Below are positions 1-64,000 of a stretch of 64,000 nt of DNA, in pieces. Under the pieces are notes generated by a model. The model saw nothing but the letters and a program-made list of their open reading frames with translations, made no database searches and was not told the origin of the DNA. This DNA comes from a virus (Duplodnaviria; Caudoviricetes). The translations under genes and the position numbers were made by a program. The stretch lies in IMG/VR virus record IMGVR_UViG_3300030055_000003; one strand, written 5' to 3'. How positions within the stretch are numbered: the stretch's first letter is position 1; each line of letters begins with the position of its first letter.

Positions 1-43
1 ATTTTTGTAAACCTTGTTGAATTTGTCGCTGTTATTTTCATAA

Positions 44-247
44 TTATTCCTCCTCATCTTCATTTAAATATAGTAAACAATCTGTGCTAATTTTTAAAGT
101 TCCACACTTTGGACACGCTAATATCTCAACCTTTTCATCATATGTATCATCATCTCTGTTTTTCTTTTGAATTGTAGCTACTAGATTTATTTTTACAAAC
201 TTATTATCAAAATCCCATGATTCATATTTACAAGCTTCACATTTCAT
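44..247 (-). CDS. Small Zn-finger-like hypothetical protein
   Basis: CxxC at both ends. Confidence 0.65.
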   Translation of the reverse strand: MKCEACKYESWDFDNKFVKINLVATIQKKNRDDDTYDEKVEILACPKCGTLKISTDCLLYLNEDEEE

Positions 248-261
248 TATTATAACCTCTC

Positions 262-552
262 TTATTTTAAATATTTTTCTAATTCATCACCAAGAAATTG
301 AAAATCTTGTAAATCTCCACTCATTTCTGGTTTAGCAAATTTTACATCACTTTTCTCACTGGCTTTCTTATAGAATTTTTCAGCTATCATTTTCTTTAAT
401 TGTTCAGTTTCTTCACTATCAGAATTGACTATTTCTTTAAATATATCTTTTCTTGTTAATTCTTCACATGAACATAATGCCGTCCACATTGACTCATTAG
501 TGAATATTAATTGTTCTATAAAATCATCTGTTTCTTTTTTAGTAAATTTCAT
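262..552 (-). CDS. Hypothetical protein
   Basis: ORF with AGGAGG RBS. Confidence 0.75.
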   Translation of the reverse strand: MKFTKKETDDFIEQLIFTNESMWTALCSCEELTRKDIFKEIVNSDSEETEQLKKMIAEKFYKKASEKSDVKFAKPEMSGDLQDFQFLGDELEKYLK

Positions 553-600
553 AATTTTTATGCCTCCTAAAGTCCCTATTTAAGCCGTTCTTAAAACCTA

Positions 601-625
601 ATATTACCATAAAATGGCTCTTTTA
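601..625 (-). promoter_or_regulatory. TAAAA-N6-TTTTA palindrome followed by TGGTAATAT (class-2 promoter-like motif)
   Basis: TAAAAtggctcTTTTA at 610-625; the same architecture recurs in many intergenic gaps. Confidence 0.5.
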
Positions 626-637
626 AAGCCTTTACAT

Positions 638-883
638 CTATTCTTTCTTTGGAAATTCTATTAATTTTCCTTCTTTTTTAACTCCATTCATTTCATCTAT
701 ATCTTCTTCTTCCATTCTTGTGTTCATTTGATCTTCTGCTTGCTGACTTATATGATTATCAATTAACCATATATTTATTTCTTCATGAATTTCAAAGCCA
801 ATTGATATATCATCAGTATTAACCATTTTCTCCATTAATTTTTCATATTCCCTATATTGCACTTCAGTATATAATTTTTTCAT
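638..883 (-). CDS. Hypothetical protein
   Basis: ORF with RBS. Confidence 0.75.
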   Translation of the reverse strand: MKKLYTEVQYREYEKLMEKMVNTDDISIGFEIHEEINIWLIDNHISQQAEDQMNTRMEEEDIDEMNGVKKEGKLIEFPKKE

Positions 884-895
884 ATTTAAATCCTC

Positions 896-1378
896 CTATA
901 ATAACTCTTTAATAAACATATTATAATCACAACTATTAATTTCTAAACCTAATTTACTTATATATTCATATAATTCTTTTTCTTTCTCACTAAATATATT
1001 CTTTAATGCTGGAACATAATTAGCTTTTTCTAGGGCAAAATATAATTGTTGGCTATCTAATTCTGCAAAAATATAATATTGTATATTATATAATTTTGAT
1101 AATCTTCTAAGTTCTTTAACTTCGTATTTTGACAACGCAGTAACATCAATTACTTCATTCTTCTTATTAATAATAACGCAATGTCTAACTAAATAGTGGT
1201 CTTGCCCTCCAGTATAACAATAACCAATTTTATATTCTCCCTTATGGTAATCTTCTAATAATAGATTTGCCAATATGTTTATACAATTATTATAACAATG
1301 ACCTTTTTCAATTAAGTCTTTGGATTCTAAATACAACTCATATGTTTTATTTATATTTAATTTTAAATTTTTTATCAT
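896..1378 (-). CDS. Hypothetical protein
   Basis: 160-aa ORF in operon. Confidence 0.75.
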   Translation of the reverse strand: MIKNLKLNINKTYELYLESKDLIEKGHCYNNCINILANLLLEDYHKGEYKIGYCYTGGQDHYLVRHCVIINKKNEVIDVTALSKYEVKELRRLSKLYNIQYYIFAELDSQQLYFALEKANYVPALKNIFSEKEKELYEYISKLGLEINSCDYNMFIKELL

Positions 1379-1410
1379 TAGCTTTTCCCTTTCATTATAA
1401 ACTTATTGCT

Positions 1411-1638
1411 TTATTGACTTATATTTTTTATTAATTCTTTTATATTTATTTCAGATTCATAAATACTTTCTAATAAATTTAATGTCTTCTTTAATTGAAT
1501 ATCATCTAAAGTATTTAATAACAATACATTTTTATCTATTATAATATTTTGATTCTTTATATTAAAATTATGTTCATTTGTTTTGCAAATATAACCATCT
1601 AATAATTTTATATATTCCTGTATTTTTGTTTTACACAA
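1411..1638 (-). CDS. Hypothetical protein
   Basis: TTG start with RBS. Confidence 0.65.
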   Translation of the reverse strand: MCKTKIQEYIKLLDGYICKTNEHNFNIKNQNIIIDKNVLLLNTLDDIQLKKTLNLLESIYESEINIKELIKNISQ

Positions 1639-1852
1639 TTTAAAATCACCTCTCTCATTTATTGATATATTCCCTCAAAATAATCTTCTGTAATATCATT
1701 ATCTTGTTCATCATATATTAATTCACATTCTTCACATTCAAAGAAATCCAAATCTTCCATTTGCTTTAACTCATTGCCACATCTTTTACAATCCATTTTA
1801 CTCACCTCGCTTCAATTAAAAGATATTTTAACACTTTATTTTCAAATCTATT

Positions 1853-2260
1853 TTATAGCAACCATTTTCCTGTATTTAAATCAATGAATTTCGATAGTTT
1901 TATATCTGAATGAAATTCATCACCATATTCACCTGCTGAAGTCCGAGCATTTAATTTAAAGGGTATATTATATAATCTTCCACTTTTTGTTTTAGAAATA
2001 AGATTATTTTCAATAAAGTACAATAGAATCTTTTTATGTGTTCTGATATCATCACAATTAAGATAAAAACAAGTAACTCCTATTTCTTCATCTGTATGTT
2101 TTGATTCACCAACAATATTCTTTTTTATGGTATCCTCACATATTTTAGCTACAAATTCTTTATCTTTAAAGAAATACATCCATTTTCCAGATTTATTAGA
2201 ATCAAACTTATAAAATTCATCAACATAATGAATCCATCCACAACGTTTTATTATTTCCAT
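1853..2260 (-). CDS. Bles03/DUF1917-like (eIF4E-like fold) protein
   Basis: SGKWMYFF motif and downstream pattern resemble the GKW-M/L-L/Y-F family motif. Confidence 0.4.
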   Translation of the reverse strand: MEIIKRCGWIHYVDEFYKFDSNKSGKWMYFFKDKEFVAKICEDTIKKNIVGESKHTDEEIGVTCFYLNCDDIRTHKKILLYFIENNLISKTKSGRLYNIPFKLNARTSAGEYGDEFHSDIKLSKFIDLNTGKWLL

Positions 2261-2344
2261 AATTGTATCTCCTTTTATGTTTTTATTTTTAATAAAAGAT
2301 AGAATTTATGTTAATAACAATTTTTTCCCTTCATGTTTTATCAT

Positions 2345-2611
2345 TTACAATTTCCCTTTCCAATATATAATACTTTTAAAATTAAAATATTCTTTGACTT
2401 CATATGGTTCTGTCAATACTCCATGTATTTCATTATCTTGAAAATAAAATGAATACTTCTTATCTAATATTTGAACCTTAATTGTTTGACCTTTTTTATC
2501 ACATTCTATAATTTTACCTTTTACACTAAAATATTCATCAAGTTCAAATAATTCTCTATTTGTTTCATTGATAAATTCTTCTATTTTCTTAACTATTTCT
2601 TTTTCTTCCAT
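2345..2611 (-). CDS. Hypothetical protein
   Basis: ORF with RBS. Confidence 0.7.
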   Translation of the reverse strand: MEEKEIVKKIEEFINETNRELFELDEYFSVKGKIIECDKKGQTIKVQILDKKYSFYFQDNEIHGVLTEPYEVKEYFNFKSIIYWKGKL

Positions 2612-2612
2612 T

Positions 2613-2810
2613 TTATAATTCCTCCCCTATTTTATAATTTAATTCTTCTTCCATATCTTTAACAATTCCAATTCGACAACATTCAAATATCTTATAAATT
2701 TTATCTTTAGAATCCTTTATAAATTCGTTACATTCTTCCATATCTTCAAACCATTCATAAGTAGTATATCCTTTCACATGTATATAAGTTAATAATATGT
2801 TTCTATCCAT
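2613..2810 (-). CDS. Hypothetical protein
   Basis: Translationally coupled ORF. Confidence 0.7.
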   Translation of the reverse strand: MDRNILLTYIHVKGYTTYEWFEDMEECNEFIKDSKDKIYKIFECCRIGIVKDMEEELNYKIGEEL

Positions 2811-3091
2811 TATACTTCCTCCTCATATGCCCATATATTTAATACTTGATTACTGTATGGTAATTTTATACCTTTACTTTCAAAAAAATCTCTAATAAAT
2901 TTTTCACATTCTTTATTAGGATTAGGTAACATGTATTGTGAATCTATAAATTCATCTACTATTTGAAGTTTATAGCTTTTTACAATATTATTAACTTGAC
3001 CATCTCTGATTATTCTTAAACAAGTTCCTTTATCTTTTAATGTTGAATTTATTTCTTCTAATATTTCAGTTGTTATTAAATCTTTTTGCAT
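2810..3091 (-). CDS. Hypothetical protein
   Basis: ORF with RBS. Confidence 0.7.
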   Translation of the reverse strand: MQKDLITTEILEEINSTLKDKGTCLRIIRDGQVNNIVKSYKLQIVDEFIDSQYMLPNPNKECEKFIRDFFESKGIKLPYSNQVLNIWAYEEEV

Positions 3092-3134
3092 TTCAATTCC
3101 TCCTAAATTTTGTTAAAATATAGTTTTTAAGGTC

Positions 3135-3542
3135 TTATTCACACTCTTTACCTTGCAATGCTCTTTCCAATATTTCTTTTAAATTAAATATATCTTCATA
3201 TGTCAAATTATTCTTAAAATATTTTTTATCTCTTGATGCTTTATTAAACAAGGTAAATAAATTTTCTTCAACTTCTATTATATTATACCAAGTTTTTAAT
3301 TCGTCAGTTACAACATAATATTTAGATTCCAAATGTTTTAGAAGTTCATTGTTATCTAACCTAATACTTCCTTTAGCGGTTCTTTTTATGATCTTTCTAT
3401 TCCTAACAGTATAACTATCACCCCAAGAGTTCCATTCAATTTCAACTAAAGTATCACCTTCTTTTAGATTGTTCCATATTACTTCTCTTTCTTCTTTACT
3501 TATTATTGGCAATTTTAAATCTTTCATTTGATTCCACTCCAT
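3135..3542 (-). CDS. Hypothetical protein (SH3-like beta-barrel N-terminus)
   Basis: LKEGDTLV...RKIIKRTAKGSIRLD pattern. Confidence 0.6.
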   Translation of the reverse strand: MEWNQMKDLKLPIISKEEREVIWNNLKEGDTLVEIEWNSWGDSYTVRNRKIIKRTAKGSIRLDNNELLKHLESKYYVVTDELKTWYNIIEVEENLFTLFNKASRDKKYFKNNLTYEDIFNLKEILERALQGKECE

Positions 3543-3602
3543 TTCATTATTAATATTATATCCAATTTATATGTATCTGTCATTCCTTATTAGCTTATCT
3601 TT

Positions 3603-3653
3603 AGTATAAATCTTCCAACCTAATAAGTCAATAGTCTTTCTATTAATTTATTT
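3603..3653 (-). promoter_or_regulatory. sigmaA promoter with upstream 16-bp operator copy
   Basis: TTGACT (3626-3631)-N17-TATACT (3603-3608); TTCTATTAATTTATTT at 3638-3653. Confidence 0.75.
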
Positions 3654-3712
3654 AAATAATATAAAAAGTTTCTAACAAATTTAATCTCTGCTAGAAACTT
3701 CTATGTTGTTAT

Positions 3713-3916
3713 TTAATTAAATCCTCCTAATATCCATTGAATTATTTTTATTGGTAACCAAAGTAACCACATTATTAGCCATACCCAAATAGGTATACAC
3801 AATGGAAAGAATCCATCTGAAAAATCTACCCATGTCCAATGAAAATCTCTTATATCTTTAGGTTTTATAAACCAAAAACCTATAAACATATAAATTCCAA
3901 AAGCTATGTACATCAT
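3713..3916 (-). CDS. Small membrane protein
   Basis: Two hydrophobic, Trp-rich segments. Confidence 0.7.
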   Translation of the reverse strand: MMYIAFGIYMFIGFWFIKPKDIRDFHWTWVDFSDGFFPLCIPIWVWLIMWLLWLPIKIIQWILGGFN

Positions 3917-3962
3917 ACAACCTCCTTTCTTCTGTTAATTTATTTACCTTCAAATTAGAATT

Positions 3963-4304
3963 TTAACAGAATACTTTTTCTAATTCAATTCTCTTAAATC
4001 TACATTCAATAAATTCATCTCCTACTTTTAAATTCACACTTATAGGATATTCAGGATATTTTACATCTACACCTAACACATATCCTATTTTACCTTTCAT
4101 ATTTTTTAAATCTTCTATTTCTATCTTGACCATTGCTTTGTCACCAATTAATAAATCGCCTAATAATTCTTTTTCGGCTAAAGTAGGTTCACAAAATTCT
4201 TGATAGAATATTCCTGTCATTTCATCTTCATTTATATCTTGTTTGACTTGTTCTTTTACTATTTTAGTAGCCCTTTTGGCTAAATCCCATAGATCTTTAC
4301 TCAT
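3963..4304 (-). CDS. Hypothetical protein
   Basis: ORF with RBS. Confidence 0.7.
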   Translation of the reverse strand: MSKDLWDLAKRATKIVKEQVKQDINEDEMTGIFYQEFCEPTLAEKELLGDLLIGDKAMVKIEIEDLKNMKGKIGYVLGVDVKYPEYPISVNLKVGDEFIECRFKRIELEKVFC

Positions 4305-4320
4305 TACAATTTATCCTCCT

Positions 4321-4527
4321 TTAATAATCTATTTCATTGCCATCTTTATCTAAGCATCTTTCAGCACCATATGAAAATTGATAATATACTCCACATTCAC
4401 ACTCTAGTTCTTCTTCACAAGTCATAGGATTCAATAAAGACAATCCTTCCCAATGAATCTGTTTCATTTCTTTGCCACACTTTGGACAATTCATAATCTC
4501 ACTTCCTTTCAACTTCCAATGAAACAT
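4321..4527 (-). CDS. Zn-ribbon hypothetical protein
   Basis: CPKC...CEC motifs. Confidence 0.65.
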   Translation of the reverse strand: MFHWKLKGSEIMNCPKCGKEMKQIHWEGLSLLNPMTCEEELECECGVYYQFSYGAERCLDKDGNEIDY

Positions 4528-4543
4528 TTATTTTATTTGCTTT

Positions 4544-5011
4544 TTAATTTGAACACTCTATCATATTTTTAATAACTGTTACTGTGTTTTTCAAAGCTTT
4601 ATTTAATATTTCCTCATTAATTTCAACATCTCTTACATCACCACTTCTAGACATTCCAGCACATACACAATCTGTTATCATTTCTAATACATCAAGTAAA
4701 TTTACATCTTCAGGACAATTAGATAATAGATGATGTCTTTCTTTGGCTATATGTAGTTGATACCATTCGTTATTAACAAAATCAGTTCCTTCATTCATTG
4801 TTGATAAAAGGTTATTATAAAATAGTTCTTCATCAGTTTTCTTCGTAATATCATGAGAGAAACCTATATCCATTATCATATAAGCTAACTCTTTCATGAC
4901 ATTTTTAACATCTCGCCTATGCATATCATTTGCTTGTTGAAATTCCTCAAAACTTACATCTTTTTTAGCCGTTCTTGTGTCTCCATTTGGATTTTTATAA
5001 ATTTTTACCAT
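4544..5011 (-). CDS. DUF5662-like HD-fold protein (putative phosphohydrolase)
   Basis: H...HDITK...ERHH...LLDVLEMITDCVCA motif series. Confidence 0.65.
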   Translation of the reverse strand: MVKIYKNPNGDTRTAKKDVSFEEFQQANDMHRRDVKNVMKELAYMIMDIGFSHDITKKTDEELFYNNLLSTMNEGTDFVNNEWYQLHIAKERHHLLSNCPEDVNLLDVLEMITDCVCAGMSRSGDVRDVEINEEILNKALKNTVTVIKNMIECSN

Positions 5012-5059
5012 ATACTCTCCTCCTTATATTTACCATAAAATAACATATCTATCGTGTTT

Positions 5060-5359
5060 TTAATCCCATTTAAATTTTTTACAACTTATTTTACTAGGTA
5101 TAAAAGAAACATCGCTTTCTATTGGCTTTAATATATCAATAGGCAACTCTTTTGTATAATTACAACCCCTAAGTTTGCAATCTTTACATATAGTAACTCT
5201 AAATTCATCAGCTCTTTCGTCATAGGATTTAGAGTTATATTCTTTAATCATATATTTATATAACAATTTTGACATTGTTTCTTTGTCTTTTTGTAAATAT
5301 TCATATTTAGTTTTTATTGTTCTTAATTCTTCTATTTCTTTAATTAATTCATCAATCAT
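5060..5359 (-). CDS. Hypothetical protein
   Basis: ORF with RBS. Confidence 0.7.
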   Translation of the reverse strand: MIDELIKEIEELRTIKTKYEYLQKDKETMSKLLYKYMIKEYNSKSYDERADEFRVTICKDCKLRGCNYTKELPIDILKPIESDVSFIPSKISCKKFKWD

Positions 5360-5605
5360 TTTCCTATCTCCTTTTTATAATTTATTAATATTCCATTCAA
5401 ATCCATATTTTATTGCCTTTTTATTTATTAAAAGTCTCTTTATATAATTTATCTATTTTCTTTTCTAAAGAATTACTAGCTTCTGAGCCATCAGATTCAC
5501 CACACATCATATCACTTAACCATAATATTTCTGAATCAGATAATTCTAATACTTTAATTTTATTTTTTAATTCATTATACATATTAATATCCTCCCATCT
5601 TTTAA

Positions 5606-5908
5606 TTAAACATTTAAAACCGTTGGAAATCCTAAATATTGTACACTGTCCACATCTTCTTGTTCCTCATATGTTTTAATAGTTTCTTCAATGCTATTAT
5701 GATTTATTTCTTCAATGTCATCATCGCCATCAGTATAATTAATTAGTATTAATGGTTTGCTTTTATTATCTATAATTTCTGGCAAACTACCATAATGTTT
5801 TCCTTGACCAATAAAATTACTATTTATGAAACTCTTAATTACCTCATAATTTTCACCTCTTATATCAAAAAATTGTTCTCCATCTAAATCTAAAAACATT
5901 CTCTTCAT
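5606..5908 (-). CDS. Hypothetical protein
   Basis: ORF with RBS. Confidence 0.7.
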   Translation of the reverse strand: MKRMFLDLDGEQFFDIRGENYEVIKSFINSNFIGQGKHYGSLPEIIDNKSKPLILINYTDGDDDIEEINHNSIEETIKTYEEQEDVDSVQYLGFPTVLNV

Positions 5909-6019
5909 CTTAATCTCTCCTTTATATTTTCTATTAATTTATTCTATTAAAATCAACCATTTACGGTAATTTCCTAGAACTGATTTTTATTTTTAATTCT
6001 AGGAAGTTATCTGTTTTTA

Positions 6020-6430
6020 TTATTTTAAAAATTCTGCAATTTCATCTAGTTCTAATTCAGTTTTCTTTTCATCAGATAATAACTTATCTAATTTAGACTC
6101 CATAACTTTAAGTTTTATTTCTTCATCTTTTCTAGAAAGAATATCTAATTTGGTTCTGACATCTACTATCCATTCGCCCACCTTGTATCCACTTATTTTA
6201 TAATCATCTAACATGCCTAAATCTTTAGCTGATAACATATAACAGTTTAATCTAACCATAAGTGGAATCAGTTGTTCTTTTTGCAAAGTATTAAGATTGA
6301 GTCTAACACCATCTAATTCTATAGAACAATTTGTTATAGGTATAAATCTGTTAACACCTTCTAATTTATTTTTCTTTTCTGCAATTTGTTTCTTTAACTC
6401 CATTATCTTTTTATCATTTATATTACTCAT
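6020..6430 (-). CDS. Conserved phage coiled-coil protein
   Basis: Coupled to upstream 367-aa gene; coiled-coil termini. Confidence 0.7.
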   Translation of the reverse strand: MSNINDKKIMELKKQIAEKKNKLEGVNRFIPITNCSIELDGVRLNLNTLQKEQLIPLMVRLNCYMLSAKDLGMLDDYKISGYKVGEWIVDVRTKLDILSRKDEEIKLKVMESKLDKLLSDEKKTELELDEIAEFLK

Positions 6431-6433
6431 TAT

Positions 6434-7537
6434 TTATCTCTCCCTTTCATATAGCTTTCCATTTTGTAAGTATTTATTTTTATACATTGGTTGGAATTCG
6501 TCATATATTTCTTTTAGTGTTGTATTCTTTATAAATCCGTTTTTATAAGTATCTGATTTATTATAAATATTATAATCATCAGTATCGTATTCACCTTGTT
6601 CATCTCTTCTTTTATCTAATTCCATTCTATTGTTTTCGCCACTATAAAAATAAAACCACCTTCTTTTATCTGCATCTTCTTTAAATTCTTTAAAAGTATA
6701 TTTAAATAATTTATCTTTACTTTCATCATAAGGGGAGTATTCAGTTTTTCTTTCTAGTCTATCAAATAAATCAGCATAGTTTTCAACACATTCTGAAGAT
6801 ACTATATCTATAAATTTATCTCCTAATGATTTTAATATTAATGTTTCTAAATAAGGCTCATCTCTGTAATTCAAAGACTCCTTCACAAAGAAATGATGTT
6901 TACCTTTATTTACATCTTTATAGATATAATCATAGTCATAACCATATCTGCTATTGTTTCTATATACTTTTTCTGAATCTCTTGACCATTTATCAAATCT
7001 TCCCATGTAAATCCATTCGTTCATTGATTTATCTTTATATGTAGCACCTATTATTAAGTCTTTTGCTTTAAATTTTTTATTCTCAAATAATACATCATTA
7101 AACTTTTGAATTTCTTGATAATCTGGAGATGATGTAGGAATTAATATTAAATCTTTTCCGTCCCATCCATATACAAATTCCCCTTCAAGCCCTTTTCCTT
7201 TTATTGCACTAGTATTTTCTAATATATATAATAGGTTTTCTATAGTTATCTCAAATTCAAAATCACGACTATCATAGATTCTTACATATGCTTGTCTATG
7301 ATCCCAACCATTTGAGTAATCCCCTACTTTCTTGTTTAAAACAAAACCTTCAGTTGGAACATTATCATATATTATGTTGTCTATTTCATCATCCCTCCAA
7401 CTATTCCATGAAGTTTCTTTTCTTAAAACTCCTTTATTGTCAAAATAAATAACATAAGCTAATTTCTTTGTATATGTATCTTCTCTATTTCGAAATCCTA
7501 CATTTATTTGTTTTGGTATAAAAATATTACTTTTCAT
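6434..7537 (-). CDS. Conserved phage protein of unknown function
   Basis: IFIPKxIxVGF...KKLAYVIY...RKETSWNSWRD...DSRDFEFEITIENLLYILEN conserved-looking blocks. Confidence 0.75.
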   Translation of the reverse strand: MKSNIFIPKQINVGFRNREDTYTKKLAYVIYFDNKGVLRKETSWNSWRDDEIDNIIYDNVPTEGFVLNKKVGDYSNGWDHRQAYVRIYDSRDFEFEITIENLLYILENTSAIKGKGLEGEFVYGWDGKDLILIPTSSPDYQEIQKFNDVLFENKKFKAKDLIIGATYKDKSMNEWIYMGRFDKWSRDSEKVYRNNSRYGYDYDYIYKDVNKGKHHFFVKESLNYRDEPYLETLILKSLGDKFIDIVSSECVENYADLFDRLERKTEYSPYDESKDKLFKYTFKEFKEDADKRRWFYFYSGENNRMELDKRRDEQGEYDTDDYNIYNKSDTYKNGFIKNTTLKEIYDEFQPMYKNKYLQNGKLYERER

Positions 7538-7591
7538 TTACTCATTTCCTTTCTTCTATTAATTTATTTAACACTTGTTAAAATTAACTAT

Positions 7592-8050
7592 TTATCTGCT
7601 TTGATATCTTTCAAATAATTCAACCATAGACATATGATTATATCTAGCTAAATCAACTGCTACTGCACATATATTACTTTCCGTAGAAACACCTAAACAA
7701 TAACATAAATAATCTAATAAGTGGTCATATTCCATATCATCAATCTCTTCATCATCTTCATATAATGGTTGCCTTAATGAACTAAAACATTCTAAAGCTT
7801 TGCCATTAATTATCTTTTGAGTATTTAGACTTCCCATATTACTGCCTTCAGCATATCTCCAACAACTATCAAGCCAATCATTTTCTGAATATTTATCATC
7901 ACATAATATATCAAATTCGTCTCTAGTTATACAATAAACTCTTATTTCTTCAGTTTCTTTCCAATCATACCCTTTCCAAGTTAATTTAGGGTTTATATTT
8001 AATCTTTTGAATTCTTTCTTTGGATTTCCCCATATTAATATTTCTATCAT
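7592..8050 (-). CDS. Hypothetical protein
   Basis: 152-aa ORF. Confidence 0.7.
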   Translation of the reverse strand: MIEILIWGNPKKEFKRLNINPKLTWKGYDWKETEEIRVYCITRDEFDILCDDKYSENDWLDSCWRYAEGSNMGSLNTQKIINGKALECFSSLRQPLYEDDEEIDDMEYDHLLDYLCYCLGVSTESNICAVAVDLARYNHMSMVELFERYQSR

Positions 8051-8340
8051 TTATTACTCTCCTCTAACATTTCATTGATTTGATTTATTTGTTCTTCTAA
8101 ATCTTTTCTAATTGTTATAAAGTCTGTTTCTTCAATAACTTTACCTTTTTCATCCAATACAACATCATAAATAATTTTTAACTTCAGCTCTCTATATGTA
8201 AACTCTTTATTTTCACAGTTCCAAATTTTATTCTTAAAATCTTCATACCAAAATATTAAAACTTCTTTTATACTTCTAAACTCTAAATCCACACCTGAAC
8301 CTACATTCATTTTTATAACTTCTTTTAACATTTTAATCAT
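8047..8340 (-). CDS. Hypothetical protein
   Basis: Overlapping stop/start. Confidence 0.7.
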   Translation of the reverse strand: MIKMLKEVIKMNVGSGVDLEFRSIKEVLIFWYEDFKNKIWNCENKEFTYRELKLKIIYDVVLDEKGKVIEETDFITIRKDLEEQINQINEMLEESNK

Positions 8341-8452
8341 TCTCCTTCATACTTATATATTATTATCTTAATTTATTATTTATGCTTTTCTGTAAAATGA
8401 ACTATTAAGAATAAAGCTATTGACACACCTACAGAAAACATTATTGCTTGCA

Positions 8453-8656
8453 TTATTCTTGTTCTTCTAAAATCCATTTATCTTGCATATACAAAAATAC
8501 TGGACATGGTCTATAAGTTCCATTAAGTTCTATCATCAAATCTCCATATACGCCTTTGAAGAGTTTGAATTTATCATCACCAACTCTTTTAAATTTTCTA
8601 TCCTTATTTGAAAGTTTATTTAAAAATGCTATTACTTGAAACATCGTACATTCCAT
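8453..8656 (-). CDS. Hypothetical protein
   Basis: ORF with RBS. Confidence 0.65.
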   Translation of the reverse strand: MECTMFQVIAFLNKLSNKDRKFKRVGDDKFKLFKGVYGDLMIELNGTYRPCPVFLYMQDKWILEEQE

Positions 8657-8661
8657 TTATT

Positions 8662-9216
8662 TTAATCCTCCTTTATAAATCCATCTAATAATGTGTAATT
8701 CAAGAAATTTTTATCTCTAAAATAAATATACATTTCATCATTATTTTTAAAATTCAAATCTCCTTTAAACCCTTTAAACTCACTCATTTCATATGTTAAC
8801 CTTTTAATAATATTAGATATACTATCCCCTCGTCTAATCATTCTAAATATTCTTATATACCAAGGCGTTTTTATATATAATGTTTTAATTTGAACATCTA
8901 TATTTTTTTCTTTTAAACTTTTTACTCCTGTAGGGAATAATAAATAAAAGTCTTTATTTTTTAAATCTTCTTCTATAGTATAATACCTATCTATTTTATC
9001 TTTATTTGGAACGGGTTGTCTTGCAATTGCTATAGCCCATTCCTCATTAGCTTGTTCTTCAGAAACAAATAAATGTGTATTTTCTCCTTTAAATCTTGGT
9101 TTACGTGTAGTTCTGCTGATTACTTTTTTCATATTGAAATCTTGGCATATTTTATCAGTGATATAATCTTTACCTGCTCCAGACTTTCCTACTGGTACAT
9201 ATAATATGTTACTCAT
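8662..9216 (-). CDS. gmk: Guanylate kinase-like nucleotide kinase
   Basis: P-loop GKSGAGKD; SRTTRKPRxxE...HLFVS. Confidence 0.85.
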   Translation of the reverse strand: MSNILYVPVGKSGAGKDYITDKICQDFNMKKVISRTTRKPRFKGENTHLFVSEEQANEEWAIAIARQPVPNKDKIDRYYTIEEDLKNKDFYLLFPTGVKSLKEKNIDVQIKTLYIKTPWYIRIFRMIRRGDSISNIIKRLTYEMSEFKGFKGDLNFKNNDEMYIYFRDKNFLNYTLLDGFIKED

Positions 9217-9578
9217 TATATTTCACCTCCAAAAACTGAAATATAAATTCCTTTTATTTTGTCTTTTTCTTTATAATGGATTCTGCCACATCTGTTGCTT
9301 TTACTATTATGTATTTCTGTAATTGTATTTGTTCTATTATCTTTGACTATTTTGAGGTAGCCATAATAACAAATATCTCTATCTTCATTAATACTATCAG
9401 TACTTGAACTATAAAACCCTCTGTTTAATTTGTACTGGATTTCAAAATCTGTAAGGTTATGACTTTTATTAGTAGTCTCTCTGTACTTATTAATTACATC
9501 TTTTTTAACTTTCAGCCAAGGAAAACCATTCTCAGTTAATTTACTTTTTAATTGTGATTTTTTAAATAATTTAAACAT
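9216..9578 (-). CDS. Hypothetical protein
   Basis: Coupled ORF. Confidence 0.7.
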   Translation of the reverse strand: MFKLFKKSQLKSKLTENGFPWLKVKKDVINKYRETTNKSHNLTDFEIQYKLNRGFYSSSTDSINEDRDICYYGYLKIVKDNRTNTITEIHNSKSNRCGRIHYKEKDKIKGIYISVFGGEI

Positions 9579-9613
9579 TTCTTTAACCTCTTTCTTCTAT
9601 TAATTTATTTGAA

Positions 9614-10117
9614 TTACTTTCCATACATATTTCCATAACCCTTACACCATGTTCTTGTATAATCATCTTTAATTATTTTTCCATCTCGTATTAACAAATA
9701 TCTACTCATACTTCCTTTATTATCTTCTTGATAATACCCAGGATTACTCTCAGTTTCTTTTTCTTCTTCATAATTAATATCTTCCCAATAATTTTCTTCC
9801 TCATATTGAAAATCAATTCGACCTTCAGCATTTGGAAAATATTTAAGTAAAAACTTTATCCATTCATAAGCTGGATTTCCATAATTCTTTAATTCTGTTC
9901 CAAAAAATATGTATACTGAACCATTTCCTCCACCATTAGCTATAGTGTCATGACATACCCATTTTCTTTCTAGTGTATCATTATCTGAATCTTTTAAAGT
10001 TGCATCTGATTCAAAATATTCTTTTGCTTGTTCTAATTTACTTTGTATTTCTCCTAAATTGTCACATCCTATACTATCAACATTTAACCATCCTCTTACT
10101 TGTGTATACATTCCCAT
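9614..10117 (-). CDS. Hypothetical protein
   Basis: MGMYT...G start pattern typical of phage ORFs. Confidence 0.7.
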   Translation of the reverse strand: MGMYTQVRGWLNVDSIGCDNLGEIQSKLEQAKEYFESDATLKDSDNDTLERKWVCHDTIANGGGNGSVYIFFGTELKNYGNPAYEWIKFLLKYFPNAEGRIDFQYEEENYWEDINYEEEKETESNPGYYQEDNKGSMSRYLLIRDGKIIKDDYTRTWCKGYGNMYGK

Positions 10118-10269
10118 TTTTCATTTCTCCTTTTCTCATTAATCTATCATTTTTGTAATTTGTTCAATTTTAAACTCTCTCATACTTCCATATACTCACT
10201 CATACTCTTGTTTTCAAGTCTAACTTTTAATTAAAATCAGTATTTAAAAATGAAAATGATTATCAATTG

Positions 10270-10884
10270 TTAATTCTCTTCTAAGTACCACTTTGCTTCT
10301 TCCAAAACAGTTCTAAATTCAGATTCTGTTAATTTCCAAGGTAAAACTGCCAGTATGTTTCTTAATGGTAAATACTTTCCTTCTAACAACAACTTATAAT
10401 CCTTGTTAATACATTCTTCTCTACATGGCAAGACATCCTTACATAAGCAATTTACTATTTCATGATCAATTCTACACAACTTTCCTGACTTAATTATGTT
10501 CATAAAGTTTACAGGTGTTCCTACTTTAATAAATCTTTGATTTGTATTTACTCCTACAGAATCATTTTTAGCACCATTAAAGATAAATTTAATATTTCCA
10601 TTCACTTTTTTAATTGATTTAATTTCCCATAGTGGACTATCACTCTTATATTCTTCTCCATCTTCAATATTATTAATTACTTCTTGTAACTTATACTCTT
10701 TCACTTGCTTGTCCTCCTTAATTCTTTCAAATCTACCCTTGTTATACCAACAGTTACCTTTATTATCTTTTACGTTATATTCTGTTTCATCTTCTTCTAA
10801 AACTTCATACATACTTTGTTTTGTTAAATTTTCAAAACATCCATTGTTGTTTACGCACATAACTTTGAACAAATTATCACTCAT
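10270..10884 (-). CDS. Hypothetical protein with DUF6501-like N-terminal beta domain
   Basis: KVMCVNN...LT...YEVLEE...Y.VKDNKG...RF pattern. Confidence 0.55.
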   Translation of the reverse strand: MSDNLFKVMCVNNNGCFENLTKQSMYEVLEEDETEYNVKDNKGNCWYNKGRFERIKEDKQVKEYKLQEVINNIEDGEEYKSDSPLWEIKSIKKVNGNIKFIFNGAKNDSVGVNTNQRFIKVGTPVNFMNIIKSGKLCRIDHEIVNCLCKDVLPCREECINKDYKLLLEGKYLPLRNILAVLPWKLTESEFRTVLEEAKWYLEEN

Positions 10885-11076
10885 ATTCTTTTTAACTCCT
10901 TTACTATTCTAAACTTTTCGTTTAATTTGTTATAGACTCTATTTATAGCTTCCTGTCTTATGTATGGTTGTCTTTTATCTTCTGGAATTTCACTTAAACA
11001 TCTTTTCATAAATATTACCTCCTTAATCATATCTTACAACTTTTCTTATTGCTTGTCTATATTTATATTAATTTAT

Positions 11077-11322
11077 TTATATTAAATCTTTATCTAAACC
11101 ATACTTTAATATTATTTTATTAATATCTAGTCCATTAGACAAATCAGTATGAATTATATTTAAAGCCATAGCATAAGAATTTGAGGTTCTAGTATTTATA
11201 TCCTTGCATAATTTTTGTAAATATATTTCACTAATATTAAATTCTTGCGATAGGCTTTTTATGATATTATCATATGTAATTAATTGTGATTTTGCTTGAG
11301 ATTGCAAATCTATTAAACTCAT
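11077..11322 (-). CDS. Hypothetical protein
   Basis: Coupled ORF. Confidence 0.65.
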   Translation of the reverse strand: MSLIDLQSQAKSQLITYDNIIKSLSQEFNISEIYLQKLCKDINTRTSNSYAMALNIIHTDLSNGLDINKIILKYGLDKDLI

Positions 11323-12035
11323 AATTCTCCATTCTCCTTTAACAAAATTTCTAAATCATTTATAACTTCTTCTAGTTCTTTATTGTCTTCATTCTGCTTC
11401 AACCTGCGTTCACAAACTAATTTAATTCTATTTATTCTAGACTTAGGCAAATAATCACTAGGATTTTCAATTTTATCTTTTATAAAAAATAATTCATTAC
11501 TTGCTTCTATTCTTCTTGATTCCATTTCCTTATAAGATTTTTCTAGCTTAACAATTCTTTTCTTTAATTTATTTATGTATTTTTCATCACAAGTATTATA
11601 AAACTTTGTTACTTCTCTACTTAATGATCTTATCATAGAATTCTTTAGAATATCCATTTCTACTTTTAGTTCTCGTTTCTTTGGTTTCTTTAATAATGTT
11701 AAACATATATTATCTCTACATTCATAACTACCATATACACCTATTTCTTTGGGGATTTCATCTTTAATTTGCTCATATAATTCTTTAGGCATAACATAGT
11801 AGTTATAGTGACCTACAAAATTATGACCATGTTCGCTATGAAAATCTGACTTACTTATCTTAATCTCGTAGCATCTAAAAATATCTTTTGTGTCCATCGT
11901 CATATAATCTACTCTACCTTTGCCATACCATCCTAGAGTCACTTCAAAACAACCAAAGATTGCTCTAATAGAGGTTTCTTTATATATGGTTTGTTCAATT
12001 TTCTCAGTTAATTCTGTTTTAGCTATTTTAATCAC
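11319..12035 (-). CDS. MmcB-like PD-(D/E)xK nuclease with C-terminal coiled coil
   Basis: E..RVDY...CYEIKISKSDF...NYYVMP. Confidence 0.75.
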   Translation of the reverse strand: MIKIAKTELTEKIEQTIYKETSIRAIFGCFEVTLGWYGKGRVDYMTMDTKDIFRCYEIKISKSDFHSEHGHNFVGHYNYYVMPKELYEQIKDEIPKEIGVYGSYECRDNICLTLLKKPKKRELKVEMDILKNSMIRSLSREVTKFYNTCDEKYINKLKKRIVKLEKSYKEMESRRIEASNELFFIKDKIENPSDYLPKSRINRIKLVCERRLKQNEDNKELEEVINDLEILLKENGEL

Positions 12036-12040
12036 CTTCC

Positions 12041-12238
12041 TTATATTTCTTTACCTTCAAATTCATATAATTTTTTAGCACAATGAGTTTTAAAATTATC
12101 TACAGTATTCACAGTCCAATAACAATCTAAACTTTTATCTTCCCAAACCATAACTCTTACGCCTTTTGCATAACACCTACTATTCCATGATAAATCTACT
12201 TCTTCAATTATTTCCACAATATAATATTTTGGTATCAT
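12041..12238 (-). CDS. Hypothetical protein
   Basis: ORF with RBS. Confidence 0.65.
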   Translation of the reverse strand: MIPKYYIVEIIEEVDLSWNSRCYAKGVRVMVWEDKSLDCYWTVNTVDNFKTHCAKKLYEFEGKEI

Positions 12239-12310
12239 ATTTTTTCTCCTTTCTAATTGATAATAATTCCCATTAAAACACGTCTTTTAACAAAATTTTA
12301 CATTTAATCA

Positions 12311-13417
12311 TTAGCCTAAACTTACCTTAATTTTATTTATTACATCTTTAACAATAGGAATTACTTTATTTACTCTATCTCCTGTATTATAATCCATATC
12401 AAATTCATGTTCATCTCTACACATCCACGTTCTATCAATTATAGCTTCTTTATACTTATTCAATAATAGTTCTATATTACAGTTTTTAAACTCTTCTCTT
12501 TCCTCCTTTGATAGAATACTTAAAAAGTCTTCTGCTATTTCATTTTCTTTATACTTTAACTTTTCATCAATTATATCATCCATAATATAAACTATAGAAT
12601 CTAAAGTAACAACTTCACCACTTTCTAAAATCAAATTATTATCTTTTATTTTTGATATTTTAGCCTTATAATACTCATATTGCTTATTATTAACTAATGT
12701 TGTTATATCTAAAATATCTCCTATAATATAAATGGACTCTACTCTATTCTTATCCAATGTATTATTATCAGCATAACATTCATAGATTTTATTATATTTT
12801 ATTTCAAATCTATTCTTCCAGTTTTCATTTTCTACATTATGCTTATCTAATGAATATTGAACAAAACTAGATACACATTTAAATAGTTCCTCAATAGCTT
12901 TTCTATCTACATATGGAGTTCTAATTCCAGCACTATTTAGATCGCCTTGACAATTAAAAGTAGTTCCACAATAAACTATATATCTTTCATCTTTTCCTTC
13001 TGAATCTACACTCTTGTTTATCTCATAGAAATCATCACAAGCGAATCCTTCAGTTGTTTGTACTTTTGAATATCTAATATCTCCACTTTGATATTCATGT
13101 TTTTGACCATCTATTCTAGTGTCATCATTTAATTGATAATCAAGAATCCATTTTAAATCCAATATCATAGGAAAATCATGAGTACATCTACTACCTACTA
13201 ATTTCCATTTTATAATTTCATTGTCGTTATCATCCCAATCTACTACTATCTTCTTAAATACTTTTACTGTATAGTAATAATACATAATTCCTTTTTCACT
13301 TGTTAAGTTTATATAGTCATCAAACCCTTGTATTGATGGATTTGAAAATTCTAAAATCATAAAATCGCTTTCCCATCTGAACCTATTCTTTATTCTTTTA
13401 AATTTAAAACCTTTCAT
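12311..13417 (-). CDS. Hypothetical protein
   Basis: 368-aa ORF, no recognised motif. Confidence 0.75.
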   Translation of the reverse strand: MKGFKFKRIKNRFRWESDFMILEFSNPSIQGFDDYINLTSEKGIMYYYYTVKVFKKIVVDWDDNDNEIIKWKLVGSRCTHDFPMILDLKWILDYQLNDDTRIDGQKHEYQSGDIRYSKVQTTEGFACDDFYEINKSVDSEGKDERYIVYCGTTFNCQGDLNSAGIRTPYVDRKAIEELFKCVSSFVQYSLDKHNVENENWKNRFEIKYNKIYECYADNNTLDKNRVESIYIIGDILDITTLVNNKQYEYYKAKISKIKDNNLILESGEVVTLDSIVYIMDDIIDEKLKYKENEIAEDFLSILSKEEREEFKNCNIELLLNKYKEAIIDRTWMCRDEHEFDMDYNTGDRVNKVIPIVKDVINKIKVSLG

Positions 13418-13422
13418 AGTTT

Positions 13423-13905
13423 CTATGCCTCCATTAATTTATTTATATTTACATATATTTCTTTATTCTTGTCTAAATTATAATCTGTTTCTACTATTTC
13501 ATAATCATCTAATACTTTTGATTTTTTAATTTTATTATATATTATATCTTCTTCATCTAAAAACATATTTTGATACTTTTCATATCCTAATTTATCTACT
13601 GATAATTTATGTATAAACGACATATTTAACATATTTTTATCGTTATCTATAAATGGATTTTCAAAATTAAATTCATTTTCAAATTTCCATGTAGATTTTC
13701 CTCCTTTAAATATTTTTATTTTTGCTATTACATTAAAACTACATGGTGTAAGATATTCATATTTTGTTGGATTTACCCATGCATTGCTTCTTATACGACA
13801 ACTCGTAACTGTTAAAAGATAGCCTTCTATAGAAGATTGTTCTTCTTTTAATGGAATAAATATTCTCTCTACAGATCCGTTATATTTTAATTCTATCACT
13901 TTCAT
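13423..13905 (-). CDS. Hypothetical protein
   Basis: ORF with RBS. Confidence 0.7.
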   Translation of the reverse strand: MKVIELKYNGSVERIFIPLKEEQSSIEGYLLTVTSCRIRSNAWVNPTKYEYLTPCSFNVIAKIKIFKGGKSTWKFENEFNFENPFIDNDKNMLNMSFIHKLSVDKLGYEKYQNMFLDEEDIIYNKIKKSKVLDDYEIVETDYNLDKNKEIYVNINKLMEA

Positions 13906-13943
13906 TTTTAATTCCTCCTAAATATTACCATAAAATATCACTT

Positions 13944-14270
13944 CTATTCAATTTTATTTCTTCTTCCATATTTCTTAGCATCTCTTAAATAATTATAATC
14001 ATCTTTTACTCTACATTCTTTACAAGCATCCCATAAAAGACTTTCTTGCGTATAATCGGTATATCCTAAATATTCACATGTATAAACTATATCACGACAT
14101 GAATTTCTTGGAGTTGTCCAACATTCTTCATTGCAATTATTGGCATGTTCACAATTTGTTTTGTTTCTTTTTATAGTTGTTATGTATTTTCTCCAAGGAC
14201 ATTTTGCTTTTGGGTTATAACAATAACAAGTATCTTTAGGAATCCATTTCTTCATTGCTCTCTTTTTCAT
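13944..14270 (-). CDS. Cys-rich hypothetical protein
   Basis: Multiple Cys clusters. Confidence 0.7.
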   Translation of the reverse strand: MKKRAMKKWIPKDTCYCYNPKAKCPWRKYITTIKRNKTNCEHANNCNEECWTTPRNSCRDIVYTCEYLGYTDYTQESLLWDACKECRVKDDYNYLRDAKKYGRRNKIE

Positions 14271-14429
14271 ATTATCACTTCCTTATGTATTTCTATTAAT
14301 TTGTTTGTCTAAACTAATATTATCATAAACTACCAATCAATGCAATAGTAATTCTATTAATTTATTTAAATATTTTAAAAAGCAATAAAAGAGAACTATA
14401 AAAATTCAATTATAGTTCTCACAACTCTG

Positions 14430-15866
14430 TTATTTAGTATTTTCTATAGCATAATTAATTCTATTTAACAAATTGCTTATGGTAACATGCTCCATAAACT
14501 GATACTTTTCATTCCTAACCTCATTATTAACGTAGTAGTCTTTTGCATTCTCTATTAAAGTATTTATATAATGTCTTGAAGTTCCAGTACAACATATAAC
14601 TACATCATAACTCACTAATTTTGAAATAATCTTTAGTGGACTTTCTGAATAGGTATCAAATCCACTAACTTTTAAATTATATTTCTTTAACTCACTTATA
14701 TATAATTTTTGATTAAATGAATTAATAATCAATACTTTTTGATTATTAAAATTTTCATAATTGATGTATTCTTTTTTTATATTCCCTGTTCTAATCACTT
14801 TAAGCTTATTATCTTTTCTTAAATTCATTTCATAAAGATGGCTAATCAACTCTTCTTTACTTTCAATATAAGGATATATATTTGTAATTACATATTCATT
14901 ATTTTCATCATTAAATTCAGCTACGCAAAAGACTTCTTCTAAATCTTCTATATAATACTTACTAGCATTTACATTATCAAAAGTATTCCCATTATAGTCT
15001 ATATAAATGTATTTATCATCGTTATTCTTTAACATACCCATAGATTCTTTTATTTTAACTAGAACATGTCTAGGATTATCTGATTTTATACTTAGTTTAT
15101 TTTCTTTTGTAGTATCGACTACAATTTCTTTTACTTTTTCAGTAGGTTCATATATTTCTAATTTTTTTCTTAAATTTTGATTTTCCACACTTAAGCTATA
15201 CTTATCATTTTCCAATGATTCTATTTGTTGCTTATACAAATTACTATATCCATCAAGTTTATTGATTCTTAAACTGTCTACATCCTTAATTAACGTTGAA
15301 ATAATTTCAGTTTTACCACCTAATTGAGTCCTTAAGTCTCTGTTTGAAACTGATAATAATTCTAATTTTTCACTAAGTTTTCTAAGCATGTTTTGTTGCC
15401 CTATCTGTCGCTTGTATTTATAATATTCTTTTGATAAATCTTTATGAACTTTTTGTAATATATAATATTGTAATTTAATATCATCATATTTTTCTTTTAA
15501 GTTCACAAGGTTAGTCTTGTTTATATTTATATCATCATTTAACTTCTTATTAGTATTAGCATATGATAAAATTTTCTTTTCTAATTTTTTAGATTTTGTA
15601 ATAGCTAATGTTTTTTCAACTTTTAATACTTTCATTTGATTTTTAAGTATCTTTAGTTGTTCAGCATGTTTATTAATCTGAATTTTGTCATTGTTGCTAT
15701 CCTCCTTATTATCAACTTCAATAATCTCATTATTTTTAGTCAATTCCTTAGATTTTTCCTCAAATTGTTTCTTTAATAACTCTCTCTTTTCTTCCATGAG
15801 TTTTTTATTTTTATCTACTATATCTGGTGGTTTTCCAAAGTTTTTTATTATTATTCCATAGCCCAT
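14430..15866 (-). CDS. Coiled-coil protein with C-terminal DUF2325-like domain
   Basis: Long heptad region; C-terminal KVLII...YDVVICCTGTSRH Rossmann-like segment. Confidence 0.6.
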   Translation of the reverse strand: MGYGIIIKNFGKPPDIVDKNKKLMEEKRELLKKQFEEKSKELTKNNEIIEVDNKEDSNNDKIQINKHAEQLKILKNQMKVLKVEKTLAITKSKKLEKKILSYANTNKKLNDDININKTNLVNLKEKYDDIKLQYYILQKVHKDLSKEYYKYKRQIGQQNMLRKLSEKLELLSVSNRDLRTQLGGKTEIISTLIKDVDSLRINKLDGYSNLYKQQIESLENDKYSLSVENQNLRKKLEIYEPTEKVKEIVVDTTKENKLSIKSDNPRHVLVKIKESMGMLKNNDDKYIYIDYNGNTFDNVNASKYYIEDLEEVFCVAEFNDENNEYVITNIYPYIESKEELISHLYEMNLRKDNKLKVIRTGNIKKEYINYENFNNQKVLIINSFNQKLYISELKKYNLKVSGFDTYSESPLKIISKLVSYDVVICCTGTSRHYINTLIENAKDYYVNNEVRNEKYQFMEHVTISNLLNRINYAIENTK

Positions 15867-15968
15867 TAATGTACACCTCCTTAATCTATATTATAGACTA
15901 AGATAGTATTAATATTCACTATATACCATTTTTCAATCTAATATATCATACAAAAATAAGGAAAGCAT

Positions 15969-17261
15969 TTAACCCTCCTTACGTAATTCTGTTCCATCAA
16001 TGATTAAATTAACTTTTCTACAATCTAACTTATCTTCATTTCTATATTTTATATCATAATAATCATTTATATCCAATACAAAATTAGACAAATGCCATAT
16101 TCTAGTTACTCCATCTTTGTTAATTCTAGTAATTATAAATCCACTTATATTGATTAACCATTGATATTTTGACACTTTTGAAATATCTTCTTTATCTATA
16201 ATCACTTTTACTTCGCTATTATTTCTTTTAATGGATATATATGCAATATCACCACATTCAATAATTAAATTTTTATGAACCTTTGTATGTTTTGTTTCTT
16301 CATTATTAAGCAAATTTAGTTCTTTTTTAACCTTTTTCCTTCTGTCGTATTCAATCTCAACTGCACCTAACCAATTAAAAAATATATGCATTATTTTATA
16401 TATATTAGCTTTACATATTATTTCTTTTGGATACCATATTTTAAATTTTTCTTCTATGGTTACAAAATCTATATCATATTTCCCATTATATAATTCATAT
16501 AAATAATCCATTCTTGCAGAACTCTCTAAATCATATAGTGCTATTCTCTTTATATTTATAACCTTACACGCCTTGTAAATTCTAGAATTAAGTGTATCAT
16601 AATTAACAATTTCATGGTTTTTGCCTTTTATTATATGAAAAATGTTTTTGTTAAAATCAATATATTTCTTTTTATGGATTTCCTTTGCTAAATCCATCCA
16701 TTTTAAGAAATCAGAATCCACACTAATATGCAGAATTATTTCTTCTTCTTCATTAAATATAATCACTTCTTTATTTTTAAAATCTATATCTTTCCACTTT
16801 ATTTGCCTAGCATATATCATCTTCTGACCAGTAATACCGTATCTAGCTAATATTAAAGGTAAAACATTGTCTATGCCATTTGCTTCAAAAATTTTTCTAC
16901 ACAAATTAAAAAAATTATACTTAGAAATATACCAAGAATTATCTACTTTGTTTTTTCGTTTTAATTTAAATTCTTTGAGTTCTTTATGATAACTTTTAGA
17001 ATACCATTTTAAATAAAATTTAATAAAAGAATTAAATGTATATAATATACTGTCACTTAAGTCTGTGACTTTTTCATTACATTTTTTAATTTCATCTTCT
17101 CCAAAATCATATAAGTCTTTATTAGATTCATTTTCAATGTCAGCTATATAATTCATATACAAGTTCCAATTTGTAATTTCAGTAGATTTAGAGTAATTAG
17201 AACCTTTAAAAAATAAATATTTATTTACTTGAAATTGACTAGGTATAGGCATAAATTCCAA
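15969..17261 (-). CDS. MrpR-like degenerate tyrosine-recombinase-fold protein fused to a degenerate HNH domain
   Basis: Aligns by eye with 29547..30656 (LxxYG...IKWxDxD); lacks HxxR/LGH; C-terminus VIIDKED...QW...HLSNFVL...DIKYRNEDKLDCRKVNL. Confidence 0.6.
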   Translation of the reverse strand: MEFMPIPSQFQVNKYLFFKGSNYSKSTEITNWNLYMNYIADIENESNKDLYDFGEDEIKKCNEKVTDLSDSILYTFNSFIKFYLKWYSKSYHKELKEFKLKRKNKVDNSWYISKYNFFNLCRKIFEANGIDNVLPLILARYGITGQKMIYARQIKWKDIDFKNKEVIIFNEEEEIILHISVDSDFLKWMDLAKEIHKKKYIDFNKNIFHIIKGKNHEIVNYDTLNSRIYKACKVINIKRIALYDLESSARMDYLYELYNGKYDIDFVTIEEKFKIWYPKEIICKANIYKIMHIFFNWLGAVEIEYDRRKKVKKELNLLNNEETKHTKVHKNLIIECGDIAYISIKRNNSEVKVIIDKEDISKVSKYQWLINISGFIITRINKDGVTRIWHLSNFVLDINDYYDIKYRNEDKLDCRKVNLIIDGTELRKEG

Positions 17262-17624
17262 TTAAATCACCTCCAATGGTTATATTATTGCCAAAAAACA
17301 TTAACAATATAACCATTTTTGATAAAATTTTTATCCTTTATTAAAATAAATTAAAGTAATTTTTAAGTATCAAATATTTATTAAACTTAATGTATATTTA
17401 TTTTTATATTACACATAATACTATTGTAATGAAATAACAAAAACATGGTTATATTTATAGCTATTGTTATTGCTATTTCATACATAAAATTAAGCCTGTT
17501 GGATATTTATTTTCTAAGCAATTATATTTTATCCTACAGGCTGTTTTATATTTAATATTTTATGTTTATTAATTGAAAATCAATTTAAAATGCAAATTTT
17601 ATTTGGTTTTTAGCAAAAGTTAAA

Positions 17625-17650
17625 AGGCTATAACTTAGTCATAGCCTTAT
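17625..17650 (-). terminator. Intrinsic terminator
   Basis: AAGGCTAT..ATAGCCTT hairpin after 17665 stop. Confidence 0.65.
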
Positions 17651-17664
17651 TCTTGTTTTTTTTA

Positions 17665-18921
17665 CTATTCTTGAAAAGATAAAGCAAACCTAGCTTCTTT
17701 ATCAACTATCCCAATTTTTTGTTCAAGTCTTACTATGTATGATTTAAAGTCTATTTCCTTATTGTCATCTAATTTAAATGATTTGATTACATTTTGTAAG
17801 GTGTCTTTTTGTTCTTGTGTTAGTTCATCTATTATTAAAGTTATTCTTAAACTGATTTCAAATGATTTACATAATTCTTTTTCAAATTTTCTGTCAACTT
17901 CTCTTTCTTTAATATTAGGATATATATTTTCCATCCATACTTTTATTTTTCTTCTTAAGTTTTCATTTTCATTTACATACTCAATTATCTTATCTGTCCA
18001 ATTATTAATAGTATCTCTCCTTATGTTATTATCAGTAACAATACTAAAATTAGATGCAAACCTCATTAATTGAGGGATTATATGACCATTAAAATATTCA
18101 AATTTTTCTTTACTTTTTAATTTCCCTTCTCCATAGCATTCATACTCTATTAAATTTACTTTAAAAGGAGAATTGTTGTTTTTATTATAGATTATCATTA
18201 TTGCATCTGGTATAGTTTCGATTCCAATAACTCTATCTTTGTTTGAATTTTTAATTGATGTAGTTTTAAACTTTCTATTATCTGAAATCAAAATACTATC
18301 TTCCTCTTGGAAATGGGTAAATAAATTGTAAAAATTATCACTAACTAACCCTTCTAATCCCATAACTTTATCAGTTTCATTTTTGAATTTAATAGTTTGA
18401 AAAGTTCCCATTATATCTAGTTTTTCATTGTTTTCTTCACAAATTTCTTCAGTATCAATACTATTATTAGAATCTTCCTCCTTTTGTTGAATTTCTTTTT
18501 TATATTCATCAAATATGAAAACATTATTAATTTTGTTTTCATTGAATGTATTGTTTAATAAATCTACAGTAGTTTCGTTTTTAATAGTTTTAGACATTTG
18601 TAATATTTTTGCTCCCCAGTATTTCCCTTCGTATTGTTTGACTATATTTATGGCAAAAGGTTGACAATATTCCAAATTAATAATATTAAAGCATTGAACA
18701 TATTTATCTGCATCTTCCCAAGGTTTGTAATCGGTAGGTGCGTCAAGAATTCCTCTAGCACCACAAACTGTAACTTTATCCACTTTAACTACAATATATA
18801 TAATATCTCCTTTTTCTGCTATTCTTTGTGCAAAACCTGCTACTTTTTCATTAATACATAAATAATAATTATCTATCATTTTAGAACAATTTAAAACTCT
18901 AGCACTTACCATAATAATCAC
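17665..18921 (-). CDS. EVE/PUA-like domain fused to PD-(D/E)xK nuclease (putative modification-dependent endonuclease)
   Basis: N-term GDIIYIVV...G.RG...Y.PW...LEYCQPF; C-term IPDAIMII...NLIEYEC. Confidence 0.55.
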   Translation of the reverse strand: MIIMVSARVLNCSKMIDNYYLCINEKVAGFAQRIAEKGDIIYIVVKVDKVTVCGARGILDAPTDYKPWEDADKYVQCFNIINLEYCQPFAINIVKQYEGKYWGAKILQMSKTIKNETTVDLLNNTFNENKINNVFIFDEYKKEIQQKEEDSNNSIDTEEICEENNEKLDIMGTFQTIKFKNETDKVMGLEGLVSDNFYNLFTHFQEEDSILISDNRKFKTTSIKNSNKDRVIGIETIPDAIMIIYNKNNNSPFKVNLIEYECYGEGKLKSKEKFEYFNGHIIPQLMRFASNFSIVTDNNIRRDTINNWTDKIIEYVNENENLRRKIKVWMENIYPNIKEREVDRKFEKELCKSFEISLRITLIIDELTQEQKDTLQNVIKSFKLDDNKEIDFKSYIVRLEQKIGIVDKEARFALSFQE

Positions 18922-19011
18922 TCTTTTCCTTATTTATGTATTAATACTATCAGATTTTACCTATAAAATAAATATAAATTATATTTGATATGTTTATTTA
19001 TGTATTTTAAT

Positions 19012-19740
19012 TTATTTTTTATATGTAAATAGCTTTTCAGTTCTGATATTCTTACCATCACCAGCTACTTTATTACTATCAATGTTTACTATAATTTCTT
19101 TCTGCCATATACATTCAAATTCTTCAGGCATATTATATTCACTTATTAAAACTGTATTATGTACGCTCATATCTTTTACCCATTTATAAAATTCTTCATA
19201 TGGAAACTTTTCTGTTTTATATTTTGTAGTGTCTCTATATGGTATGTCACAATAGATGATGTAGTTATTAATTTTATCCAATGGTAAATCTAAAAAGCTT
19301 GTACATTTGAAATCAATACCTTCTAAGTTAGGAGCTTGTTTTTTTAGATTTTTAATTGCACCTGCTGACCATTTACCACTATTATCATCTTTACTATCTC
19401 TAGCGTATCCACCAAAATACTTAGCACTAAAACTAGCACAGAATCCAACTAAACCCACAAACCATTTTTCATATTTATCCTTATTATTTTTGACTTCTAT
19501 GTACTTATCTTCTAATATTCTTTCGGGCAATAAACCACTAAATTCTTGTGCATATTTTAATAGTTCAATTAATTCCTCATGTATATCACAACCTATACGT
19601 TTCTTACATTGTATTTTATCAATCATATTTGCCCCACCTACGAATGGTTCTAAATATCCCTTAGTATTTTGGGTTATGTATGATTGTATAATTGGTGCTA
19701 ATTCTTTGCTTAATTTATTTTTACTTCCTACATATCTCAT
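19012..19740 (-). CDS. Dam-family (D12 class) DNA adenine methyltransferase, DIPY variant
   Basis: RYVGSK, EPFVGGANM, YCDIPY, VLISEY. Confidence 0.85.
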   Translation of the reverse strand: MRYVGSKNKLSKELAPIIQSYITQNTKGYLEPFVGGANMIDKIQCKKRIGCDIHEELIELLKYAQEFSGLLPERILEDKYIEVKNNKDKYEKWFVGLVGFCASFSAKYFGGYARDSKDDNSGKWSAGAIKNLKKQAPNLEGIDFKCTSFLDLPLDKINNYIIYCDIPYRDTTKYKTEKFPYEEFYKWVKDMSVHNTVLISEYNMPEEFECIWQKEIIVNIDSNKVAGDGKNIRTEKLFTYKK

Positions 19741-19743
19741 TTA

Positions 19744-20499
19744 TTATATTCCTTCTTTCTTTATTATTTCTATTAATTTATTTCTATAGCTATTATGTAT
19801 AAATAATTTTTCTGTATCTTGTTTTCTGCTATTCTTATCTAATGTAGTAGTTAAAGTCTTTTCATAGATGCATTTAAAATCGTCTGGGGCATTATATTCA
19901 CTGACCAATACTATATTAGTTTCACTCCATTCTCTAACCTTGTCCCAAAATAATTCATAATCAAAATCTTTGCTAGAACCATATTTTGTTGTTCCTTGAT
20001 ATGGAGGATCACAATATATTAGATTGCTTGTTGGATTTAATTCTGTATAATCTGAATGTATAAATTTAGTATCTAATAATCTATCTCTTTGTTTTAATAT
20101 ATTTCTTATAGCTTCATCATAATAATCTCTAATAGTTCCTATTTTAGTATTTACTTTTCCTGCATATCCTCCAAACCATTTAGAATTATATGTAGCACAG
20201 AATCCAGCTATAGCAACTAATGATTGTCCATATTCATCTTTATTATTTTTAATGTTATTATACATTTCTCTACTCATTTCTGAAGGTGGATTCCAACCAT
20301 CTATTAAATCATTCCATAAAGCCATTAGATATTTATTATTATCATAACCTATTTTATTTTTGCATTGAATATGTTCCATCATATTAGCACCACCAACAAA
20401 AGGTTCTATGTACGCATCAACATTATTCTCTTTTATTAATTTATTTATTATTGGAGATATATCTTTTGACAATCTCGCTTTGCTACCCATATATTTCAT
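19744..20499 (-). CDS. Dam-family (D12 class) DNA adenine methyltransferase
   Basis: KYMGSK, EPFVGGANM, YCDPPY, VLVSEY. Confidence 0.9.
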   Translation of the reverse strand: MKYMGSKARLSKDISPIINKLIKENNVDAYIEPFVGGANMMEHIQCKNKIGYDNNKYLMALWNDLIDGWNPPSEMSREMYNNIKNNKDEYGQSLVAIAGFCATYNSKWFGGYAGKVNTKIGTIRDYYDEAIRNILKQRDRLLDTKFIHSDYTELNPTSNLIYCDPPYQGTTKYGSSKDFDYELFWDKVREWSETNIVLVSEYNAPDDFKCIYEKTLTTTLDKNSRKQDTEKLFIHNSYRNKLIEIIKKEGI

Positions 20500-20609
20500 T
20501 TATATTATTCGCTCCTTTTATATTTATTTTAATTTATTATCACTTGATAAAATAGCCATTTTATGTAAATATTTGAGAGCTACAGACTAGCTATAGCCTC
20601 ATTATATCA

Positions 20610-21224
20610 TTATCCAACTTGTTCTGTAAATTTAATATCTGAAATTTTTATTTTTCCAGTAATTAACCTATCCCATTGTTCAATATACGCCTTGACAAAA
20701 TCATTTGGGGTATTTATACCATTAGGATACTTATCTTCTTCTATGGAAAATCCTCTTTCTACTGATCCTCCGTCAGTCTGTTTAAGTAAACTTAATAAAT
20801 ACTTAGATATTTCTGAATTAGAATTTAATTCAATTTTCCATTCTAAAAATGATAAAGGAATAACATATAACATTTCATTATTTATAATTATAAAATCTAT
20901 ACCTCTATTCTTATCAAATGTATTTGCTTTATTAACCATATTTACAATGGTTTTTAACATTTTTATCACATTAAATTCATTGTTGATACATTCCTTAATT
21001 AACCACTGAGAATATTTTGTATGAAATCTTACATATTCAACCATTCCTTTTTTCATATTTTGAATATTATACCTTTTACATAAATCTTGAGATTTTCTTT
21101 TTTCATTCAACATATTAATATTGAATTCAGATAATAAAGCTTCTTGTATAAAATCCTTAGACATTTTAAAATTATCACTTATCATAGGACTATTTATCCA
21201 ATATTCGCTCATAATTAAGCACAT
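20610..21224 (-). CDS. Hypothetical protein
   Basis: 204-aa ORF. Confidence 0.7.
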   Translation of the reverse strand: MCLIMSEYWINSPMISDNFKMSKDFIQEALLSEFNINMLNEKRKSQDLCKRYNIQNMKKGMVEYVRFHTKYSQWLIKECINNEFNVIKMLKTIVNMVNKANTFDKNRGIDFIIINNEMLYVIPLSFLEWKIELNSNSEISKYLLSLLKQTDGGSVERGFSIEEDKYPNGINTPNDFVKAYIEQWDRLITGKIKISDIKFTEQVG

Positions 21225-21300
21225 CCTTTCAAATTAATCAATGTTATTATATCCGCATATTTGAAAGAATATACATATTTCCAATTTTTCTTATTTTTAA

Positions 21301-22080
21301 TTAATTTATTTTAATATATTCTTTCTTTTTAAAGTCTATTGGTTTAAATAAATCTATGTCCTCTATAATATCTATAATTGTTCTTTTTTCACATCTATTT
21401 AACTTTGTATATCCTTGTAAGAATCCTTTAACTTTCCATAACCATTCATTATTCTCCAGTAAAGAATTATAAGTATCCTTTTTATAATTCTTTTTAAATT
21501 CTTCTGCCTGTATCAAAGTCAAGAATACATATTTTACTGGAATAGCTTTTTTATATTCTCTTGTATAGATTTGTTTACACTCAATTCTATCAATTGTATT
21601 TAAAAAAATATCATTCCAACGTTCAGAATATATCCAAACTTGAAGTCTACTAACTAAAACTTGATTATCAGATTTTTCACATTCTCTCTTTTGAATTTCC
21701 ACATACTTGAATTGCAATTCATCAAATAAACAAATATATTCATCATCTTCTTTATTGAAAGAATAATAGTAATTACCTTCATTATTCTTATAAACTTTTT
21801 TAGTTTCACTGTCTTCAATCTGCTTTTCCAAATAAATTGTTATTATAGGTCTATAACTTCTTCCTTTATCATCAGTTTTTCTAGCCTTAGCTTTTTTTAA
21901 CATTACTTTTTCATTATTGATAGAAACTCTTGTTCCTCCTACTTTGACCGATATAAATTCATCTATGTAACCTAAAAGGTTATTATTATTATCAATTATG
22001 CAATAATAATCATTAGATAATATTTCATAATCTTGTATTAATATGTAGTCCATTTTTACGCATCTCCTTATTAATATCAC
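21301..22080 (-). CDS. Hypothetical protein
   Basis: 259-aa ORF (true start may be MDY). Confidence 0.7.
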   Translation of the reverse strand: MILIRRCVKMDYILIQDYEILSNDYYCIIDNNNNLLGYIDEFISVKVGGTRVSINNEKVMLKKAKARKTDDKGRSYRPIITIYLEKQIEDSETKKVYKNNEGNYYYSFNKEDDEYICLFDELQFKYVEIQKRECEKSDNQVLVSRLQVWIYSERWNDIFLNTIDRIECKQIYTREYKKAIPVKYVFLTLIQAEEFKKNYKKDTYNSLLENNEWLWKVKGFLQGYTKLNRCEKRTIIDIIEDIDLFKPIDFKKKEYIKIN

Positions 22081-22133
22081 AATTTTAGATTAAATTATAA
22101 TTTATTTTTATATTCACTTAACATTTTACTTAC

Positions 22134-22556
22134 TTATATATAACATTCGGTACAATATAACATATAACCATTCTCAGTTTTAGTTGGTAACTCATCTTTG
22201 TATCTTAAATCAAAATCTTCATAAAATTCTTTCTTACAACTAGGACAATAACATTTTATAGATGTTGTATTTATATTAAATGTTACATAACCAATATCTT
22301 GAGCTTTAATATTGTACACATTACAATATTTCATAAATTCATTAATATCATCAAATCCAATAAATTTACTATCATATAATCCTTTATTGGTAATAAATAA
22401 GAATGGATTTTTAATATCTTATATAGTTGGTTTTAATATTACTTTCACATATTCTTTATTTTTTAAATAATAATCTGTATCAAAACAGGCTATATATTGT
22501 TTAAAATTAGGTTCTGTTCTTAGTATTATATTTTTAGTTTTCTTTGTTAATTTCAT
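22134..22556 (-). pseudogene. Zn-finger hypothetical gene interrupted by an in-frame TAA
   Basis: RBS+ATG at 22556 is in frame with 22134..22334; single TAA at 22419-22421. Confidence 0.65.
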
Positions 22557-22721
22557 CAGTTCCTCCTTTAATAATTACGAATATCTTTAAATTTAACCGA
22601 TATATTCACTCCATATTCTTTTAACCTTTTAATTTTCTTTTGACATTTAATGTACTTCTTAACCTTTTTATAAAATCTTATTGGATTTAATATCATTCAA
22701 TCACCGCTTACTTCTATTAAT

Positions 22722-22916
22722 TTATTTAGTTCTTAATTTAAATAACTCATTTTGTATAATTAATGATTTAAATTCATATATAGGCATGTCATCATTATAG
22801 TTAGAAAAACTATTTATATCTATCCCTAAAGCTACTAACTTTTCATCCAACTCCTTTTCACTATATCCTGAATAATCTTCATAAAAATTACATTTAGATC
22901 TTAATCCTCTTTTCAT
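22722..22916 (-). CDS. Hypothetical protein
   Basis: Coupled ORF. Confidence 0.65.
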   Translation of the reverse strand: MKRGLRSKCNFYEDYSGYSEKELDEKLVALGIDINSFSNYNDDMPIYEFKSLIIQNELFKLRTK

Positions 22917-22917
22917 A

Positions 22918-23325
22918 TTATTCGCCTTCTCTCAAATAATCAAACCTTTTTAAATATATATATTTCTTTTTAAAGTCATTAGGTAGCTTACTCCATTGTT
23001 CATCTGAATATATTTCATGTTGTCTTCCTTTAACTCTATGACCTACAAAATATCCATATCCTCCACATTTAGGGCAATACTCATCATCTTCATTGTCTAT
23101 ACTAGATGACTCTTGATAGCCACAACTATCACAATAAGCTATTTCTTCTATATTTTCTTTAGTAATATCTATGATTATTTTCTTGCCTTTATAATACCAA
23201 GTTGGCTTTCTACCCTTTAATTTAGTTACCATTTCAAACAATATTCTTTCTACAACAGCAGTATCTTTAGAACTATGAATATAATTTTGAAAATTTTTAA
23301 TTTCTGATAAGTTTACTGTTTCCAT
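22918..23325 (-). CDS. Zn-ribbon hypothetical protein
   Basis: CDSC...CPKC. Confidence 0.7.
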   Translation of the reverse strand: METVNLSEIKNFQNYIHSSKDTAVVERILFEMVTKLKGRKPTWYYKGKKIIIDITKENIEEIAYCDSCGYQESSSIDNEDDEYCPKCGGYGYFVGHRVKGRQHEIYSDEQWSKLPNDFKKKYIYLKRFDYLREGE

Positions 23326-23386
23326 CTTTGTACCTCATACTTTCTATTAGTTTATTTCCTTTTAAAATTCACCATTTATTGGAATG

Positions 23387-23578
23387 TTATTTAGACTTTA
23401 ATTTATCTTCTATTTCTTTCAAAGTATATCCATCACATATGTACTCCATATCCTTATCAAAGCATGTCCAAAATGAACTACCACTATCAAATCCAAATGC
23501 TTTATCAAGTATACAATTATATTTATTTTCAATACTTTTCTTTGTTAAACTCATAATTATCTCCTTCCTACATTCCAT
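23387..23578 (-). CDS. Hypothetical protein
   Basis: Short ORF. Confidence 0.6.
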   Translation of the reverse strand: MECRKEIIMSLTKKSIENKYNCILDKAFGFDSGSSFWTCFDKDMEYICDGYTLKEIEDKLKSK

Positions 23579-23835
23579 AGTAAATTATTTTTCTTATATA
23601 TCGTTTCTAATAATATTTTTTGATACCATTTTAATTTAATACCTAAATAATCTTCGGCAAAATCTACTTGACTCTTGTATTTATTCTTAAACTTTATAAA
23701 TTCTTCTTTCCATATTTTATCTGTAATTTCTTCACAAATACTTCTATATTTTTCTTTAGAATAGTAATATGTACTTGAAATAATGTTATCTAACTCTTTA
23801 GAGAAATTCCATAATTCAAGCCTTTCTTCATTCAT
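23557..23835 (-). CDS. Hypothetical protein with terminase-N-like motif
   Basis: FAEDYLGIKLKWYQKILL. Confidence 0.55.
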   Translation of the reverse strand: MNEERLELWNFSKELDNIISSTYYYSKEKYRSICEEITDKIWKEEFIKFKNKYKSQVDFAEDYLGIKLKWYQKILLETIYKKNNLLWNVGRR

Positions 23836-23837
23836 AT

Positions 23838-24212
23838 CTATCTCACTCCTTCAATCTTCTTGATTTTATTCATTAATGATTCCTGCTTATATATTTCAAC
23901 CTCTAATCGTAAATTGTAATTCGCTTTAAGAATACTATCATATTCTTTTCTTAACCCCTTATAAGCCTTATCAAATCCATTTTTGATCTCATCTATGTAT
24001 TCTAAGTCATTAATCTTAATTGACTTAACTATAGGGTTTATTTCCTGTTTGTTTGCTTGATTCTTTAACATTACATTAGTAAAAGTCAGTTTCTTTATAC
24101 TCTTATCTTTCTCCTTAATCTTATCTTGAATCAGTAAACATAAGTTTTCTGAGTGCATATTGATTCCTAGTACATTTGCTATTCTTTGTAATTCATTTGT
24201 CATTTTAATCAT
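23838..24212 (-). CDS. Coiled-coil hypothetical protein
   Basis: ORF with RBS. Confidence 0.7.
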   Translation of the reverse strand: MIKMTNELQRIANVLGINMHSENLCLLIQDKIKEKDKSIKKLTFTNVMLKNQANKQEINPIVKSIKINDLEYIDEIKNGFDKAYKGLRKEYDSILKANYNLRLEVEIYKQESLMNKIKKIEGVR

Positions 24213-24397
24213 CCTTCTTTCATTTATTATTATCTTAATTTGTTTCCTTTGAATATTTAGCTTTCAAATCATAAACCCTATTGCATATTGTTTTTTCATT
24301 AATCATTTCATTATATGCACATTTATAACAGCTATTAAATTTACATTCTTTGTCAATAATTCTATCAGCTTCTAATATTAATTCTTTAATCATATAT

Positions 24398-24820
24398 TTA
24401 TTCCTCCTCTAAGAACTTATTACATACAAAATTATTATAATCTTTTATTTGTGTATATAATCCTATTAAATCTTCCATAACTTTATCCTTGACATAACAT
24501 CCAGCAAAAGTATCTAATTGAAATTGCCCTATTATTTCATCTGTAGCCTTTGGACATGATTTTAATAATCTTTCTTTAGCCAATTCATCAGCTTGATTCT
24601 TATTTAAAAATGGTTTTATTCTTTTTTCTATTACTTTAGATATAAATTTTCTTTTATCTTTAAAGTAATTAATTGTTTCTAATTTTAATTCATTTTGTTC
24701 ATATTTTGTATTTAGTAAATCACACAATTCTTCTGTTATTTGTTCTCCATAATAATATTTGTCTTTATATTCAATCCAACTGCCTATAGTTAATCCAAAT
24801 CTTATTTTACTTTTATTCAT
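24398..24820 (-). CDS. Hypothetical protein
   Basis: ORF with RBS. Confidence 0.7.
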   Translation of the reverse strand: MNKSKIRFGLTIGSWIEYKDKYYYGEQITEELCDLLNTKYEQNELKLETINYFKDKRKFISKVIEKRIKPFLNKNQADELAKERLLKSCPKATDEIIGQFQLDTFAGCYVKDKVMEDLIGLYTQIKDYNNFVCNKFLEEE

Positions 24821-25021
24821 TTTATATTCCTCCTCACTCTTCTTAAAATCTCAATTTATTTAGTTATATTTCTATTAATTTATTGACTACCATACTATTT
24901 TTAATTCTTCTTGGATTTCTTGGTCAATGTTATTTATAGTAATATATACTTTAAATAAGCCACTTAACACAATCAATCCAAATGTAAACATTATTAATTT
25001 TAACATACTTTTATCCTCCTC

Positions 25022-25687
25022 TTAATGATTAGTTACACTCTTTTTTCTATCAATGAATTCTATATACTGTTCTTTTTCATTGATTATATATCTTTTATAA
25101 GCTGACTTCCTATTCTCAATTACATTATTTTTATTCTTTTCTGAAGTATATCTTAATTTAATATTACTACCTTTAAATTTAGGGACTCTTTCAGATGCTT
25201 CATATATTTTACTTTCATCTGAATTAAATTCATTCAAATCATCACTTGCTTTTTTACTATAAACAATATTGTTAACTATATTTTCTACTTCTTCTAAAAT
25301 ATCCCCAGTCATTTCTAATTGCCTTTTATGATATCCGTTTTCAAAATTCAATTTTTCCAAACTATTTGCTTGTCCATTAATGTTTGATTCTTTTATAGAA
25401 AATCCTCCTAATTGTTTAATTAATAATTCCATAGTTTTTAACTCATTCTTTGTTGTTCTCCTTGCTTTTCTTAATTTGTTTAATGCTTTGCAAAACTTCC
25501 ATCCAGTATACAAACTAAACTTTTCTAACCCTTCAATCTTATGTAATAAATCCTGTTGAACATCATTAAATACTTTATCTTTTATCCTAAGTTTATTATA
25601 ATATTCTTTAGCTTCTGTAATTTGTTTATTAATTTCATTGGCATAATCTACTGCAATACACATTTTCATCTTTCCTTTCACTATCAT
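25022..25687 (-). CDS. Coiled-coil hypothetical protein
   Basis: Downstream of sigmaA promoter (25716-25742). Confidence 0.7.
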   Translation of the reverse strand: MIVKGKMKMCIAVDYANEINKQITEAKEYYNKLRIKDKVFNDVQQDLLHKIEGLEKFSLYTGWKFCKALNKLRKARRTTKNELKTMELLIKQLGGFSIKESNINGQANSLEKLNFENGYHKRQLEMTGDILEEVENIVNNIVYSKKASDDLNEFNSDESKIYEASERVPKFKGSNIKLRYTSEKNKNNVIENRKSAYKRYIINEKEQYIEFIDRKKSVTNH

Positions 25688-25768
25688 TCTATTAATTTGT
25701 TTATATTAACAGTATAGTCTTGCCACATCTAAATGTCAATAGATTTCATGTTATTTTATATTAATTTA

Positions 25769-27364
25769 TTAAATATGTATTGATCTATTATCATATTGAA
25801 AATGCAATCCCTTGTATTCCTGTCCTGTATTGCAAGCATGAGTTATTCCTTTTCTATAAAGTTTTATTCCAAATTCTTTTTCACTATTTGTATAACATTC
25901 ATTTATTGATGTAAATTCTTTATTATACTCTATATTTATAATTGATTTTTTACTAGAATCTCTTATAAATTTCTTATATTCTATTAATCCCTCATCTTCC
26001 GCTTGTTTTAAATAATCTCCTATTACTGTATTATCTAAATTAAGTAGTCTACCTATTTCAGAAGCATTATGTATTCCATTATTCCATAATTCAATTGCAT
26101 TAATTACATTTTTATCATGAATTTCTACTGCTGATATATAATTGCATAGATTATATTCTCTTGCCCTTTTTAAGTACCTCTTAACAGTTTTAAAATCTAT
26201 ATCCATTATTTTAGCAATCTCCATATGTCCTACTCCTTGATTATAATATTCACAAGCTTTAACTAAATACGAACTTAAAGATTCTTGTTCACATAAATTC
26301 CAATTAATTTTAGATATATCAAATAGTTTATTAATTTTTTCATTGTTTAATATATTATTTTTTATGTATTCAAATTTACTATACCTACAGTCAATTACTA
26401 TGTAATTTTCTTCTTTTATATTATTACTTAAAGCTAGTTTTTCTTTTAATTTATCATTTTCAGACTCTTCGTAATAACTTCTTCTAGAAAAACTACATTC
26501 TTCATAATGCTGAAGTCCATTTGTTTCTATCACAATGTTATTATGTTCTATATAAAAATCATATTCTTTGTTACCACATAAAGACTCTATTTCTGATAAT
26601 ACATTTTTAGACCAATCAAAATGTTTATGTCTTTTTATTTGTAAATTTAATTGTTTAAGTAGATTATATGTAAATTTTTCACCATAACTAAATCCGTCAG
26701 AACAAACTTGACAACAAATATCTTTTTCTCGATATAATGTAGATATTGCCATATTATCTCTTGGAACTTTACAAATCGGACAATGTAATAATCCTTTGTC
26801 TTGGCTTCCAAATGTTCTTGATTCTGCATCTTTAGTATTTTTAAAAAACTTAACCATCCACGGGTCTGTATCAGCGATTGTATTAATTCCTAAAACTGGT
26901 ACTTTATTAGAGCAACATCCACAACCTTGTTTCTTTTTCAAATTTCCCTCATTTATTCTTCCATTTTCCCAACCACATTCTAAGCATTCAAATATATATT
27001 CTTTTGTATTATCATTTTTATTTCTTGATTGTTCTTTAATCTTTATTTTTCCAGTAGATACTTCGATAATATCTCCTACATTGTAATAATGTTTACGTGT
27101 ATTTATTCCTAATAATTCACCTAATTGGCAATTCTGAAAATTACCTGTCCATATGTAAAATATATCTTTATTTAAATATTTTAAACCTAATATAGTTAGA
27201 CTATTTTCTCTTTTTACTTCTACAATTTCAACCCAACCTTCTTTATCATAATAAATAAATTTAACTTTATGACTTTTACATTCAAACCAATTTATTAAAC
27301 TATTGTTATTCTTTTTTCTAGGTAAATTTTCTAAAAATACTTTTCTAATTTTATTTTCTTTCAT
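25769..27364 (-). CDS. Putative homing endonuclease (Zn-ribbons, PD-(D/E)xK domain, HTH/NUMOD1-like tail)
   Basis: CLEC, CGCC, CPIC, CQVC; SYGE...KEYDFYIE...IETNGLQHY; C-terminal FTSINEC...ITHAC. Confidence 0.75.
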   Translation of the reverse strand: MKENKIRKVFLENLPRKKNNNSLINWFECKSHKVKFIYYDKEGWVEIVEVKRENSLTILGLKYLNKDIFYIWTGNFQNCQLGELLGINTRKHYYNVGDIIEVSTGKIKIKEQSRNKNDNTKEYIFECLECGWENGRINEGNLKKKQGCGCCSNKVPVLGINTIADTDPWMVKFFKNTKDAESRTFGSQDKGLLHCPICKVPRDNMAISTLYREKDICCQVCSDGFSYGEKFTYNLLKQLNLQIKRHKHFDWSKNVLSEIESLCGNKEYDFYIEHNNIVIETNGLQHYEECSFSRRSYYEESENDKLKEKLALSNNIKEENYIVIDCRYSKFEYIKNNILNNEKINKLFDISKINWNLCEQESLSSYLVKACEYYNQGVGHMEIAKIMDIDFKTVKRYLKRAREYNLCNYISAVEIHDKNVINAIELWNNGIHNASEIGRLLNLDNTVIGDYLKQAEDEGLIEYKKFIRDSSKKSIINIEYNKEFTSINECYTNSEKEFGIKLYRKGITHACNTGQEYKGLHFQYDNRSIHI

Positions 27365-27406
27365 TAACTATTCTCCTCTATTAATTTATTTTTAATATTA
27401 CAAAGA

Positions 27407-27436
27407 ACACAAACCAAGATTACTCCTAGTTTGTGT
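27407..27436 (-). terminator. Intrinsic terminator after pro-peptide gene
   Basis: ACACAAACTAGGA-GTAA-TCTTGGTTTGTGT stem with GNRA loop, followed by TCTTT. Confidence 0.8.
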
Positions 27437-27469
27437 CTTGTTGTTATGTATTTGTTTTAGTTACAATTC

Positions 27470-27574
27470 CTAGCCTCTACCAGAGCTAATTGCGTAACAA
27501 CTTATTTGACTAGCCATTGTAGCGATTGCTATTACTGCCATTAAAACAAATACTTTTACTTTTGATTTATTCAT
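27470..27574 (-). CDS. 34-aa secreted signalling pro-peptide (AimP/Phr-like); predicted mature ISSGRG
   Basis: Not in ORF track; AGGAGGTGAA RBS 6 nt before ATG; MNKSKVKVFVLMAVIAIATMASQISCYAISSGRG = basic N-region, hydrophobic core, C-Y-A cleavage site. Confidence 0.8.
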   Translation of the reverse strand: MNKSKVKVFVLMAVIAIATMASQISCYAISSGRG

Positions 27575-27589
27575 TTGTACTTCACCTCC

Positions 27590-27643
27590 TTCATATGCAT
27601 CTTTTCAACACAAAATATATTTATGCTGAAGTATGCATATGAA
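27590..27643. repeat. 11-bp inverted repeat abutting the pro-peptide RBS
   Basis: TTCATATGCAT (27590-27600) / ATGCATATGAA (27633-27643). Confidence 0.7.
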
Positions 27644-27668
27644 TAGAAGGATAACATTTAGTTATTTA

Positions 27669-28325
27669 TTAGCATGTACCATATTTTACTTTTATTTGTT
27701 GTTGCAATAACAATATTTTCTCACACAATATAATATTTATATTGTTTACCTCCTTTATTAATTCTTGAAAAGCCTCATCATATTGTGATGAATTGTTATG
27801 TATTAGCATGTCCTCTGCAACCACAAGGACATTACTAAAATTTTTTTCTAATAAACTTAAATTTAGTTTAGCAATAAGCTTTTCTAAATAACCTTCAACA
27901 TTATATGGATCACATCTTTTATAAGTTTCATAACAAAATTTATAAATTTTTATTAATTCTTCATTTGATAATTCTTTTTTATAGCAATGAACATAATTAT
28001 TTAAAGCTTTTGCATAGTCTTGTTTATGTCTTTGTGTGGTTAAATAATTAGGATAGTTCTCTAATTTTTCTTTAAGTTCTTTTGAATATAATCTAGCCGA
28101 GGTTATACTACCATTTAAATTTTGTTCAATACATTTTATTTCAGCATTTGTTAAATCACTTAATAATAATCTTATTTCATCTATATCTTTTAATGAATCT
28201 ATTTCTTGAAACCTCATTTTTTTTAGCATATTCCTAGCTTTTTCCACTCCATTTATCTCATTATCCCATTTATGATATACATCACTTTCTATCCTATCTG
28301 TTACGCTTCTTCTCTTATTTATCAT
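27669..28325 (-). CDS. All-helical TPR-like protein, candidate peptide receptor (RRNPP-like, no HTH)
   Basis: Amphipathic helical repeats with Asn motifs (YAKALNNY, AKLNLSLL); directly upstream of the pro-peptide gene. Confidence 0.55.
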   Translation of the reverse strand: MINKRRSVTDRIESDVYHKWDNEINGVEKARNMLKKMRFQEIDSLKDIDEIRLLLSDLTNAEIKCIEQNLNGSITSARLYSKELKEKLENYPNYLTTQRHKQDYAKALNNYVHCYKKELSNEELIKIYKFCYETYKRCDPYNVEGYLEKLIAKLNLSLLEKNFSNVLVVAEDMLIHNNSSQYDEAFQELIKEVNNINIILCEKILLLQQQIKVKYGTC

Positions 28326-28350
28326 TTTCTCATCCCCATTCCACCATAAG

Positions 28351-29154
28351 TTATATTGCTATCACTTCTTTTTCTTTCTCACATTGCATATAAAATTCCC
28401 TGTAATTTAGATTATTATCTTCACAATATATTTGTAATTCATATAATAAATCACTTCTTTCTTTTCGCAGAAGGTCGATTAAACTTTCTGTTTTGGTTTC
28501 TATAATTAATTCTTCACAATTCTTAATAGCATTTAATCGTTTGTTTATTTTATTTTGCATATATCTAGGCAGTTTTTCAAGTGGAGTCTTTTCTTGTAAT
28601 TCATTCATTGAAATATCTTTTGCTATTTTAATTTTCTTTTTTGTTATATCATCAAGTACTCCAACTCTGCTTTTAATTCTTCTTTTATCTAAAGTTCTTA
28701 CTTGCTCTAGCATAACTATTGAATCTTTAGGTAATCCAAATTGACCTGCTGAAATCTCGACATGCGTTGGAAGTTTACTTTTAGTTTGTTGGCTTGTAAC
28801 AAATGCTACTATAACAGTAGGAGAATACTTATTTCCAATTTCGTTCTGTATACAAATAGCGAATCTGTCATTATTTTGTTCGCTCCATCGCCCCCCATCT
28901 AAATTGACATATAATACCTCACCCCATTCAATATCCTTTAAATCTATATTATTATTTATTTTATTATCAGCAATATTTCTATTGCTATGTACATTGTTAA
29001 CTTCTATTTTTACTTGTTTAATTTGTTTATTAATATCTAGGTCTTTAACTTCTATCTTTGCTTCAATTAACTTATTATCATTCTTTAATTCCTCTTTATC
29101 CATTTCCAACTTAATCATCATTAGTTGTTCTCTTAACTCTAACATTACAACCAC
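28351..29154 (-). CDS. mazF: PemK/MazF (NdoA-like) endoribonuclease with N- and C-terminal extensions
   Basis: GEVLYVNL..SEQ..DRFAICIQNEIGNKYSPTVIVAFVTS...KLPTHVEI...DSIVMLEQVRTLDKRRI. Confidence 0.9.
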   Translation of the reverse strand: MVVMLELREQLMMIKLEMDKEELKNDNKLIEAKIEVKDLDINKQIKQVKIEVNNVHSNRNIADNKINNNIDLKDIEWGEVLYVNLDGGRWSEQNNDRFAICIQNEIGNKYSPTVIVAFVTSQQTKSKLPTHVEISAGQFGLPKDSIVMLEQVRTLDKRRIKSRVGVLDDITKKKIKIAKDISMNELQEKTPLEKLPRYMQNKINKRLNAIKNCEELIIETKTESLIDLLRKERSDLLYELQIYCEDNNLNYREFYMQCEKEKEVIAI

Positions 29155-29226
29155 CTTCCTCTAATTATTAAATCCCTTTAAAATTACTTTTTTATTATAT
29201 TAATTTGTTCCTGTTTCTATACTCTT

Positions 29227-29434
29227 ATGTTACATCTTATTTCCAAACTTGTCAATACTTTTTTTAAAATATTTATTTATTTCTTTTAATTTATTGACTT
29301 GTTCCTTATGAATATTATCCTACCACCATGTGGTAACTCTGTCAATACTTTTTTAAATTTATTTTTGTTCTTTTATTAATTTGTTTGTATCTCTTCTATG
29401 ACCTAATAATATACCCTACGGAATATAATGTCAA
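29227..29434 (-). promoter_or_regulatory. Three tandem sigmaA promoters upstream of the mazF-receptor-peptide operon
   Basis: TTGACA at 29250-55, 29340-45 and 29429-34, each with a -10-like hexamer at 17 nt. Confidence 0.7.
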
Positions 29435-29524
29435 CACTTTTATCAAAATAATTTGTAGTTCTGTTAATTTATTTTAAACACTCCTTAAACATAGCAAATA
29501 AGCCAAATAAATAAACAAAAAGAA

Positions 29525-29547
29525 AAGGTTGGATGCTTGCTCCAACC
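29525..29547 (-). terminator. Intrinsic terminator after MrpR-like gene
   Basis: AGGTTGGA..TCCAACCT followed by T-rich tract. Confidence 0.75.
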
Positions 29548-30656
29548 TAGCTCTCTATCTTTTCTGAATCAATACTTACTTCTAATTCAGATGATAATTC
29601 AATTTCTATCTCTTTATTTTCAACTTTAGAAATATTTTTATTAGTTCTCTTTTTTGTTTTTATATCTAATCCTGATATTAATTGAAAATCTCTTCGGACT
29701 CTTGAGTTTTTATTTACTGTAAACGTATTGTCATATATTTCATTTACATCATCTATATCAATATTTGTAACCATATCATTTTGTTTATATTTTTCAAATA
29801 ATAAATCAAATCTTCTATTCATATTTAAATTAGGTACACTTATTCTATTAATTCCATTACTTTTTGAAAGATTTCCTAGTTTATTATATACATCTTCGGC
29901 ACTCATATGTTGCCAATCAACTCTTTCAGTTGTTTTAATAATAAATCCTATATCTAAATAATTAATGTCTTCCATTTCTGTTTCTTTTTTATTAACTCTT
30001 TTCAAACTTGCTTTTGATTGTTTTCTTGGTTTAGTAAAACAATTTTTAGCTGAATCTATAAATCTTATAAATGAATTATCAATCGGCAATTCCAACAAAC
30101 CTTTTTCTTCTGAATAAACATTTAAAATTTTCTTTTCTCTATCTACATCTTCCCATTTTATAGTTCCCACATTATCTATAGGAACTCCATATCTTAACAA
30201 TGTCAACATTGCCCTGTCTACATCTGTACAATCTAATCCATATATAAATTCATTAAATTCTTGAAGTGTCTTGTACTGTTGTTTCTTAGCTTCATCACTA
30301 ACATCAAATAAACCAGTTGTATCAATTGAATCACATGGATTCCCTACATAGTTATAACCTTTTTTATATGCCCAACCTATATAATTTGATATTGTAGTAA
30401 ATAACATACTTTTTGTTGTCATTGAAGTTGTTGCAGTAGTTTTTATTGCTTGAATTATCTCTTGTTTAGTCCAATTATACAATTCTTTCTCTTTGTTTAA
30501 TTCTAAGAAATTGACTCTAGTATTTAACAAAATCCAGTAAGTTCTTTTTGTAGTATCTGAATATCTATCTTCGACTTCTTCTAACCAATCAGCTTTTCTT
30601 TTTAGATATTCATTTAAACCATCATATTTTACATCTTCATCTAAGAATTCATACAT
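29547..30656 (-). CDS. MrpR/SroF-like phage master repressor (catalytically degenerate tyrosine-recombinase fold)
   Basis: Integrase SAM-like N-domain (TTKRTY...KELYNWT...ISNYIGWA...NP); LLRYG...IKWEDVD; no HxxR/LGH/Tyr set. Confidence 0.7.
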   Translation of the reverse strand: MYEFLDEDVKYDGLNEYLKRKADWLEEVEDRYSDTTKRTYWILLNTRVNFLELNKEKELYNWTKQEIIQAIKTTATTSMTTKSMLFTTISNYIGWAYKKGYNYVGNPCDSIDTTGLFDVSDEAKKQQYKTLQEFNEFIYGLDCTDVDRAMLTLLRYGVPIDNVGTIKWEDVDREKKILNVYSEEKGLLELPIDNSFIRFIDSAKNCFTKPRKQSKASLKRVNKKETEMEDINYLDIGFIIKTTERVDWQHMSAEDVYNKLGNLSKSNGINRISVPNLNMNRRFDLLFEKYKQNDMVTNIDIDDVNEIYDNTFTVNKNSRVRRDFQLISGLDIKTKKRTNKNISKVENKEIEIELSSELEVSIDSEKIES

Positions 30657-30657
30657 T

Positions 30658-32043
30658 CTACATTACCTCCTTAGCTATCTTTTCAAAATATTCATATATG
30701 TGTTTTACATTACAATCTTTTATATCTAATTTAAATTTTTTATTTAAATCTTCATTAATTTTTATTAGCTTATCAGCCACATCTCCAGCTAATAATCTTG
30801 AATTTTCATTGTTTTTTAATACGTTCGCTATTGCAAGATAACCAACAAACATATTAGGTTTTAATAAAAAGTTATGTTCTTTCATTACTTCTATATCGTC
30901 ACCAAAGTATTGAGACGATAAATATTCAATTAACATATCTATAATATTAGATATTTTTCTTGCTTCTCTTTCAGATGTTACGTCATTATCTATTTTTTCA
31001 ATATCCATAAACTCTACACTATCATTAAGAACACTTAGATAAGTTAATGATTTTTTTACTTTACATTCGCTAATAATATTTGCAACCTTATTTTTTAATG
31101 TTTTTGAATTAGTAGTTACATATTGTATAAATCTATTTTCTGGTGTATCTTTTAAAGTTTTTGCATAGGTTTTATCTGTTGAATTTTGTTCAAAAGTATC
31201 GGAAGTATATTGTTTTGCTTCACTTGGACTCATTAAAAAGAAAAATACACCTAATCCTTCATCTTCAACTTCTGTGTCTTCAAAATAAGCGTCCGCTAAA
31301 GCAGTAGATCTATGATTTCCATCATTTATTATCATTGGAGTATAATTAATTGAATTACTATCAAAATTTGGAGTAACTTCTAGTCTTCCAAACTTCTTCT
31401 TATACTCAGGAATAAATTTAACTTGTGGTTCTTTATTAGGCATATCTAAAACAGTAAAAGTTATAGCTGTTGGTTTTATATTGTGTTTTTTAAATCTTTG
31501 AATTAAAGAATTAATTCCATCTTTATTTACATTGATTTTTTCAATCTCTTCACCATTTGGAAGTTTTACAATTTTTCTAGCTCTTTGAATCCCTTCAAAA
31601 TTTCCCAACTTATTATTTTCTTTTATTTGCGCAAGTTGTTTAGCTTTGATGAAAAACCAATAAGCATTATTTCCAACCTTTTGACAATCTTCAAATACAA
31701 TTGTTTTTAATTCTTCTTGCTTTTCAGCTTCTTGATATACCTCATAATTCGTTAATACTGTACCTGTAAAATAATCTGTTGGATTTATATTAACTCCTAA
31801 ATTCTTTTCATTAGCTTTTGCAAAATTAAAAATTGATTTTGATAAAGCTATTAATACATTTTCATTTTTTATTTCATGTACTGTTAGCCCTTTATTGAAT
31901 AGTAATGCTGGAATATCTAAATTTAATCCTTTAGCACTAAATTCTTTATTGATATCTTGTTGTAATCTCATATTCGCTATTTCATTTTGAATAACCAATG
32001 TTAAATTGTCCTTTAAAATGTTTATATTAATCTTATCACTCAT
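30658..32043 (-). CDS. DGQHR/DndB-like (ParB/Srx-type) domain protein, SroE-like
   Basis: IINDGNHRSTAL motif; F..EQN motif; coupled to MrpR-like gene. Confidence 0.65.
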   Translation of the reverse strand: MSDKININILKDNLTLVIQNEIANMRLQQDINKEFSAKGLNLDIPALLFNKGLTVHEIKNENVLIALSKSIFNFAKANEKNLGVNINPTDYFTGTVLTNYEVYQEAEKQEELKTIVFEDCQKVGNNAYWFFIKAKQLAQIKENNKLGNFEGIQRARKIVKLPNGEEIEKINVNKDGINSLIQRFKKHNIKPTAITFTVLDMPNKEPQVKFIPEYKKKFGRLEVTPNFDSNSINYTPMIINDGNHRSTALADAYFEDTEVEDEGLGVFFFLMSPSEAKQYTSDTFEQNSTDKTYAKTLKDTPENRFIQYVTTNSKTLKNKVANIISECKVKKSLTYLSVLNDSVEFMDIEKIDNDVTSEREARKISNIIDMLIEYLSSQYFGDDIEVMKEHNFLLKPNMFVGYLAIANVLKNNENSRLLAGDVADKLIKINEDLNKKFKLDIKDCNVKHIYEYFEKIAKEVM

Positions 32044-32119
32044 TTATTTTCACTCCTCAAATATAATTAATCTATTTATTATATTTAAATTATATCACTA
32101 TAATAAATTAAAAGCAATA

Positions 32120-32148
32120 AAAAATAGCCTTTATTTAAGACTATTTTT
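32120..32148 (-). terminator. Terminator isolating the 98-aa ORF
   Basis: AAAAATAGTC..GGCTATTTTT hairpin. Confidence 0.6.
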
Positions 32149-32205
32149 TAATTTATAGTTTAATATTACCATAAAAATATTTAGTTGTCCATATTTAACC
32201 ATAAA

Positions 32206-32502
32206 TTATAGCAGTTCCACTGTATATTTTTCATTATTTAGTAATGTAAAATAAAATTGATTTATTTTTATTTTATTATAATCATTATCTATGTAGCTTA
32301 TTTTCTTTACTGTCTTATTATTAATTATTTCAAACAACTTATCTAAATTTTCTTCTTTAAAATATTTTTCTTTTTCTTGTTCATCAGTTAATACTATACC
32401 TTCCCCCTCAGATTTTAACATAAGCATTTGTACCTCAAAATTTGAAAAGCTAATTTCTACTTGTCCCACTTCTTCATAATTATTTTTTACTCTCATTTCC
32501 AT
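32206..32502 (-). CDS. Monocistronic hypothetical protein, candidate SOS-induced factor
   Basis: RBS; LexA-like boxes at its promoter; own terminator. Confidence 0.65.
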   Translation of the reverse strand: MEMRVKNNYEEVGQVEISFSNFEVQMLMLKSEGEGIVLTDEQEKEKYFKEENLDKLFEIINNKTVKKISYIDNDYNKIKINQFYFTLLNNEKYTVELL

Positions 32503-32636
32503 AAACGAATCTCTCCCTTTTATTTTTAATATTTATATAAACAAATTAATGTGTATAACGTTCTTACAATTTCATTTTATAACAAATTAACATAAATAGC
32601 AATACATTGTTTATTTTTATTTCCATAATTTAATAC

Positions 32637-32685
32637 GAATGTATGTTCTATATATTATTTTACTACCAAACGTATGTTTGGTCAA
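32637..32685 (-). promoter_or_regulatory. Promoter overlapped by two LexA-like (Cheo) boxes
   Basis: GAAT-GTAT-GTTC (32637-48) and AAAC-GTAT-GTTT (32668-79); TTGACC (32680-85)-N17-TAAAAT. Confidence 0.55.
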
Positions 32686-32857
32686 GATGGTTTGTTGGAC
32701 TTTAATAATATTTTACTGTTAAATTTTTATCAATTACATATGTCTATTATATATTAATTAGTATAAAATCCTCCAACACCATAGGTAAAGTTTTTCTTGT
32801 ATTTTTTTAGTTTTACCATATTTTATGCATTGATTCGACATTCATATAATTGGTATA

Positions 32858-33238
32858 ATGTTTATGTATGTATTATATTGTCGAAAGGAGAGAGTGAAAA
32901 TAAAAAAAAGAAAATTAAAAGAACCACAAAGAGGTCAATATATTTTATTGTTCAAAAAATATAGGAATTTTCGCCACATGACACAAGAAGAATTATCTTT
33001 TAGAATAGGGCTCACCCCTTCTTACCTGTCTTTTTTTGAACAAGATAATATTACTAGAACTCGCTCTCCTAAATTAAATTTGATTAGAGATATCGCTTAT
33101 GCTTTAAAAGTCTGTCCTAATAGCATTGTAATCTTTCCATGCAACCAATGTGAGCTAAGAGATAATTGTAGAAAAAGAAAAGATGTCAAAAATGATAATA
33201 AAAATTTTTTTGAAGACAATCTAGAATATTATATTTAA
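32858..33238 (+). CDS. XRE-family HTH regulator with Cys-rich C-terminus
   Basis: KKYRNFRHMTQEELSFRIGLTPSYLSFFEQ...SPKL; CNQC..C; only clear plus-strand gene. Confidence 0.85.
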   Translation: MFMYVLYCRKERVKIKKRKLKEPQRGQYILLFKKYRNFRHMTQEELSFRIGLTPSYLSFFEQDNITRTRSPKLNLIRDIAYALKVCPNSIVIFPCNQCELRDNCRKRKDVKNDNKNFFEDNLEYYI

Positions 33239-33244
33239 TTTTAT

Positions 33245-33282
33245 AAGCTAGGATAAGTAATTATTAATCCTAGCTTATTTTT
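33245..33282 (+). terminator. Bidirectional terminator
   Basis: ATAAGCTAGGAT..ATCCTAGCTTAT plus T-tract. Confidence 0.8.
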
Positions 33283-33289
33283 TTGTACG

Positions 33290-34258
33290 TTAGTCAGTAA
33301 TTTCAACTTCATATTTATATAAAGCATCGTATAGTTTTTGTGGTATTTTGTTTTTATAATAATCTGCGACATCTTTTATATGTTTTTCTTTATTCTTTTT
33401 ATAAATACAAAAAGCTTCCTCTGGAGTATCAAAACATCCTAAATGAAATCTAGTTTCTAATATTGCGTCACTATACCTTGCTCTAAATTTCCCACTTTCT
33501 GTAATTCCAACACCTATTGGATATTCTCCTCGTACTTTTTTACAACTTATAATTAAAGCATTTATATTATTAGGCACAATAATACAATTTTCAGGACTGT
33601 AAACTTTATTCCCTTTATGTAGTATATCTTTATCCACTTCCATTCTTTGTCCTTCTATTTTATAATAATTTTCATCCCACCACTTAGCAAATACTTGGAA
33701 ATTATGCCACTCTTTATCTACACTACAACCAAAATATGTAGGTTGTTTTATTTGTTGTTTTTCATCATAACATCTCTTTATCATAGCAAGCCACGTATAA
33801 TATTGTGGTATATTTTTATTATTAATTGTTGGGACATGTTCACCCTCACCTAAATATCCAACACCACAAATGAGTCTATCGTAAGGTGATATTAGATTTC
33901 CTTTTTTAAATTCTGTGTATAATTTGTTTTTAAAAAAAGAACCATTATCAAATTTAACATCTATATCCTTACAATTTCTATACCCAACAATAGTCATTTT
34001 ACTTCCGTATTTATTATAATTTATTTCTCCTACTTTATCTTTAATTTGATTTTTATTTTTTCTAGCTATTCTACATTTTGGACATATTTGTCCTTTTAAT
34101 AATCTATTTGGATTGGAAGTATTCCATTCATGTCCACATATTTTATCCTTAACTAATATTTTTGTTGTATCATTTATATATTCTCCTAATACTTCAATAT
34201 TAGGATTTTTAACTTTCATCTCTTCCTTAAATTGTTCAGTCGTTTTAATTTTTCCCAT
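33290..34258 (-). CDS. HNH/AP2-type homing endonuclease
   Basis: YTW.AMIKRCY...WHNFQVFAKW...DKDIL..GNKVYSPENC; C-terminal AP2-like HLGCFDTPEEAF. Confidence 0.8.
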   Translation of the reverse strand: MGKIKTTEQFKEEMKVKNPNIEVLGEYINDTTKILVKDKICGHEWNTSNPNRLLKGQICPKCRIARKNKNQIKDKVGEINYNKYGSKMTIVGYRNCKDIDVKFDNGSFFKNKLYTEFKKGNLISPYDRLICGVGYLGEGEHVPTINNKNIPQYYTWLAMIKRCYDEKQQIKQPTYFGCSVDKEWHNFQVFAKWWDENYYKIEGQRMEVDKDILHKGNKVYSPENCIIVPNNINALIISCKKVRGEYPIGVGITESGKFRARYSDAILETRFHLGCFDTPEEAFCIYKKNKEKHIKDVADYYKNKIPQKLYDALYKYEVEITD

Positions 34259-34366
34259 TTAATATCTCCTTTATTATTTTAATTTATTATCTATATAATT
34301 AAGTTAGTATATAATAATTAATAAATCATATACCAACTTAATATAAAATATTCAATTTAAAATGTC

Positions 34367-34813
34367 CTATAGCTCCTTTATCATTTCTTTTATAATAGTA
34401 AGACATTCCTCTTTACTTTCATGATCTTTATTATCAGCTTCTTCTAAGTATTCACTATAAACTTCTTCAAAATAATCAATATCGTTCTCTAAGTCAAAAT
34501 CTTCAGCTTCTATTTCATTATCATATAAGTAATATCTAAAGAAATATCTTGTTTCTTCCCATATTCCAAAAGCTCTATCAAACCATTGTTCTGCATACAT
34601 TCTTTCATCAGAACCATTAGAATGATGGTCTGTTAAATCAGCGGTAAAACTACCTAATAATTCAGAAGCATTGTTAAAACCTACCTTTAAGGCATGTAAT
34701 GTCAGCATTGAATATTGTTTGTCAGTCATTTTAACATTAACGCCTTTATCTCCTAATGTTTTTAAATCCTCATTTTCTTCTTTAATTCTTTCCGCATAAA
34801 AATCTTTCATCAC
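34367..34813 (-). CDS. Hypothetical protein
   Basis: 148-aa ORF. Confidence 0.7.
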   Translation of the reverse strand: MMKDFYAERIKEENEDLKTLGDKGVNVKMTDKQYSMLTLHALKVGFNNASELLGSFTADLTDHHSNGSDERMYAEQWFDRAFGIWEETRYFFRYYLYDNEIEAEDFDLENDIDYFEEVYSEYLEEADNKDHESKEECLTIIKEMIKEL

Positions 34814-35014
34814 TCTTCAATCCTTTCTAACTTACTTGTATACGCTTCTGTAGTATTCAATCTATCAATCCCAGTTTTAATTATTGCCACTTGGAAAGCT
34901 TTCAATACGCTTACTACTTTAGCATTGTGAAATTCTTTCCCATTCATATCTGTACCATTCACTTTATCTCCAACTTCAATCATCCCATAACCACCTTAAC
35001 TGTTTTTCTATATT

Positions 35015-35278
35015 TTAACATAATTTAAATGACATTTCTCTACTTTCTTTATTAATACTACAAAACATTAAGTTCCACATACAATCACAGACACTAGAAA
35101 GTTCTATTAATTCTTTTGATTTATATTTCTTTTTAAATTTAAATAATTCTGAAATATGGTCTTCCAACTCATACTTATTCACACCTTTTATATTCCCTTT
35201 ATCTACCTTTACATTAATTCCATTATCCATTGTTAAACTTACTATATTATTATTTATCATTTTTATTTCCTCTTTCAC
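35015..35278 (-). CDS. Hypothetical protein
   Basis: ORF. Confidence 0.65.
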   Translation of the reverse strand: MKEEIKMINNNIVSLTMDNGINVKVDKGNIKGVNKYELEDHISELFKFKKKYKSKELIELSSVCDCMWNLMFCSINKESREMSFKLC

Positions 35279-35341
35279 ATAATGTTAATTTGTTTTAATT
35301 TATTATGTATTATTAAAAGTATGAAAGAAGCATTGATAATT

Positions 35342-35533
35342 TTAAATTAATCCTAATTTATTTAAAATATTATCACGCATTTTGATAAGCCTACATTCAT
35401 TACAATCTTTTTTATAATCTTGCATTTCAGGTAATGAGCATCCGCTAATACAAGGATTAGAATTTAAAAATATATCCATGACTATTATTTCATCATTTGT
35501 TAATTCTAATTTTTTCAATTTATTCACCTCCAA
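35342..35533 (-). CDS. Small Cys-containing protein
   Basis: ORF. Confidence 0.6.
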   Translation of the reverse strand: MEVNKLKKLELTNDEIIVMDIFLNSNPCISGCSLPEMQDYKKDCNECRLIKMRDNILNKLGLI

Positions 35534-35554
35534 GGTTCAAATAAAAGTAACATT

Positions 35555-35881
35555 TTAAACTAAATTATATTTAGTTTCTATATCATATTTATATATTGAT
35601 AAGCTATAATCATCAATTTTCATAATATTCTTTATTAATTGTTTATTTAAAGAAATATATACTAAAACAGTGTCACATCTATATGAATAACCAGTGCTAT
35701 AAAATACTTGGTCGTCTTCTAATAGTTTTTCTAATATTTCTGTATTGCAGTTTTTTATACATTCAATTACTCTTTCATCTTTATTTACATAATCAAAAGT
35801 TCTGCCAACAAAATTATTGTTTGGAATCCATTTAGAACAAAAATATAATTTTTCAATACATCTATCTATAATATCATTCAT
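35555..35881 (-). CDS. Hypothetical protein
   Basis: ORF with RBS. Confidence 0.7.
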   Translation of the reverse strand: MNDIIDRCIEKLYFCSKWIPNNNFVGRTFDYVNKDERVIECIKNCNTEILEKLLEDDQVFYSTGYSYRCDTVLVYISLNKQLIKNIMKIDDYSLSIYKYDIETKYNLV

Positions 35882-35909
35882 TTATTCACCTACTCCAGTC
35901 CTTTTAAAT

Positions 35910-36182
35910 CTAAGAATTTATCAAGTTTTCAACATTTTTAAACATAACACATCCACAACTATTTAAATATATATGTTTTCTTTCGTCTAGTTCTTTTAAA
36001 AGGTATTGTGATTCTCTTTCAAAATTTTCTCTTGATTCATAATCAATACTATAACAAAGCATTCTTTCTATATAAAGATATCTATCTAGTAAATATTTGG
36101 TTGTTTGATTTTTTATTGATTTTTCTAAAACTTCATTTTCTTGTTTTTCTTTTCTTCTCTTTTTTATCCAAAACCAATCCAT
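35910..36182 (-). CDS. Hypothetical protein
   Basis: ORF with RBS. Confidence 0.7.
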   Translation of the reverse strand: MDWFWIKKRRKEKQENEVLEKSIKNQTTKYLLDRYLYIERMLCYSIDYESRENFERESQYLLKELDERKHIYLNSCGCVMFKNVENLINS

Positions 36183-36230
36183 TTTTATACACCTCCATCA
36201 ACATAAAATCAGATTTTTATAGTAAATATA

Positions 36231-36995
36231 TTATACATCTATTTGAGATGTGTTTTCTATATGTATTGAATTTTTTCTAGTATATTTTTGTTTAGGTTTA
36301 TGTTCTTGTATATGTAGTTTATATTCTTCGTTTAACCATTTATATATCTTGTCCAATTTTTCTTCACTAAAGAATTCTTGTTTCTTATACCACTCCTCTA
36401 TATCAAATTGATGTTTAGAAGTATTGCATCTTTTACAGGATGGTACACAATTTCCTAAATCATCTGAACCATTACAATCTACATGCTCCTTATGTAATTG
36501 TTGATTATATATTTCTTTATGTTCAATCTCACTCATTCCACAATAAGCACAACTATTATCAAAATACTCTTTACAATCAACCCATTCTTTATTATTTATC
36601 TTATGTGCTTTATTGGAATATGTATTATTATATTCTTTTAATTTATCTTTATTATTATGTTGCCATTGTTTTTGATATCCAGTTTCTCTTTGTCTTTTTG
36701 AATTTTCTCGTAATGCCTTGCTTTTTATTTCAGAATGATCATATTTATATTGAGCAATTTTAACCTTTTCTAGGTTATCATTTCTCCATGCTCTTGACAT
36801 TAATTTATTACATTCTTTACAATACGGAAATAACCCATCTGAAGATGTTTTATGTTTATAAAAATATTCCCCATTGCATGGAAACCATTGTTCTTCATTT
36901 GGACGTAATATTTTATGCTTGTTACATAGTTTATATAGTTCTCCTTCTATTAATTTATGAGATTTTTCATAAATTAAACCAATTTTATTTTCTAT
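36231..36995 (-). CDS. HNH endonuclease; frame extends upstream of the tracked ATG (36800)
   Basis: CAYCG...HKEHV...NCVPSCKRCNTSK; stop-free upstream frame encodes a Zn-ribbon (LCNKH...DGLFPYCKEC). Confidence 0.75.
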   Translation of the reverse strand: MENKIGLIYEKSHKLIEGELYKLCNKHKILRPNEEQWFPCNGEYFYKHKTSSDGLFPYCKECNKLMSRAWRNDNLEKVKIAQYKYDHSEIKSKALRENSKRQRETGYQKQWQHNNKDKLKEYNNTYSNKAHKINNKEWVDCKEYFDNSCAYCGMSEIEHKEIYNQQLHKEHVDCNGSDDLGNCVPSCKRCNTSKHQFDIEEWYKKQEFFSEEKLDKIYKWLNEEYKLHIQEHKPKQKYTRKNSIHIENTSQIDV

Positions 36996-37104
36996 ACTAA
37001 AAACCTTCTTTCTTTTTTAAATTTATTTATAATTTATTTTTATAATTAATACTTAGACTTATATTCTAATCACCTCCTATTTAAATTAAGTCTAAGTTAG
37101 CTTC

Positions 37105-37434
37105 CTATTTTACTTTCTCTATATCTTCAATTAATTTTTCTAAATCTTCTAGATACTCTAACTTTGTATATTCATCATTGATGATTAATTCTTTTAAATT
37201 TGTTGCTAATTTAAACTTTTTAGTTTCCATCAATAATTTTCTTAATTCAATATAAATATTATTAACTTTTTGAATATATAACTTTTGATTCTTTTCATCT
37301 GAAAAATTAAGTTCATAATTGCTTAATGTATACCAATTTGTAATTTCTTTTAACTTTTTACTTGCATTATCTAAATCTTTATACAAAGTTTCTTCTTTCT
37401 TTGCTATATATTTAGCTTTCTCCATTTTATTCAT
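37105..37434 (-). CDS. Hypothetical protein
   Basis: Coupled ORF. Confidence 0.7.
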   Translation of the reverse strand: MNKMEKAKYIAKKEETLYKDLDNASKKLKEITNWYTLSNYELNFSDEKNQKLYIQKVNNIYIELRKLLMETKKFKLATNLKELIINDEYTKLEYLEDLEKLIEDIEKVK

Positions 37435-37688
37435 ACCTCCACATATTCATATTCACCAATTTTAAACCATACTATATTTTTATTATATTCTATACCTACT
37501 TGATTTTCACATTTATATGCAACTATAAAACTTTTTCCAATTAAATCATCAAATCCATCATCTTTAACAGATATACAATCTAATATTCTAACTTTTTCAA
37601 TTTTCATACTTTTAGGATCACAATGTGGTATATTTAAATCTTTTAATATTCTTTCCATAAAATTTTCTGATTTACTCATTAAAATCAC
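37431..37688 (-). CDS. Hypothetical protein
   Basis: ORF with RBS. Confidence 0.7.
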   Translation of the reverse strand: MILMSKSENFMERILKDLNIPHCDPKSMKIEKVRILDCISVKDDGFDDLIGKSFIVAYKCENQVGIEYNKNIVWFKIGEYEYVEV

Positions 37689-37748
37689 TCCTTAATTATT
37701 ATAATATTATACCATTTTACTAAATCTTAGTCACTTTTGATAAAAGAT

Positions 37749-37949
37749 TTATTTTAAGCTTTCTTTAGTTATGTCATATACTTGCAATAATGCATATCCT
37801 CCAATATAAGTTATTATTAAAGCAATGATTAATATATCCATTGTAGAATAATAATTTTGTATATTATTAATTTCTAAGAAGAATGCAACTGTAAACATTG
37901 TTGTAATAGAAACATATAATTGTTTGATTAATTCTTTTAAGAATTTCAT
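37749..37949 (-). CDS. Small two-TM membrane protein
   Basis: Two hydrophobic segments. Confidence 0.7.
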   Translation of the reverse strand: MKFLKELIKQLYVSITTMFTVAFFLEINNIQNYYSTMDILIIALIITYIGGYALLQVYDITKESLK

Positions 37950-37963
37950 ATGATTCTCCTTTC

Positions 37964-38887
37964 TTATAAATTGTTCAATGGATTACTCTTTACAGCTTCA
38001 CGACTTTGTTCATCATCTACATGAGTATAAATTTGGGTATTAGATACTGATGAATGACCAAGAATACTCTGAAGTTGTCTTATATCTACTTTTCCGTATT
38101 TATACATAAGTGTAGCACTTGTATGCCTTAATTTATGCACAGTATACTTACTAGAGTCATTTATTCCAGAATTTTGTATATATTCTTTTACTAATACTTC
38201 TATTCTTCCTTTTTTAATATTAAACAATCTTCCATCTAAAATATTGTAATCATCTCTTATATTTAAATAATCATTTAATACTTTTAAACAAGTTTCATTC
38301 ATGTATATAGTCCTCTCCTTGTTCCCCTTACCAATAACAGTTAATACATCACCTTTAATATTATCAACCTTGATACCCTCTAGTTCAGAAAGTCTCATGC
38401 CTGTTTGTAGGAATAATGTCACAATACAATAATCTCTAGTATAATTTTCATTATTCTTATTCATTGAAGTTAATAATTGTTTGCTTTCATTTAAAGATAG
38501 ATAGATTGGATTTCTCTTTTGCTTTTTAGGGACTATTAGACCATAAGCTGGATTTACTGTGATAAGTTTTTCTATGTTTTGTAGATATTCAAAATAAGAT
38601 TTCAAAGTGTAAGTTTTTCTTGTTCTTGCAGATGCTCCACAACTTTTTTCTTTGTTTTCTAAATACATCATAAAAGCATTTAAATCTTTTAGTTCAACCT
38701 TTTTAATAACCATGTTAGTTATATCTTTCTTATTCTTATGTATTTTTAAAAAATCAAATAGTAAATGTAAATCACTTCTATAAGATTTTAAAGTATCTGT
38801 AGTTAATCCTTTCATTGTTCTACAATAGTTTAAAAAGTTTTCAGCATTTTCTATCAACTTATCTTCTCTAGCTTTCATATCAATCAA
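37964..38887 (-). CDS. XerC/D-like tyrosine recombinase (catalytic residues intact)
   Basis: TGMRLSE, GKGNKER, HKLRH, LGHSSVSNTQIY. Confidence 0.92.
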   Translation of the reverse strand: MIDMKAREDKLIENAENFLNYCRTMKGLTTDTLKSYRSDLHLLFDFLKIHKNKKDITNMVIKKVELKDLNAFMMYLENKEKSCGASARTRKTYTLKSYFEYLQNIEKLITVNPAYGLIVPKKQKRNPIYLSLNESKQLLTSMNKNNENYTRDYCIVTLFLQTGMRLSELEGIKVDNIKGDVLTVIGKGNKERTIYMNETCLKVLNDYLNIRDDYNILDGRLFNIKKGRIEVLVKEYIQNSGINDSSKYTVHKLRHTSATLMYKYGKVDIRQLQSILGHSSVSNTQIYTHVDDEQSREAVKSNPLNNL

Positions 38888-39188
38888 TCCTTTCTTTGTT
38901 CTATTAATTTGTTTTATCTTGTAATTCTATTATATATCTATTTTATGGAAAAATCAATAGTTTTATTACTGATTTTTCTAAAAATATACATTAATTTATT
39001 TCTCTTTATTATATTCTTGGATATCTGCACAAAACACAATAGTTTTTGCATTTTCTAATCTATTTGAGTATAAAGACTTTAAACCTTCTTGAATGTCTTT
39101 AGGTAATTCTTCAATATTTATTTCAACCAAAAGGAACCGTTCTTTTTTTCATACAATCACTCCTTTAATTTATAATGAAATGATAGTT

Positions 39189-39527
39189 TTAATCAATCTC
39201 CTCAAAACATTCACCACATATTAATGTATTACACTTAGGACACATATAATCTCCATCATATTTTACTCCTGTAATTGGTTCTATACCTTCTCCAAAATAC
39301 TTAATAGTCGCATTATTTATATCATCAGCAGAACTAATCTGTTCACATTCTTCACATTTATAATACTTTATGTTTCTTCTTTTGAATGTTTGCATAACCA
39401 TTAAGTTGTCTTTATTTTCAAGTGTTGTTTCTAGCCATAAATCTAATTCTTCCTGTTTATCAAAAGTAATCCATAAATCATACCTATGTAATTCTTCTGT
39501 CTTTTTAAATACTACTATATCCTTCAT
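39189..39527 (-). CDS. Zn-ribbon hypothetical protein
   Basis: CEEC...CPKC. Confidence 0.7.
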   Translation of the reverse strand: MKDIVVFKKTEELHRYDLWITFDKQEELDLWLETTLENKDNLMVMQTFKRRNIKYYKCEECEQISSADDINNATIKYFGEGIEPITGVKYDGDYMCPKCNTLICGECFEEID

Positions 39528-39591
39528 TTTTATTAGCTCCTTTTTATATATTTATTTTATTATATCCAACTAAAACAATGTATTTAACGAC

Positions 39592-39780
39592 TTATTTTTT
39601 AATAATTAAATAACCCCATATTGGAAATAAAATTATTGCAGATATCAAATACCATTTAAAATCAATTATATCTGTAAATTTTAGTAATGTCATGCCCCAA
39701 GAGAATGATAATATACAAAATAAAAATATTAATACTTTTTTAAAACTTTTATATATATGTTTAATGTTCATATTATTCAA
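39592..39780 (-). CDS. Small two-TM membrane protein
   Basis: Two hydrophobic segments. Confidence 0.7.
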   Translation of the reverse strand: MNNMNIKHIYKSFKKVLIFLFCILSFSWGMTLLKFTDIIDFKWYLISAIILFPIWGYLIIKK

Positions 39781-39983
39781 CCTCCATAAACTCTAATTAA
39801 ACAATCTTTTCTTGCTCTTAATGGTCTGCTAGTATTAATATCTATTACATCTATGTAGCCACCAAAATCTTCTTCTAAAGATTCAATTCTATATATATCA
39901 AATGAAATTGCATATTTTCTACCATCTTCACATTTTCTTAATCTTAAATTGTTACTATACACTACTATATCCCCTACATTCAT
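39777..39983 (-). CDS. Hypothetical protein
   Basis: Coupled ORF. Confidence 0.65.
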   Translation of the reverse strand: MNVGDIVVYSNNLRLRKCEDGRKYAISFDIYRIESLEEDFGGYIDVIDINTSRPLRARKDCLIRVYGG

Positions 39984-40021
39984 TTTACTACCTCCACTTC
40001 TAATGAAATTATTAATTTATC

Positions 40022-40273
40022 CTAATCTTCCCATCTTACTGCAATTTTCGTCTCAACATATTGAACAAACTCTAACATTTTAAGACTTTCTATATCGTCA
40101 TTATCAAATTCCCAATCATCTTCTATTGTAACATTGTGATATTCATTATTGTATTTCCATTTTAATTCTTCTAACAACTTATTGTTGTTTTCAGCATAAG
40201 CATATCCATCTGCCACAAATTCTCCATATTCTCCCAACTTAACAAACCATCTGAATAATCCCATATATTTCAC
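40022..40273 (-). CDS. Hypothetical protein
   Basis: ORF with RBS. Confidence 0.65.
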   Translation of the reverse strand: MKYMGLFRWFVKLGEYGEFVADGYAYAENNNKLLEELKWKYNNEYHNVTIEDDWEFDNDDIESLKMLEFVQYVETKIAVRWED

Positions 40274-40276
40274 TCC

Positions 40277-40519
40277 TTATTTATCAGCGTATAGTAAATT
40301 AAATAGCATTATATCTTCATCTTTAACAATACTATATATTTGTTCTGCAAGTGCTTTTACTTTAATATAACATTCATCACATAGAAATAATGAACCTCCG
40401 TCAACAGTCATAATAAATTTAAAATCAGTTTTATCATAAACATCACTAATTCTCAAACATTCACTATCTATATAATTACTATCTTTATTGCAATTTTTAC
40501 ATTTAATTGTTTCGCTCAT
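40277..40519 (-). CDS. Zn-finger hypothetical protein
   Basis: CKNC...CDEC. Confidence 0.65.
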   Translation of the reverse strand: MSETIKCKNCNKDSNYIDSECLRISDVYDKTDFKFIMTVDGGSLFLCDECYIKVKALAEQIYSIVKDEDIMLFNLLYADK

Positions 40520-40531
40520 TATTATGCTCCT

Positions 40532-40765
40532 CTATTTACTTATATTATTTAACTTAAAACTTTTTACAGAGTCTAATGGATATTGATTTAGGACTTGATT
40601 AATAAAATCTTCATAAGTCCATCCTTCAGCTTTAATTGCTTCCTTATTATCTATTATTTTATACCATATTCCATATTGATATTTAAATTCAATAAATTCT
40701 TCATTATCACATATAAATATTTCAACTCTTTTTAGTGAATCATCTATCTTTTCTTTAATTTTCAT
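40532..40765 (-). CDS. Hypothetical protein
   Basis: ORF with RBS. Confidence 0.65.
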   Translation of the reverse strand: MKIKEKIDDSLKRVEIFICDNEEFIEFKYQYGIWYKIIDNKEAIKAEGWTYEDFINQVLNQYPLDSVKSFKLNNISK

Positions 40766-41008
40766 TTATTTCACTCCTTTTAAAATTATGATTTTAAATA
40801 AATTAATTTAATTTCTCCAAGTATTCAATACATTTCTTTTTTGTTCCTTTAAATATTTCTGTGCCATTTTCATGCTTATCATTTACAATTCCGTAAGAAA
40901 ATCCATCGCTTTTATCTATTAAAGTTACACCTACTGCATAAAAACTATTCCCACTTTTGACCTTTATTACTTTCATTATATCACCTACTTCATTATTCTA
41001 GAATTTAA

Positions 41009-41362
41009 TTATATCATATTCTTTTTAATTAATTCTACATCGTTCAATCCATATCTTTCAAAATATTTATACGGATATGCTCTAAACTTACTAAATAAAC
41101 AATTTAATAACTCATTATAATTTTCATATATTGTTAATTTATCTTTATGTACACCAACTGTTAATGTATGCTTTTGTTCTTCTAAATTCTTATCTAAAAA
41201 TAAAATATCCAATATTAAAAATCCTCCATTATTAAAACCTTTAATATAAATTGCCTCCATTATATCATGGTTATAATAATTCATCCAATCCATTATATTA
41301 TATTCAATAGTTTGTTCTATTTTTATCAATTCTGAAATTTCTTTAAATATTTCATATTTCAT
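41009..41362 (-). CDS. Hypothetical protein
   Basis: ORF with RBS. Confidence 0.7.
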   Translation of the reverse strand: MKYEIFKEISELIKIEQTIEYNIMDWMNYYNHDIMEAIYIKGFNNGGFLILDILFLDKNLEEQKHTLTVGVHKDKLTIYENYNELLNCLFSKFRAYPYKYFERYGLNDVELIKKNMI

Positions 41363-41404
41363 ATTTATATTTCACTCCTTTTAAATTCAATATTTTAACT
41401 TAAA

Positions 41405-41743
41405 TTACCAATTATGTTTTCTTTCTCTGTTTTCATTCTGTTCTTCAAATGTATTTAAAATATCATAATAGTCTTTATTAAATATTCTATCTATGTCATG
41501 TTTACTATTAATTCTAACAAAACAATCAGGTCTATAATGATATAGATAACCATTATAAGTTAAAAACATACCCTTTTCTGTCATTTTTATAGTTTCTTCA
41601 AAACAATCTTTGCATATATAAATTCCTTCACTGCTATGACAAAATCCATCCCATTGATTAATTCTAAATGAATCTATATCTTCTTTATTATGTAGCTTAC
41701 CACATATTGAGCATTTTTTAGTTTCATCTTCCATAACTTTCAA
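41405..41743 (-). CDS. Zn-finger hypothetical protein
   Basis: CSIC...CKDC. Confidence 0.7.
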   Translation of the reverse strand: MKVMEDETKKCSICGKLHNKEDIDSFRINQWDGFCHSSEGIYICKDCFEETIKMTEKGMFLTYNGYLYHYRPDCFVRINSKHDIDRIFNKDYYDILNTFEEQNENRERKHNW

Positions 41744-41909
41744 CTCTCTTTCTATATTAATTTATTTCTAACTTTATGTATCAATTCAGCTATAAATGTG
41801 AATAGCTTCTTTAGTTACTGCCGAATGGCTTAGAACTTATCTGATAATATAATTATAGCATACTTTACCAACAAATCAATACTTTTTAAATAAATTAATA
41901 GAATTATTT

Positions 41910-42227
41910 TTACCTGTTTATTCTATTTAATTCCATTTCTAAAACAATACTAATTGTATGTTTGCCCATATCATCAAGACTATTGTATTTATTTAACAAC
42001 TCTATTTCATCTCTAGTTAAACAATCATTACTCCAACCCATTAAGTAACTAGGAGTAGTTTTTAATATATCTGCTAATCTTTCTATCTTGTCAAATGGTA
42101 CATTAGAAATTACACCACTTTCATATCTCTGTAGTGTTGGTTTGCTTACTCCTAGCTTGTTGGATACTTCATCTAATGTCATGTTTAATTTTAATCTTCT
42201 ATTTTTAATATTCTCTTTAAATCCCAT
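41910..42227 (-). CDS. XRE-family HTH repressor
   Basis: IKNRRLKLNMTLDEVSNKLGVSKPTLQRYESG...LKTTPSYLMGW; start reassigned to ATG 42227 behind GGAG. Confidence 0.9.
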   Translation of the reverse strand: MGFKENIKNRRLKLNMTLDEVSNKLGVSKPTLQRYESGVISNVPFDKIERLADILKTTPSYLMGWSNDCLTRDEIELLNKYNSLDDMGKHTISIVLEMELNRINR

Positions 42228-42229
42228 TT

Positions 42230-42700
42230 TTATATCTCCATCCATGCAATAACATCTTCAATATTCGCTAAAGTAAATCCGTCTTTGATACTTCCTTCTT
42301 TTTCATATTTAATTCCACACAAACAACCCTGACCATATATTTTTTCTAATTTAAATATTTTATCATCTATTTTCAAATAACCTATATAGGTTTCAAAATA
42401 TTCACTTGAATCATAAATTGATTTTTCTAAAGATTCTATATAAGATATCGTATTTTCTACTATAATACCAACAACTTTATCTATTATTTGTAATTCAATT
42501 TTATTATTATAAGTGTTCTCTTCATCTGTCCAACTACCTTTTAGAATTACTAAATTACTCATATTTTTATATTCAGCTTTTATTAATTCTAAATCCACTT
42601 TATTATCCATAAATAATTCTCCTGTCATTACTTTATACTTGAAATTATATATTATCTTTAATATAAAAACAAATGAAAAAGGAAAGATACACATTATCAA
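42230..42700 (-). CDS. Hypothetical protein
   Basis: True start probably MDNKV. Confidence 0.65.
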   Translation of the reverse strand: MIMCIFPFSFVFILKIIYNFKYKVMTGELFMDNKVDLELIKAEYKNMSNLVILKGSWTDEENTYNNKIELQIIDKVVGIIVENTISYIESLEKSIYDSSEYFETYIGYLKIDDKIFKLEKIYGQGCLCGIKYEKEGSIKDGFTLANIEDVIAWMEI

Positions 42701-43283
42701 TTATCTTTCCTTTCCCATTTTCTTAACTTTTAAAATATAATAGAACGTAAGAATTTTGAGAAGAAATATCTTACATTAATATTATACTATATAATTCTCA
42801 AATTATTCCATTTATTTTTATCACTTAAAATACCGATTTGATTGTAATATGAAAAAGAGCATAGATTATTCTACACTCTTAATTTTCTCCTAATACTCTA
42901 CCAAAAACATCATCAATTTTCTTTTTAGCTATATTTTCAATTGTATTTTTGATTTCTTGATAATCTTCTTCATTCATGTCTTTATAATTTTCTTTAATTA
43001 ATTGTATAAGTCTATCTGCTCTCATATAATTCATCTTAACACCTCCTTACTCTTAATGAAATAACTCTTTTAAATAATTCACCACAACTTAGAATTGCGA
43101 ATTAATCAACTCTTAACTTTTTAATTTCTTCTGAATTTAATTCTTTCTTTAAATCTCTTACTAATTCCTTAAGATGTTCACTATCTCTAGCATCTTTACA
43201 TTTCATTGAATAAGTCATTAATAACCCCGATACATCTAAATTATTCATATTATCAACTTCCTTTCTTCGCACTTTTTACATTA

Positions 43284-43508
43284 TTATTGTTTTTCGTTAT
43301 CATTCGCAAATATATACCAAGTATTTTTAATTTCTCCAGTCCTAAATAAGTGATAATTGTCCTCACAAAGTTTCCATTCTGTGCGTTCCTCAAAAGAATA
43401 GTAATAATTATTTTGTATTTTCTTTATCTTTATATCAGACAAAGAACTTTGAATAATATAACCAGCTTCTAAATATTGAACAGCTTTAACAAAATTTTCT
43501 CCATTCAT
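43284..43508 (-). CDS. Hypothetical protein
   Basis: ORF. Confidence 0.65.
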   Translation of the reverse strand: MNGENFVKAVQYLEAGYIIQSSLSDIKIKKIQNNYYYSFEERTEWKLCEDNYHLFRTGEIKNTWYIFANDNEKQ

Positions 43509-43578
43509 ATTATACCAACTTTCTCAAATAACGTATTTTTATAATTGACAATCACTATTAATAAAACTCTTGATTTAC

Positions 43579-44145
43579 TTACTTTTGTGTTTTCAAATTT
43601 TCTAAAACTTTTAATTCTTTTTGACATGCTGATATCTTAGATTCTATATAATCTTTTCTGCTATTAATTGCTTCAATCAATTCAGTCTCATATTCTTCTT
43701 TGGTTGCAATCTCATATTCTTTTCCATCGTCTAATATATATTCAACTTTTAAACTGCAATTATTCTTTATTTTATATCCATCTTCATACTCATAATCTAA
43801 CCACAATCCACCGTAAAATTCTTTTGTTCTATTTAGTTTTAATATCTCGTTTTTATCTTTTATATATTCAGGTAACTCATCTAAAAATTTATACTCATCA
43901 TCTTCTAACCAAATTTCTTTGCCATTACATTCAATACAAATAATATCCTCATAATTTTTATAGTTACTTCTATATTTAATATTAAACGTTTTTCCTATTA
44001 GCTCTTTATATTGACTATTTATAATCGAATCTTTTTCTAATATTTTCGCTTTTCTAAATTTACATGACTTACTATCTTTAATCCATTCACCTTCAGCTAC
44101 TAATATTTTTATAAAATCTTTTTCACACTTTATCATTTTTATCAC
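43579..44145 (-). CDS. Hypothetical protein
   Basis: 188-aa ORF. Confidence 0.7.
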   Translation of the reverse strand: MIKMIKCEKDFIKILVAEGEWIKDSKSCKFRKAKILEKDSIINSQYKELIGKTFNIKYRSNYKNYEDIICIECNGKEIWLEDDEYKFLDELPEYIKDKNEILKLNRTKEFYGGLWLDYEYEDGYKIKNNCSLKVEYILDDGKEYEIATKEEYETELIEAINSRKDYIESKISACQKELKVLENLKTQK

Positions 44146-44210
44146 TCCTTAATATTAACTATATTATACTTTCATTTACATATTATAACCAAGTAAAAGA
44201 ACTAATTTAC

Positions 44211-44519
44211 CTAAAACATAATAACTATTGTCTTTTCCCATTTTAATGAATTTATAATATCCTCTACTTGTTTATCTATTTCAATATCTTTTAGTCCACT
44301 ACCTTTTTTACTATAAAAAACATCATATTCAACTTGTCCTTTATCATAATATTTATCATCATAATAAGCAATATCTTTAATCATTACATCACTAGGCTCA
44401 TAATGTTCTATATCGTCATCATCCATAGTTGGCATAATTTTTATTGGTAAATTTGGATTTTCATTTATTACTTTTCTAATTTTATGTGATATATTCATAT
44501 CTATTAACACCATCCTCAT
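44211..44519 (-). CDS. Hypothetical protein
   Basis: ORF. Confidence 0.65.
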   Translation of the reverse strand: MRMVLIDMNISHKIRKVINENPNLPIKIMPTMDDDDIEHYEPSDVMIKDIAYYDDKYYDKGQVEYDVFYSKKGSGLKDIEIDKQVEDIINSLKWEKTIVIMF

Positions 44520-44806
44520 AAATATTATTTTAACATTAATTTCCTTAACTTGATATGTATTTCCTTATTAATAATATATCATATTCCAGTTATAATTTTA
44601 AGCTTTCTTCTATTAATTTATTTATCTTATTCTAAGACTAGCACTTCCATATTCTCTTTAATCCAGCTTTCACTAGTTCCACGCTCTATGAGTTCATTAA
44701 TCTTTGTATTAACATCACCTACAAACTTTAAAGTTGCATTTATATTATAATTATCACAAACTTTCATTATCTGTTCAAAGAAATTATATTTCATTTTCAA
44801 ATCCTC

Positions 44807-45226
44807 CTAACTTAATTGATTAACAAAAATATTCTCACCTAAATCAAACCAATTCATTTTATTTTCCCAGAAGCCTACAGCATCACAATGACTATAACAC
44901 CATATGATTTGGCTTTTATTCATTAGATAATTAATAATATCTTTACACACATTGTAACCACGCTTTAAGCTTGTAATAGCATCTAAATAGATTCCATTAC
45001 ATATTGTATCTTTGACATTATTTTGTTTATGTACATCTATGTATAACTCTAATTCCTCATCATCTAACTTACTGTACATTGCTATGGAAACTACTTCATT
45101 AGATTCATTAAGAACCTTTATTATATGCTTATTCTTTAAATCTTTCTCGGTTTCTCCAAACAGGAATAATTCATCTTTATACTTTTCTATAATTTGTTTA
45201 TTGATAGATTCTTCTACTATTTCCAT
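44807..45226 (-). CDS. GNAT-like acetyltransferase
   Basis: IYLDAITSLKRGYNVCKDII (motif A); AVGFWENK (motif B). Confidence 0.55.
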   Translation of the reverse strand: MEIVEESINKQIIEKYKDELFLFGETEKDLKNKHIIKVLNESNEVVSIAMYSKLDDEELELYIDVHKQNNVKDTICNGIYLDAITSLKRGYNVCKDIINYLMNKSQIIWCYSHCDAVGFWENKMNWFDLGENIFVNQLS

Positions 45227-45239
45227 TACCTACATCCCC

Positions 45240-45605
45240 CTATTCTAATATGTCAATCTCTTTAAGTGTTAAATGTTTATACACATCTAAAGTTATATCA
45301 TCTTCATCAATATAGTTACAATATAATTGTGTTATTTCCTCACCATTAGAATTTTTATATCTAACAACTGGATTATTAATATAAATATATTTCTGTCCAA
45401 AATGATTCCATTCAAAATCTTTTAATACTTCTTTTTGAAATTGTTTATTTGATAATAATTTATAATCATCACTCTCTATAATTTCACTTATATATTTTTG
45501 TTCTATCTCATTTCTTTTATCGAGTATGATTTGTTCATTTATTGAAAATATTTCTGATATTTGTTCATATTGTACTTCACCTATTTTTAATTTATATCCT
45601 TTCAT
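45240..45605 (-). CDS. Hypothetical protein
   Basis: ORF with RBS. Confidence 0.7.
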   Translation of the reverse strand: MKGYKLKIGEVQYEQISEIFSINEQIILDKRNEIEQKYISEIIESDDYKLLSNKQFQKEVLKDFEWNHFGQKYIYINNPVVRYKNSNGEEITQLYCNYIDEDDITLDVYKHLTLKEIDILE

Positions 45606-45617
45606 TGTTACTCCTCC

Positions 45618-45854
45618 TTAAATCTCTTGATATCCTTGTTTCTCTAATTTATATTTGTATTTATCATATCTATAATTAGACATTTGCCCTATAATTTTTT
45701 CTTTAGTTACATTACCCTGCTTATCTAATATGATTTTATTTTCTTCATAGTATTGTGCATTATCTAATATCCAATTATTTGGATTATCAACTAATTTAAA
45801 TTCTCTTATAATGTCCGTTTGTTTACCTTCTAATTTTAGCCTTAACATTTCCAT
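45618..45854 (-). CDS. Hypothetical protein
   Basis: ORF with RBS. Confidence 0.65.
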   Translation of the reverse strand: MEMLRLKLEGKQTDIIREFKLVDNPNNWILDNAQYYEENKIILDKQGNVTKEKIIGQMSNYRYDKYKYKLEKQGYQEI

Positions 45855-45897
45855 TCCTCCACATCTATTAAAATTTGATTTTTATAAGAATATTAAT

Positions 45898-46197
45898 TTA
45901 TTTCTTAATGCAATCTTCATAAGTTTCTAATCCGCTAACCATTCTTCCTTTATTAATTTCATGCATCTTTTTAAGCTTTTCTACATCTACTTTTTCTTTA
46001 GGATATTTAATATACCATCCTTGTTTAGCCCATTCATATGTTCCTAATTCTTCTATAAAATTAGTATGAGTTAGATTTGCTCCATCTTCATAATATAGAT
46101 TAAAATTATACTCATGCATACTTTCTCCTCGACCAAATGATTGATGAGATACAAAGCTTCCTTCTCTTGCTGATTGACATGCTTCTGATAAATTCAT
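45898..46197 (-). CDS. Hypothetical protein
   Basis: ORF with RBS. Confidence 0.7.
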   Translation of the reverse strand: MNLSEACQSAREGSFVSHQSFGRGESMHEYNFNLYYEDGANLTHTNFIEELGTYEWAKQGWYIKYPKEKVDVEKLKKMHEINKGRMVSGLETYEDCIKK

Positions 46198-46198
46198 T

Positions 46199-46432
46199 TT
46201 ATTTCACTCCTATTATTTTATTTATTATTCTTTGTAATTCTAAATAATCTTTATTATATTCATCTTTGTCATAAATTACACTTCTATTACATTCATCAGT
46301 AAAATCTTTATCCCATCTTACTAAACTATCAACATCATCTTTTATTTGTTCTAATCGGTTAATAACTTTTGTCCTATATTCATTTCTTTTAAAATGACTT
46401 GATATAGTAGGAAAATAAAACATCTTTAACAC
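46199..46432 (-). CDS. Hypothetical protein
   Basis: ORF. Confidence 0.65.
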   Translation of the reverse strand: MLKMFYFPTISSHFKRNEYRTKVINRLEQIKDDVDSLVRWDKDFTDECNRSVIYDKDEYNKDYLELQRIINKIIGVK

Positions 46433-46483
46433 CCACTTTCTTTATTTAAATATTACTATTTATTACCAAGTAAATTAATACCT

Positions 46484-47095
46484 TTAATAGGTTTCCTTTA
46501 TTAATTTTCTTTTATATGCCTTATATTTTCTTTGATATATTTTTCTATATGTCTTTTTACACTCCGTCTCTCCGCATGTTTTTTGCTCCGCTCCTTTCTT
46601 GATAAATAGCCTTCTACACACTGCACAAGCTTGAATAAGCAATACCCTGTTAGCTTCTTTATATTTTTCTTTCTTTTCAGACATAACATTACGTTGTATT
46701 TTTTTAGACTTTCCTCTCTTTTGATAATATCTAATCTTATTTTGAGCCTTTTCAGCTTCTTTATTCTTTTCATAGTAAATTTTACGTCTATTACTAATCT
46801 TTTTCTTATTTTCTTTTCTGTAGGTGTCTGATAGATTTTTCATGTGTATTTTTTCGCATGATTCTTTTCCACATAGAATTTGTCTAGTTCTATATGTTTC
46901 AAATTCTTCGCCACATATAATACAATATTTTTCTTGAAGTGTAATTTTTTTATATTTTAACATATATTTTTTAGCCCTTTGATTATCTTTTACTTTTTTG
47001 GCTATATTTCTGCAATCTTCACTACATGTTTTTATATTTCCTTTAGCATCAAATTCCTTACTACAAATCATACATATTTTAATCATTCTATTCAC
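46484..47095 (-). CDS. Basic protein with three Zn-finger repeats
   Basis: Three CxxC...C-x3/4-C units (C.ICxxxF...CS/CG..C). Confidence 0.75.
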   Translation of the reverse strand: MNRMIKICMICSKEFDAKGNIKTCSEDCRNIAKKVKDNQRAKKYMLKYKKITLQEKYCIICGEEFETYRTRQILCGKESCEKIHMKNLSDTYRKENKKKISNRRKIYYEKNKEAEKAQNKIRYYQKRGKSKKIQRNVMSEKKEKYKEANRVLLIQACAVCRRLFIKKGAEQKTCGETECKKTYRKIYQRKYKAYKRKLIKETY

Positions 47096-47550
47096 TCCAT
47101 TTTTCTTCCTATACTTCTATGTTTGATTGTAACACTTTTTTGTATTTATTCCACTATTAAATAAACTTTTAATATTTCTTCTTTAATTTCCTTTTCAAAA
47201 GTCTTGGTTAAATATTTTAAATTTTCAATTGCTTCAATTCCGTCTTCTTTAGGATCATATTTACATATTTTATATTCTGGTTTAAATCTCTCCATAATTA
47301 TTATATATTTCATTTTAATACACCTTTACTTTCATGTTTTAATTTATTTATATTCTGTTAAAGTTCCTGTTTTAAAGTAACTCATCCTTTAATATCTTCC
47401 CTATATATTCTTATCATAGTTCCATCATCTTTTAAAACACTATATGTGCCATCTAAATTGATTTTAATTATCTCAACTGTTAATTCTATATTATTACCTA
47501 TAATTACTATTATCTCGCCTATCTGATACATTAAAATCAATCCTTTCTAT

Positions 47551-47739
47551 TTAAGCCACATCTATGAAATAGCTTTTCTTCTCTGTTTTTTTCGCTTTAT
47601 AATTGTTTTTTCTTTTCTTATGTAATATTTTATTAACTAATATACAACTTACTGCACCTATAAATATAGATAATACTAAAACTATTCCACAATATTCTAA
47701 TAATCCAATCCAATTAGATAATGGATAATTCATAAACAT
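47551..47739 (-). CDS. Small single-TM protein
   Basis: Hydrophobic helix plus basic tail. Confidence 0.65.
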   Translation of the reverse strand: MFMNYPLSNWIGLLEYCGIVLVLSIFIGAVSCILVNKILHKKRKNNYKAKKTEKKSYFIDVA

Positions 47740-47762
47740 AACCTCTCACTCCTTATATAAAT

Positions 47763-47966
47763 TTATTCTACTACATATACATTCTTATCCTTATTGTTTA
47801 AAATCTCCTGTAATGAACCAAATACAACTGTTTTATCATATATCTCTGTCAACTCTTCTATTAAACTAATATCTTCATCTGACAATCTGTTTTTATGAAC
47901 CATAATTATATCTTCTTCTCTATTTTGCATAGCTGAATGAACCATTCTTACATAATCATTTATCAT
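47763..47966 (-). CDS. Hypothetical protein
   Basis: ORF with RBS. Confidence 0.65.
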   Translation of the reverse strand: MINDYVRMVHSAMQNREEDIIMVHKNRLSDEDISLIEELTEIYDKTVVFGSLQEILNNKDKNVYVVE

Positions 47967-48154
47967 TCTTATTAATACTTCCTTTTTTAAATATTTTTAT
48001 CTCTATTCATTATTATTGCAATTTTTGCAAGATTTTATAACTGGATTAATACTGATAATTTCTAATTGTTTAAAAGGACATTTATTACAGTTTTTATTGT
48101 TTAACTTAACAATTTCATTCATAATTAAAACCTCCTCTTTCCATTAATTTGTTT

Positions 48155-48403
48155 TTATTTTTCTAATAATTCTTTTAAGTCTTCAATATCATAAAACTTA
48201 TCTTCTTGAATATCATAATAATATTTATATCTAGTTTCTAATTGTTTTATGATTTCTTTTATTTTTAATTTATCAGCAACTATTTTATATGTATAACCTA
48301 ACTCTTTAATACCTTCATGATTTTGTTTTTCTATGAATACTTTTGTAAATGTTTCTGGTTGAGCATCTGTTAAAATACCATAGTAATTTTCAAAATTTTT
48401 CAT
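48155..48403 (-). CDS. Hypothetical protein
   Basis: Downstream of sigmaA promoter. Confidence 0.7.
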   Translation of the reverse strand: MKNFENYYGILTDAQPETFTKVFIEKQNHEGIKELGYTYKIVADKLKIKEIIKQLETRYKYYYDIQEDKFYDIEDLKELLEK

Positions 48404-48619
48404 TTAAATCAACTCCTTATATCTATTAATTTATTTAAACTATGCCTATCTCTTATCTATGTACTAAGTATAGCATAGTATTTTTACTATTGCAACAAAT
48501 TAATAGAATTAAACCTAATTATTTTTTAATTTTATATATAAGAAAAAGAACTGCATTTTACTACAATTCCATTAACTATTTTACATTTATTACCAAGTAA
48601 AATTTAGATTTTATGGTAA

Positions 48620-48931
48620 TTATACTATATCCCACGACTCTACTCTTTGACCATTTTCTACTAAATCATTATACGAGAATAATATTTCTGGCTTTCTTTT
48701 ACCTTTACTTCTTATAGATGCAAGTATATTACGTCTACTATATATTTTTAAATTTTCATTACAAATTATAATTGTATCATATGATTCAAATATATGAGAA
48801 TCTAAAGTAAGCATAACATCGTCATCATATAGACTATTTTGAGTATAATAAACAAAATAACCATTACCTTGTAGACTTTCAATAAACTCTTCATTGAGAA
48901 ATTCTATATTATTTTCATAAAACTTTAACAT
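48620..48931 (-). CDS. Hypothetical protein
   Basis: ORF with RBS. Confidence 0.65.
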   Translation of the reverse strand: MLKFYENNIEFLNEEFIESLQGNGYFVYYTQNSLYDDDVMLTLDSHIFESYDTIIICNENLKIYSRRNILASIRSKGKRKPEILFSYNDLVENGQRVESWDIV

Positions 48932-49119
48932 TTTTTATCACCATCCTAAATTGTTACTTTATAATAATATAAAAGTTGTATTTATTTCTATCTAATTATA
49001 AATAATTTTTGACTATTTTTCTATGTATTTCTTAATAATATATTTTTATATACAATTTTGAAGTTATCTACATAATATAAATAACTTCAAAATATATTAA
49101 ATATACGACCATTTTATAT

Positions 49120-49332
49120 TTATTTATCTTGAACAGCTACTATATAACCTTCTGCTACTTGATATATTGAGTAAAATATATCTTCTTCGCTATCTTCTAT
49201 ACTATCTATTAATGTATCAAATTTTGTTACTGATTTTACAATTTCTATTTCTCCAAAATCTACAGTTTTTATTGTTTCGCCTTTTATTTCTTCACTCATA
49301 TCCATTACCATCATGTTTTTCATACCAATCAA
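49120..49332 (-). CDS. Hypothetical protein
   Basis: ORF. Confidence 0.6.
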   Translation of the reverse strand: MIGMKNMMVMDMSEEIKGETIKTVDFGEIEIVKSVTKFDTLIDSIEDSEEDIFYSIYQVAEGYIVAVQDK

Positions 49333-49439
49333 CCTCTCTTTGTTTTAATTTGTTTATGTATTTCTATGTTCTTATTATATCAAATTGACAGAGAATTACA
49401 AGTGCTTTTTAAAAATATTTTATTTTAATTTATTATATA

Positions 49440-50402
49440 TCAATCAAATTTATATTGTTTCAATATATCTACAATAATATCACCTGTCCAACCATTACCA
49501 ATAGCTTTAATTCTTGCTTTATCACTTAAACCATCAGCTTTAGTATAACCGTCTGGCAATGTTTGTAGCCTTTCTAATTCTACTATGGTAAATTTTCTAA
49601 TTATACCATCATAGTAAACACATATGTCACAACTACAATCTAAAGTATTAGATTTTTCTTTTATAACTCTTCCTCGTCTTGTTTTACTTGTTGGAAACTG
49701 AAGATTGACTCCATCTCCATTATTAGCAACTATGTATCCTTGTTTTGTAGCTTGACTTATTCTTACCTCGCCATCTACAACGTCAATTAGGTTATATGCT
49801 TTTTCACTTATACTAGGATCTATTTTGAGTCCTTTATAATCTATGTAATTGCTTGTATCAACATTTTCTAATATGTCTAATAATTTAATTTGTTTATCTT
49901 CTGGTGGTTCTATGTATGTACTTGTCCAATATAATCGAGGTCTATTTTGTGCTGAAAGGAGTTTGCTATTAATCGCAATAGGTTCACAATTCATATAATT
50001 ACTGATAGTATCTCTTGTCGCTTTTTTCATTTCAACATTTTCTAGTAAAAATTGTACATTAGGATTATTATTATCTCTTATCCAGTTTAATACTCTTAAA
50101 TATTCAAAGAATAATTTACTTTCAGTACCTTCTAATCCTTTATTATCTCCTGCTCTTGAATTATTTTGACAAGGACTACCTCCAATCAATAAATCAATTC
50201 TAGGTAATTTTTTTAATTCAGTTTCGTCTAATAAAGTAACATTACCTAATCTAATAATATCATCAAAATTCTTTTTACTAATTTTCATTGCATTCTCATC
50301 AATTTCACTTGCGAAATACTTATATACCTCAATTCCTGCTCTTTTTAGTACTAATCTTCCCGTACTATGTCCATCAAATAAACTTACTACATTTATATTC
50401 AT
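49440..50402 (-). CDS. DNA (cytosine-5) methyltransferase
   Basis: SLFDG, GGSPCQ, FLLENV, QNRPRLYW, IGNGW; start reassigned to MNINVV behind AAGGAG. Confidence 0.92.
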   Translation of the reverse strand: MNINVVSLFDGHSTGRLVLKRAGIEVYKYFASEIDENAMKISKKNFDDIIRLGNVTLLDETELKKLPRIDLLIGGSPCQNNSRAGDNKGLEGTESKLFFEYLRVLNWIRDNNNPNVQFLLENVEMKKATRDTISNYMNCEPIAINSKLLSAQNRPRLYWTSTYIEPPEDKQIKLLDILENVDTSNYIDYKGLKIDPSISEKAYNLIDVVDGEVRISQATKQGYIVANNGDGVNLQFPTSKTRRGRVIKEKSNTLDCSCDICVYYDGIIRKFTIVELERLQTLPDGYTKADGLSDKARIKAIGNGWTGDIIVDILKQYKFD

Positions 50403-50540
50403 TTTATCTCTCCTTGCTTTTATTAATTTATTATGATTTGTAAAACCACTATATATAGTATGTCCAGTATAAGGCAAACCACAATATATAGATTTAAGAC
50501 CTTTTAAAATATAAGTTTTAATTGAATTAATTTGTCATTA

Positions 50541-50574
50541 TAATAGAAGAAGGTTAATTAACCTTCTTCTATTA
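50541..50574. terminator. Palindromic terminator
   Basis: TAATAGAAGAAGGTTAATTAACCTTCTTCTATTA. Confidence 0.75.
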
Positions 50575-50781
50575 ATCCTTATCTTTTAATATTGCATTTT
50601 TTAAATTTTCATACGCATAAATCATGCCTTTATATTGTTCAATTGACAATGTTCTAATAAATATAGACATTCCATAATTGTCTCCAGATTCATTTTTCTT
50701 CTTTTCTATATCTCTTTCGTGTTCTTCTATTGATTTGTCTATACGGAATAAAATATCTTCTATAGTCATAAAATAACACAC
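50572..50781 (-). CDS. Hypothetical protein
   Basis: ORF. Confidence 0.6.
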   Translation of the reverse strand: MCYFMTIEDILFRIDKSIEEHERDIEKKKNESGDNYGMSIFIRTLSIEQYKGMIYAYENLKNAILKDKD

Positions 50782-50802
50782 CTTTCAAATTAATATTAAA
50801 TA

Positions 50803-51534
50803 TTATAACATATTTTTATGGGCTACAACTTCTTTTTGAATTTTTCTTTGCAATCCATATCCTAGATCCTTAGAGCCATGTATTGGCACAGGAATCGTAT
50901 TTACTCCATCTGTATAATTAGCATGTCTTCCAGTATTTTTATATTCATAACCATTATCTTCTAAATATTTAATTAAATCTCTTTGCTTAAATATTTTATT
51001 ATACTTATTTTTAGCTTTCTCAAAATCTTTATTTACATTTTCAATAATATCATTAGACATATTCTCATTGTTTTCTTCCAATTCATCAACATTGAAAAAT
51101 CCATTTTGAAAATCTATGCAATCTTTTATAAGATTATCTCCTAATGTTTTTAATTCTGACATAGATTGTTTAAAGATATTAGTAGCTTTTATTTGTGATA
51201 CCTTAATTCTTTTATCAGCTATATTAAAATTTTGTATATTACTACTTTTTAATATTCTTCTAAGTTCCTCCATATAACAGTCATATAGCAAATGAAATCT
51301 TTTTGAACTTGTTATATATAAATATTTCATAATATCAAAACATTTATCAAAATCTTTAGTTATATCGTCTACTGTCATATTCCTATCCTTAGAAAACCTT
51401 ATTAATAATGCTTGGAAAATACCTATATTTTCCTTTATTGTTTCTTCCATTAGATATGTTGAAGTTATTGTTATATTAGCACATTCATCACAAAATTGTT
51501 TATCAGTTTCATTTAAAGCTTTAACCCAACTCAT
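50803..51534 (-). CDS. Helical N-domain fused to C-terminal HicA-type toxin domain
   Basis: KQRDLIKYLEDNGY...TGRH...TIPVPIHGSKDLGYGLQRKI. Confidence 0.75.
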   Translation of the reverse strand: MSWVKALNETDKQFCDECANITITSTYLMEETIKENIGIFQALLIRFSKDRNMTVDDITKDFDKCFDIMKYLYITSSKRFHLLYDCYMEELRRILKSSNIQNFNIADKRIKVSQIKATNIFKQSMSELKTLGDNLIKDCIDFQNGFFNVDELEENNENMSNDIIENVNKDFEKAKNKYNKIFKQRDLIKYLEDNGYEYKNTGRHANYTDGVNTIPVPIHGSKDLGYGLQRKIQKEVVAHKNML

Positions 51535-51550
51535 ATTAATACCTCATTGC

Positions 51551-52048
51551 TTATTTAAATTCTTGTTCATCAATATTATCTAACAAATCTTGTATTTGCA
51601 TTCTTGCCTGTTCTCTACCAAAATCATTTAAATATTCAAACACTTTGTTATTAGGTTGTTCTGAATTATATATCTCTAATTTTATATCATCAGAAAACCA
51701 TTCTGATTCTTCGTCTTCAATCATTGTTAAAATTCTATTCATAGGTATGAGTATTTCATCTCTCCAATTATTTTCAATTTTTAGATTTTCATAAACATCC
51801 CCAAAATCATAATTTAACCACTCTATAAAGTCTTTTTCTTTTAGTTTATTATAGTCCTCACCTAAAATCTCTTTGACTGCATCAATGTTACTTTCTAATG
51901 CTATAAATTGAGGTCTATCTTTATCATCTGTATACTTTAACAAACCTTTTTCTAAGCATTTCTTTATTTCTAATGTTTCTTCACCTATTTCTTCTTCCAA
52001 CCAACTATAACCATTTAATATTTTTAACATTCTCAACACACCTTTCAA
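51551..52048 (-). CDS. Hypothetical protein
   Basis: ORF. Confidence 0.7.
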   Translation of the reverse strand: MKGVLRMLKILNGYSWLEEEIGEETLEIKKCLEKGLLKYTDDKDRPQFIALESNIDAVKEILGEDYNKLKEKDFIEWLNYDFGDVYENLKIENNWRDEILIPMNRILTMIEDEESEWFSDDIKLEIYNSEQPNNKVFEYLNDFGREQARMQIQDLLDNIDEQEFK

Positions 52049-52123
52049 AATATTATATTACTATTATACCATTAATTTGAAAGAATATACCTATTATTAA
52101 AAGTATTTTATATTAATTTATTT

Positions 52124-52555
52124 TTATAAATAAATCTCATACCATCTTTCAGTAGTGCAACCAGAATATTCTGTTTTATACATTATATATAAGCATTTTA
52201 CTTGTTTAATTTTTTGTAATTTTAAACCTATTAAAAAATTCATGTATCCTTCATAAGTATGTTTATATTTCTTAATCAATTTATTTTTATTATTATAAAC
52301 ACTCATATTTACAAAAGGATAAACTTCTTCATATAATCCTTTTTCTCGTTGAATATCTTTGTACTCTTCTTTTATTGTAGTAATCAAATAATCCACACTG
52401 GCGTTTTTATCTTTAATTATATCATAGGATTCTCCTTCACAACTATAACAAGCACTTTCATAGGCATCTTTATAGCTTAATCCTTCGTTTAAATATGACT
52501 TAACCAATTTATTAAAATATTCTTTATCTCTTTCATATAATTCTTTTATATTCAT
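52124..52555 (-). CDS. Hypothetical protein
   Basis: ORF. Confidence 0.7.
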   Translation of the reverse strand: MNIKELYERDKEYFNKLVKSYLNEGLSYKDAYESACYSCEGESYDIIKDKNASVDYLITTIKEEYKDIQREKGLYEEVYPFVNMSVYNNKNKLIKKYKHTYEGYMNFLIGLKLQKIKQVKCLYIMYKTEYSGCTTERWYEIYL

Positions 52556-52577
52556 TCTTCATAATATCCTTTCAGTT

Positions 52578-53102
52578 TTAATCAAATATTTTTACATCCT
52601 CTAATAATTGCTTAACCTTATCATTATCAATCCAATCTAAATCAATGGTTACGTTCCTATCGGAATCCGTACATATACCCATTTTATTTCGATTACTAAC
52701 TTTAAAATTGATATCATATTTCTCAATATATTTTAGTGCGTCATCATTTTCACTCCAGTTTTCATCTTCTATAAATATATGAACTTTATTACTATTCTCA
52801 GATAAACTTTTATTGATATTCTCGCATAGCATTTTTATATCATATATTGTACCATTAGATATCTCTAATCCGTATTTTTCTAAATTATTTTTTCTATTAG
52901 TTTTATAGTCATAGTCCCTAACAAATCTCATAATATCTTGGTATATTCTATAATTTTCCATACACCTATAATCATTATTTAAAAAATTACTTAATTGTGA
53001 AGGGTTTTTATTTATTAATTTAGCAAATTGTGTTTTATTAATTTTATTTTCTTTTATATAGTCATTTATTCTTTTTATATAATATAATTGTTTATCTTCC
53101 AT
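52578..53102 (-). CDS. N-terminal HTH-domain protein
   Basis: IKENKINKTQFAKLINKNPSQLSNFLN. Confidence 0.6.
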   Translation of the reverse strand: MEDKQLYYIKRINDYIKENKINKTQFAKLINKNPSQLSNFLNNDYRCMENYRIYQDIMRFVRDYDYKTNRKNNLEKYGLEISNGTIYDIKMLCENINKSLSENSNKVHIFIEDENWSENDDALKYIEKYDINFKVSNRNKMGICTDSDRNVTIDLDWIDNDKVKQLLEDVKIFD

Positions 53103-53171
53103 ATTAATCCTTCTTTCTTATTAAAACAGGGAAATCTAATGTTCCCCCGTTTTTAATTTTTATTATTTAAT

Positions 53172-53582
53172 TTATTTCTCAATCCAATGAAAAGCATCCA
53201 TCATAGATTCATATTCATAATCTGACACATCTATTTTATTATCACTTATGTATAAATGTATAGCAATGAATCCTCTTGTAAAGTAATCATCATATAATTC
53301 TTTTCCTTGTAAAACTACCCATGAAATAAAATCTAAATCCTTATCTTTGTTTACAAATCCCATATTTTCTTTATATAATAATTTAAATTCTTTATCACTT
53401 ATAAACTCATTCATTATTTCAGAAAATTCCATCATAAGCCAATCCATAGTATCTCTTATTTTACAATTTTCATTTAGTAATTTACATAAGTTTTCACATT
53501 GTTTAGCTGATTTAAAGTTAGCATTCTTCTTTGATTCTTCAATTAAAACCCATAATTTTTCTCTTAATTTTTTATCTAACAT
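53172..53582 (-). CDS. DUF4240-like protein
   Basis: LWVLIEES...DFISWVVLQGKELY...YESM. Confidence 0.6.
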   Translation of the reverse strand: MLDKKLREKLWVLIEESKKNANFKSAKQCENLCKLLNENCKIRDTMDWLMMEFSEIMNEFISDKEFKLLYKENMGFVNKDKDLDFISWVVLQGKELYDDYFTRGFIAIHLYISDNKIDVSDYEYESMMDAFHWIEK

Positions 53583-53620
53583 ACTTTTAATCTCCTTTAT
53601 ATTTGTTATATTAATTTATT

Positions 53621-55240
53621 TTATAATTCAAACATATCCATTCCTATGATAAATCTTTGTACTTTCCCAGTCTCTATACTCATAGGTGTTAAGATAGTAT
53701 TGATTTCATCTTCTGTAAAATCACCATAACACAAAACAACTCTACCTGTACAACCTAAATTACGTCTTGTAAATTTATCATCAAATTTCCTTATTTTTAT
53801 CTTAGCTCCACTATAAGTTAATGTAGCAGTTGCATAACTATAATTACTAGCATCTATTGTTGATTTATCAAATTGACATCTACATGAAATATCCTCAAAT
53901 ATTTCTTTTATATTATCATTTTTAGTTACTATTAATATAACATTGTTATACTTTAATTTTAAATCGTATTCTAACGCTTTTCTTACTATAAAATCCTTTA
54001 ATTTGTTTTCTACAAATGATTTTAAATCTACTTCTCCTTTATTGATTGTCATTATTTTTTCTAATTCATTGAAACAATTAAATTTTCGTTCTATCTTCAT
54101 TGTCTCAGTTTCTTTAATTACTATTAGGCTAAAACTTCTATTGGTTTTTCTTTGAGTAGTTACTTTAAACTCTTCAGATATAAATAAGTCTTTAATATTT
54201 TGTAAATTTTCTTTTATTATATCATTATATTCTTTTACCCTTTTATTTTTTACTTTTTGTTCTTGCATTATTGCACCTTTAAAATCAATAGTATTAGTGA
54301 AATTTATATCACCAGCACTTTCTTCATATAAATTAGCATTTCTCCTTTGACCTCTAATTGGTTTTTCATCAAACATCTCCTTATATTCATTACAAAGGTC
54401 GAATTCCTTGTCAAACATTAAATCTCCAATGTGTTTCTTAGTATCTACTATTTGTTCTCTAGTTAAATAACCAGATTCTATAAGCTTCTTAATTCCTATT
54501 ACATGATAACTAATATCTTTTCTGCAATTGAACAAATTCATTATAGGATGTTTAATGGTAAATACTGATACATACTTTTTAGCCTTAATATCTAATTGAG
54601 GTAATCCATCGTCAAACAAAACCATGTCAATTATTTCATCTTCATCAAATCTTTCATCTTTATCACATATAGTTATCGTTTCCCCTGTATCAAATTCAAT
54701 AAACAATTTCTTTCTAGAGAAATTATAATACCTAATTGATTCTCTTATAGTATCATCCAAAGCAAATATTTCTTCAAAATGGTCTTTTAAGATTCTTAAT
54801 TGCCCCATATTACTATTTATGTATAAGACTGTCTTTGGTTTCTCATACATTACTTTATTAGCTAATAGGAAAGTTTTGCTACCTTGTCGACTTATATTAG
54901 CCATTATTATTTTTGAGTCATCTCTCACAATGTCTGCTTGCCATTCAAATAATCTAAATTCTTTTTTCATTTTTACATCAATCTCCTTTGATTCTTCAAA
55001 TTTTTCAATATCTTCAATATAATATTTAATATATTTTATAAGGTCTTTTTCATCTGTTGTAAAATCTATGTCTAAAAAATAGTCACCATAATATAATCTA
55101 TCCTCGGAAAAATATAAATTTCTATTTTTTACATAATTCACAACTTCATCTATGTCCTTAAATACAAGAACACTATCTTTAGATATTGTGTTTTCTACAT
55201 TGCAATATTTTAAGCTTTTTAATTTAAAGTTATATTTCAT
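53621..55240 (-). CDS. Degenerate terminase-ATPase-like (P-loop) protein
   Basis: EWQADI...ISRQGSKT; VLFDDG in Walker B position. Confidence 0.45.
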   Translation of the reverse strand: MKYNFKLKSLKYCNVENTISKDSVLVFKDIDEVVNYVKNRNLYFSEDRLYYGDYFLDIDFTTDEKDLIKYIKYYIEDIEKFEESKEIDVKMKKEFRLFEWQADIVRDDSKIIMANISRQGSKTFLLANKVMYEKPKTVLYINSNMGQLRILKDHFEEIFALDDTIRESIRYYNFSRKKLFIEFDTGETITICDKDERFDEDEIIDMVLFDDGLPQLDIKAKKYVSVFTIKHPIMNLFNCRKDISYHVIGIKKLIESGYLTREQIVDTKKHIGDLMFDKEFDLCNEYKEMFDEKPIRGQRRNANLYEESAGDINFTNTIDFKGAIMQEQKVKNKRVKEYNDIIKENLQNIKDLFISEEFKVTTQRKTNRSFSLIVIKETETMKIERKFNCFNELEKIMTINKGEVDLKSFVENKLKDFIVRKALEYDLKLKYNNVILIVTKNDNIKEIFEDISCRCQFDKSTIDASNYSYATATLTYSGAKIKIRKFDDKFTRRNLGCTGRVVLCYGDFTEDEINTILTPMSIETGKVQRFIIGMDMFEL

Positions 55241-55281
55241 TTTATTCGTTCCTTTCTTTTATTATATTAATTTATTATGTA

Positions 55282-56274
55282 TTAACAAGCTTTCTTCTTG
55301 GCTCTTTTATTATTATCTGCTACTAATAAATCTCTATTTCTTTTTCTAACTTCATTATACATATTGTAGAATGATTCTTTTAGTTGTGCATTTTCTATTA
55401 GTAATCTATTGTATTCTTTTTCTATATAGTTAAAAGCATCTATGTATTTAAGTTTAAATTCTAACAAATCATTTTTCTTATTTCCTTGTGCTGATAAATC
55501 CATTAAATAGAAAAATAACATATCTTTATATATTCTACTTGTAACTTGTTTTTTATTTTGAGAATTTATATATGTATCTTCTAAAGTGTTGAAATTACTA
55601 TGTTTTAAAGGACGGTCGAGACTTCGACACTCCAAAAACTCATTCAATTTCTTTATTTTTTCTCTAATATGTTTGGGTTCTACGTTTATAAGTTGTCCTA
55701 ATTCATGACTCAAAACATATGGTAAATTGCCTTCATCAAAATACACTTTTATACCTAGTTCTTCAATTATTTTAACTTGTAAACTATCATAAAAACTTTC
55801 TTTATCTTCATCTTTAAAACTTGTACACTTATAAAATTTATTTTTAGATACTTCCTGTAAAACTTCTTTTTGTTCATCTGTTAATGGTTTAATTATTTCT
55901 GGAATATTATCAAAGTAATTCTCAAATATGTAGTTCATACCACCCATGACATTAAAATAAATATTTTCACGATAACTTTTAGTTCCCTCATTTTCTATAT
56001 TATCATTATTGTACATTCCATCGCATACAAACTCAAAACAAAGTTTATTTATGTCTATGGCTCTGATTCTTTTCTTTTTATCTCCTAATCTTGATCTATC
56101 AAGATATACATAGAAGTCTAAAATATTTTTAATTTTTCTTTCAATAGTCTTTTCAGCTAATTTCTTCCTTTCTAAAACCAATTCCCAAGAATACAATTGT
56201 GTTATAATCATTTCTTTAAAGTGATTCTCTCCTATAGATTTTTCAAACAGTTTTTTAATTTTTTCTTTCTCCAT
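55282..56274 (-). CDS. Rha-family regulatory protein with N-terminal extension
   Basis: SHELGQLINVEPKHIREKI...EDTYINSQNK...KLKYIDAFN. Confidence 0.75.
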   Translation of the reverse strand: MEKEKIKKLFEKSIGENHFKEMIITQLYSWELVLERKKLAEKTIERKIKNILDFYVYLDRSRLGDKKKRIRAIDINKLCFEFVCDGMYNNDNIENEGTKSYRENIYFNVMGGMNYIFENYFDNIPEIIKPLTDEQKEVLQEVSKNKFYKCTSFKDEDKESFYDSLQVKIIEELGIKVYFDEGNLPYVLSHELGQLINVEPKHIREKIKKLNEFLECRSLDRPLKHSNFNTLEDTYINSQNKKQVTSRIYKDMLFFYLMDLSAQGNKKNDLLEFKLKYIDAFNYIEKEYNRLLIENAQLKESFYNMYNEVRKRNRDLLVADNNKRAKKKAC

Positions 56275-56372
56275 TCTCTTCTCTCCTTTTATTTTGATTT
56301 ATTCACATATTATTTTTTAATATGCCCACATAAGGATACCTTAATTAGATATCCTTAAATTCACATACTACA

Positions 56373-56723
56373 TTAATATACATCTAATACTGATTCATAA
56401 GCATCATTTACTATAAAACCGTATAAACACCATGCTACCTGTTCTATAGATTTGCAAGTAGTGTATAGAATTTTATCTCCAATACTTCCTTGATATTCAA
56501 GATTACCAGTAGCTACAACTGTTATTGTATCTTTATTTTTCAATCTTTCTATTTTACTTGAAAATTCTTCTTCCGTAATTGGAATAGTTTTAATTATTTT
56601 TTTATTTTCTTTTAATTTATCATCTTTTGTAAATTTTAATTGATTATTTATTTTATCTAACTCCTGTAGTAATTCTCTTTTTCTTTTTAATAAAAATTCT
56701 TCATTATCATAATATTTTTCCAT
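56373..56723 (-). CDS. Hypothetical protein
   Basis: ORF with RBS. Confidence 0.7.
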   Translation of the reverse strand: MEKYYDNEEFLLKRKRELLQELDKINNQLKFTKDDKLKENKKIIKTIPITEEEFSSKIERLKNKDTITVVATGNLEYQGSIGDKILYTTCKSIEQVAWCLYGFIVNDAYESVLDVY

Positions 56724-56747
56724 AATATCGTAAACTCCTTTAATTTA

Positions 56748-57368
56748 TTAAACAACTTTAACTGGAATCCATTTCTCTTTTTGTTCTTTAAGCCATAAAT
56801 AACTGATATATCCATCCACTAGAGCATATTTCCCATCAGGTCTTTGTCTTACAGTTATAGCACTTTCTACACCTTTGTTATTCCCAAATATATCAAACTT
56901 AGCTAATTTCTTTTCACGTTTAGGTTGTCTTATTTTCATTATGTCTAATATCACTAAATCTTTATAATTCAAAAAATATTCAGTATCTTTTGGTTGTTTT
57001 GTATGCTTTTGAATTATTCCAATATTCTTTTCAAAATTACAATGAGATAATTTACTATCTACAACAATACATTTAATATTTACATTTAATAATTGTGCTA
57101 GCCTATACCATTTTAAACCTGAAACTAACACATAACCTTTGTTGCTAAGTTTTCTAACAATAATAGTTTTATTAAGTTCTAATTGTTTTTCTCTAAATGC
57201 TCTTAAAGCATATCCAAGGTCTTTGTTAAATCTTGTAGTTCTTGCTCCTTTAATATGTATATCATCTCTTAAACCAATTTCTTTTGGTGATAATTCAATA
57301 ACTGAATCCTTATTGTCCTCATAAAATTTTTCAATTATTTCTTGATTCTGTTTTCCTACATTTATCAT
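56748..57368 (-). CDS. Protein with two ParB/Srx-like domains
   Basis: IIVRK...YVLVSGLKWY and ITVRQ...YALVDGYISY. Confidence 0.6.
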   Translation of the reverse strand: MINVGKQNQEIIEKFYEDNKDSVIELSPKEIGLRDDIHIKGARTTRFNKDLGYALRAFREKQLELNKTIIVRKLSNKGYVLVSGLKWYRLAQLLNVNIKCIVVDSKLSHCNFEKNIGIIQKHTKQPKDTEYFLNYKDLVILDIMKIRQPKREKKLAKFDIFGNNKGVESAITVRQRPDGKYALVDGYISYLWLKEQKEKWIPVKVV

Positions 57369-57567
57369 TTTAATACAACTCCTTCTATGTAATTATTATT
57401 AATTTATTTCTTAACCTTATATTATCATATCACCTAAATCATGTCAATAATTCTTTTCATATTTATCTTAATTTGTTTTAATGGATTTTTAACCTTCCAT
57501 ATACTCTTAAATACTCGTTTATACTCTGTTTTTCAAAACCAACTTTACCATAAAATAGATATTTTAT

Positions 57568-57807
57568 CTACCCTTTATTTTTTAGTAAATTTTCAACTAA
57601 ATTATTTAATTTTTCAAATGCTTTAATTGATTCTATATATTCTTCTTCATCGTCTGAGTCAGTTTTATACTCTATTTTTATTCCGGTTGGTTTATGTTTT
57701 AATTTCACTTTATAATAATTGCAATATGCTCCATAATCACTGTCACTTGCACTTATCGTACCACCTATTTTTACTTTAGTTATCTTTACATCTTTAAATT
57801 TAATCAT
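57568..57807 (-). CDS. Hypothetical protein
   Basis: ORF with RBS. Confidence 0.65.
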   Translation of the reverse strand: MIKFKDVKITKVKIGGTISASDSDYGAYCNYYKVKLKHKPTGIKIEYKTDSDDEEEYIESIKAFEKLNNLVENLLKNKG

Positions 57808-57822
57808 CTCATCATCTCCAAT

Positions 57823-58029
57823 TTAGTCATAATCATAGTTTTGAATAGCGTCATAGTATTTGTTTTTATATCTTTCACTTTCAGATAACTTACTTTTACA
57901 ATACTCCAATTTACTTTGTAAATTATCTGTTGTTTTTTGATGATACAATACTGCAATAATTATACTGATTCCTCCTACTACTAATCCTCTAGTGTTTTTA
58001 TTAATATTATTTTTATTAAAATTTGTCAT
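57823..58029 (-). CDS. Single-TM coiled-coil protein
   Basis: Hydrophobic helix. Confidence 0.65.
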   Translation of the reverse strand: MTNFNKNNINKNTRGLVVGGISIIIAVLYHQKTTDNLQSKLEYCKSKLSESERYKNKYYDAIQNYDYD

Positions 58030-58136
58030 AATGTAACTATCCTCCTTTTATGTTGCTTATTTATACTCTATTTATGTAACTAGCATTGCACTAGTGTTTT
58101 AAATTCTGTCTTACTTAATTGTCTTGAAATGTTTTT

Positions 58137-58194
58137 GTAAGCGACTAGCCTGTCAGCTAGTTTCGGCGACTCTCACGTTCCTTATCAAACTTAC
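58137..58194 (-). ncRNA. Type I hammerhead ribozyme, U3-A8 core variant
   Basis: GUAAGU-UUGAUAA-stem II-GAAAC-UAGC(UGACAG)GCUA-GUC^GCUUAC; stems I and III pair fully. Confidence 0.75.
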
Positions 58195-58530
58195 TTATAA
58201 TACTTCATTAATTCTTTCTTGCATTCTTGTAGCAATTTTATTAACAATGGATTGAGCAAATTTTTGTATTTCTAAATAATCGAATACCTCAGATAATAAT
58301 TTTGAATCATCTTCTTTTCCATCATCACATAAATCACAAAATTTTTCATATTCATATTTAGTATCTTTTAATGCTTAAAATTTTTCATCTATATCTTTTA
58401 AACCAATTCCAAAAAATTTTCCGATACCTTCAATCTCCATAACATCTATAAACCTTGTATTTCCTAATTCTATGTTTACATATTCACTATTTAACTTTGC
58501 AACTGCTTTTAATAATTTTTCATTTAACAT
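58195..58530 (-). pseudogene. Hypothetical gene interrupted by an in-frame TAA
   Basis: RBS+ATG at 58530, TAA at 58375-77, frame continues to stop at 58195. Confidence 0.6.
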
Positions 58531-59148
58531 AATCCCCAATCTCCTTTTATGCCTTAACCTCCAACTGGTAGGTGGCTTTAATTTTTATTTATATTCTATT
58601 TCAAACTTTCCATATCCTAAATATTTAATATTATTATTTGGTAAATTTTCAACACCATTATCTATATAATCTTTTGCTCTCTCAAAGGTACAAAAACTAT
58701 TTTTTGCTATGTACTTTGCACATTTATCTCTAGTAACTATTCTCTTCATAACTTCCAACCCCTTAAATTTATTTTTATCTGTTACTTAACTTCTGATATA
58801 AGTATAACATATCATCTAAAATAATACAATACTATTTCTGTTAATTTGTTTAAATATTTAAAATTATTTTATTATTGCTGAAAATACTGGATTTATCAAC
58901 ACTATATAGAATCTAATACAAATACAACTCATATCGACTATATAAGCGTTTTAAATTTCATAGGTCTTAGTATATGTCTATGTGTCTTAAAATTGATTCT
59001 GGTGCATTGTGGTGAGTAAGTTTTATTGTTTATGGGTTCTAAAACCTCAGTAGATAAAATTATAGTTTTAAGTTAATATTGATTATTGTTTTCAATTAAA
59101 TATGGATAAAAAAGAAAGCTACCTTCTACAGTAGCAATAATAGTTTTT

Positions 59149-59412
59149 TTATTTGATTAATTTTAGTTTTGTGACTTCTTCCCAGTTACTTGCCGTTATA
59201 AGTTCTACTTTGCTCATATCTTTTCTCAGTGCTGATACTTCCTTAACAATGTCTTTTGTATCTGTCGGAATGTCTGACATGCTATCTTTTAAGCTTTTAA
59301 CGTCTTCTTTAATTATTTTTACATCTGCTTTTAATTCTTTGATGTCAGCCTTTATTGGTTCTAGTTCTTCTTTTAACATTGTCCTTATTGCTTTTAATGT
59401 TTCATTATCCAT
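59149..59412 (-). CDS. Heptad-repeat coiled-coil protein
   Basis: IKADIKELKADVKIIKEDVKSLK. Confidence 0.75.
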   Translation of the reverse strand: MDNETLKAIRTMLKEELEPIKADIKELKADVKIIKEDVKSLKDSMSDIPTDTKDIVKEVSALRKDMSKVELITASNWEEVTKLKLIK

Positions 59413-59819
59413 ACTTTAAAGCACCTCTCTTATAATAATTATATCAGATTCTATAGCAATTACAATTTAATTATTTTGCAACTTATTCCCATCTGATAAA
59501 TATAATTATACTCTTTTAATTTATTGTTGTATATAAATTTTAAAATAAATTAATAGAATTTTTTATTAAAATAAGTTTTTTAATTGGTTATTAAAACAAG
59601 TGTTTACGGTTCACCTGTTTTTAATACAAGAAAAAATTCTCTTTATAGGCTCATAACTGAATTTTATTTCTATAGGTGCAATTGTATTCCTTATGATTCA
59701 ATATAGCCTTGGAATCCATTCTGACGCTATAATATTGTGGTAAAATTATTTTTTCTTATGAAAATATAACAAAAGGAACTATAAAATTTTTTCTTATAGT
59801 TCCTTAAATATTTTTTTAA

Positions 59820-60536
59820 TTAGCTAAATGACCAGTTACTAACATAAGTGACAGCATTGCTATAATTCAATGGATTCAAATCACGATATTCAGAAACATT
59901 AAATGTATCACATAACCCTAACCACAAATTTTTAAAATACGTTCTTGAATTGTCTTTATACTTTTTAGAATGTGCTCCACCTAACATCGTACTAACTCTT
60001 TCTCTTGCGTGTTTATTTATTTGTTTTGCTTGATATGAATTGATTGTAGCTGAATTTATTAATGTCCCCATAGTTTTGTCCATATCTTCTATTTTTACTT
60101 TTAAATCTTTTATTTCACCTTCTAAACCTAAGTCATTATAAGTTTGTTGTCTTTTTTCCTCAGTTCCAAAGAAGGCTTCATGCAATACATCTTTGCATTG
60201 AAATTGATACTTAACTAATTTTTCAACTGTTTTTGGGTTCTCTTTTTGCATAGTTGGAGTCAATGAAATCTTAGCAAGCCAAAGTGTAACAAAATCTTCT
60301 CTAATAAAATACATTTCTTTAGTTGCTTGCATAGTGCCATATTTGGCACTCATCATTTTATAACCTTGTGATAATACAATATCATTCTTAATATTTCTAG
60401 CTTGCTTCTTACATTGATCTTCTGAAAGTCCTATGTCTTGCATAGTTTTATTTGCAGACATCCAAACAATTTCATTTTCATCCTTTACTCCTAATAGTTC
60501 ATCATCATAAAACTTAATTAATTTTTCTTTTAACAT
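59820..60536 (-). CDS. Phage antirepressor (ANT N-terminal plus ORF6C domain)
   Basis: FYDDELLGV...DFVTLWLAKI...YQFQCKDVLHEAF; C-terminal TFNVSEYRDL. Confidence 0.85.
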   Translation of the reverse strand: MLKEKLIKFYDDELLGVKDENEIVWMSANKTMQDIGLSEDQCKKQARNIKNDIVLSQGYKMMSAKYGTMQATKEMYFIREDFVTLWLAKISLTPTMQKENPKTVEKLVKYQFQCKDVLHEAFFGTEEKRQQTYNDLGLEGEIKDLKVKIEDMDKTMGTLINSATINSYQAKQINKHARERVSTMLGGAHSKKYKDNSRTYFKNLWLGLCDTFNVSEYRDLNPLNYSNAVTYVSNWSFS

Positions 60537-60624
60537 TTTAATCTCTCCCTTTATGTATTAATTTATTAGCATTTAATATGCTTATACAAAGGAACTTATT
60601 TTAATTCCCTTGAATCTACATACT

Positions 60625-60984
60625 TTAAAACGATTGACTGTTGGTATTTAATTGTAAGAATATATTTAATACTTTGTCAGTATCTTTTATTTTAGTATCT
60701 TCTAGTTTATTAATTTTCTTTAATAGTTTTTCATTACTTTTATAAATATAATCAAAGTAATCTAATTGAGTTTCATCCATACCGTCCCAATCAATAGCTC
60801 CAACTTCATTTCTTTTAACAGTTTTATAAAAATTATCTAAGTCTTTACTTGATTGCTCTTGTTTCTTAACTGTCTTTATGTATGTTACCTCATCTTTTAA
60901 TAATCCGTCATATCTTACTTTTTTATTTTGAGATGCACTTGTTTTCGCAAATCTTATATTTTGTTTATTTTTATCTGTAGCCAT
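60625..60984 (-). CDS. Hypothetical protein
   Basis: ORF with RBS. Confidence 0.7.
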   Translation of the reverse strand: MATDKNKQNIRFAKTSASQNKKVRYDGLLKDEVTYIKTVKKQEQSSKDLDNFYKTVKRNEVGAIDWDGMDETQLDYFDYIYKSNEKLLKKINKLEDTKIKDTDKVLNIFLQLNTNSQSF

Positions 60985-61215
60985 ATTATCACGCTTCCTC
61001 TATTCTGTTAATTTGTTTATTATGTATTTACTATCTACTATAGTTCGTCTAGCGTTGCACTAGATTTATTTTTATGTCTTAACTTGATTGCTTGAATTGT
61101 TTGTTCCTTATCTATGTATTAAGTATATAATAAATTAATAGAAATATCAATAGAAACCATTCGACAAATTTTGATAAAACTTATGTTTTATTTTAAGTTT
61201 TATATAAAAATTTAT

Positions 61216-61244
61216 TTGACTTTAATTTAATATCTATATATAAT
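61216..61244 (+). promoter_or_regulatory. Near-consensus plus-strand sigmaA promoter
   Basis: TTGACT-N17-TATAAT. Confidence 0.8.
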
Positions 61245-61250
61245 TAAGAT

Positions 61251-61368
61251 GCTTAGTGCTACGAACACTAAGTTTTATTCATTGGTACTTGAATACTATC
61301 ATAGCTATTGGATGATTTGTTTCTTAAAAGAGTGTTTGTTATGTCTAAATCATTAAGCACTCTTTTTG
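61251..61368 (+). ncRNA. Putative ~120-nt small RNA
   Basis: Own promoter, 5' hairpin CTTAGTG-CTACGAA-CACTAAG, 3' terminator 61326-61367, no RBS-led ORF. Confidence 0.55.
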
Positions 61369-61448
61369 TGTTTCTTTCACAATCTAATATGTAATTTTAT
61401 TGTAACTTTTGTTTTTGTAAGTAAGTCCCTAATATTTTACAATTCAAA

Positions 61449-62246
61449 TTATATTCTTTCATTATCATATTCTTCCAATTCTTGTACTGTTTTAATTGCC
61501 TGTTTTATATCTATATCTTTTGGTTGTTTTACAAAGAATAATCTTTGCATTAACATTCCTATTACATATAATGGATATGTTATACAATACAAAATCTTAC
61601 TATCACTTGAACTAATTTCATAAACTAATGAAGTCATTATAAAATATCTAATCATATAATCATCAATAAGAAATTTTAACAGTAATAATATAATTATTTG
61701 CATTCCATAAAAATTACTGCCACATCTACTATGCACTACACTAGATTTTTTAATTTTATTTATATCATTTATACTAATTTTATGAAACTTATTATAATAA
61801 TTACTTATCATATGTTCTGCTCCATGAAGTTCTGCAATATTTTTATCAAACAATACTGAAAACCCGTGAATTAACATAAATAAAATATATACATAATCCA
61901 TTAGAGATATTCTAAAAATAATATTATCTAAAAGATATAAAAACAAAGCCATAATATCAAATATATTTATTGTTATTTTTCTCTTTTTCTTATCACCTTT
62001 ACTTACCTTTTGCATAAAGAAAATATAAATTCCTCTTATAAATGGTATTTGTGTATATTTATTATTTTCAGTCATTTTATTAGAAGTAACTTTTATTTCT
62101 AATTCATTATCTTTAAATATAGATTCTGCTTTATAATGGTCTGAATATAAAATTAGTTTCTTACCATCCGCTTCTCCACCCAAAATGTCCATTTTTACCA
62201 CCTTATTTTTAATAATATTATTTGTATTCTTTGGCAATTTCTTCAA
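61449..62246 (-). CDS. DUF1385-family membrane protein
   Basis: GGEADG, PFIRG, HGAEH, RCGS motifs; TM segments. Confidence 0.8.
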   Translation of the reverse strand: MKKLPKNTNNIIKNKVVKMDILGGEADGKKLILYSDHYKAESIFKDNELEIKVTSNKMTENNKYTQIPFIRGIYIFFMQKVSKGDKKKRKITINIFDIMALFLYLLDNIIFRISLMDYVYILFMLIHGFSVLFDKNIAELHGAEHMISNYYNKFHKISINDINKIKKSSVVHSRCGSNFYGMQIIILLLLKFLIDDYMIRYFIMTSLVYEISSSDSKILYCITYPLYVIGMLMQRLFFVKQPKDIDIKQAIKTVQELEEYDNERI

Positions 62247-62391
62247 TTGAAAATCACTCCTTAATTATAATATTATATATCATTATTGAATATTTCTCTA
62301 TATATTTAATATTTATTTATAATTTTTATCCATACTTTCCTTTGATTAATTTATTAAATTTCAAAATAAAAATACTAATTTTAACAATTCA

Positions 62392-62574
62392 TTATTTGAT
62401 ATATTTTCTATACTCTTTATAAAAGTCTTTACCTTTTTCTTTTAATATATCTTCTAAGGCTCTTTGTTGATCTGTTCCAATCATCATATGTAAACTACAA
62501 GTAAAATATACTTGTCTGCATTGTCCACTAAAATTACCTCCACATCTTAAATTATTGCAATTATGAGTAATCAT
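62392..62574 (-). CDS. Small Cys-containing protein
   Basis: ORF. Confidence 0.6.
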   Translation of the reverse strand: MITHNCNNLRCGGNFSGQCRQVYFTCSLHMMIGTDQQRALEDILKEKGKDFYKEYRKYIK

Positions 62575-62598
62575 TTTTCACCTTCTTTTTATATTATT

Positions 62599-63258
62599 CT
62601 AAATTCCTAGTAACATATTAGATTTTTTATACAAATCCATTAGTTTATTATATAACTCATCTCCATATTGAGTTTTAATAATACCATTTTGAACAACTTT
62701 ATAAAATAATTTTGGATGAACCGCTCCACAACTTTCAAAACAATCATCGTCTTTATATTCTTCCCATTTCTTAGAATCAATACGTTTTATATGTCCTTGT
62801 TTAACTTTGTATCGTCCACAATCAAAAGGTGTAATACATTCTAATATAATTGTATTGAATCCAGTTCCTTCAATTAATTTATTTAATCTGACTTCTTTTA
62901 ATAATTCTTTTTCAATTATTTCTATTTCAGCTTCGACACTTTCAAAAGTTTCAGTAATTTCTATTGATTCTATAGTTTCTTTTTTAACTTCTTCAACTAA
63001 TTTAGATACTGGAACTATTCTATCTTTTTTAATTTTCTTCTCAGCAACTTCTGTTTTATGTGTACAAATTGATTCATATTCAAGAGTAACTAATATATAT
63101 GATTTACTTATATCTTCAATTTTAACTATCTTTTCTGAATATCCAAAAGAACAAGCTAATATATCACCAACAATTAACTTTTCTGCTTTTATTCCATCTG
63201 CATAACCTACACCAGTTAATTTTACTTTTCCATCAAATTCTCTTTTCATATAAATCAA
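62599..63258 (-). CDS. Hypothetical protein
   Basis: Downstream of sigmaA promoter. Confidence 0.7.
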   Translation of the reverse strand: MIYMKREFDGKVKLTGVGYADGIKAEKLIVGDILACSFGYSEKIVKIEDISKSYILVTLEYESICTHKTEVAEKKIKKDRIVPVSKLVEEVKKETIESIEITETFESVEAEIEIIEKELLKEVRLNKLIEGTGFNTIILECITPFDCGRYKVKQGHIKRIDSKKWEEYKDDDCFESCGAVHPKLFYKVVQNGIIKTQYGDELYNKLMDLYKKSNMLLGI

Positions 63259-63366
63259 TCTCCTTTATTCTTTTTAATTTGTTTTACTTCTTATATATAG
63301 TATACCAAGTAATTTATGATATTGCAATATATATTTTAAATAAATTAATATAATAATAAAATATAT

Positions 63367-63999
63367 TTATCTCTCAGCAAGTGGAATCGGTCTAACTTCT
63401 AATAGTTTACCATCTTGAATAATAACCTTGCATTTTTCACCTACATTCCAGCCGTCAGAACCTTCTTCATTTTCAAACGTGTATTTATTACCATTCACAT
63501 CTAAAGTCGCTATATTGCCCTGTATTGAGTCTATAGTGGTATTATATATAGTCGGTTGATTATCAACTACACAATCTACTATTTTATTATTATTATTGTT
63601 AAAAGTAATGTTAATAGCTTCATTCAAGTAATATTCTCTTGGCTCGTCTACATAAAACTTATATAAATGGCTATCTTTTTCAATTGTAACAGAATTATCT
63701 AAATAATCTAAGGATTGAATATTTACATCACTATTAATATACGTTGTCTTATCTTTATATACTGTTACTACATCGCCTTTAGAGTTAGTATAATGATTTA
63801 ATATACTTGAATCGTTTGTATCTGCCATAGTTGGTATAACTGTCATTATTGTGATTACTCCTGTTATTACTGCACTTTTAATTAATCCTCTTATTGTTCT
63901 CATATTATTACTTCCTTTCAAATTTGTTTTATTTTGGTTTTGTTGTTCTTGTATTACGGTCAAAGATTCTATTTGTAATTGTGATTGCATTTTATACAT
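63367..63999 (-). CDS. Secreted/membrane-anchored protein with repeated beta domains
   Basis: Signal peptide from MRTIRG...PTMA; two similar OB-like repeats. Confidence 0.65.
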   Translation of the reverse strand: MYKMQSQLQIESLTVIQEQQNQNKTNLKGSNNMRTIRGLIKSAVITGVITIMTVIPTMADTNDSSILNHYTNSKGDVVTVYKDKTTYINSDVNIQSLDYLDNSVTIEKDSHLYKFYVDEPREYYLNEAINITFNNNNNKIVDCVVDNQPTIYNTTIDSIQGNIATLDVNGNKYTFENEEGSDGWNVGEKCKVIIQDGKLLEVRPIPLAER

Positions 64000-64000
64000 T

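Follow-up and report, generated by a model that had tools for sequence, protein, structure and literature searches.

A repeated asymmetric A-tract box as the probable operator of an MrpR/SroF-family master repressor in a phage of Clostridium type

The window analyzed here is a 64,000-nucleotide stretch of phage DNA within a contig of 140,944 bp; the phage is of Clostridium type, with 25% GC. On the minus strand lies an operon consisting of a gene for a 98-aa protein, a YopQ/SroE-like gene (461 aa, 30658..32043) and an integrase-fold repressor gene of the MrpR/SroF family (369 aa, 29547..30656). In Bacillus phage SPbeta, too, a homologous integrase-fold repressor gene directly follows a YopQ-like gene. 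An intrinsic terminator-like hairpin (29526..29548, minus strand) marks the end of the MrpR-like gene, which is adjoined by a MazF-like gene. The minus strand also carries a second MrpR/SroF-family paralog (430 aa, 15969..17261) and a true tyrosine recombinase gene (YopP-like, 307 aa, 37964..38887).

A 16-bp motif, which reads AAAYAAATTAAYAGAA on the gene strand, recurs throughout this DNA. Matching the pattern TTCTRTTAATTTRTTT across the window yielded 16 exact copies (0.01 expected), 31 with at most one mismatch (0.57 expected, and never more than 3 in any shuffle) and 54 with at most two (8.1 expected). An earlier note had reported the motif as repeated at least 20 times, and all 20 of its forward positions were confirmed: 14 are exact, five (5929, 24870, 27376, 29371, and 48421) carry one mismatch, and 36945 carries two. 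Four of its five reversed copies were also real (41888, 48493, 59543, and 61128, plus strand), whereas the one at 32539 is only partial, agreeing at 12 of 16 positions. The array continues past both window ends, with 62 copies over the whole contig. The note had staked its proposal on enrichment over an AT-matched null, for which we used dinucleotide shuffles of the contig's own fully intergenic DNA (19.5 kb, 22% GC); this DNA holds 43 copies with at most one mismatch, against 0.165 in the shuffles. Boxes are almost exclusively intergenic, about 33 times denser there than in coding DNA, in line with the note's description. The box is asymmetric and rich in A-tracts, with a C (position 4) and a G (position 14), and its edges are sharp, information content falling to background immediately beyond the 16 bp. 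Among the matches listed, other IMG/VR contigs hold the exact 16-mer in single copies only.

The box recurs directly 5′ of an RBS, shortly upstream of a host-type −35, or after a −10, which agrees with the places claimed previously. Across the contig, 26 boxes have a start codon 8–30 nt beyond their end, and about half of all copies lie 11–28 nt before one. Boxes named below are on the minus strand unless stated otherwise. Those immediately 5′ of an RBS include the exact copies 3930..3945 (gene 3713-3916, ATG 13 nt away), 7554..7569 (6434-7537, ATG 16 nt away), and 61003..61018 (60625-60984), the one-mismatch copies 5929..5944 (5606-5908) and 23342..23357 (22918-23325), and 41752..41767, with two mismatches (41405-41743). 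Box 48139..48154 (one mismatch) follows a stop codon directly and stands immediately 5′ of AGAGGAGG, which precedes the ATG start of a small, unlisted ORF, while 27376..27391 (one mismatch) is 11 nt from the ATG of 25769-27364. With 15 sense-strand copies immediately 5′ of an RBS in the window, and a MazF-like gene beside the repressor gene, one could suppose that the box works at the RNA level as an element of the leader, either enhancing translation or being cleaved by a nuclease of the phage, for instance the MazF-like protein. We regard this as very improbable: neither the reversed copies nor those ahead of −35 boxes would end up in the appropriate transcript, and sixteen conserved letters without structure go far beyond MazF-type sites, which are far shorter. 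Furthermore, the SPbeta repeated element (SPBRE), the operator of the SPbeta master repressor MrpR/YopR/SroF, has the same layout and is a DNA site (PMC10516654).

Many other copies occupy operon-internal junctions that have no promoter. The exact box 9595..9610, 3 nt past the upstream stop and 16 nt from the ATG of 9216-9578, fills its junction, a place that may be called stoperator-like by analogy. Box 19768..19783 (exact) covers the last codons of a D12 methylase gene, 27 nt from the ATG of 19012-19740, and 22712..22727 (exact) overlies the upstream stop 15 nt from the ATG of a small ORF. The one-mismatch copies 11063..11078 and 53606..53621 overlie the stops of 11077-11322 (a small ORF comes 53 nt on) and 53621-55240 (23 nt to the ATG of 53172-53582), respectively. 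Box 55262..55277 (two mismatches) begins 4 nt past a stop and 21 nt from the ATG of 53621-55240; 52108..52123 (one mismatch) follows immediately on the 52124-52555 stop and has a TATAAT downstream. Two are intergenic at a greater distance, 24870..24885 (one mismatch, 49 nt ahead of 24398-24820) and 44608..44623 (exact, 97 nt ahead of 44211-44519). The box-like sequences 20431..20446 and 62869..62884 (one mismatch each) lie within coding regions and are of doubtful function.

At promoters, 12 boxes of the contig end 2–9 nt upstream of a −35, most commonly 5 nt. The exact copies 3638..3653 and 58836..58851 end 6 nt upstream of TTGACT-17-TATACT, the promoter of 3135-3542, and of TTGTAT-17-TATACT, respectively. 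Likewise, exact box 14352..14367 stops 6 nt short of the −35 TTGCAT and, together with 14291..14306 (exact, after the −10 and immediately 5′ of the RBS of 13944-14270), brackets the promoter TTGCAT-17-TAATAT. Box 25687..25702 (exact) lies 8 nt past the −10 of TTGACA-17-TATACT, immediately 5′ of an RBS, and is a candidate operator at the transcription start; as 25756..25771 (two mismatches) stands 16 nt ahead of that TTGACA, this promoter is also bracketed. So is TTGACA-17-TAATAT ahead of 56748-57368, by two boxes with two mismatches each (57463 and 57394, spanning 57394..57478). Exact box 38899..38914 lies 14 nt past the −10 of TTGATT-17-TATAAT, 5′ of the RBS of the YopP-like gene. The densest array (29195..29474), between the MrpR-like and MazF-like genes, has four boxes (29459 exact, 29371 with one mismatch, 29281 and 29195 with two each) alternating with three tandem TTGACA promoters at a period of 88–90 bp.

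The promoters adjoining boxes are near-consensus (TTGACA-17-TATAAT-like), and a promoter scan confirmed them at two places. About a dozen have a box at roughly −41 to −56, centered near −48. Phased A-tracts are known upstream of clostridial promoters, and an A-tract-rich box in this position might be a host-read UP element, boosting promoters by way of the alpha subunit of RNA polymerase or by bending the DNA, with no phage factor. There is little to recommend this explanation when only a minority of copies precede a promoter, when the fixed C and G and the sharp edges make the box too specific, and when the exact 16-mer is only single in other IMG/VR contigs among the matches listed. In relatives, the 3′ half of the box also differs despite conservation of the host polymerase.

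Orientation follows the genes. In the window, 26 of 31 copies run in the same direction as the genes (P = 2e-4); for the contig, the figure is 54 of 62 (P = 2e-9), the other 8 being reversed. Six of these 8 lie 0–10 nt upstream of a −35, with an exact or degenerate forward copy after the −10, so that the promoters are bracketed. On the plus strand, 41888..41903 (exact) lies 8 nt upstream of TTGATT-16-TATAAT and pairs with 41752; 48493..48508 (one mismatch) overlies the −35 of TTGCAA-17-TATACT and brackets that promoter with 48421..48436 (one mismatch), which is after the −10 and immediately 5′ of the RBS of 48155-48403; and 63338..63353 (one mismatch) is 10 nt upstream of another TTGCAA-17-TATACT, with a degenerate forward copy past the −10. 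Also reversed are 59543..59558 (exact, ahead of a TATAAT in a long stretch between genes) and 61128..61143 (one mismatch, 125 bp upstream of 61003). Two reversed partial boxes (32537..32595, plus strand) lie in the leader of the repressor operon, downstream of TTGACC-17-TAAAAT, the first (32537-32552) agreeing at 12 of 16 positions and the second (32580-32595) with two mismatches; the same place is occupied in relatives. No strong forward box was found within the repressor operon, which suits a repressor model but is non-significant (P = 0.09).

SPbeta-like phages encode the YonO polymerase. Co-orientation, and the position of about half the copies shortly before start codons, could accordingly be read as the mark of promoters used by an RNA polymerase or sigma factor of the phage's own (YonO-type or T4-late-type), with transcripts beginning just ahead of each RBS. 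A tblastn search (E up to 1) found no YonO homolog on the 141-kb contig, which is an incomplete genome, so that a polymerase gene could lie elsewhere. This explanation seems quite unlikely to us, as the 8 copies against gene direction lie mostly right upstream of a host-type −35, and at least 12 copies keep a fixed 4–7 nt from a −35, a regularity for which independent tandem promoters would have no need. In SPbeta, moreover, the same layout is bound by a repressor.

Both proteins that the earlier note had named as MrpR-like proved to be so. The product of 29547-30656 scores 27.0 bits against Pfam MrpR_N_CB (cut-off 27), and its homologs have both MrpR_N_CB and MrpR_C_cat. Its family profile matches the YopR/MrpR structures best (E = 1.2e-10), and its AlphaFold model (pLDDT 83) matches the phi3T SroF–DNA complex (9RD5, the best structural match) and MrpR (8A0A) at E = 2e-12. 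By gene order, Pfam, profile, and predicted fold, this product is the MrpR/SroF counterpart. The product of 15969-17261 is its paralog, with an hhalign probability of 98.4%. We place the probability at about two in three that the box is the operator of an integrase-fold master repressor of the MrpR/YopR/SroF family, with the 29547-30656 product its likeliest reader.

Counted against this are the paralog, of the same fold family, and the Xre-type HTH proteins that are also encoded, with HTH genes in the switch region. The box might be bound by one of these or by an activator recruiting RNA polymerase from about −48, a center at which activators and UP elements also act. We consider another phage regulator improbable: near-consensus promoters need no activator, Xre-type proteins usually read palindromes whereas the box is one-way, and the gene order favors 29547-30656, as the apparent MrpR counterpart, over the paralog. 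In SPbeta, boxes of the same geometry are those of MrpR, a repressor of PaimR and PyosX (PMC10516654).

That geometry can be compared closely. MrpR binds SPBRE experimentally, and ChAP-seq peaks are reported at SPbeta genes (PMC10516654); at these genes we re-derived SPBRE copies from NC_001884, and all were co-oriented with their own gene. They lie 5 nt upstream of the −35 at aimR and yonX, and directly 5′ of the RBS at yopM, yopV, and, as a second copy, yonX. The analogy drawn in the earlier note thus holds for position relative to −35 boxes and RBSs, down to the 5-nt spacing, and both phages have dispersed, one-way, A/T-rich, intergenic, co-oriented boxes. A box heads the operon of the YopP-like gene here, as SPBRE heads yopM. 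SPBRE differs in sequence (about tAGACAAATACAAAwAATATGTATAT, common only in A-tract character) and has a conserved core of about 23 bp rather than 16. About 10 sites are bound in SPbeta's 134 kb, versus at least 62 copies in 141 kb here, where there are also many promoterless operon-internal boxes and reversed copies bracketing promoters. Binding was established by experiment for SPBRE and is predicted for the box here.

In phi3T, SroF binds an asymmetric box holding two A-tracts as a monomer (bioRxiv 10.1101/2025.11.27.690993), a binding mode that fits the one-way, A-tract-rich box described here. The TKxxY stretch of its core-binding helix, which reads the box center, is conserved (T36, Y40), whereas the major-groove readers H237 and R238 align with Y and N. 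The phi3T box is 26 bp, 24 of them read by SroF, against a 16-bp conserved core here, and its sequence is unlike ours beyond A-tract character. A relative with an 85% identical repressor keeps the box (AAYAAATTAAT); relatives with 44–49% repressor identity have AAYAAAWTATAWAWAA, with a different 3′ half, in the same kinds of place. As this change tracks overall phage divergence, it would be expected of any DNA binder that the phage encodes, and it cannot tell such binders apart.

Some boxes are also placed like the stoperators of Cluster A mycobacteriophages. There, a monomeric repressor (L5 gp71) has more than 20 such asymmetric sites, located at promoters and in short intergenic gaps and oriented with transcription (PMC9283540, PMC6550527). 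The array here shares this number, asymmetry, placement, and orientation. The parallel is one of analogy, not membership: the stoperator site is 13 bp and GC-rich as opposed to 16 bp and A/T-rich, and its repressor has an unrelated fold, an HTH plus a second domain rather than an integrase fold. A block to elongation was shown for L5, and we infer it here.

Several observations come together in the operator reading: how the boxes are arrayed, oriented, and placed, that a repressor homolog is encoded, that SPbeta has the same geometry, and that relatives have a changed box. Under this reading, each asymmetric box would be clamped by a repressor monomer, the arrangement seen in the phi3T SroF structure. 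A box 4–7 nt upstream of a −35, over it, or just past a −10 would keep RNA polymerase from binding or escaping; two boxes bracket many of the promoters. Promoterless boxes packed in between a stop codon and the RBS that follows may serve as roadblocks that halt read-through transcription, much like stoperators. Jointly, the boxes would hold the early region silent in the lysogen. The system is most likely the counterpart of one already known from the Bacillus phages SPbeta and phi3T.

The window corresponds to the reverse strand of bases 7600–71599 of a single 140,944-bp contig (25% GC), and nearly all of its genes lie on the minus strand. Scattered through it is a 16-bp box, with the motif AAAYAAATTAAYAGAA on the gene strand, which occurs as 16 exact copies (0.01 expected), 31 copies with at most one mismatch (0.57 expected), and 54 copies with at most two (8.1 expected). 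An earlier note on this DNA had proposed testing the repeat for intergenic enrichment over an AT-matched background, and the enrichment is clear: in the 19.5 kb of intergenic DNA in the contig (22% GC), the box occurs 43 times with at most one mismatch, against 0.165 expected from dinucleotide shuffles of the same DNA, and it occurs eight times in the 121.6 kb of coding DNA. The array is genuine and far from random. Every position listed in that note carries a real copy except 32539, where a box-like copy is present but is only partial, agreeing at 12 of 16 positions.

High information content spans exactly 16 positions, and the flanks are at background apart from a weak T at −1 and, three bases beyond the end, a weak A. 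The centre, ATTAAT, is palindromic, but the complete box is asymmetric. It is oriented with the genes in 26 of 31 window copies (P = 2e-4) and in 54 of 62 contig copies (P = 2e-9). We thus have a dispersed, asymmetric, A/T-rich intergenic box co-oriented with genes, as is the SPbeta repeated element (SPBRE), which is bound by the repressor MrpR (YopR/SroF). Scanning IMG/VR for the exact 16-mer gave single, scattered matches only and no additional relatives, among the matches listed.

The gene content of the contig is also SPbeta-like. Early genes include YopQ-like, YorJ-, YorK (RecJ)-, and YorL (DNA polymerase)-like, NrdE-like, dUTPase, and YomM-like integrase genes, and a DnaB-like helicase, a topoisomerase II, and a ligase are encoded as well; no structural genes were found among the contig proteins scanned. 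A true tyrosine recombinase gene of the YopP kind lies at 37964–38887. The early region also contains genes for a C5 cytosine methyltransferase (49440–50477) and a D12-class adenine methyltransferase (19744–20499). A near-consensus promoter, TTGATT-18-TATAAT, at 32822–32851 (+) directly precedes a divergently oriented Xre-type HTH gene (32858–33238), and its transcript would be nearly leaderless unless the start codon of that gene lies further in. No match came from the phage collection, either by megablast with 20 kb of window sequence or by tblastn with two MrpR-like proteins (products of 29547–30656 and 15969–17261), or from a repressor pattern search in IMG/VR.

Boxes are found in a small number of recurrent settings. 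The box sits just 5′ of a ribosome-binding site 15 times in the window and 26 times contig-wide, and the gap from these 26 boxes to the start codon is 8–30 nt, with a mode of 16 nt. Several boxes fill a whole operon-internal junction; at 9595, for example, the order is stop codon, 3 nt, box, 16 nt, and ATG, which leaves no room for a promoter. Other boxes end 4–7 nt (mode 5) upstream of a near-consensus −35, as at 3638, 14352, and 58836, and across the contig 12 predicted promoters have a box (at most two mismatches) ending 2–9 nt upstream of the −35. Still others start 8–30 nt past the −10, over the transcript start (25687, 38899, and 14291). Reversed boxes lie 0–10 nt upstream of a −35 with a forward copy past the −10, such that the promoter is bracketed by an inverted pair, as at 48493/48421, at 41888/41752, and at 63338, where the partner is degenerate. 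The densest array, at 29195–29474, directly follows the gene for a candidate repressor (29547–30656) and its terminator and lies ahead of a gene for a 267-aa MazF/PemK-like protein; here, three tandem TTGACA promoters are interleaved with four boxes, with a period of 88–90 bp. The three promoter units are near-identical, TTGACA being followed after 17 nt by TATTAT, TAGGAT, or TAACAT, and boxes flank each.

Behind two boxes, those at 48139 and 22712, come a good ribosome-binding site and the ATG (approximately 48122–48138 and 22680–22696) of ORFs that are shorter than 50 aa and absent from the ORF list; the boxes may be of use in detecting small genes. A box also precedes both genes of a pair of large paralogous proteins, one of 531 aa (25769–27364) and one of 488 aa (L002:16443–17909), which belong to phrog_4538 and have homing-endonuclease and HTH matches.

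These placements bear on what could read the box. A promoter for a phage polymerase, either of the type of YonO, the RNA polymerase of SPbeta-like phages, or of a late type, fits poorly. Such a reading calls for a phage polymerase or sigma factor together with a motif that always points into genes, and this combination was not found: the eight reversed copies in the contig are mostly upstream of host-type promoters, the spacing of boxes to the −35 is fixed, and the 141-kb contig, an incomplete genome, encodes no YonO homolog. An element acting in RNA cannot explain copies that lie outside transcripts or are reversed.

The settings of the box are those of SPBRE. In SPbeta, MrpR ChAP-seq peaks fall at SPBRE copies ahead of ten genes, and the promoters PaimR and PyosX are repressed by MrpR (PMC10516654). 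We re-derived the SPBRE copies from NC_001884 at genes with reported peaks, and all were co-oriented with their own gene. The copies at aimR and yonX end 5 nt upstream of the −35, and those at yopM and yopV, as well as a second copy at yonX, abut the ribosome-binding site. The boxes of this phage thus occupy the same kinds of place, with the same 5-nt spacing to the −35, which bears out the analogy to the MrpR-bound repeat drawn in the earlier note. In phage phi3T, a SroF monomer wraps almost completely around its asymmetric 26-bp box, which contains two A-tracts, and reads 24 bp of it (bioRxiv 10.1101/2025.11.27.690993). If the footprint were similar here, extending ~5 bp past the 16-bp core at either end, it would reach as far as the −35 hexamer, and this would explain the 5-nt spacing.

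A candidate reader is encoded at 29547–30656. Its 369-aa product scores 27.0 bits against Pfam PF22822 (MrpR_N_CB; cut-off 27), and its homologs, from Clostridium beijerinckii and C. gelidum records, peat metagenomes, and other metagenome assemblies, carry both PF22822 and PF22823 (MrpR_C_cat). Single-sequence phmmer against the PDB returned YopR only marginally (E = 0.27), so a family profile was needed; built from 39 members, it ranked YopR/MrpR first among structures (E = 1.2e-10) and phi3T SroF next. The AlphaFold model (pLDDT 83) has as top Foldseek matches the phi3T SroF–DNA complex 9RD5 and MrpR 8A0A and 8BJ6 (E = 2e-12), ahead of true recombinases. Regarding the recombinase catalytic residues, which a repressor of this type would have lost, family-invariant positions were listed, but the family profile did not align with the true recombinase of the window. 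The gene directly follows a YopQ-like gene (461 aa), in an sro-like operon comparable to that of yopR/mrpR in SPbeta, and this order is kept in five relatives (L010, L014, L015, L016, and L017). By sequence and predicted structure, the phage therefore encodes an MrpR/SroF-family protein with a core-binding and a catalytic-like domain. The TKxxY stretch of the core-binding helix, which reads the centre of the box in phi3T SroF, is conserved, whereas Y and N align with the SroF major-groove readers H237 and R238.

The product of 15969–17261, a 430-aa protein, is a paralog of this candidate reader (hhalign probability 98.4%, 23% identity), such that both proteins named in the earlier note belong to the MrpR/SroF family. 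It has a C-terminal extension of ~110 residues. Another phage regulator, above all this paralog, may read the box instead. The gaps flanking 15969–17261 are without a box at up to two mismatches, and crude k-mer counting with the boxes masked gave no second repeated motif as a candidate for the paralog. P0044, at only 26% identity, was not a clear counterpart of the paralog.

To compare boxes across phages encoding homologs of the 369-aa protein, we searched noncoding DNA with AAYAAAWT, the 5′ half that the boxes share, as an anchor; without an anchor, motif discovery by k-mers or with mismatches allowed had been lost in A/T-rich noise. In L010, whose repressor is 85% identical, AAYAAATTAAT is kept, and the promoter/box array of 29195–29474 is present with two units. 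L011 and L012 (71% and 64% identical) have AAYAAATTATAAA-type boxes, and L014–L017 (44–49% identical) have AAYAAAWTATAWAWAA. These boxes lie before ribosome-binding sites or a few nucleotides upstream of TTGACA. The layout of the box is conserved across these loci, and its 3′ half changes as the repressor diverges. This change fits a phage-encoded reader, although it is confounded with overall divergence and picks out no single protein. An UP element or phased A-tract read by the host at −40 to −60 cannot account for most copies, as only ~12 of 62 lie there, or for a 3′ half that differs among related phages. Taken together, these sequence comparisons support the interpretation in the earlier note, with the array as probable operators of the SPBRE/MrpR kind, in more copies and with a more stoperator-like placement than in the models studied so far.

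Stoperators, the sites of L5 gp71 in Cluster A mycobacteriophages, number more than 20, are asymmetric, are bound by a monomeric repressor, and occur both at promoters and within short gaps between genes, their orientation following that of transcription (PMC9283540). The array described here matches this description in its numerous asymmetric sites, short intergenic gaps, and orientation. As the candidate reader has an integrase fold, unlike the gp71-type repressor, we treat stoperators as an analogy and not as a class to which the box belongs. The leader of the operon for the 98-aa, YopQ-like, and MrpR-like proteins (32537–32595) contains reversed, partial boxes only, and in the same leader of four relatives the boxes are likewise all reversed (L010:3017–3074, L015:8030–8086, L016:3376–3432, and L017:8021–8036). 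An orientation-dependent block would leave such an operon readable, its leader having only reversed, permissive boxes. That this operon lacks strong forward boxes internally was not significant (P = 0.09). By this analogy, it is possible, but on balance doubtful, that an SroF/MrpR-type repressor runs a genome-wide, stoperator-like silencing, in which one-way junction boxes would block the elongating polymerase depending on orientation and the repressor's own operon would carry reversed, permissive boxes only. If true, an unrelated fold would have arrived convergently at the strategy of mycobacteriophage L5.

The array charts the genes that the repressor is likely to control in a large, uncultured, Clostridium-type SPbeta-like phage. 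It also indicates that the two SPBRE placements, 5 nt ahead of a −35 and directly next to a ribosome-binding site, extend well beyond Bacillus. The box variants (AATTAAT and AAATATA), together with repressors that are 44–85% identical, form a natural data set for studying DNA recognition by this fold and the divergence of immunity groups. Finally, the six-fold higher number of boxes, many of them promoterless, raises the question of whether repressors with an integrase fold share with stoperator-binding repressors the ability to halt elongation.

Follow-up and report, generated by a model that had tools for sequence, protein, structure and literature searches.

A MazF operon in large low-GC phages suggests an arbitrium-like peptide-signaling cassette wired to a toxin

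A new cassette, arbitrium-like but wired to a toxin and not to DNA, is suggested by a comparison of approximately 18 related phage loci. Arbitrium works via a DNA-binding receptor and, to our knowledge, such phage peptide communication is almost confined to Bacillus phages. The DNA analyzed here, a 64-kb stretch (hereafter, the window) of a large and very AT-rich phage, comes from an IMG/VR virus record of 140,944 b (57% complete, 24.5% G+C) that derives from peat metagenomes. On its minus strand, an operon encodes an extended MazF, a 218-aa TPR-like protein, and a signal-peptide-like pro-peptide, in that order, and ends in a terminator. We give about even weight to the reading that this locus is a peptide-signaling cassette, RRNPP/arbitrium-type in function, with a new minimal receptor family coupled post-translationally to a phage-borne MazF. 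The operon and its neighbors comprise the following features, with the evidence for each in parentheses.

29227..29434, minus strand: three tandem sigma-70-like promoters (promoter scan)
28351..29154, minus strand: extended MazF/PemK endoribonuclease, 267 aa (Pfam, PHROG, PDB, AF2 layout)
27669..28325, minus strand: HTH-less TPR-like protein, 218 aa, candidate intracellular peptide receptor (AF2, fold searches)
27585..27650, minus strand: nested RNA hairpin in the receptor-peptide spacer (folding energy, covariation)
27470..27574, minus strand: pro-peptide gene, 34 codons, with a predicted CYA/ISSGRG site (sequence features, homologous small ORFs)
27406..27437, minus strand: intrinsic terminator of the operon (14-bp stem, GUAA (GNRA) tetraloop, T-rich tail)
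29547..30656, minus strand: SroF (MrpR/YopR) homolog, 369 aa, integrase-like fold, given for context (Pfam, profile versus PDB)
30658..32043, minus strand: DndB/DGQHR-like (ParB-type) protein, 461 aa, given for context (sub-threshold Pfam/NCBIfam matches)

The genes of the operon are closely packed, with 25 nt between the MazF stop codon and the start of the 218-aa gene and a 94-nt spacer between the latter and the pro-peptide gene on the same strand. The initial annotation had proposed a 34-codon minus-strand ORF with a strong ribosome-binding site, and we located it at 27574..27470 with the start region GAAGGAGGTGAAGTACAA-ATG. The encoded pro-peptide starts basic (net +3), continues with a hydrophobic core (Kyte-Doolittle maximum of 2.9 over 12 residues), and ends in the tail CYA/ISSGRG, in which the cleavage site is predicted by the -3/-1 rule. 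Across both strands of the window, just two small ORFs combine a Shine-Dalgarno sequence, a basic N-terminus, and a hydrophobic core; since the pro-peptide ORF is one of so few, its occurrence goes beyond chance. Its position and architecture are kept in 14 other divergent loci. The homologs are 29-38 aa long. Across loci, the N-region carries a net charge of +2 to +5 and the hydrophobic core reaches 2.3-2.9 on the Kyte-Doolittle scale; most loci have an AxA-like -3/-1 site ahead of the tail, with a clear AxA site missing from type-2 leaders and clade B peptides. In one relative (L020), the peptide position holds the start of a non-signal-like ORF (MKKFMDED...) before the contig ends. Conservation is confined to the 6-7 residues after the hydrophobic segment. 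The signal-peptide ORF of the initial annotation is thereby upheld as a conserved signal-peptide-like pro-peptide in which the tail, not the leader, is conserved. Two other identities for the pro-peptide were considered and rejected: a lipoprotein, since the Cys varies among homologs, and a RiPP precursor, since no modifying enzymes lie nearby and the N-terminus is signal-peptide-like rather than leader-like.

AF2 modeled the product of the 218-aa gene as ten long helices (pLDDT 90.3, pTM 0.84) arranged in a five-repeat TPR-like solenoid. No HTH was found by Pfam and the model consists of long repeat helices only, in line with the earlier description of the protein as all-helical, TPR-like, and HTH-less. 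The top VIA-align matches of the model were TPR proteins, many of them generic but including RapI (Z 11.7), PlcR (Z 11.2), and NprR (Z 10.1), and phage phi105 Rap (PDB 8rte) matched at Z 9.8. The RapI alignment spans the TPR part alone (residues 171-374), and its Z score lies inside the range of generic TPR matches. Foldseek searches of the PDB, AFDB clusters, and BFVD gave generic TPR/designed-repeat matches alone (E>0.001), and the ESM Atlas search gave generic TPR proteins too. The resemblance of the modeled fold is to generic TPR and is not RRNPP-specific. The 218-aa protein matched no Pfam, PHROG, NCBIfam, or PADLOC family and no TPR Pfam entry at E<=1; sequence and profile searches of the PDB yielded noise alone, with no AimR chain; and a locus scan of viral contigs with P0155 gave no match. 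Weak TPR-type HMM matches appeared in just 3-4 of 45 receptor relatives. The family comprises 56 representative clusters, 197-229 aa when full-length and none HTH-fused, and, judged by sequence, it is new.

The first gene was expected to encode a MazF RNase, and its product proved to be one. In the 267-aa ORF (29154..28351), Pfam places a PemK/MazF domain over residues 78-176 (E 1.3e-24; 87 bits versus a cut-off of 23.1); the product also matches the PHROG "MazF-like growth inhibitor" and has an RNase core closest to Bacillus EndoA/MazF (PDB, E about 1e-25). The AF2 layout has three parts: residues 1-70 as a disordered N-extension, residues ~75-183 (nt 28929..28606) as the RNase core, and residues ~190-263 (nt 28587..28354) as a three-helix extension at the C-terminus. 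About 30 clusters of 245-286 aa have this extended architecture in common. The catalytic positions are intact in the EndoA/MazF alignment: the Arg of ..NDRFA.. aligns to the Arg of ..GGVRPV.., and the Thr of VTSQ pairs with that of ITAQ. We take the catalytic Arg and Thr/Ser positions of EndoA-type MazF to be R25/T48 of B. subtilis MazF. Across 26 family members, T120 and S121 are invariant. For the extensions, phmmer searches of the PDB (N- and C-terminal) and an ESM Atlas search (C-terminal) returned nothing meaningful. No MazE-type (AbrB or RHH) antitoxin gene lies beside MazF, the downstream gene being that of the TPR-like protein. The B. subtilis MazF site UACAU is not depleted in the operon mRNA (2.19 per kb versus 2.02 per kb in the window). 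Complex prediction with two copies of MazF residues 70-267 and the receptor scored 0.37 versus 0.49 for the control, which speaks neither for nor against a complex.

The related phages are uncultured, have ~200-280 kb, and come from peat and other metagenomes. A search of the isolated phages in INPHARED returned nothing for the DNA, the receptor, or the SroF-like protein, and MazF was matched via its core only. Receptor relatives were not found in the GTDB species genomes, so no prophage copy was seen. The MazF gene lies directly upstream of the receptor gene in 18 of the 18 distinct loci recovered, a set that includes distant receptors (profile E 2.6e-11 and 2.7e-7), and a signal-peptide-like small ORF follows the receptor gene in all 15 loci with at least 150 nt of downstream DNA; these co-occurrences are not independent, since every locus comes from a single lineage of large low-GC phages that have their synteny in common. 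The receptor tree splits into two clades (support 100/99). Clade A has x[R/K]G tails (11 of 11 loci), the clade B tails are SSGGGWG, SSGNGWG, and TINP, and sister receptors have common tails. Both the three-gene order and the co-variation of tails with receptor clades are thus as the initial annotation had anticipated. Between the window and L001, the receptors are 70% identical and ISSGRG is present in both, with unrelated leaders. Pairwise identities of the receptor correlate with those of the MazF C-extension (r 0.83-0.88, Mantel p 0.0002) and not significantly with those of the MazF core (r 0.06-0.11) or the SroF-like neighbor (r 0.13), although physical linkage, together with a recombination hot spot in the conserved KTPLEKLP linker, could account for part of the C-extension/receptor correlation. 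A comparison of the window with L012 illustrates the pattern, as the repressor (86%) and MazF core (87%) are highly identical but the C-extension (34%) and receptor (36%) are not. Given that the receptor correlates with the C-extension and not with the RNase core or the repressor, exchange of cassettes is indicated: on these sequence comparisons, the C-extension, receptor, and peptide are inherited or swapped as one cassette, independently of the RNase core and the SroF-like repressor. That the co-variation is limited to the C-extension suggests a link between the receptor and MazF.

The genes next to the operon provide a lysis-lysogeny context. The 369-aa protein matches Pfam MrpR_N_CB at the cut-off, and a profile of 12 orthologs of this repressor retrieved PDB 9rd5 (E 2.2e-9) and YopR/MrpR (8bj6, 8a0a; E 2e-4). 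SroF (MrpR/YopR) is the master repressor of SPbeta/phi3T, and sro repressor genes occur in SPbeta (PMC8612738). The 461-aa protein matches Pfam DndB (E 2.7e-6) and NCBIfam DGQHR (E 1.2e-7), both below cut-off, with its gene stopping 1 nt short of the repressor gene. This placement is that of yopQ before yopR in SPbeta, where YopQ is ParB_N_Srx-like and shares one operon with yopR (PMC8612738). A tyrosine integrase is also encoded within the window. Such surroundings would suit a true quorum-sensing pair whose receptor acts elsewhere, either on a host regulator or with the SroF/MrpR-like repressor as an anti-repressor target, leaving MazF as a co-transcribed effector or moron. We regard this arrangement as unlikely. 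It accords with the abutting repressor genes, with the occurrence of the extended MazF outside the cassette, and with an HTH-less TPR receptor that must use protein contact like Rap (fold similarity to RapI and phi105 Rap), yet receptor divergence follows the MazF C-extension (r 0.83, p 0.0002) and not the SroF-like neighbor (r 0.13, not significant), and the receptor gene always comes directly after the MazF gene (18 of 18 loci).

The operon can also be read as a toxin-antitoxin module in which the 218-aa protein is a constitutive antitoxin. The product of the small ORF would then be inserted in the membrane or secreted, to serve for instance as a membrane anchor, small toxin, or exclusion factor, and would not be read by the 218-aa protein. 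The toxin comes first, the gap is 25 nt, there is no MazE, the antitoxins of the MazF family are known to swap among unrelated folds, and cleavage of the peptide is a prediction. This seems quite unlikely to us, as the tail is kept when the leader is replaced (window versus L001) and shifts with the receptor clades, which fits a ligand and not a membrane anchor, and the TPR groove is a peptide-binding fold. Some relatives (L015, L026) moreover have the extended MazF without either the receptor (here the putative antitoxin) or the peptide, and others (L032, L039) have unrelated genes downstream of it; the receptor is therefore not the sole safeguard for extended MazF toxins, a point that also weighs against the peptide-signaling reading.

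Transcription of the operon appears to start upstream of the MazF gene, where three promoters with the sequence AAAGT[A/G]TTGACA, a 17-nt spacer, and a -10 box lie ~90 bp apart, with hexamer matches of 11/12, 10/12, and 10/12 in the promoter scan. The AAAGTATTGACA motif occurs six times in the window versus 1.55 expected, and three of the six are at these promoters. Most window genes carry the AATAAATTAATA motif, and the operon has host-type promoters instead. The 392-nt spacer upstream of MazF contains no coding-strand ORF of at least 25 aa, and the repressor gene that precedes the operon has its terminator at 29548..29526. Between the receptor and peptide genes, the spacer hairpin has a minimum free energy of -30.6 kcal/mol (z -7.4; relatives, z -4.9 to -10.7), and in the predicted fold its 3' arm pairs with the AGGAGG of the peptide gene (27590..27585). 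All 13 loci compared, from clade A plus L022, keep the fold despite differing arm sequences, with compensatory changes in 11 of 15 alifold pairs, and no Rfam family was found in 27300-29600. By burying the ribosome-binding site of the peptide gene, the hairpin probably decouples output of the peptide from the polycistronic transcript. A candidate promoter inside the hairpin (TTAGCA, 16-17 nt, TAATAA) is weakly conserved. The GNRA-loop terminator reported initially was recovered with its 14-bp stem and GUAA tetraloop (27437..27406), and a counterpart hairpin occurs in relatives, where its apex is conserved as GAGAAATCTT or GAGTAATCTT. Past it lies a gene that carries a AATAAATTAATA motif of its own and encodes an HTH/endonuclease-like protein of 531 aa. 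A prophage defense or superinfection exclusion role, with MazF as an abortive-infection effector auto-inhibited by its C-domain in the manner of fused toxin-antitoxins, the TPR protein sensing a protein of an invading phage, and the peptide, if a signal at all, merely tuning defense among kin lysogens, would draw on these host-type promoters, on the precedent of MazF as an anti-phage effector (PMC10769878), and on the ability of MazF plus its C-extension to stand alone, but it is very improbable, as no PADLOC defense-system model fits MazF, the receptor, or the repressor, nothing points to a phage-protein trigger, and both the repressor adjacency and the arbitrium-like architecture of the peptide are more in keeping with a role in lysis-lysogeny.

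The peptide-signaling reading also draws on likeness to known systems. Like arbitrium, the locus has a phage-borne gene for a helical-repeat intracellular receptor, then a Sec-type pro-peptide with a C-terminal signal of ~6 residues (here predicted); peptide and receptor diverge together as pherotypes (for arbitrium, PMC13220667); a repressor of the SroF/MrpR integrase fold adjoins; and the putative output is tied to MazF (for phi3T, PMC10769878). In phi3T, arbitrium reaches its final effect indirectly, via the host MazF, and free MazF favors lysogeny (PMC10769878), whereas MazF here is phage-encoded, extended, and in the same operon. In contrast to AimR (~386 aa, N-terminal HTH), the receptor is 218 aa, HTH-less, and without detectable sequence similarity. 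AimP hexapeptides such as GMPRGA, SAIRGA, GIVRGA, and GFTVGA (PMC13220667) have RGA/VGA endings, whereas the tails here end in RG, KG, WG, or NP, none ends in GA, and the R-G dipeptide alone is common with AimP. Signal-peptidase cleavage alone would, unlike for AimP, yield the mature peptide in most loci here. The peptide gene runs straight into a strong terminator, which leaves the locus with neither an aimX-like gene nor an antiterminator target. Like Rap-Phr, the locus has a TPR receptor without a DNA-binding domain, a phr-like gene directly downstream, and an exported pro-peptide (predicted here) with a C-terminal active oligopeptide; because it lacks a DNA-binding domain, the receptor must act by protein-protein contact, as Rap does. 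Rap (~380 aa) is ~160 residues longer, while the present receptor consists of five helix pairs, lacks a distinct three-helix effector domain at the N-terminus, shows no sequence similarity to Rap, and matches the Rap fold no better than it does unrelated TPR proteins. Rap targets Spo0F or ComA, and the presumed target here is a toxin domain. Of the arbitrium-like and Rap-like character first claimed for the locus, the TPR-like receptor and the pro-peptide stand, and an SPbeta-type repressor lies adjacent, but the locus does not belong to AimR/AimP or Rap by sequence, size, or motif.

The published RRNPP_detector signature has five criteria, among them a pro-peptide of 10-100 aa, its secretion via Sec (SignalP) or as an SHP type, and a receptor of 250-500 aa with a TPR HMM match (PMC10075063). 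As in that signature, a small pro-peptide gene adjoins the gene for a TPR-type cytoplasmic protein on a low-GC, Gram-positive-type mobile element, and the locus agrees with it in pro-peptide size, gene adjacency, and TPR-type fold (at the structure level, from a predicted model), but not in receptor length (218 aa versus 250-500) or TPR HMM match. Since the receptors are too short and unmatched by TPR HMMs, the published screen would miss this family. Short linear peptides and a MazF RNase also meet in the EDF system, in which NNWNN, RGQQNE, and other peptides are reported to modulate MazF RNase in a density-dependent manner (PMC3668371, PMC5930309). EDF peptides are housekeeping-protein fragments for which direct binding to MazF is reported, whereas the present locus has a dedicated pro-peptide gene and a receptor, and no MazE. 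CapRel-type fused toxin-antitoxins are auto-inhibited toxins with a regulatory C-terminal domain. The C-terminal helical extension of MazF is similarly a possible regulatory handle on a toxin that can occur alone, although the toxin fold differs and a separate receptor gene co-varies with the extension.

As to how such a cassette might work, we give somewhat less than even weight to an arbitrium-like switch that is post-translational throughout, in which the receptor is a peptide-released antitoxin docking on the MazF three-helix C-domain, with pherotype cassettes exchanged among large low-GC phages. Host RNA polymerase would transcribe the operon from the three sigma-70-type promoters. Sec would export the pro-peptide, and cleavage after the AxA-like site would free a peptide of 6-7 residues (ISSGRG here), which would accumulate as infected or lysogenic cells become denser and re-enter via an oligopeptide permease. 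The concave face of the receptor would then bind the peptide. Peptide-free receptor on the MazF C-extension would silence the RNase, and peptide binding would release it; high peptide might then lead to lysogeny or dormancy, by analogy with phi3T (PMC10769878). Of the steps in this mechanism, the direction of the switch is the least secure.

The locus presents a far shorter circuit, with toxin, receptor, and signal in one operon beside the same kind of master repressor, and similar minimal systems may be systematically missed by RRNPP screens. Co-inheritance of the C-domain, receptor, and peptide offers a concrete, testable hypothesis for peptide gating of an RNase, and the RG, KG, WG, and NP tails provide a natural panel of cognate versus non-cognate pairs for specificity studies. 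If the reading is true, a receptor family exists that is invisible to current RRNPP screens, the link between MazF and lysogeny becomes directly testable, and phage-phage communication through a toxin exists outside Bacillus.

The operon proposed in the initial annotation was recovered in full on the minus strand: a MazF ORF, a 218-aa ORF encoding the candidate receptor, a 34-codon ORF with its ribosome-binding site, and a GNRA-loop terminator. The relevant features are as follows.

29548..29526, minus strand: terminator of the gene preceding the MazF operon
29434, 29345, and 29255 (region 29227-29434), minus strand: three near-consensus sigma-70-like promoters, each beginning AAAGT[A/G]TTGACA, at ~90 bp spacing
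29154..28351, minus strand: MazF ORF, 267 aa, with a Pfam PemK/MazF domain at residues 78-176 (E 1.3e-24) and the PHROG annotation "MazF-like growth inhibitor"
28325..27669, minus strand: receptor ORF, 218 aa, 25 nt after the MazF ORF
27574..27470, minus strand: pro-peptide ORF, 34 codons, after a 94-nt spacer, preceded by GAAGGAGGTGA, C-terminus CYA/ISSGRG
27437..27406, minus strand: operon terminator, a hairpin (14-bp stem, GUAA tetraloop) followed by a T-rich tail

Because the upstream gene has its own terminator and the three promoters follow it, the MazF operon is a separate transcription unit. Promoters of this kind are absent from most other genes in the window, and the three could be sites for the SroF-like repressor encoded upstream. 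No MazE-like ORF is present at the operon. Across both strands of the whole window, only two small ORFs pair a Shine-Dalgarno site with a product that has a basic N-terminus and hydrophobic core, the pro-peptide ORF being one; its product has the three-region layout of a putative Sec signal peptide. The operon terminators of the window (27406-27437, minus strand) and its relatives share the apex sequence GAG[A/T]AATCTT and a closing GNRA tetraloop on stems that vary with compensation; sequence conservation in the loop is not usual where a hairpin serves simply as an intrinsic terminator.

The three-gene order recurs in related phages. A MazF gene lies directly upstream of the receptor gene in all 18 distinct loci recovered with a receptor homolog, a count that takes in distant members (profile E 2.6e-11 and 2.7e-7) as well as loci whose contig retains only the C-terminus of MazF. 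Wherever at least ~150 nt of downstream sequence was available (15/15 loci), a small ORF of 29-38 codons follows the receptor gene; it has a strong Shine-Dalgarno site, and its product combines a basic N-terminus and hydrophobic core with a short polar tail. The exception in character is L020, a clade B locus, where the ORF in the peptide position (3629-3729) begins MKKFMDEDFLLSNE (MKKFMDED), is acidic and not signal-like, and is followed by the contig end; either it encodes a different kind of peptide or the signal gene has been lost.

Peptide tails co-vary with receptor clades, as the initial annotation had anticipated for a signaling pair. The maximum-likelihood receptor tree resolves two clades (support 100/99), within which sister receptors have common tails. 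All 11 clade A receptors in the tree are paired with x[R/K]G tails. Across the loci, the tails of this form are ISSGRG (window, L001), TGSSRG (L002), TTGSGRG (L008, L011), SSGSGRG (L009), GPGVRG (L012), AGSGRG (L013), TGGPRG (L014), TGSPRG (L017), GSIGRG (L025), and TTGSKG (L027). Clade B receptors are paired with xGWG (SSGGGWG, L024; SSGNGWG, L030) or TINP (L022). At 70% identity, the receptors of the window and L001 are paired with the same tail, ISSGRG, behind unrelated leaders (MNKSKVKV... versus MKKILNYAL...), indicating that selection acts on the tail and that leaders are interchangeable vehicles for its putative export. Conservation of the tail with replacement of the leader is what a ligand-receptor pair would predict and is not easily squared with a membrane anchor. 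Immediately before the tail, most loci have an AxA-like site (CYA, VFA, AFA, ALA, AWA, ASA, or VLA), so that signal peptidase alone is predicted to release a 6-7-mer. Leaders of a first type begin MK.S.K.K... and contain the AxA site, whereas a second, shorter type begins MKKIL[SN]YAL... and has no clear AxA site (L001, 1732-1830; L013, 5088-5177; L024, 4567-4659; L030, 4334-4423). Export or processing of the latter may follow another route, possibly an SHP-like one. Since type 2 leaders occur in both receptor clades, leaders have been exchanged independently of tails.

The receptor has no family match in Pfam, PHROG, NCBIfam, or PADLOC. An AF2 model built from only five sequences (pLDDT 90.3, pTM 0.84) contains ten long paired helices, and structure searches retrieved TPR proteins throughout, including RapI (Z 11.7), PlcR-PapR (11.2), NprR (10.1), and the phage phi105 Rap (9.8), none of which scored above unrelated TPRs. 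The modeled fold is thus TPR-like, with specific RRNPP kinship neither supported nor contradicted by these matches. An exhaustive profile search defined a family of 56 representative clusters, whose full-length members are all 197-229 aa and among which no fusion to an HTH or other domain was found. Every clade A receptor has W20, and 10/11 have D at residue 21; the L027 receptor has E at this position and is paired with a peptide ending in KG. At positions 20-21, clade B receptors carry C/Y-F. As an anecdotal lead, W20 and residue 21 may contact the peptide R/K.

Sequence divergence ties the receptor to one part of the toxin. The MazF core is ~50% identical to Bacillus EndoA/MazF across ~108 residues and preserves the catalytic Arg and Thr columns; in the AF2 model, it lies between a disordered N-extension (residues 1-70) and a three-helix C-extension (residues 197-263, pLDDT ~90). 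This extended architecture is common to ~30 clusters of 245-286 aa, in which a conserved KTPLEKLP linker joins core and C-extension. Over 15 loci, receptor identity correlates with that of the C-extension (Pearson 0.88, Spearman 0.80) but not with that of the RNase core (0.06). In the subset of 11 loci for which the upstream repressor gene is included as well, the receptor again tracks the C-extension (r 0.83, Mantel p 0.0002), whereas correlations with the core (r 0.11) and the repressor (r 0.13) are not significant, and core and C-extension are uncorrelated with each other (r 0.01). Pairwise comparisons illustrate both directions: the window and L012 share 86% identity in the repressor and 87% in the core versus 34% in the C-extension and 36% in the receptor, while the window and L001 share 37% in the core versus 71% in the C-extension and 70% in the receptor. 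By these comparisons, the MazF gene is a mosaic: C-extension, receptor, and peptide move as one unit, and the breakpoint, which recurs, falls within the toxin gene and not at a gene junction. This pattern may owe something to physical linkage and to the conserved linker; even so, it is as would be expected if the C-extension were the docking site of the receptor.

The receptor is not a universal antitoxin of this toxin family. Extended MazF occurs without receptor or peptide in two related phages (L015, 4293-4542; L026, 3775-4204), and shorter versions in L032 and L039 are followed by unrelated genes; the C-extension may itself be regulatory. In L030, the 256-aa gene after the peptide is a homolog of the gene after MazF in L015, so the receptor-peptide pair behaves as an insertion/deletion.

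Peptide output may be subject to its own control. In 13/13 of the clade A plus L022 loci, a long nested hairpin forms in the spacer ahead of the peptide gene, and the Shine-Dalgarno sequence is base-paired with its 3' arm.

27585-27650, minus strand: Shine-Dalgarno-burying hairpin of the window, CCUUCU paired with AGGAGG (also in L001, L002, L008, L009, L011-L014, L017, L022, L025, and L027)

Folding energies lie between -24 and -31 kcal/mol, and z-scores versus shuffles between -4.9 and -10.7. Arm sequences vary among loci while pairing is kept, with compensatory changes in 11/15 alifold pairs. The hairpin is missing from clade B loci L024 and L030, and the spacer had no Rfam match. Most likely, the structure would block peptide translation from the polycistronic mRNA, in which case output would depend on processing, an internal start, or a stem-opening factor. 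It may represent a new cis-regulatory RNA.

The neighborhood places the operon beside a putative lysogeny regulator. Upstream of MazF is a 369-aa homolog of SroF (MrpR/YopR), the master repressor of SPbeta/phi3T, matching Pfam MrpR_N_CB at the cut-off and, with a 12-ortholog profile, PDB 9rd5 (2.2e-9) and YopR/MrpR (2e-4). A DGQHR/DndB-like gene ends 1 nt upstream of it, the same layout as SPbeta yopQ-yopR (PMC8612738); the SroF-type repressor operon of SPbeta-like phages belongs to the arbitrium decision module. The order 95-aa gene, DGQHR-like, SroF-like, MazF, receptor, and peptide recurs on viral contigs of 84-229 kb. Elsewhere, a 430-aa protein (15969-17261, minus strand) has a second MrpR_N_CB-like N-terminal domain just below cut-off (E 1.6e-5), and a canonical tyrosine integrase is encoded at 37964-38887 on the minus strand (Phage_integrase, E 9.8e-32). 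The phage may thus encode two integrase-fold regulators of the SroF/YopP kind alongside a true integrase, and integrase and repressor homologs argue for a temperate lifestyle.

The gene directly after the peptide terminator encodes a protein of 524-531 aa that has HTH domains and PHROG matches of homing-endonuclease-like type (phrog_4538, E 3e-63; window 25769-27364, minus strand; L002, 4937-6511; L014, 5247-6839; L027, 4536-6110). As it is present in several but not all related loci, the others having different genes at this position, the region downstream of the cassette is variable. There are 27 copies of the 12-mer AATAAATTAATA (searched as AAWAAATTAATA) in the window versus 2.3 expected, 23 of them on the coding strand and mostly just upstream of a ribosome-binding site (e.g., 27379-27390, 25759-25770, and 24873-24884, minus strand). 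It also precedes genes in related phage loci and looks like a phage-specific promoter or leader motif.

The source record (140,944 b, 57% complete by CheckV, 24.5% G+C) derives from a phage whose proteins are also encoded on contigs as long as 283,734 b and whose window DNA is contained in at least 24 peat-metagenome runs. Relatives of the receptor or repressor were found in neither GenBank isolated phages nor GTDB species genomes, so the "clostridial" assignment stays a guess; Shine-Dalgarno usage and the Bacillus-like MazF core make a low-GC Gram-positive-type host likely.

In the proposed mechanism, the pro-peptide would leave the cell through Sec and be cleaved; an oligopeptide permease would bring the peptide back in, and the TPR groove of the receptor would bind it. 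Peptide-free receptor would dock on the MazF C-extension and keep the RNase silent; peptide binding would free active MazF and bias the phage toward lysogeny or dormancy. The last step draws on phi3T, in which host MazF is inhibited by AimX and YosL and free MazF promotes lysogeny (PMC10769878), and the sign of this putative switch is the weakest step. We consider it probable that receptor and peptide form a signaling pair; the full reading, with that pair coupled to MazF through the C-extension, seems to us evenly balanced.

The locus resembles RRNPP, arbitrium, and Rap-Phr systems in mode of working but does not group with them. RRNPP screens consider receptors of 250-500 aa matched by TPR HMMs (PMC10075063), whereas the window receptor is shorter and has no such match. 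It lacks an HTH and similarity to AimR, the tails of its family are not AimP-like, aimX is absent, and it is much smaller than Rap. The only other case we found of peptides modulating MazF is the EDF-MazF literature, which reports direct action of the peptides on the toxin (PMC3668371, PMC5930309), and we found no description of a MazF-receptor-peptide operon in the literature. We place the locus as a candidate among the peptide quorum-sensing systems of mobile elements, its receptor family being new and its putative output, through a toxin, likewise new.

Follow-up and report, generated by a model that had tools for sequence, protein, structure and literature searches.

What controls a phage-encoded MazF toxin that carries long extensions at both ends and has no MazE beside it, and what purpose it might serve, are the questions raised by a gene in the window, the 64,000-nt stretch of phage DNA analysed here. 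The open frame at 28351-29154 on the (-) strand encodes 267 aa when counted from a GTG; this in-frame codon at 29154 adds 3 aa to the ATG at 29145, which is the likelier start and is preceded by GGAAGGTGG. The resulting 264-aa form, referred to below as MazF-ext, is the protein recorded by gene callers (P0002), with identical copies on 41 contigs. Pfam PemK_toxin (PF02452) matches aa 78-176 with an E-value of 1.3e-24 and 87 bits against a cut-off of 23.1, an assignment that was repeated and confirmed at the genome level, and PHROG 1936, 'MazF-like growth inhibitor', is also matched, with the query covering profile positions 7-136 of 188. The phage record examined comprises 141 kb and is 57% complete; the carrier is a large phage of low-GC anaerobes.

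Table 1. Features of the MazF-ext locus and its surroundings, in coordinates of the window.
Feature	Coordinates	Strand	Remarks
Terminator-like hairpin, operon end	27401..27440	(-)	GC-containing inverted repeat, then T run; read from sequence
34-aa pre-peptide ORF, end ISSGRG	27470..27574	(-)	Signal-peptide-like N-terminus, strong RBS, terminator behind
218-aa TPR-like protein without HTH, putative peptide receptor and MazF-ext partner	27669..28325	(-)	25 nt downstream of MazF-ext
UACAUA in receptor gene	27797..27802	(-)	Ile-His-Asn = ATA CAT AAC
MazF-ext gene	28351..29145	(-)	264 aa from ATG at 29145; ORF and RBS
C-extension, aa 181-264	28354..28605	(-)	KTPLEKLP linker and two-helix hairpin
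MazF/EndoA core, aa 72-180	28606..28932	(-)	Alignment to cellular MazF; Foldseek TMt 0.85-0.88
N-extension, aa 1-71	28933..29145	(-)	Amphipathic helix aa 3-17, then variable low-complexity linker
UACAUA in N-extension codons	28986..28991	(-)	Val-His-Ser = GTA CAT AGC
Three tandem promoter-like units	29227..29434	(-)	-35 boxes at 29434, 29345 and 29255
Intrinsic terminator of upstream SroE/F-like operon	29526..29548	(-)	
MrpR-like recombinase-fold gene	29547-30656	(-)	Pfam MrpR_N_CB 27.0 bits, exactly the cut-off
DGQHR/DndB-like gene	30658-32043	(-)	DndB 27.1 bits; TIGR03187 DGQHR 1.2e-7

The sequence-only reading had described a core close to Firmicute NdoA that retains the catalytic Arg and Thr, bears extensions at both termini and shows unusual substitutions, and on all of these points it proved correct. 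Residues 76-183 span the entire B. subtilis MazF/EndoA (4mdx, 1ne8) and the MazF proteins of B. cereus, B. anthracis and S. aureus (E ~1e-25), with about 50% identity to the B. subtilis, S. aureus and B. cereus proteins over their full length and 50-60% identity to cellular MazF of Clostridia. The core modelled with AF2 superposes on 4mdx, 1ne8 and 4mzp, which have the SH3-like barrel of the MazF/Kid fold, with a TMt of 0.85-0.88 and an rmsd of ~2 Å. Pairwise alignments place an Arg and a Thr at the equivalents of B. subtilis Arg25 and Thr48, which we take to be the catalytic residues in the numbering of Simanshu et al. 2013. In the family alignment the Thr-Ser pair never varies and none of the 24 aligned relatives lacks the Arg; the SEQ and LEQxRTxDKxR segments are preserved in the core. 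The substitutions comprise WSEQNNDRF in place of GSEQGGVRP and VAFVTSQ in place of VAAITAQ; those of the WSEQNN type are confined to the sub-clade of the window, and most relatives carry GSEQxGIRY. Judged by its sequence, MazF-ext contains a complete Bacillota EndoA-type MazF core with catalytic and RNA-binding motifs, and the ~50% identity suggests that its specificity is probably that of cellular MazF, U^ACAUA, with a WSEQNN loop that differs from GSEQGG. A quick tree of MazF cores separated two deeply divided core types (99% SH-aLRT) within one shared frame of N- and C-extensions. The EndoA-type cores of the family form clades of their own and are not nested among cellular cores, so that repeated capture of cores from hosts was not borne out.

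Both extensions have conserved elements. The N-extension, of about 71-75 aa, is predicted to be disordered except for helix 3-17 (pLDDT 31-55, AF2), and the family alignment shows conservation of its MLDLxEQLxxLK start and of an xHSN motif. The C-extension, of ~84 aa, is predicted to contain helices 194-216 and 220-243 (pLDDT ~90, AF2), and its KTPLEKLP linker is near-invariant, even in relatives with a diverged hairpin. An exhaustive HMMER search recovered the C-extension domain in just 13 clusters, attached to MazF in every case except P0123, a 90-aa protein read as a fragment because its start falls inside the end of the core. PDB sequences gave no meaningful match to either extension, the best being interleukin-18 at E 0.25, which is noise. 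When either extension was compared with 21 Clostridia MazE proteins by hhalign, the probability was <1%, and with an HMM of the MazE toxin-binding motif the family scored no better than other phage ORFs. An 8-column NKIN / EMxxIN resemblance likewise lay at the level of background ORFs under this motif HMM, and MazE mimicry within the extensions was rejected.

A MazE was also sought around the gene. As the sequence-only reading had stated, none was found: the 392-nt upstream gap holds no sense ORF for it, no RHH (PF01402) gene was detected in the 141-kb record, and the MazE-like motif HMM found none among the phage ORFs. The adjacent cognate MazE (RHH or AbrB) of type II MazEF systems is therefore missing at the MazF-ext locus; with the record 57% complete, an antitoxin acting in trans could be encoded in the remainder.

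The label 'orphan' is misleading, because MazF-ext heads a conserved three-gene operon. In 11 of 15 related loci it comes first, a TPR-like gene second and a pre-peptide ORF third, and the operon lies behind a DGQHR/MrpR-like (SroE/SroF-like) pair; no homologue with the C-extension has a MazE upstream. The counter-evidence named in the sequence-only reading, homologues that routinely have a standard MazE and lack a receptor-peptide pair, thus did not turn up. The TPR-like, receptor-like gene stands directly 3' of MazF-ext in these 11 loci, at a distance of -1 to 32 nt, and encodes ~205-229 aa; in L007 and L089 the MazF-ext stop and the receptor-gene start overlap. Two more loci encode a remote ~190-200-aa helical protein directly downstream of MazF-ext. 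The 218-aa protein of the window is predicted to form ten helices in one TPR-like solenoid (pLDDT 92.6, AF2), and no HTH was found in it with Pfam or NCBIfam. Its VIA Z scores, 13.5 with a TPR protein, 12.2 with RapI, 11.5 with PlcR, 10.5 with NprR and 10.0 with the Rap of phage phi105, fall in a range common among any helical repeats, and Foldseek against the PDB returned nothing at E 0.001 or better, all matches standing at E 0.02 or worse. When a complex between MazF-ext aa 66-264 and the 218-aa protein was predicted, the scores were 0.00, 0.47 and 0.00, and these were counted neither for nor against an interaction.

Equivalents of the 34-aa pre-peptide ORF occur in ten other loci, with lengths of 29-40 aa and the ends ISSGRG, GSIGRG, AGSGRG, GPGVRG, GGPRG, GSPRG, TSPRG, GSTRG, GGGWG and GNGWG. 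These ends follow the receptor clades: the GWG ends accompany the L002/L005 receptors, and identical ISSGRG ends accompany the 70%-identical receptors of the window and L082. We infer that the 34-aa pre-peptide is secreted and processed. Downstream of it lie a terminator and then a homing-endonuclease-like gene. MazF-ext is co-transcribed with an HTH-less TPR-like gene and a secreted-type pre-peptide.

Comparison of the related loci separates the history of the core from that of the C-extension. Loci with similar receptors have similar C-extensions (Spearman rho 0.85 between the two identities, Mantel p 2e-4), whereas MazF core identity shows no such relation to receptor identity (rho 0.00). 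At the DNA level, identity shifts at the core/C-extension junction in both directions, marking breakpoints: between the window and L083, the core is 75-92% identical and the C-extension and receptor 40-55%, whereas between the window and L082 the corresponding values are 38-58% and 65-95%. These identities show a C-terminal hairpin apparently inherited with the receptor, independently of the core. Of the two functions that the sequence-only reading had offered for the extensions, receptor docking is the option that the data favour for the C-extension, the evidence being this co-inheritance; the co-variation could also arise from plain linkage of adjacent DNA if recombination is concentrated where the two domains meet.

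A second line of evidence concerns the cleavage site. MazF enzymes from B. subtilis, Listeria and S. aureus cleave strictly at UACAUA (bioRxiv 10.64898/2026.08.06.743204). On the sense strand of the phage, UACAUA is the third most over-represented hexamer (rank 2612/2614), with 199 occurrences against 150 expected (z 7.3), and phage ORFs contain 151 against 61 after codon shuffling (z 11). UAUGUA, its complement, is under-represented, as are the variants UACAUU and UACAUG, and the UACAUA sites fall in all three frames without a flanking motif. Ten related loci hold 98 sites against 69 (z 5.9). Avoidance of the motif as a form of self-immunity was ruled out, UACAU and UACAUA being enriched rather than depleted. 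In none of the 13 loci does the SroE/F-like pair contain UACAUA (32.9 kb in total, with 37-46 sites expected), and only 4.2% of 2.5-kb stretches of the phage are free of the site.

Within the operon, UACAUA is kept at fixed positions. It stands at the aligned xHSN/xHNN position of the N-extension in 9 of the 11 receptor-bearing loci, where the residues vary (V/L/I, S/N) and the bases are constant; by our own arithmetic from codon usage, which assumes independent loci, the chance of this conservation is about 1.5e-5. In each of the 10 loci compared, the receptor gene has exactly one UACAUA, which aligns to the same [IL]-H-[NK] position. Most of the site pattern is present even in L082 and L088, whose PemK-type core is of a different kind. 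The pattern argues that real cleavage matters and indirectly supports sequence-specific RNA cleavage by MazF-ext; the host's own MazF as the acting enzyme would give the same pattern, as in the MazF-less phages phi3T and SPbeta.

Upstream of MazF-ext, the gap at 29155-29546 (392 nt) had been read as holding only promoters. It does contain three promoter-like TTGACA-N17-TAnnAT sites, 89-90 bp apart, and neither a credible ORF on the sense strand nor an Rfam family was found there, but it also includes one intrinsic terminator. The three units differ in the dyad that lies between -35 and -10, and related loci contain all three promoter types again, with 80-90% identity in the DNA against just 40-50% in the proteins. 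The dyads are unique in the 141-kb record and so do not represent a genome-wide repressor box. Type III antitoxin RNA repeats were considered and rejected: the ~90-bp units resemble one another chiefly in the promoter boxes (73% column identity) and each has its own -35 and -10, no terminator separates them from the MazF-ext gene as a ToxIN-like arrangement would have it, and Rfam gave no match. The gene upstream of MazF-ext in relatives is the MrpR-like gene. Homologues match MrpR_N_CB and MrpR_C_cat, no named phage was matched by the protein in tblastn against phages, and the DGQHR-like gene reaches 31.8 bits with TIGR03187, under the cut-off of 58.85. By these profile scores, with MrpR at the Pfam threshold, the pair resembles the SPbeta SroE/SroF repressor genes.

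To our knowledge, the sole worked-out link from phage peptide communication to a toxin is that of phi3T, which engages host MazF via MazE mimics. Arbitrium in phi3T acts through host MazF, whose activity promotes lysogeny (PMC10769878), and phi3T and SPbeta genes are UACAU-enriched (PMC10769878; bioRxiv 10.1101/2023.04.27.537455). We propose, with a probability of roughly 50%, that MazF-ext is a peptide-gated phage MazF, the effector RNase of a signalling module that sets lysis versus lysogeny. In such a module, the receptor would take the place of MazE, gripping or gating the RNase through the hairpin surface; the mature peptide (xxxxRG) would switch this hold, much as Phr peptides do with Rap proteins. 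If phi3T, in which lysogeny is promoted by MazF activity, is a guide, peptide build-up would free MazF-ext; the freed RNase would cut U^ACAUA, so that lytic messages drop and repressor messages survive. The active enzyme might also cut its own operon mRNA at the UACAUA sites of the N-extension and receptor gene, resulting in self-limitation. The direction of the peptide effect is a guess, as is the choice between an apo-receptor that inhibits and a bound receptor that activates. More tentative is the complete, quorum-gated version, comprising a secreted hexapeptide, a minimal HTH-less TPR receptor gripping a co-evolving hairpin, a genome 'addressed' by UACAUA density, with many sites in the lytic and most other genes, none in the repressor operon and one self-limiting site each in the messages of toxin and receptor, and an RNase whose activation leads to lysogeny.

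Several other explanations were weighed against this peptide-gated reading. MazF-ext could be a single-chain, self-inhibited toxin in which the hairpin or N-extension obstructs the RNase of its own chain or of the dimer partner until a trigger relieves it, in the manner of the C-terminal domain of CapRel-type fused toxin-antitoxins, the receptor, where present, being an activator or a separate add-on; this is the autoinhibitory role that the sequence-only reading had also put forward. It would explain how a toxin without an antitoxin gene is tolerated, and it agrees with the near-invariance of the KTPLEKLP linker despite hairpin divergence and with a C-extension that is always attached to MazF, one 90-aa fragment excepted. 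It draws further on L004 and L084 (P0026-P0028 clade), in which N-extension, core and C-extension are followed directly by a terminator, with no receptor, peptide or other partner gene found nearby and no MazE; because these two loci keep both extensions, the extensions must also serve without an adjacent receptor. The lack of MazE-like sequence in the extensions weighs against self-inhibition, and the strong co-variation of C-extension and receptor would need a further explanation, which makes this account rather unlikely. The host-directed alternative, by which MazF-ext titrates host MazE and thereby releases host MazF, in the way of phi3T_93/SroB, is neutralised by host MazE, or forms inactive heterodimers with host MazF, appears quite improbable. 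The 50-60% identity to cellular Clostridia MazF suits it, as does the molecular mimicry of MazE and MazF partners by phi3T; core exchange between PemK types could track differing host TA systems, and the variants without a receptor would be accounted for if host MazE served as the antitoxin. Against it stand the Arg, Thr and RNA-binding motifs conserved across the family, which a pure decoy would not need, and EndoA-type family cores that lie outside the cellular clades. The earlier suggestion that the protein poisons host MazF dimers finds no support, in view of the same motifs and of a UACAUA pattern that suggests genuine cleavage.

It is unlikely that the locus is an ordinary cassette for toxin-antitoxin function, abortive infection or prophage addiction with its gene order reversed, in which the 218-aa protein would be a novel proteic antitoxin and the small ORF an unrelated gene or separate signal, with no role in lysis-lysogeny. 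In favour are the tight two-gene coupling, including the stop/start overlaps, dyad-bearing promoters like those of autoregulated TA operons, and the PHROGs category of the family, morons and host takeover; yet a DNA-binding domain that could serve autoregulation is absent from both proteins, PADLOC matched neither MazF-ext nor the 218-aa receptor-like protein, and a pre-peptide ORF conserved in 11 loci tracks the receptor clades. The UACAUA enrichment, together with total avoidance in the repressor-like operon, points moreover to the phage's own transcripts. That enrichment also bears on a host shut-off nuclease, which would drive early host mRNA decay in lytic growth with its own transcripts protected. 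Three strong tandem promoters and the PHROG category 'host takeover' would fit, but the phage does not avoid UACAUA, which is among its top over-represented sense-strand hexamers; its own transcripts would therefore be prime targets, unless the specificity differs, and we regard host shut-off as very improbable.

Set beside known systems, MazF-ext shares the whole 110-residue fold with B. subtilis MazF (EndoA/NdoA/YdcE) and its orthologues (4mdx, 1ne8, 4mzm, 7bxy, 4hke). In contrast to cellular MazF, it adds a 71-aa N-extension and an 84-aa hairpin, has the loop WSEQNN instead of GSEQGG, is phage-encoded, lacks an upstream RHH-type MazE, and is followed by TPR-like and pre-peptide genes. PHROG 1936 already groups phage MazF proteins with some extra C-terminal length in its 188-position profile, but the architecture of hairpin, receptor and peptide is not described in that entry. 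The phi3T arbitrium-MazEF system (AimR-AimP-AimX, YosL, SroA-F; PMC10769878; Guler et al. 2024) has in common an RG-type, putatively secreted peptide, an adjacent operon that may be of the Sro repressor kind, MazF-site-enriched transcripts and a pro-lysogeny MazF output, the last being proposed here. Whereas phi3T relies on host MazF, the phage MazE mimics AimX and YosL, and the HTH-bearing antiterminator AimR, the present phage carries its own MazF, its receptor has no HTH, the motif HMM found no AimX- or YosL-like motif, and control would run from protein to protein. Of the arbitrium layout, the 34-aa ORF provides a pre-peptide with signal sequence just 3' of the receptor gene; the receptor has 218 aa and no HTH in place of ~380 aa with HTH and TPR, and the position of aimX after aimP is taken by a terminator and the homing-endonuclease-like gene, with no MazE-like motif. 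What is new relative to phi3T, as far as the sequences indicate, is an RNase that is phage-borne and fused to a module travelling with the peptide receptor.

The Rap-Phr systems (RapI, RapF, RapH, phi105 Rap) use an HTH-less TPR receptor that is switched by a short imported peptide, and direct target binding is proposed here by likeness to them; in contrast to Rap, the putative receptor has just 218 aa, no N-terminal three-helix-bundle effector domain and no sequence similarity, and its proposed target is an RNase with a dedicated docking hairpin. CapRel SJ46 represents a type in which a toxin domain and a C-terminal domain with sensing and regulatory function form one chain with no separate classical antitoxin. 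MazF-ext is alike in joining toxin and C-terminal domain in this way, but its toxin fold is MazF rather than RelA/SpoT-like, and most members have a co-varying partner gene.

If the peptide-gated reading is true, the locus would represent a compact, portable, peptide-controlled RNase switch and a natural case of interchangeable toxin cores in a constant regulatory frame, and the transcripts that MazF must cut or spare for lysogeny would become testable from sequence. Its quorum-gated version, if true, would execute arbitrium logic with no transcription-factor receptor, relying entirely on protein-protein contacts and RNA cleavage. RRNPP detectors that demand long or HTH-bearing receptors would miss systems of the MazF-ext type.

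Megablast of the MazF-ext locus against GenBank phages and plasmids gave no match, and none of the GenBank phage records in the collection covers at least 80% of MazF-ext, the core alone being matched. Searches of species-representative genomes gave no hit for the C-extension by itself; the profile of the whole MazF-ext family recovered just cellular MazF cores and one MAG contig with a C-extension. Among the matches listed for sequencing runs, 24 are peat-metagenome DNA and no RNA run appears.

The sequence-only reading had described an orphan MazF with extensions at both ends. Its ORF proved to be real, with a likely start at the ATG at 29145, which is preceded by GGAAGGTGG and yields a protein of 264 aa (MazF-ext). 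Pfam PemK_toxin matches residues 78-176 (87 bits), and residues 76-183 span the whole of B. subtilis MazF/EndoA (E ~1e-25, ~50% identity), in agreement with the proposed likeness to Firmicute NdoA; the S. aureus, B. cereus and B. anthracis orthologues likewise align full-length with this segment (E ~1e-25). The alignment contains the substitutions previously pointed out (WSEQNNDRF versus GSEQGGVRP), and both catalytic positions are retained as claimed, the Thr of VAFVTSQ aligning with AAITAQ. An AlphaFold2 model using 24 relatives likewise places an extension at each end of the core. The modelled core superposes on solved MazF structures (TMt 0.85-0.88), the N-extension is disordered (pLDDT 31-55) with a single helix at aa 3-17, and the C-extension folds with high confidence into a hairpin of two helices (aa 194-216 and 220-243). 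Profile match, fold and catalytic residues all place MazF-ext in the MazF/PemK family.

Coordinates of the features discussed (window positions unless a related locus is named).
Feature	Position	Strand	Remark
Longest UACAUA-free stretch of the phage	14289-17739		3450 nt
478-aa gene	14430-15866		within the UACAUA-free stretch
Second recombinase-fold gene	15969-17261		within the UACAUA-free stretch
Homing-endonuclease or HNH-like gene	25769-27364		PHROG 4538/9084
Third UACAUA	27445-27450		between pre-peptide ORF stop codon and operon terminator
Peptide ORF	27470-27574	-	
Putative receptor	27669-28325	-	218 aa
MazF-ext	28351-29154 (whole ORF)	-	
Three tandem promoters	29227-29472		
DGQHR/MrpR-like (repressor-like) pair	30658-32043 and 29547-30656	-	
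Homing-endonuclease or HNH-like gene	33290-34258		PHROG 953
Small ORF with hydrophobic stretch, gap upstream of MazF (locus L007)	5582-5970		
MazF-ext relative (locus L004)	5977-6774		
MazF-ext relative (locus L084)	4001-4792		

The window corresponds to positions 7600-71599, minus strand, of a 140,944-base IMG/VR record rated 57% complete by CheckV; GC content is 24%, and nearly all genes lie on one strand. Peat metagenomes contain DNA identical to it, and the MazF core has its closest cellular relatives in Clostridia. Approximately 30 proteins, each 240-286 aa long, align with 95-99% of the MazF-ext query, some on contigs of 97-284 kb. The extended form was found in no GenBank phage and, among species-representative genomes, in one MAG contig only. 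An exhaustive HMMER search with the C-extension alone returned only 13 clusters, all on a MazF core except a 90-aa sequence that starts inside the core's end and is read as a fragment. This family is not alone in joining the core to extra modules, because other metagenomic MazF fusions exist: EndoA-like cores in P0037, P0079, P0073, P0093, P0095, P0111 and P0115 are joined to RHH_1 (PF01402), PF04326, Bro-N/KilA-type (PF02498, PF10552) or PF10543 domains. Separately, GCAGC is absent from the sense strand of the whole 141-kb record (14.2 expected from tetramers), which looks like restriction-site avoidance.

Neighbourhoods were compared across 15 loci. Most share the order divergent HTH gene, DGQHR/DndB-like gene, MrpR-like recombinase-fold gene, terminator, one to three TTGACA promoters and MazF-ext; the exceptions are L082, which has no upstream sequence, and L014, which differs. 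In 11 loci (counting L086, where the gene is broken by masked bases), a protein of 205-229 aa is encoded at -1 to 32 nt after MazF-ext, followed by an ORF of 29-40 aa whose start resembles a signal peptide. These ORFs end in ISSGRG, GSIGRG, AGSGRG, GPGVRG, GGPRG, GSPRG, TSPRG, GSTRG, GGGWG or GNGWG. L007 and L014 have a remote helical partner of ~190-200 aa and no recognisable peptide ORF; the L007 MazF keeps the C-extension and lacks the N-extension, and its partner gene overlaps the MazF stop codon by 7 nt. Homing-endonuclease or HNH-like genes flank the module in the window and are taken as mobile insertions, because a homologue of one (PHROG 4538/9084) precedes the module in L004 and follows it in L085.

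The window's 218-aa protein is modelled with ten helices (pLDDT 92.6) and contains no HTH. VIA-align gave Z scores of 13.5 for the top TPR hit, 12.2 for RapI, 11.5 for PlcR, 10.5 for NprR and 10.0 for the phage phi105 Rap, values common for helical repeats. Since Foldseek E-values are also weak, we describe the protein only as TPR-like and compatible with a putative RRNPP-type receptor.

The N-extension, core and C-extension were each compared with the receptor by pairwise identity across ten loci. The C-extension correlates with the receptor (Spearman rho 0.85, Mantel p 2e-4), and with both receptor halves (rho 0.75 and 0.78), whereas the core does not (rho 0.00, p 0.44); the N-extension gives rho 0.37 (p 0.06). 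Between the window and L083, identity is 87% for the core, 38% for the C-extension and 36% for the receptor; against L082 the values are 36%, 70% and 70%, with an identical mature peptide end. In both pairs, sliding DNA identity changes exactly at the core/C-extension junction. In a quick tree of 174 cores, five family members split from all EndoA-type cores on a branch with 99% SH-aLRT support and share the same N- and C-extension frame. Based on these mosaic identities, breakpoints and core tree, the gene is, at the sequence level, composed of three modules, the hairpin grouping with receptor and peptide, not with the RNase. Such co-inheritance would be expected of a docking surface, and likewise of linkage combined with a recombination hot spot. 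Functional coupling is favoured, yet unproven, because the breakpoints fall inside the gene at a domain boundary rather than between genes.

Strict U^ACAUA is the site cut by B. subtilis, Listeria and S. aureus MazF (bioRxiv 10.64898/2026.08.06.743204), and UACAU is enriched in phi3T and SPbeta genes (Guler et al., bioRxiv 10.1101/2023.04.27.537455). In this phage, UACAUA ranks third of 2614 hexamers in sense-strand over-representation (199 versus 150 expected from pentamers, z 7.3); within ORFs it occurs 151 times versus 61 upon codon shuffling (z 11). The variants UACAUU and UACAUG are depleted, as is the UACAUA reverse complement. UACAUA sites occupy all three reading frames and the whole genome length, and no flanking motif was found around them. 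Ten related loci are likewise enriched (98 versus 69, z 5.9). The DGQHR/MrpR-like pair carries no UACAUA in 13/13 loci (32.9 kb, 37-46 sites expected), its proteins sharing only ~25-32% identity between loci, and of the phage's 2.5-kb windows only 4.2% are UACAUA-free. Within the variable N-extension, the sole conserved residues, xHSN/xHNN, are coded xTA CAT Arx in 9/11 loci; the residues vary (Val/Leu/Ile, Ser/Asn) while the hexamer is constant, with a chance given the amino acids of ~1.5e-5 (phage codon usage, our own arithmetic, assuming independent loci). Receptor genes contain exactly one UACAUA each, at the same [IL]-H-[NK] position (10/10 loci), and peptide ORFs none. By these sequence patterns, the phages are subject to UACAUA-specific cleavage that spares the repressor-like operon and hits the MazF-ext operon's message; the enzyme could be MazF-ext or host MazF.

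In the way it would work, the system is most like a Rap-Phr arrangement directed at an RNase. Canonical arbitrium differs, as the window's receptor has no HTH and there is no aimX; SPbeta-type phages keep arbitrium at what would be the place corresponding to that of the MazF-ext operon. The likeness of the DGQHR/MrpR-like pair to SPbeta SroE/SroF consists of threshold-level profile matches, and at the BLAST level the pair resembles no named phage. In the proposed mechanism, the receptor would grip MazF-ext via the hairpin, and an imported peptide would alter this hold. Freed MazF-ext would cut phage messages rich in UACAUA and leave those of the repressor operon intact, tipping the infection into lysogeny, a role that host MazF has in phi3T (PMC10769878). 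As the enzyme would also cut its own message and the receptor's as a brake, the N-extension would act at the RNA level at the least. Which way the peptide controls the enzyme is guessed from the arbitrium precedent. We regard MazF-ext as real and out of the ordinary, a combination of known kinds, and its regulatory role as inferred.

The system differs from a MazEF pair in having no MazE: as claimed, no antitoxin ORF lies upstream, the 392-nt gap containing no sense ORF, only the preceding operon's terminator and three promoter-like sites spaced 89-90 bp. An Rfam search of this gap gave no match, and the 141-kb record holds no RHH gene; because it is incomplete, a distant antitoxin gene may exist. 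A profile of the MazF-binding segment from 21 Clostridia MazE proteins, encoded upstream of cellular mazF, scores the family no better than other ORFs of the phage, and profile-profile comparison of each extension with these proteins gave probabilities below 1%.

Several other explanations were weighed. A single-chain toxin inhibited in cis is unlikely; it gains weight from L004 and L084, whose MazF-ext relatives carry both extensions and are followed immediately by a terminator, with neither a receptor nor a peptide gene. An ordinary toxin-antitoxin cassette with reversed gene order is unlikely, and that MazF-ext is a mimic acting on host MazE or MazF appears improbable. A host shut-off nuclease is very improbable, being disfavoured because the phage itself is rich in UACAUA.

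The MazF-ext relatives of L004 and L084 lack UACAUA. In the window, the phage's longest UACAUA-free stretch may be a second MazF-resistant lysogeny unit; its recombinase-fold gene resembles the MrpR-like genes of L002, L003 and L005 more closely than the gene at 29547-30656 does. Each of the three tandem promoters belongs to a separate type and has a dyad of its own in the spacer between -35 and -10 (in the middle promoter, TACCAC-ATG-GTGGTA). These dyads are unique within the 141-kb record. Related loci carry the same promoter types with 80-90% identity in DNA, versus 40-50% for flanking proteins.

Follow-up and report, generated by a model that had tools for sequence, protein, structure and literature searches.

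The window analyzed here is a 64,000-nt stretch of a 140,944-base IMG/VR virus record (IMGVR_UViG_3300030055_000003; Duplodnaviria, Caudoviricetes) with a G+C content of 25%. The stretch is contained in 23 peat DNA sequencing runs. A single RNA run, from wastewater (share 0.05), yields short dissimilar pieces only, none of them over the element described below. This element occupies positions 58194-58137. All genes around it are encoded by the minus strand, with no terminator-like site found between those near it. The region codes for a P22-type antirepressor, a Rha-like protein and a ParB-like protein, together with many small ORFs that have no family.

The element is flanked by a 59-codon open frame upstream and a gene for a 68-residue protein downstream (Table 1). 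The first-pass annotation placed its start right behind a stop codon, and this codon is the TAA that closes the 59-codon frame. We note that this frame lacks an ATG, GTG or TTG start ahead of its final nine codons and continues in frame from a 54-residue ORF (58375-58539, minus strand), the two being parted only by a TAA at 58377-58375. By our own estimate (~0.001), it is too long for a chance opening in AT-rich DNA. The segment 58195-58539 (minus strand) may thus represent either a nonsense-interrupted or read-through gene of 114 residues, or a gene with an odd start. The downstream gene is preceded by a strong Shine-Dalgarno sequence (AAAGGAGG, 58048-58041, minus strand), and its product has no relatives in IMG/VR.

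Table 1. Features of the predicted ribozyme and its surroundings, in window coordinates.
Feature	Position	Strand	Remarks
Upstream open frame, 59 codons	58195-58374	-	TAA at 58197-58195; no Pfam/PHROG match
Stem I, 5' strand, GUAAGU	58194-58189	-	identical in L076
Core strand, UUGAUAA	58188-58182	-	U3 58188; U4 G5 A6 58187-58185; U7 58184; A8 58183; A9 58182
Stem II element, 17 nt	58181-58165	-	17/17 identical in L076
Core, G12 A13 A14	58164-58162	-	
Stem III hairpin	58161-58144	-	six Watson-Crick pairs from A15.1-U16.1; 6-nt loop
C17, end of GUC cleavage triplet	58143	-	predicted cut 3' of C17, between 58143 and 58142
Stem I, 3' strand, GCUUAC	58142-58137	-	A1.1-U2.1 in L076
Conserved leader, 57 nt	58136-58080	-	A-rich tail, YUCAAGACA box, hairpin 58094-58080
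Downstream gene, 68 residues	57823-58029	-	hydrophobic segment; no Pfam/PHROG match

Direct reading of the minus strand from 58194 to 58137 reveals all the invariant bases of the hammerhead core and three helices in type I order. The core includes U4, G5 and A6, A9, the G12-A13-A14 stretch, the A15.1-U16.1 pair and an H17 nucleotide (not G) ahead of the cut. Positions 3 and 8 form a U3-A8 pair that replaces C3-G8. Stem I comprises six pairs, of which the one adjoining the core, next to the scissile bond, is a U·G wobble (G1.1 with U2.1). Stem II starts with G10.1-C11.1 and G10.2-C11.2, followed by an AA bulge, two further G-C/C-G pairs and a loop of seven nucleotides. The sequence quoted in the first-pass annotation reads exactly as given there, and the core, the three stems, the GUC triplet and the position of the predicted cut are all confirmed, as is the description of stem II as short and bulged. 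The ribozyme has a G+C content of 48%, against 25% for the genome.

The whole ribozyme fold is not more stable than that of shuffled sequences (z = -0.5). The stem II pairing that is compatible with a hammerhead has a free energy of -9.3 kcal/mol, and a rival four-pair hairpin that engages C11.2 is better by 1.6 kcal/mol. No convincing tertiary contact from loop II to stem I was found in the ribozyme or in its homologue L076, which is described below. In some members of the class, loop II seemed able to pair with the 5' tail, but this pairing is inconsistent across members and was dropped.

A descriptor for type I hammerheads with relaxed rules (C-G or U-A at positions 3 and 8; minimum stem lengths of 5, 2 and 4 pairs) finds a single match in the 140,944-base record, which is the ribozyme, and none in 400 dinucleotide shuffles. 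A rough hand estimate gives an expectation of 0.004 matches per record under the loose rule and ~1e-4 for stems this long. Since a scan of many gigabases would allow a few chance matches this good, it is the comparative evidence that decides. Loose type II and type III descriptors run over the genome returned AT-rich junk inside genes only.

Ten IMG/VR stretches selected by a GAAA strand plus stem III are all hammerheads (10/10), seven of type I, whose architecture is very close to that of the candidate, and three of type II. A stem-filtered pattern for the U3-A8 core retrieved at least eight type I hammerheads in at least seven contigs, L076 among them. AT-rich phage contigs with type I hammerheads are L020, L022, L024, L042, L054, L056, L060, L110 and L115. 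The candidate resembles this class in its 6-pair stem I, a stem II that opens with GG and closes with CC, C17 and the A-rich 3' tail; several members also share an ACUAGC...GCUAGU stem III, and U3-A8 occurs in at least six contigs. In contrast, the class has a stem II of four regular pairs topped by a UYAAU loop, a stem I that ends in UAA/UUA, and two to four copies per contig (up to four in L024), whereas the candidate is a lone copy. In L054, three paralogues share the same stems I and II, with C3-G8 in one and U3-A8 in two.

As a side observation, six of these contigs (L020, L022, L024, L054, L110 and L115) carry two to four type I hammerheads each, with near-identical stems I and II. These clustered copies sit 10-15 nt before ATG codons, and none is matched by Rfam 15 at gathering thresholds.

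The search against the Rfam hammerhead models that the first-pass annotation had proposed was run and gave no match. Rfam 15 reports no match at gathering thresholds over the window, none at E<=10 over a 451-nt segment and none elsewhere in the genome, and RF00163 and RF02276 run singly over the record found no match either. As a positive control, textbook type I hammerheads with C3-G8 (CUGAUGA) from L020, L022 and L024 were searched, and these too lack an Rfam match at the gathering cut-off; the L022 hammerhead has none even at E<=10. RF00163 alone recovers one of the several hammerheads in the L024 record, at 25.9 bits (cut-off 34); it recovers no hammerhead from the L022 record. Because Rfam misses textbook relatives, its negative result says nothing about the candidate. 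Rfam 15 is blind to the AT-rich phage class of type I hammerheads, textbook examples included, which is a new point.

R1, a covariance model of our own, was trained on 13 phage type I hammerheads that include neither the candidate nor L076; its calibration was shortened, so that E-values are rough. The top R1 match in the window is the candidate, which is recovered at full length with exact ends (58137-58194) at 23.6 bits and E ~0.003. The L076 ribozyme scores 25 bits. No R1 match at E<=5 occurs in the remaining 77 kb of the record. Across 833 kb of phage loci, all 21 matches at E<=0.05 are hammerheads, five of them from outside the training set. The candidate and L076 are the two weakest members under this model, compared with 36-74 bits for the others. 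The second-best match in the window (13127-13158, plus strand, 17.4 bits) is an AT-rich stem with a UUGAUAA string; stems II and III are absent, and we regard it as noise.

Comparative evidence comes from L076 (IMGVR_UViG_3300030339_002069), a provirus record of a related phage with 23.6% G+C. L076:417-473 is the sole true ribozyme homologue among the matches listed in the IMG/VR pattern search, and homology over the whole module extends across L076:417-535. The two sequences are identical at 35/35 bases across stem I, core and stem II. In stem I, the wobble U·G becomes U-A (A1.1-U2.1). Stem III has diverged with eight differences and retains six pairs, with one double change from A-U to G-C and one change from C-G to U·G. 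No change breaks any pair. With a single homologue, and with stem II and the 5' strand of stem I unvaried, two-sided covariation is confined to stem III, and stem II is left unsupported by it. That stem II is fully conserved where stem III has drifted may point to a role that depends on its sequence. The first-pass reading of the motif as a hammerhead is thus backed both by a homologue with compensatory changes and by a match from an independently trained model.

Scans of metagenomes, genomes and further viral sequences turned up no additional ribozyme homologue. L154 duplicates the L076 sequence, and the pattern matches in L149, L150, L151, L152, L153, L155, L156, L157 and L159 were rejected as chance occurrences in DNA that is coding or richer in G+C. 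Relatives of the 238-residue antirepressor have no ribozyme homologue in their loci, and blastn and tblastn searches against INPHARED phages gave no match. One further sequence, a low-depth contig of 151 nt from peat DNA run X22 (record 2), aligns without gaps to 58135-58198, differs there by nine substitutions and seems to be a third variant of the ribozyme. It is unlike the window upstream from exactly 58198, the same module boundary as in L076. The X22 assembly unitigs break at 58169-58198.

Homology with L076 spans 58198 to 58080 and ends there, so that the ribozyme is homologous together with the leader and the leader hairpin as a 119-nt module. Gene order is again common to both records 13-19 kb further on, whereas the genes directly on both sides of the module are unrelated. 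Within the module, the stem III sequence and loop differ, and the tail from stem I to the leader box is 7 nt longer in L076. The leader hairpin stays paired despite two one-sided changes and a two-sided one. In the window, only minus-strand RNA can form this hairpin, by means of G·U pairs. A more distant relative, L002, has the leader and hairpin without the ribozyme, ahead of a homologue of the window's 116-residue gene. As the leader stands alone in L002 and the flanking genes are swapped in L076, the ribozyme was added to a conserved leader at a mosaic gene junction. The ribozyme, the 57-nt leader and the hairpin travel as one module, a second new point.

The leader copies (window 58080-58136, minus strand; L076:474-535; L002:10340-10398) each precede different genes and follow a common pattern, a YUCAAGACA or CUUGACA box and then a CTAG-N7-CTAG hairpin. 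A sigma-70 promoter within the leader, with hexamers read by eye, is unsupported.

Hammerheads between phage genes and hammerheads with U3-A8 have been known since 2011, when natural U3-A8 covariation and the in vitro activity of such variants were reported (Perreault et al., PMC3088659). The first-pass annotation had called this pair rare; it is present here and uncommon, but not new, being found in at least six other phage contigs as well. The same study described hammerheads that flank genes in prophages and lie between phage genes, and proposed that they process long phage transcripts into gene-length mRNAs (PMC3088659). The candidate is like these type I phage and prophage hammerheads (Rfam clan, RF00163) in its core, in a helix order with stem I open, in its short stem II, in its intergenic position within a same-strand run of small phage genes, and in the U3-A8 covariation. 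It differs from them as a lone copy rather than one of a gene-flanking group, in scoring below all Rfam thresholds, and in its irregular, sequence-conserved stem II of 17 nt, with no recognizable pseudoknot or loop-loop contact.

Taken together, these comparisons suggest that 58194-58137 (minus strand) is a type I hammerhead of the U3-A8 variant that would cut a long message and uncouple the flanking genes, a reading to which we assign a probability of about 0.72. It is probably a genuine hammerhead and a new example of something already described in phages, and it would most likely act as a constitutive or slow self-cleaver of read-through transcripts. The ribozyme would be part of a long transcript of the minus strand that carries small phage genes, early or regulatory ones. 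After all three stems had formed, the 2'-OH of C17 would attack the next phosphate. The upstream mRNA would be left with a 2',3'-cyclic phosphate and with nearly the whole folded ribozyme as a 3' cap. The downstream RNA would begin with a 5'-OH at G 58142 and continue through the conserved leader and hairpin into the 68-residue gene, whose cleaved mRNA would have a 113-nt leader. Through mRNA decay, such a cut may uncouple the flanking genes in stability and therefore in expression. In Bacillus, RNase J1 degrades the 5'-OH product of the glmS ribozyme, so that in a Firmicute host the cut could lower, not raise, expression of the downstream gene.

It is unlikely that the RNA has the shape of a hammerhead but is catalytically dead or very slow, the block being kept for another reason, as a folded 3' end shielding the upstream mRNA, as a binding site for a protein or as a part of the conserved leader. 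Stem II and its loop are unchanged in L076 although stem III has drifted, a pattern that suggests recognition of the sequence and not of a plain helix. Such a role would fit this pattern, and it would also fit the more stable competing fold of stem II, the wobble at 1.1-2.1, the lack of a clear tertiary contact and the occurrence of the leader without the ribozyme in L002. However, the catalytic core is intact in both homologues, U3-A8 included, which selection for structure only would not demand, and two-pair stems II are common among active natural hammerheads (PMC3088659). We consider it highly improbable that the resemblance is due to chance, a G+C-rich stretch between genes having matched a permissive pattern in a very large scan. 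The expectation per 141 kb does leave room for a few such matches over many gigabases, the Rfam search is negative and the R1 score is modest; against this, L076 keeps the motif with pair-preserving changes between other flanking genes, the shuffles contain no match, and the candidate is the best R1 match in 141 kb, with exact ends.

The least probable alternative is a conditional ribozyme: through pairing between loop II and the leader, the speed of cleavage would follow the availability of the leader, giving a regulated switch in place of a constitutive cutter. Over 4-5 pairs, loop II (UGAG(A)) is complementary to a (U)YUCA stretch of the 3' leader that immediately precedes the AGACA box. 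This is the sole complementarity found at a homologous place in the window and L076, with one U·G to C-G change, and both loop II and the leader box are conserved. Furthermore, pseudoknots often stand in for loop-loop contacts where stem II of a hammerhead is short (PMC3088659). On the other hand, 4-5 pairs in two sequences are too short for claiming a pseudoknot, one terminal pair is missing in L076, and several other places show chance helices of equal length. We also regard as rather improbable a broader version, a portable 119-nt module (58198-58080) that carries its own stop codons, hammerhead, leader box and hairpin, keeps its relative place in mosaic phages as the adjoining genes are swapped, and would be made conditional in its cutting by pairing of the invariant loop II with the leader. 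If true, this would be a regulated hammerhead of natural origin, tied to a junction between phage gene cassettes.

A self-cleaving hammerhead thus remains our preferred reading of the locus. The escape of the AT-rich class from Rfam 15 implies that hammerheads are undercounted in phage annotations. The present case contributes a further natural U3-A8 hammerhead, a probable one, from a large temperate-type peat phage; its stem II is unusual and conserved in sequence. Uncoupling as a principle is not new; should cleavage be confirmed, the ribozyme-leader module would be a compact test case for how RNA self-cleavage uncouples neighboring genes in phages.
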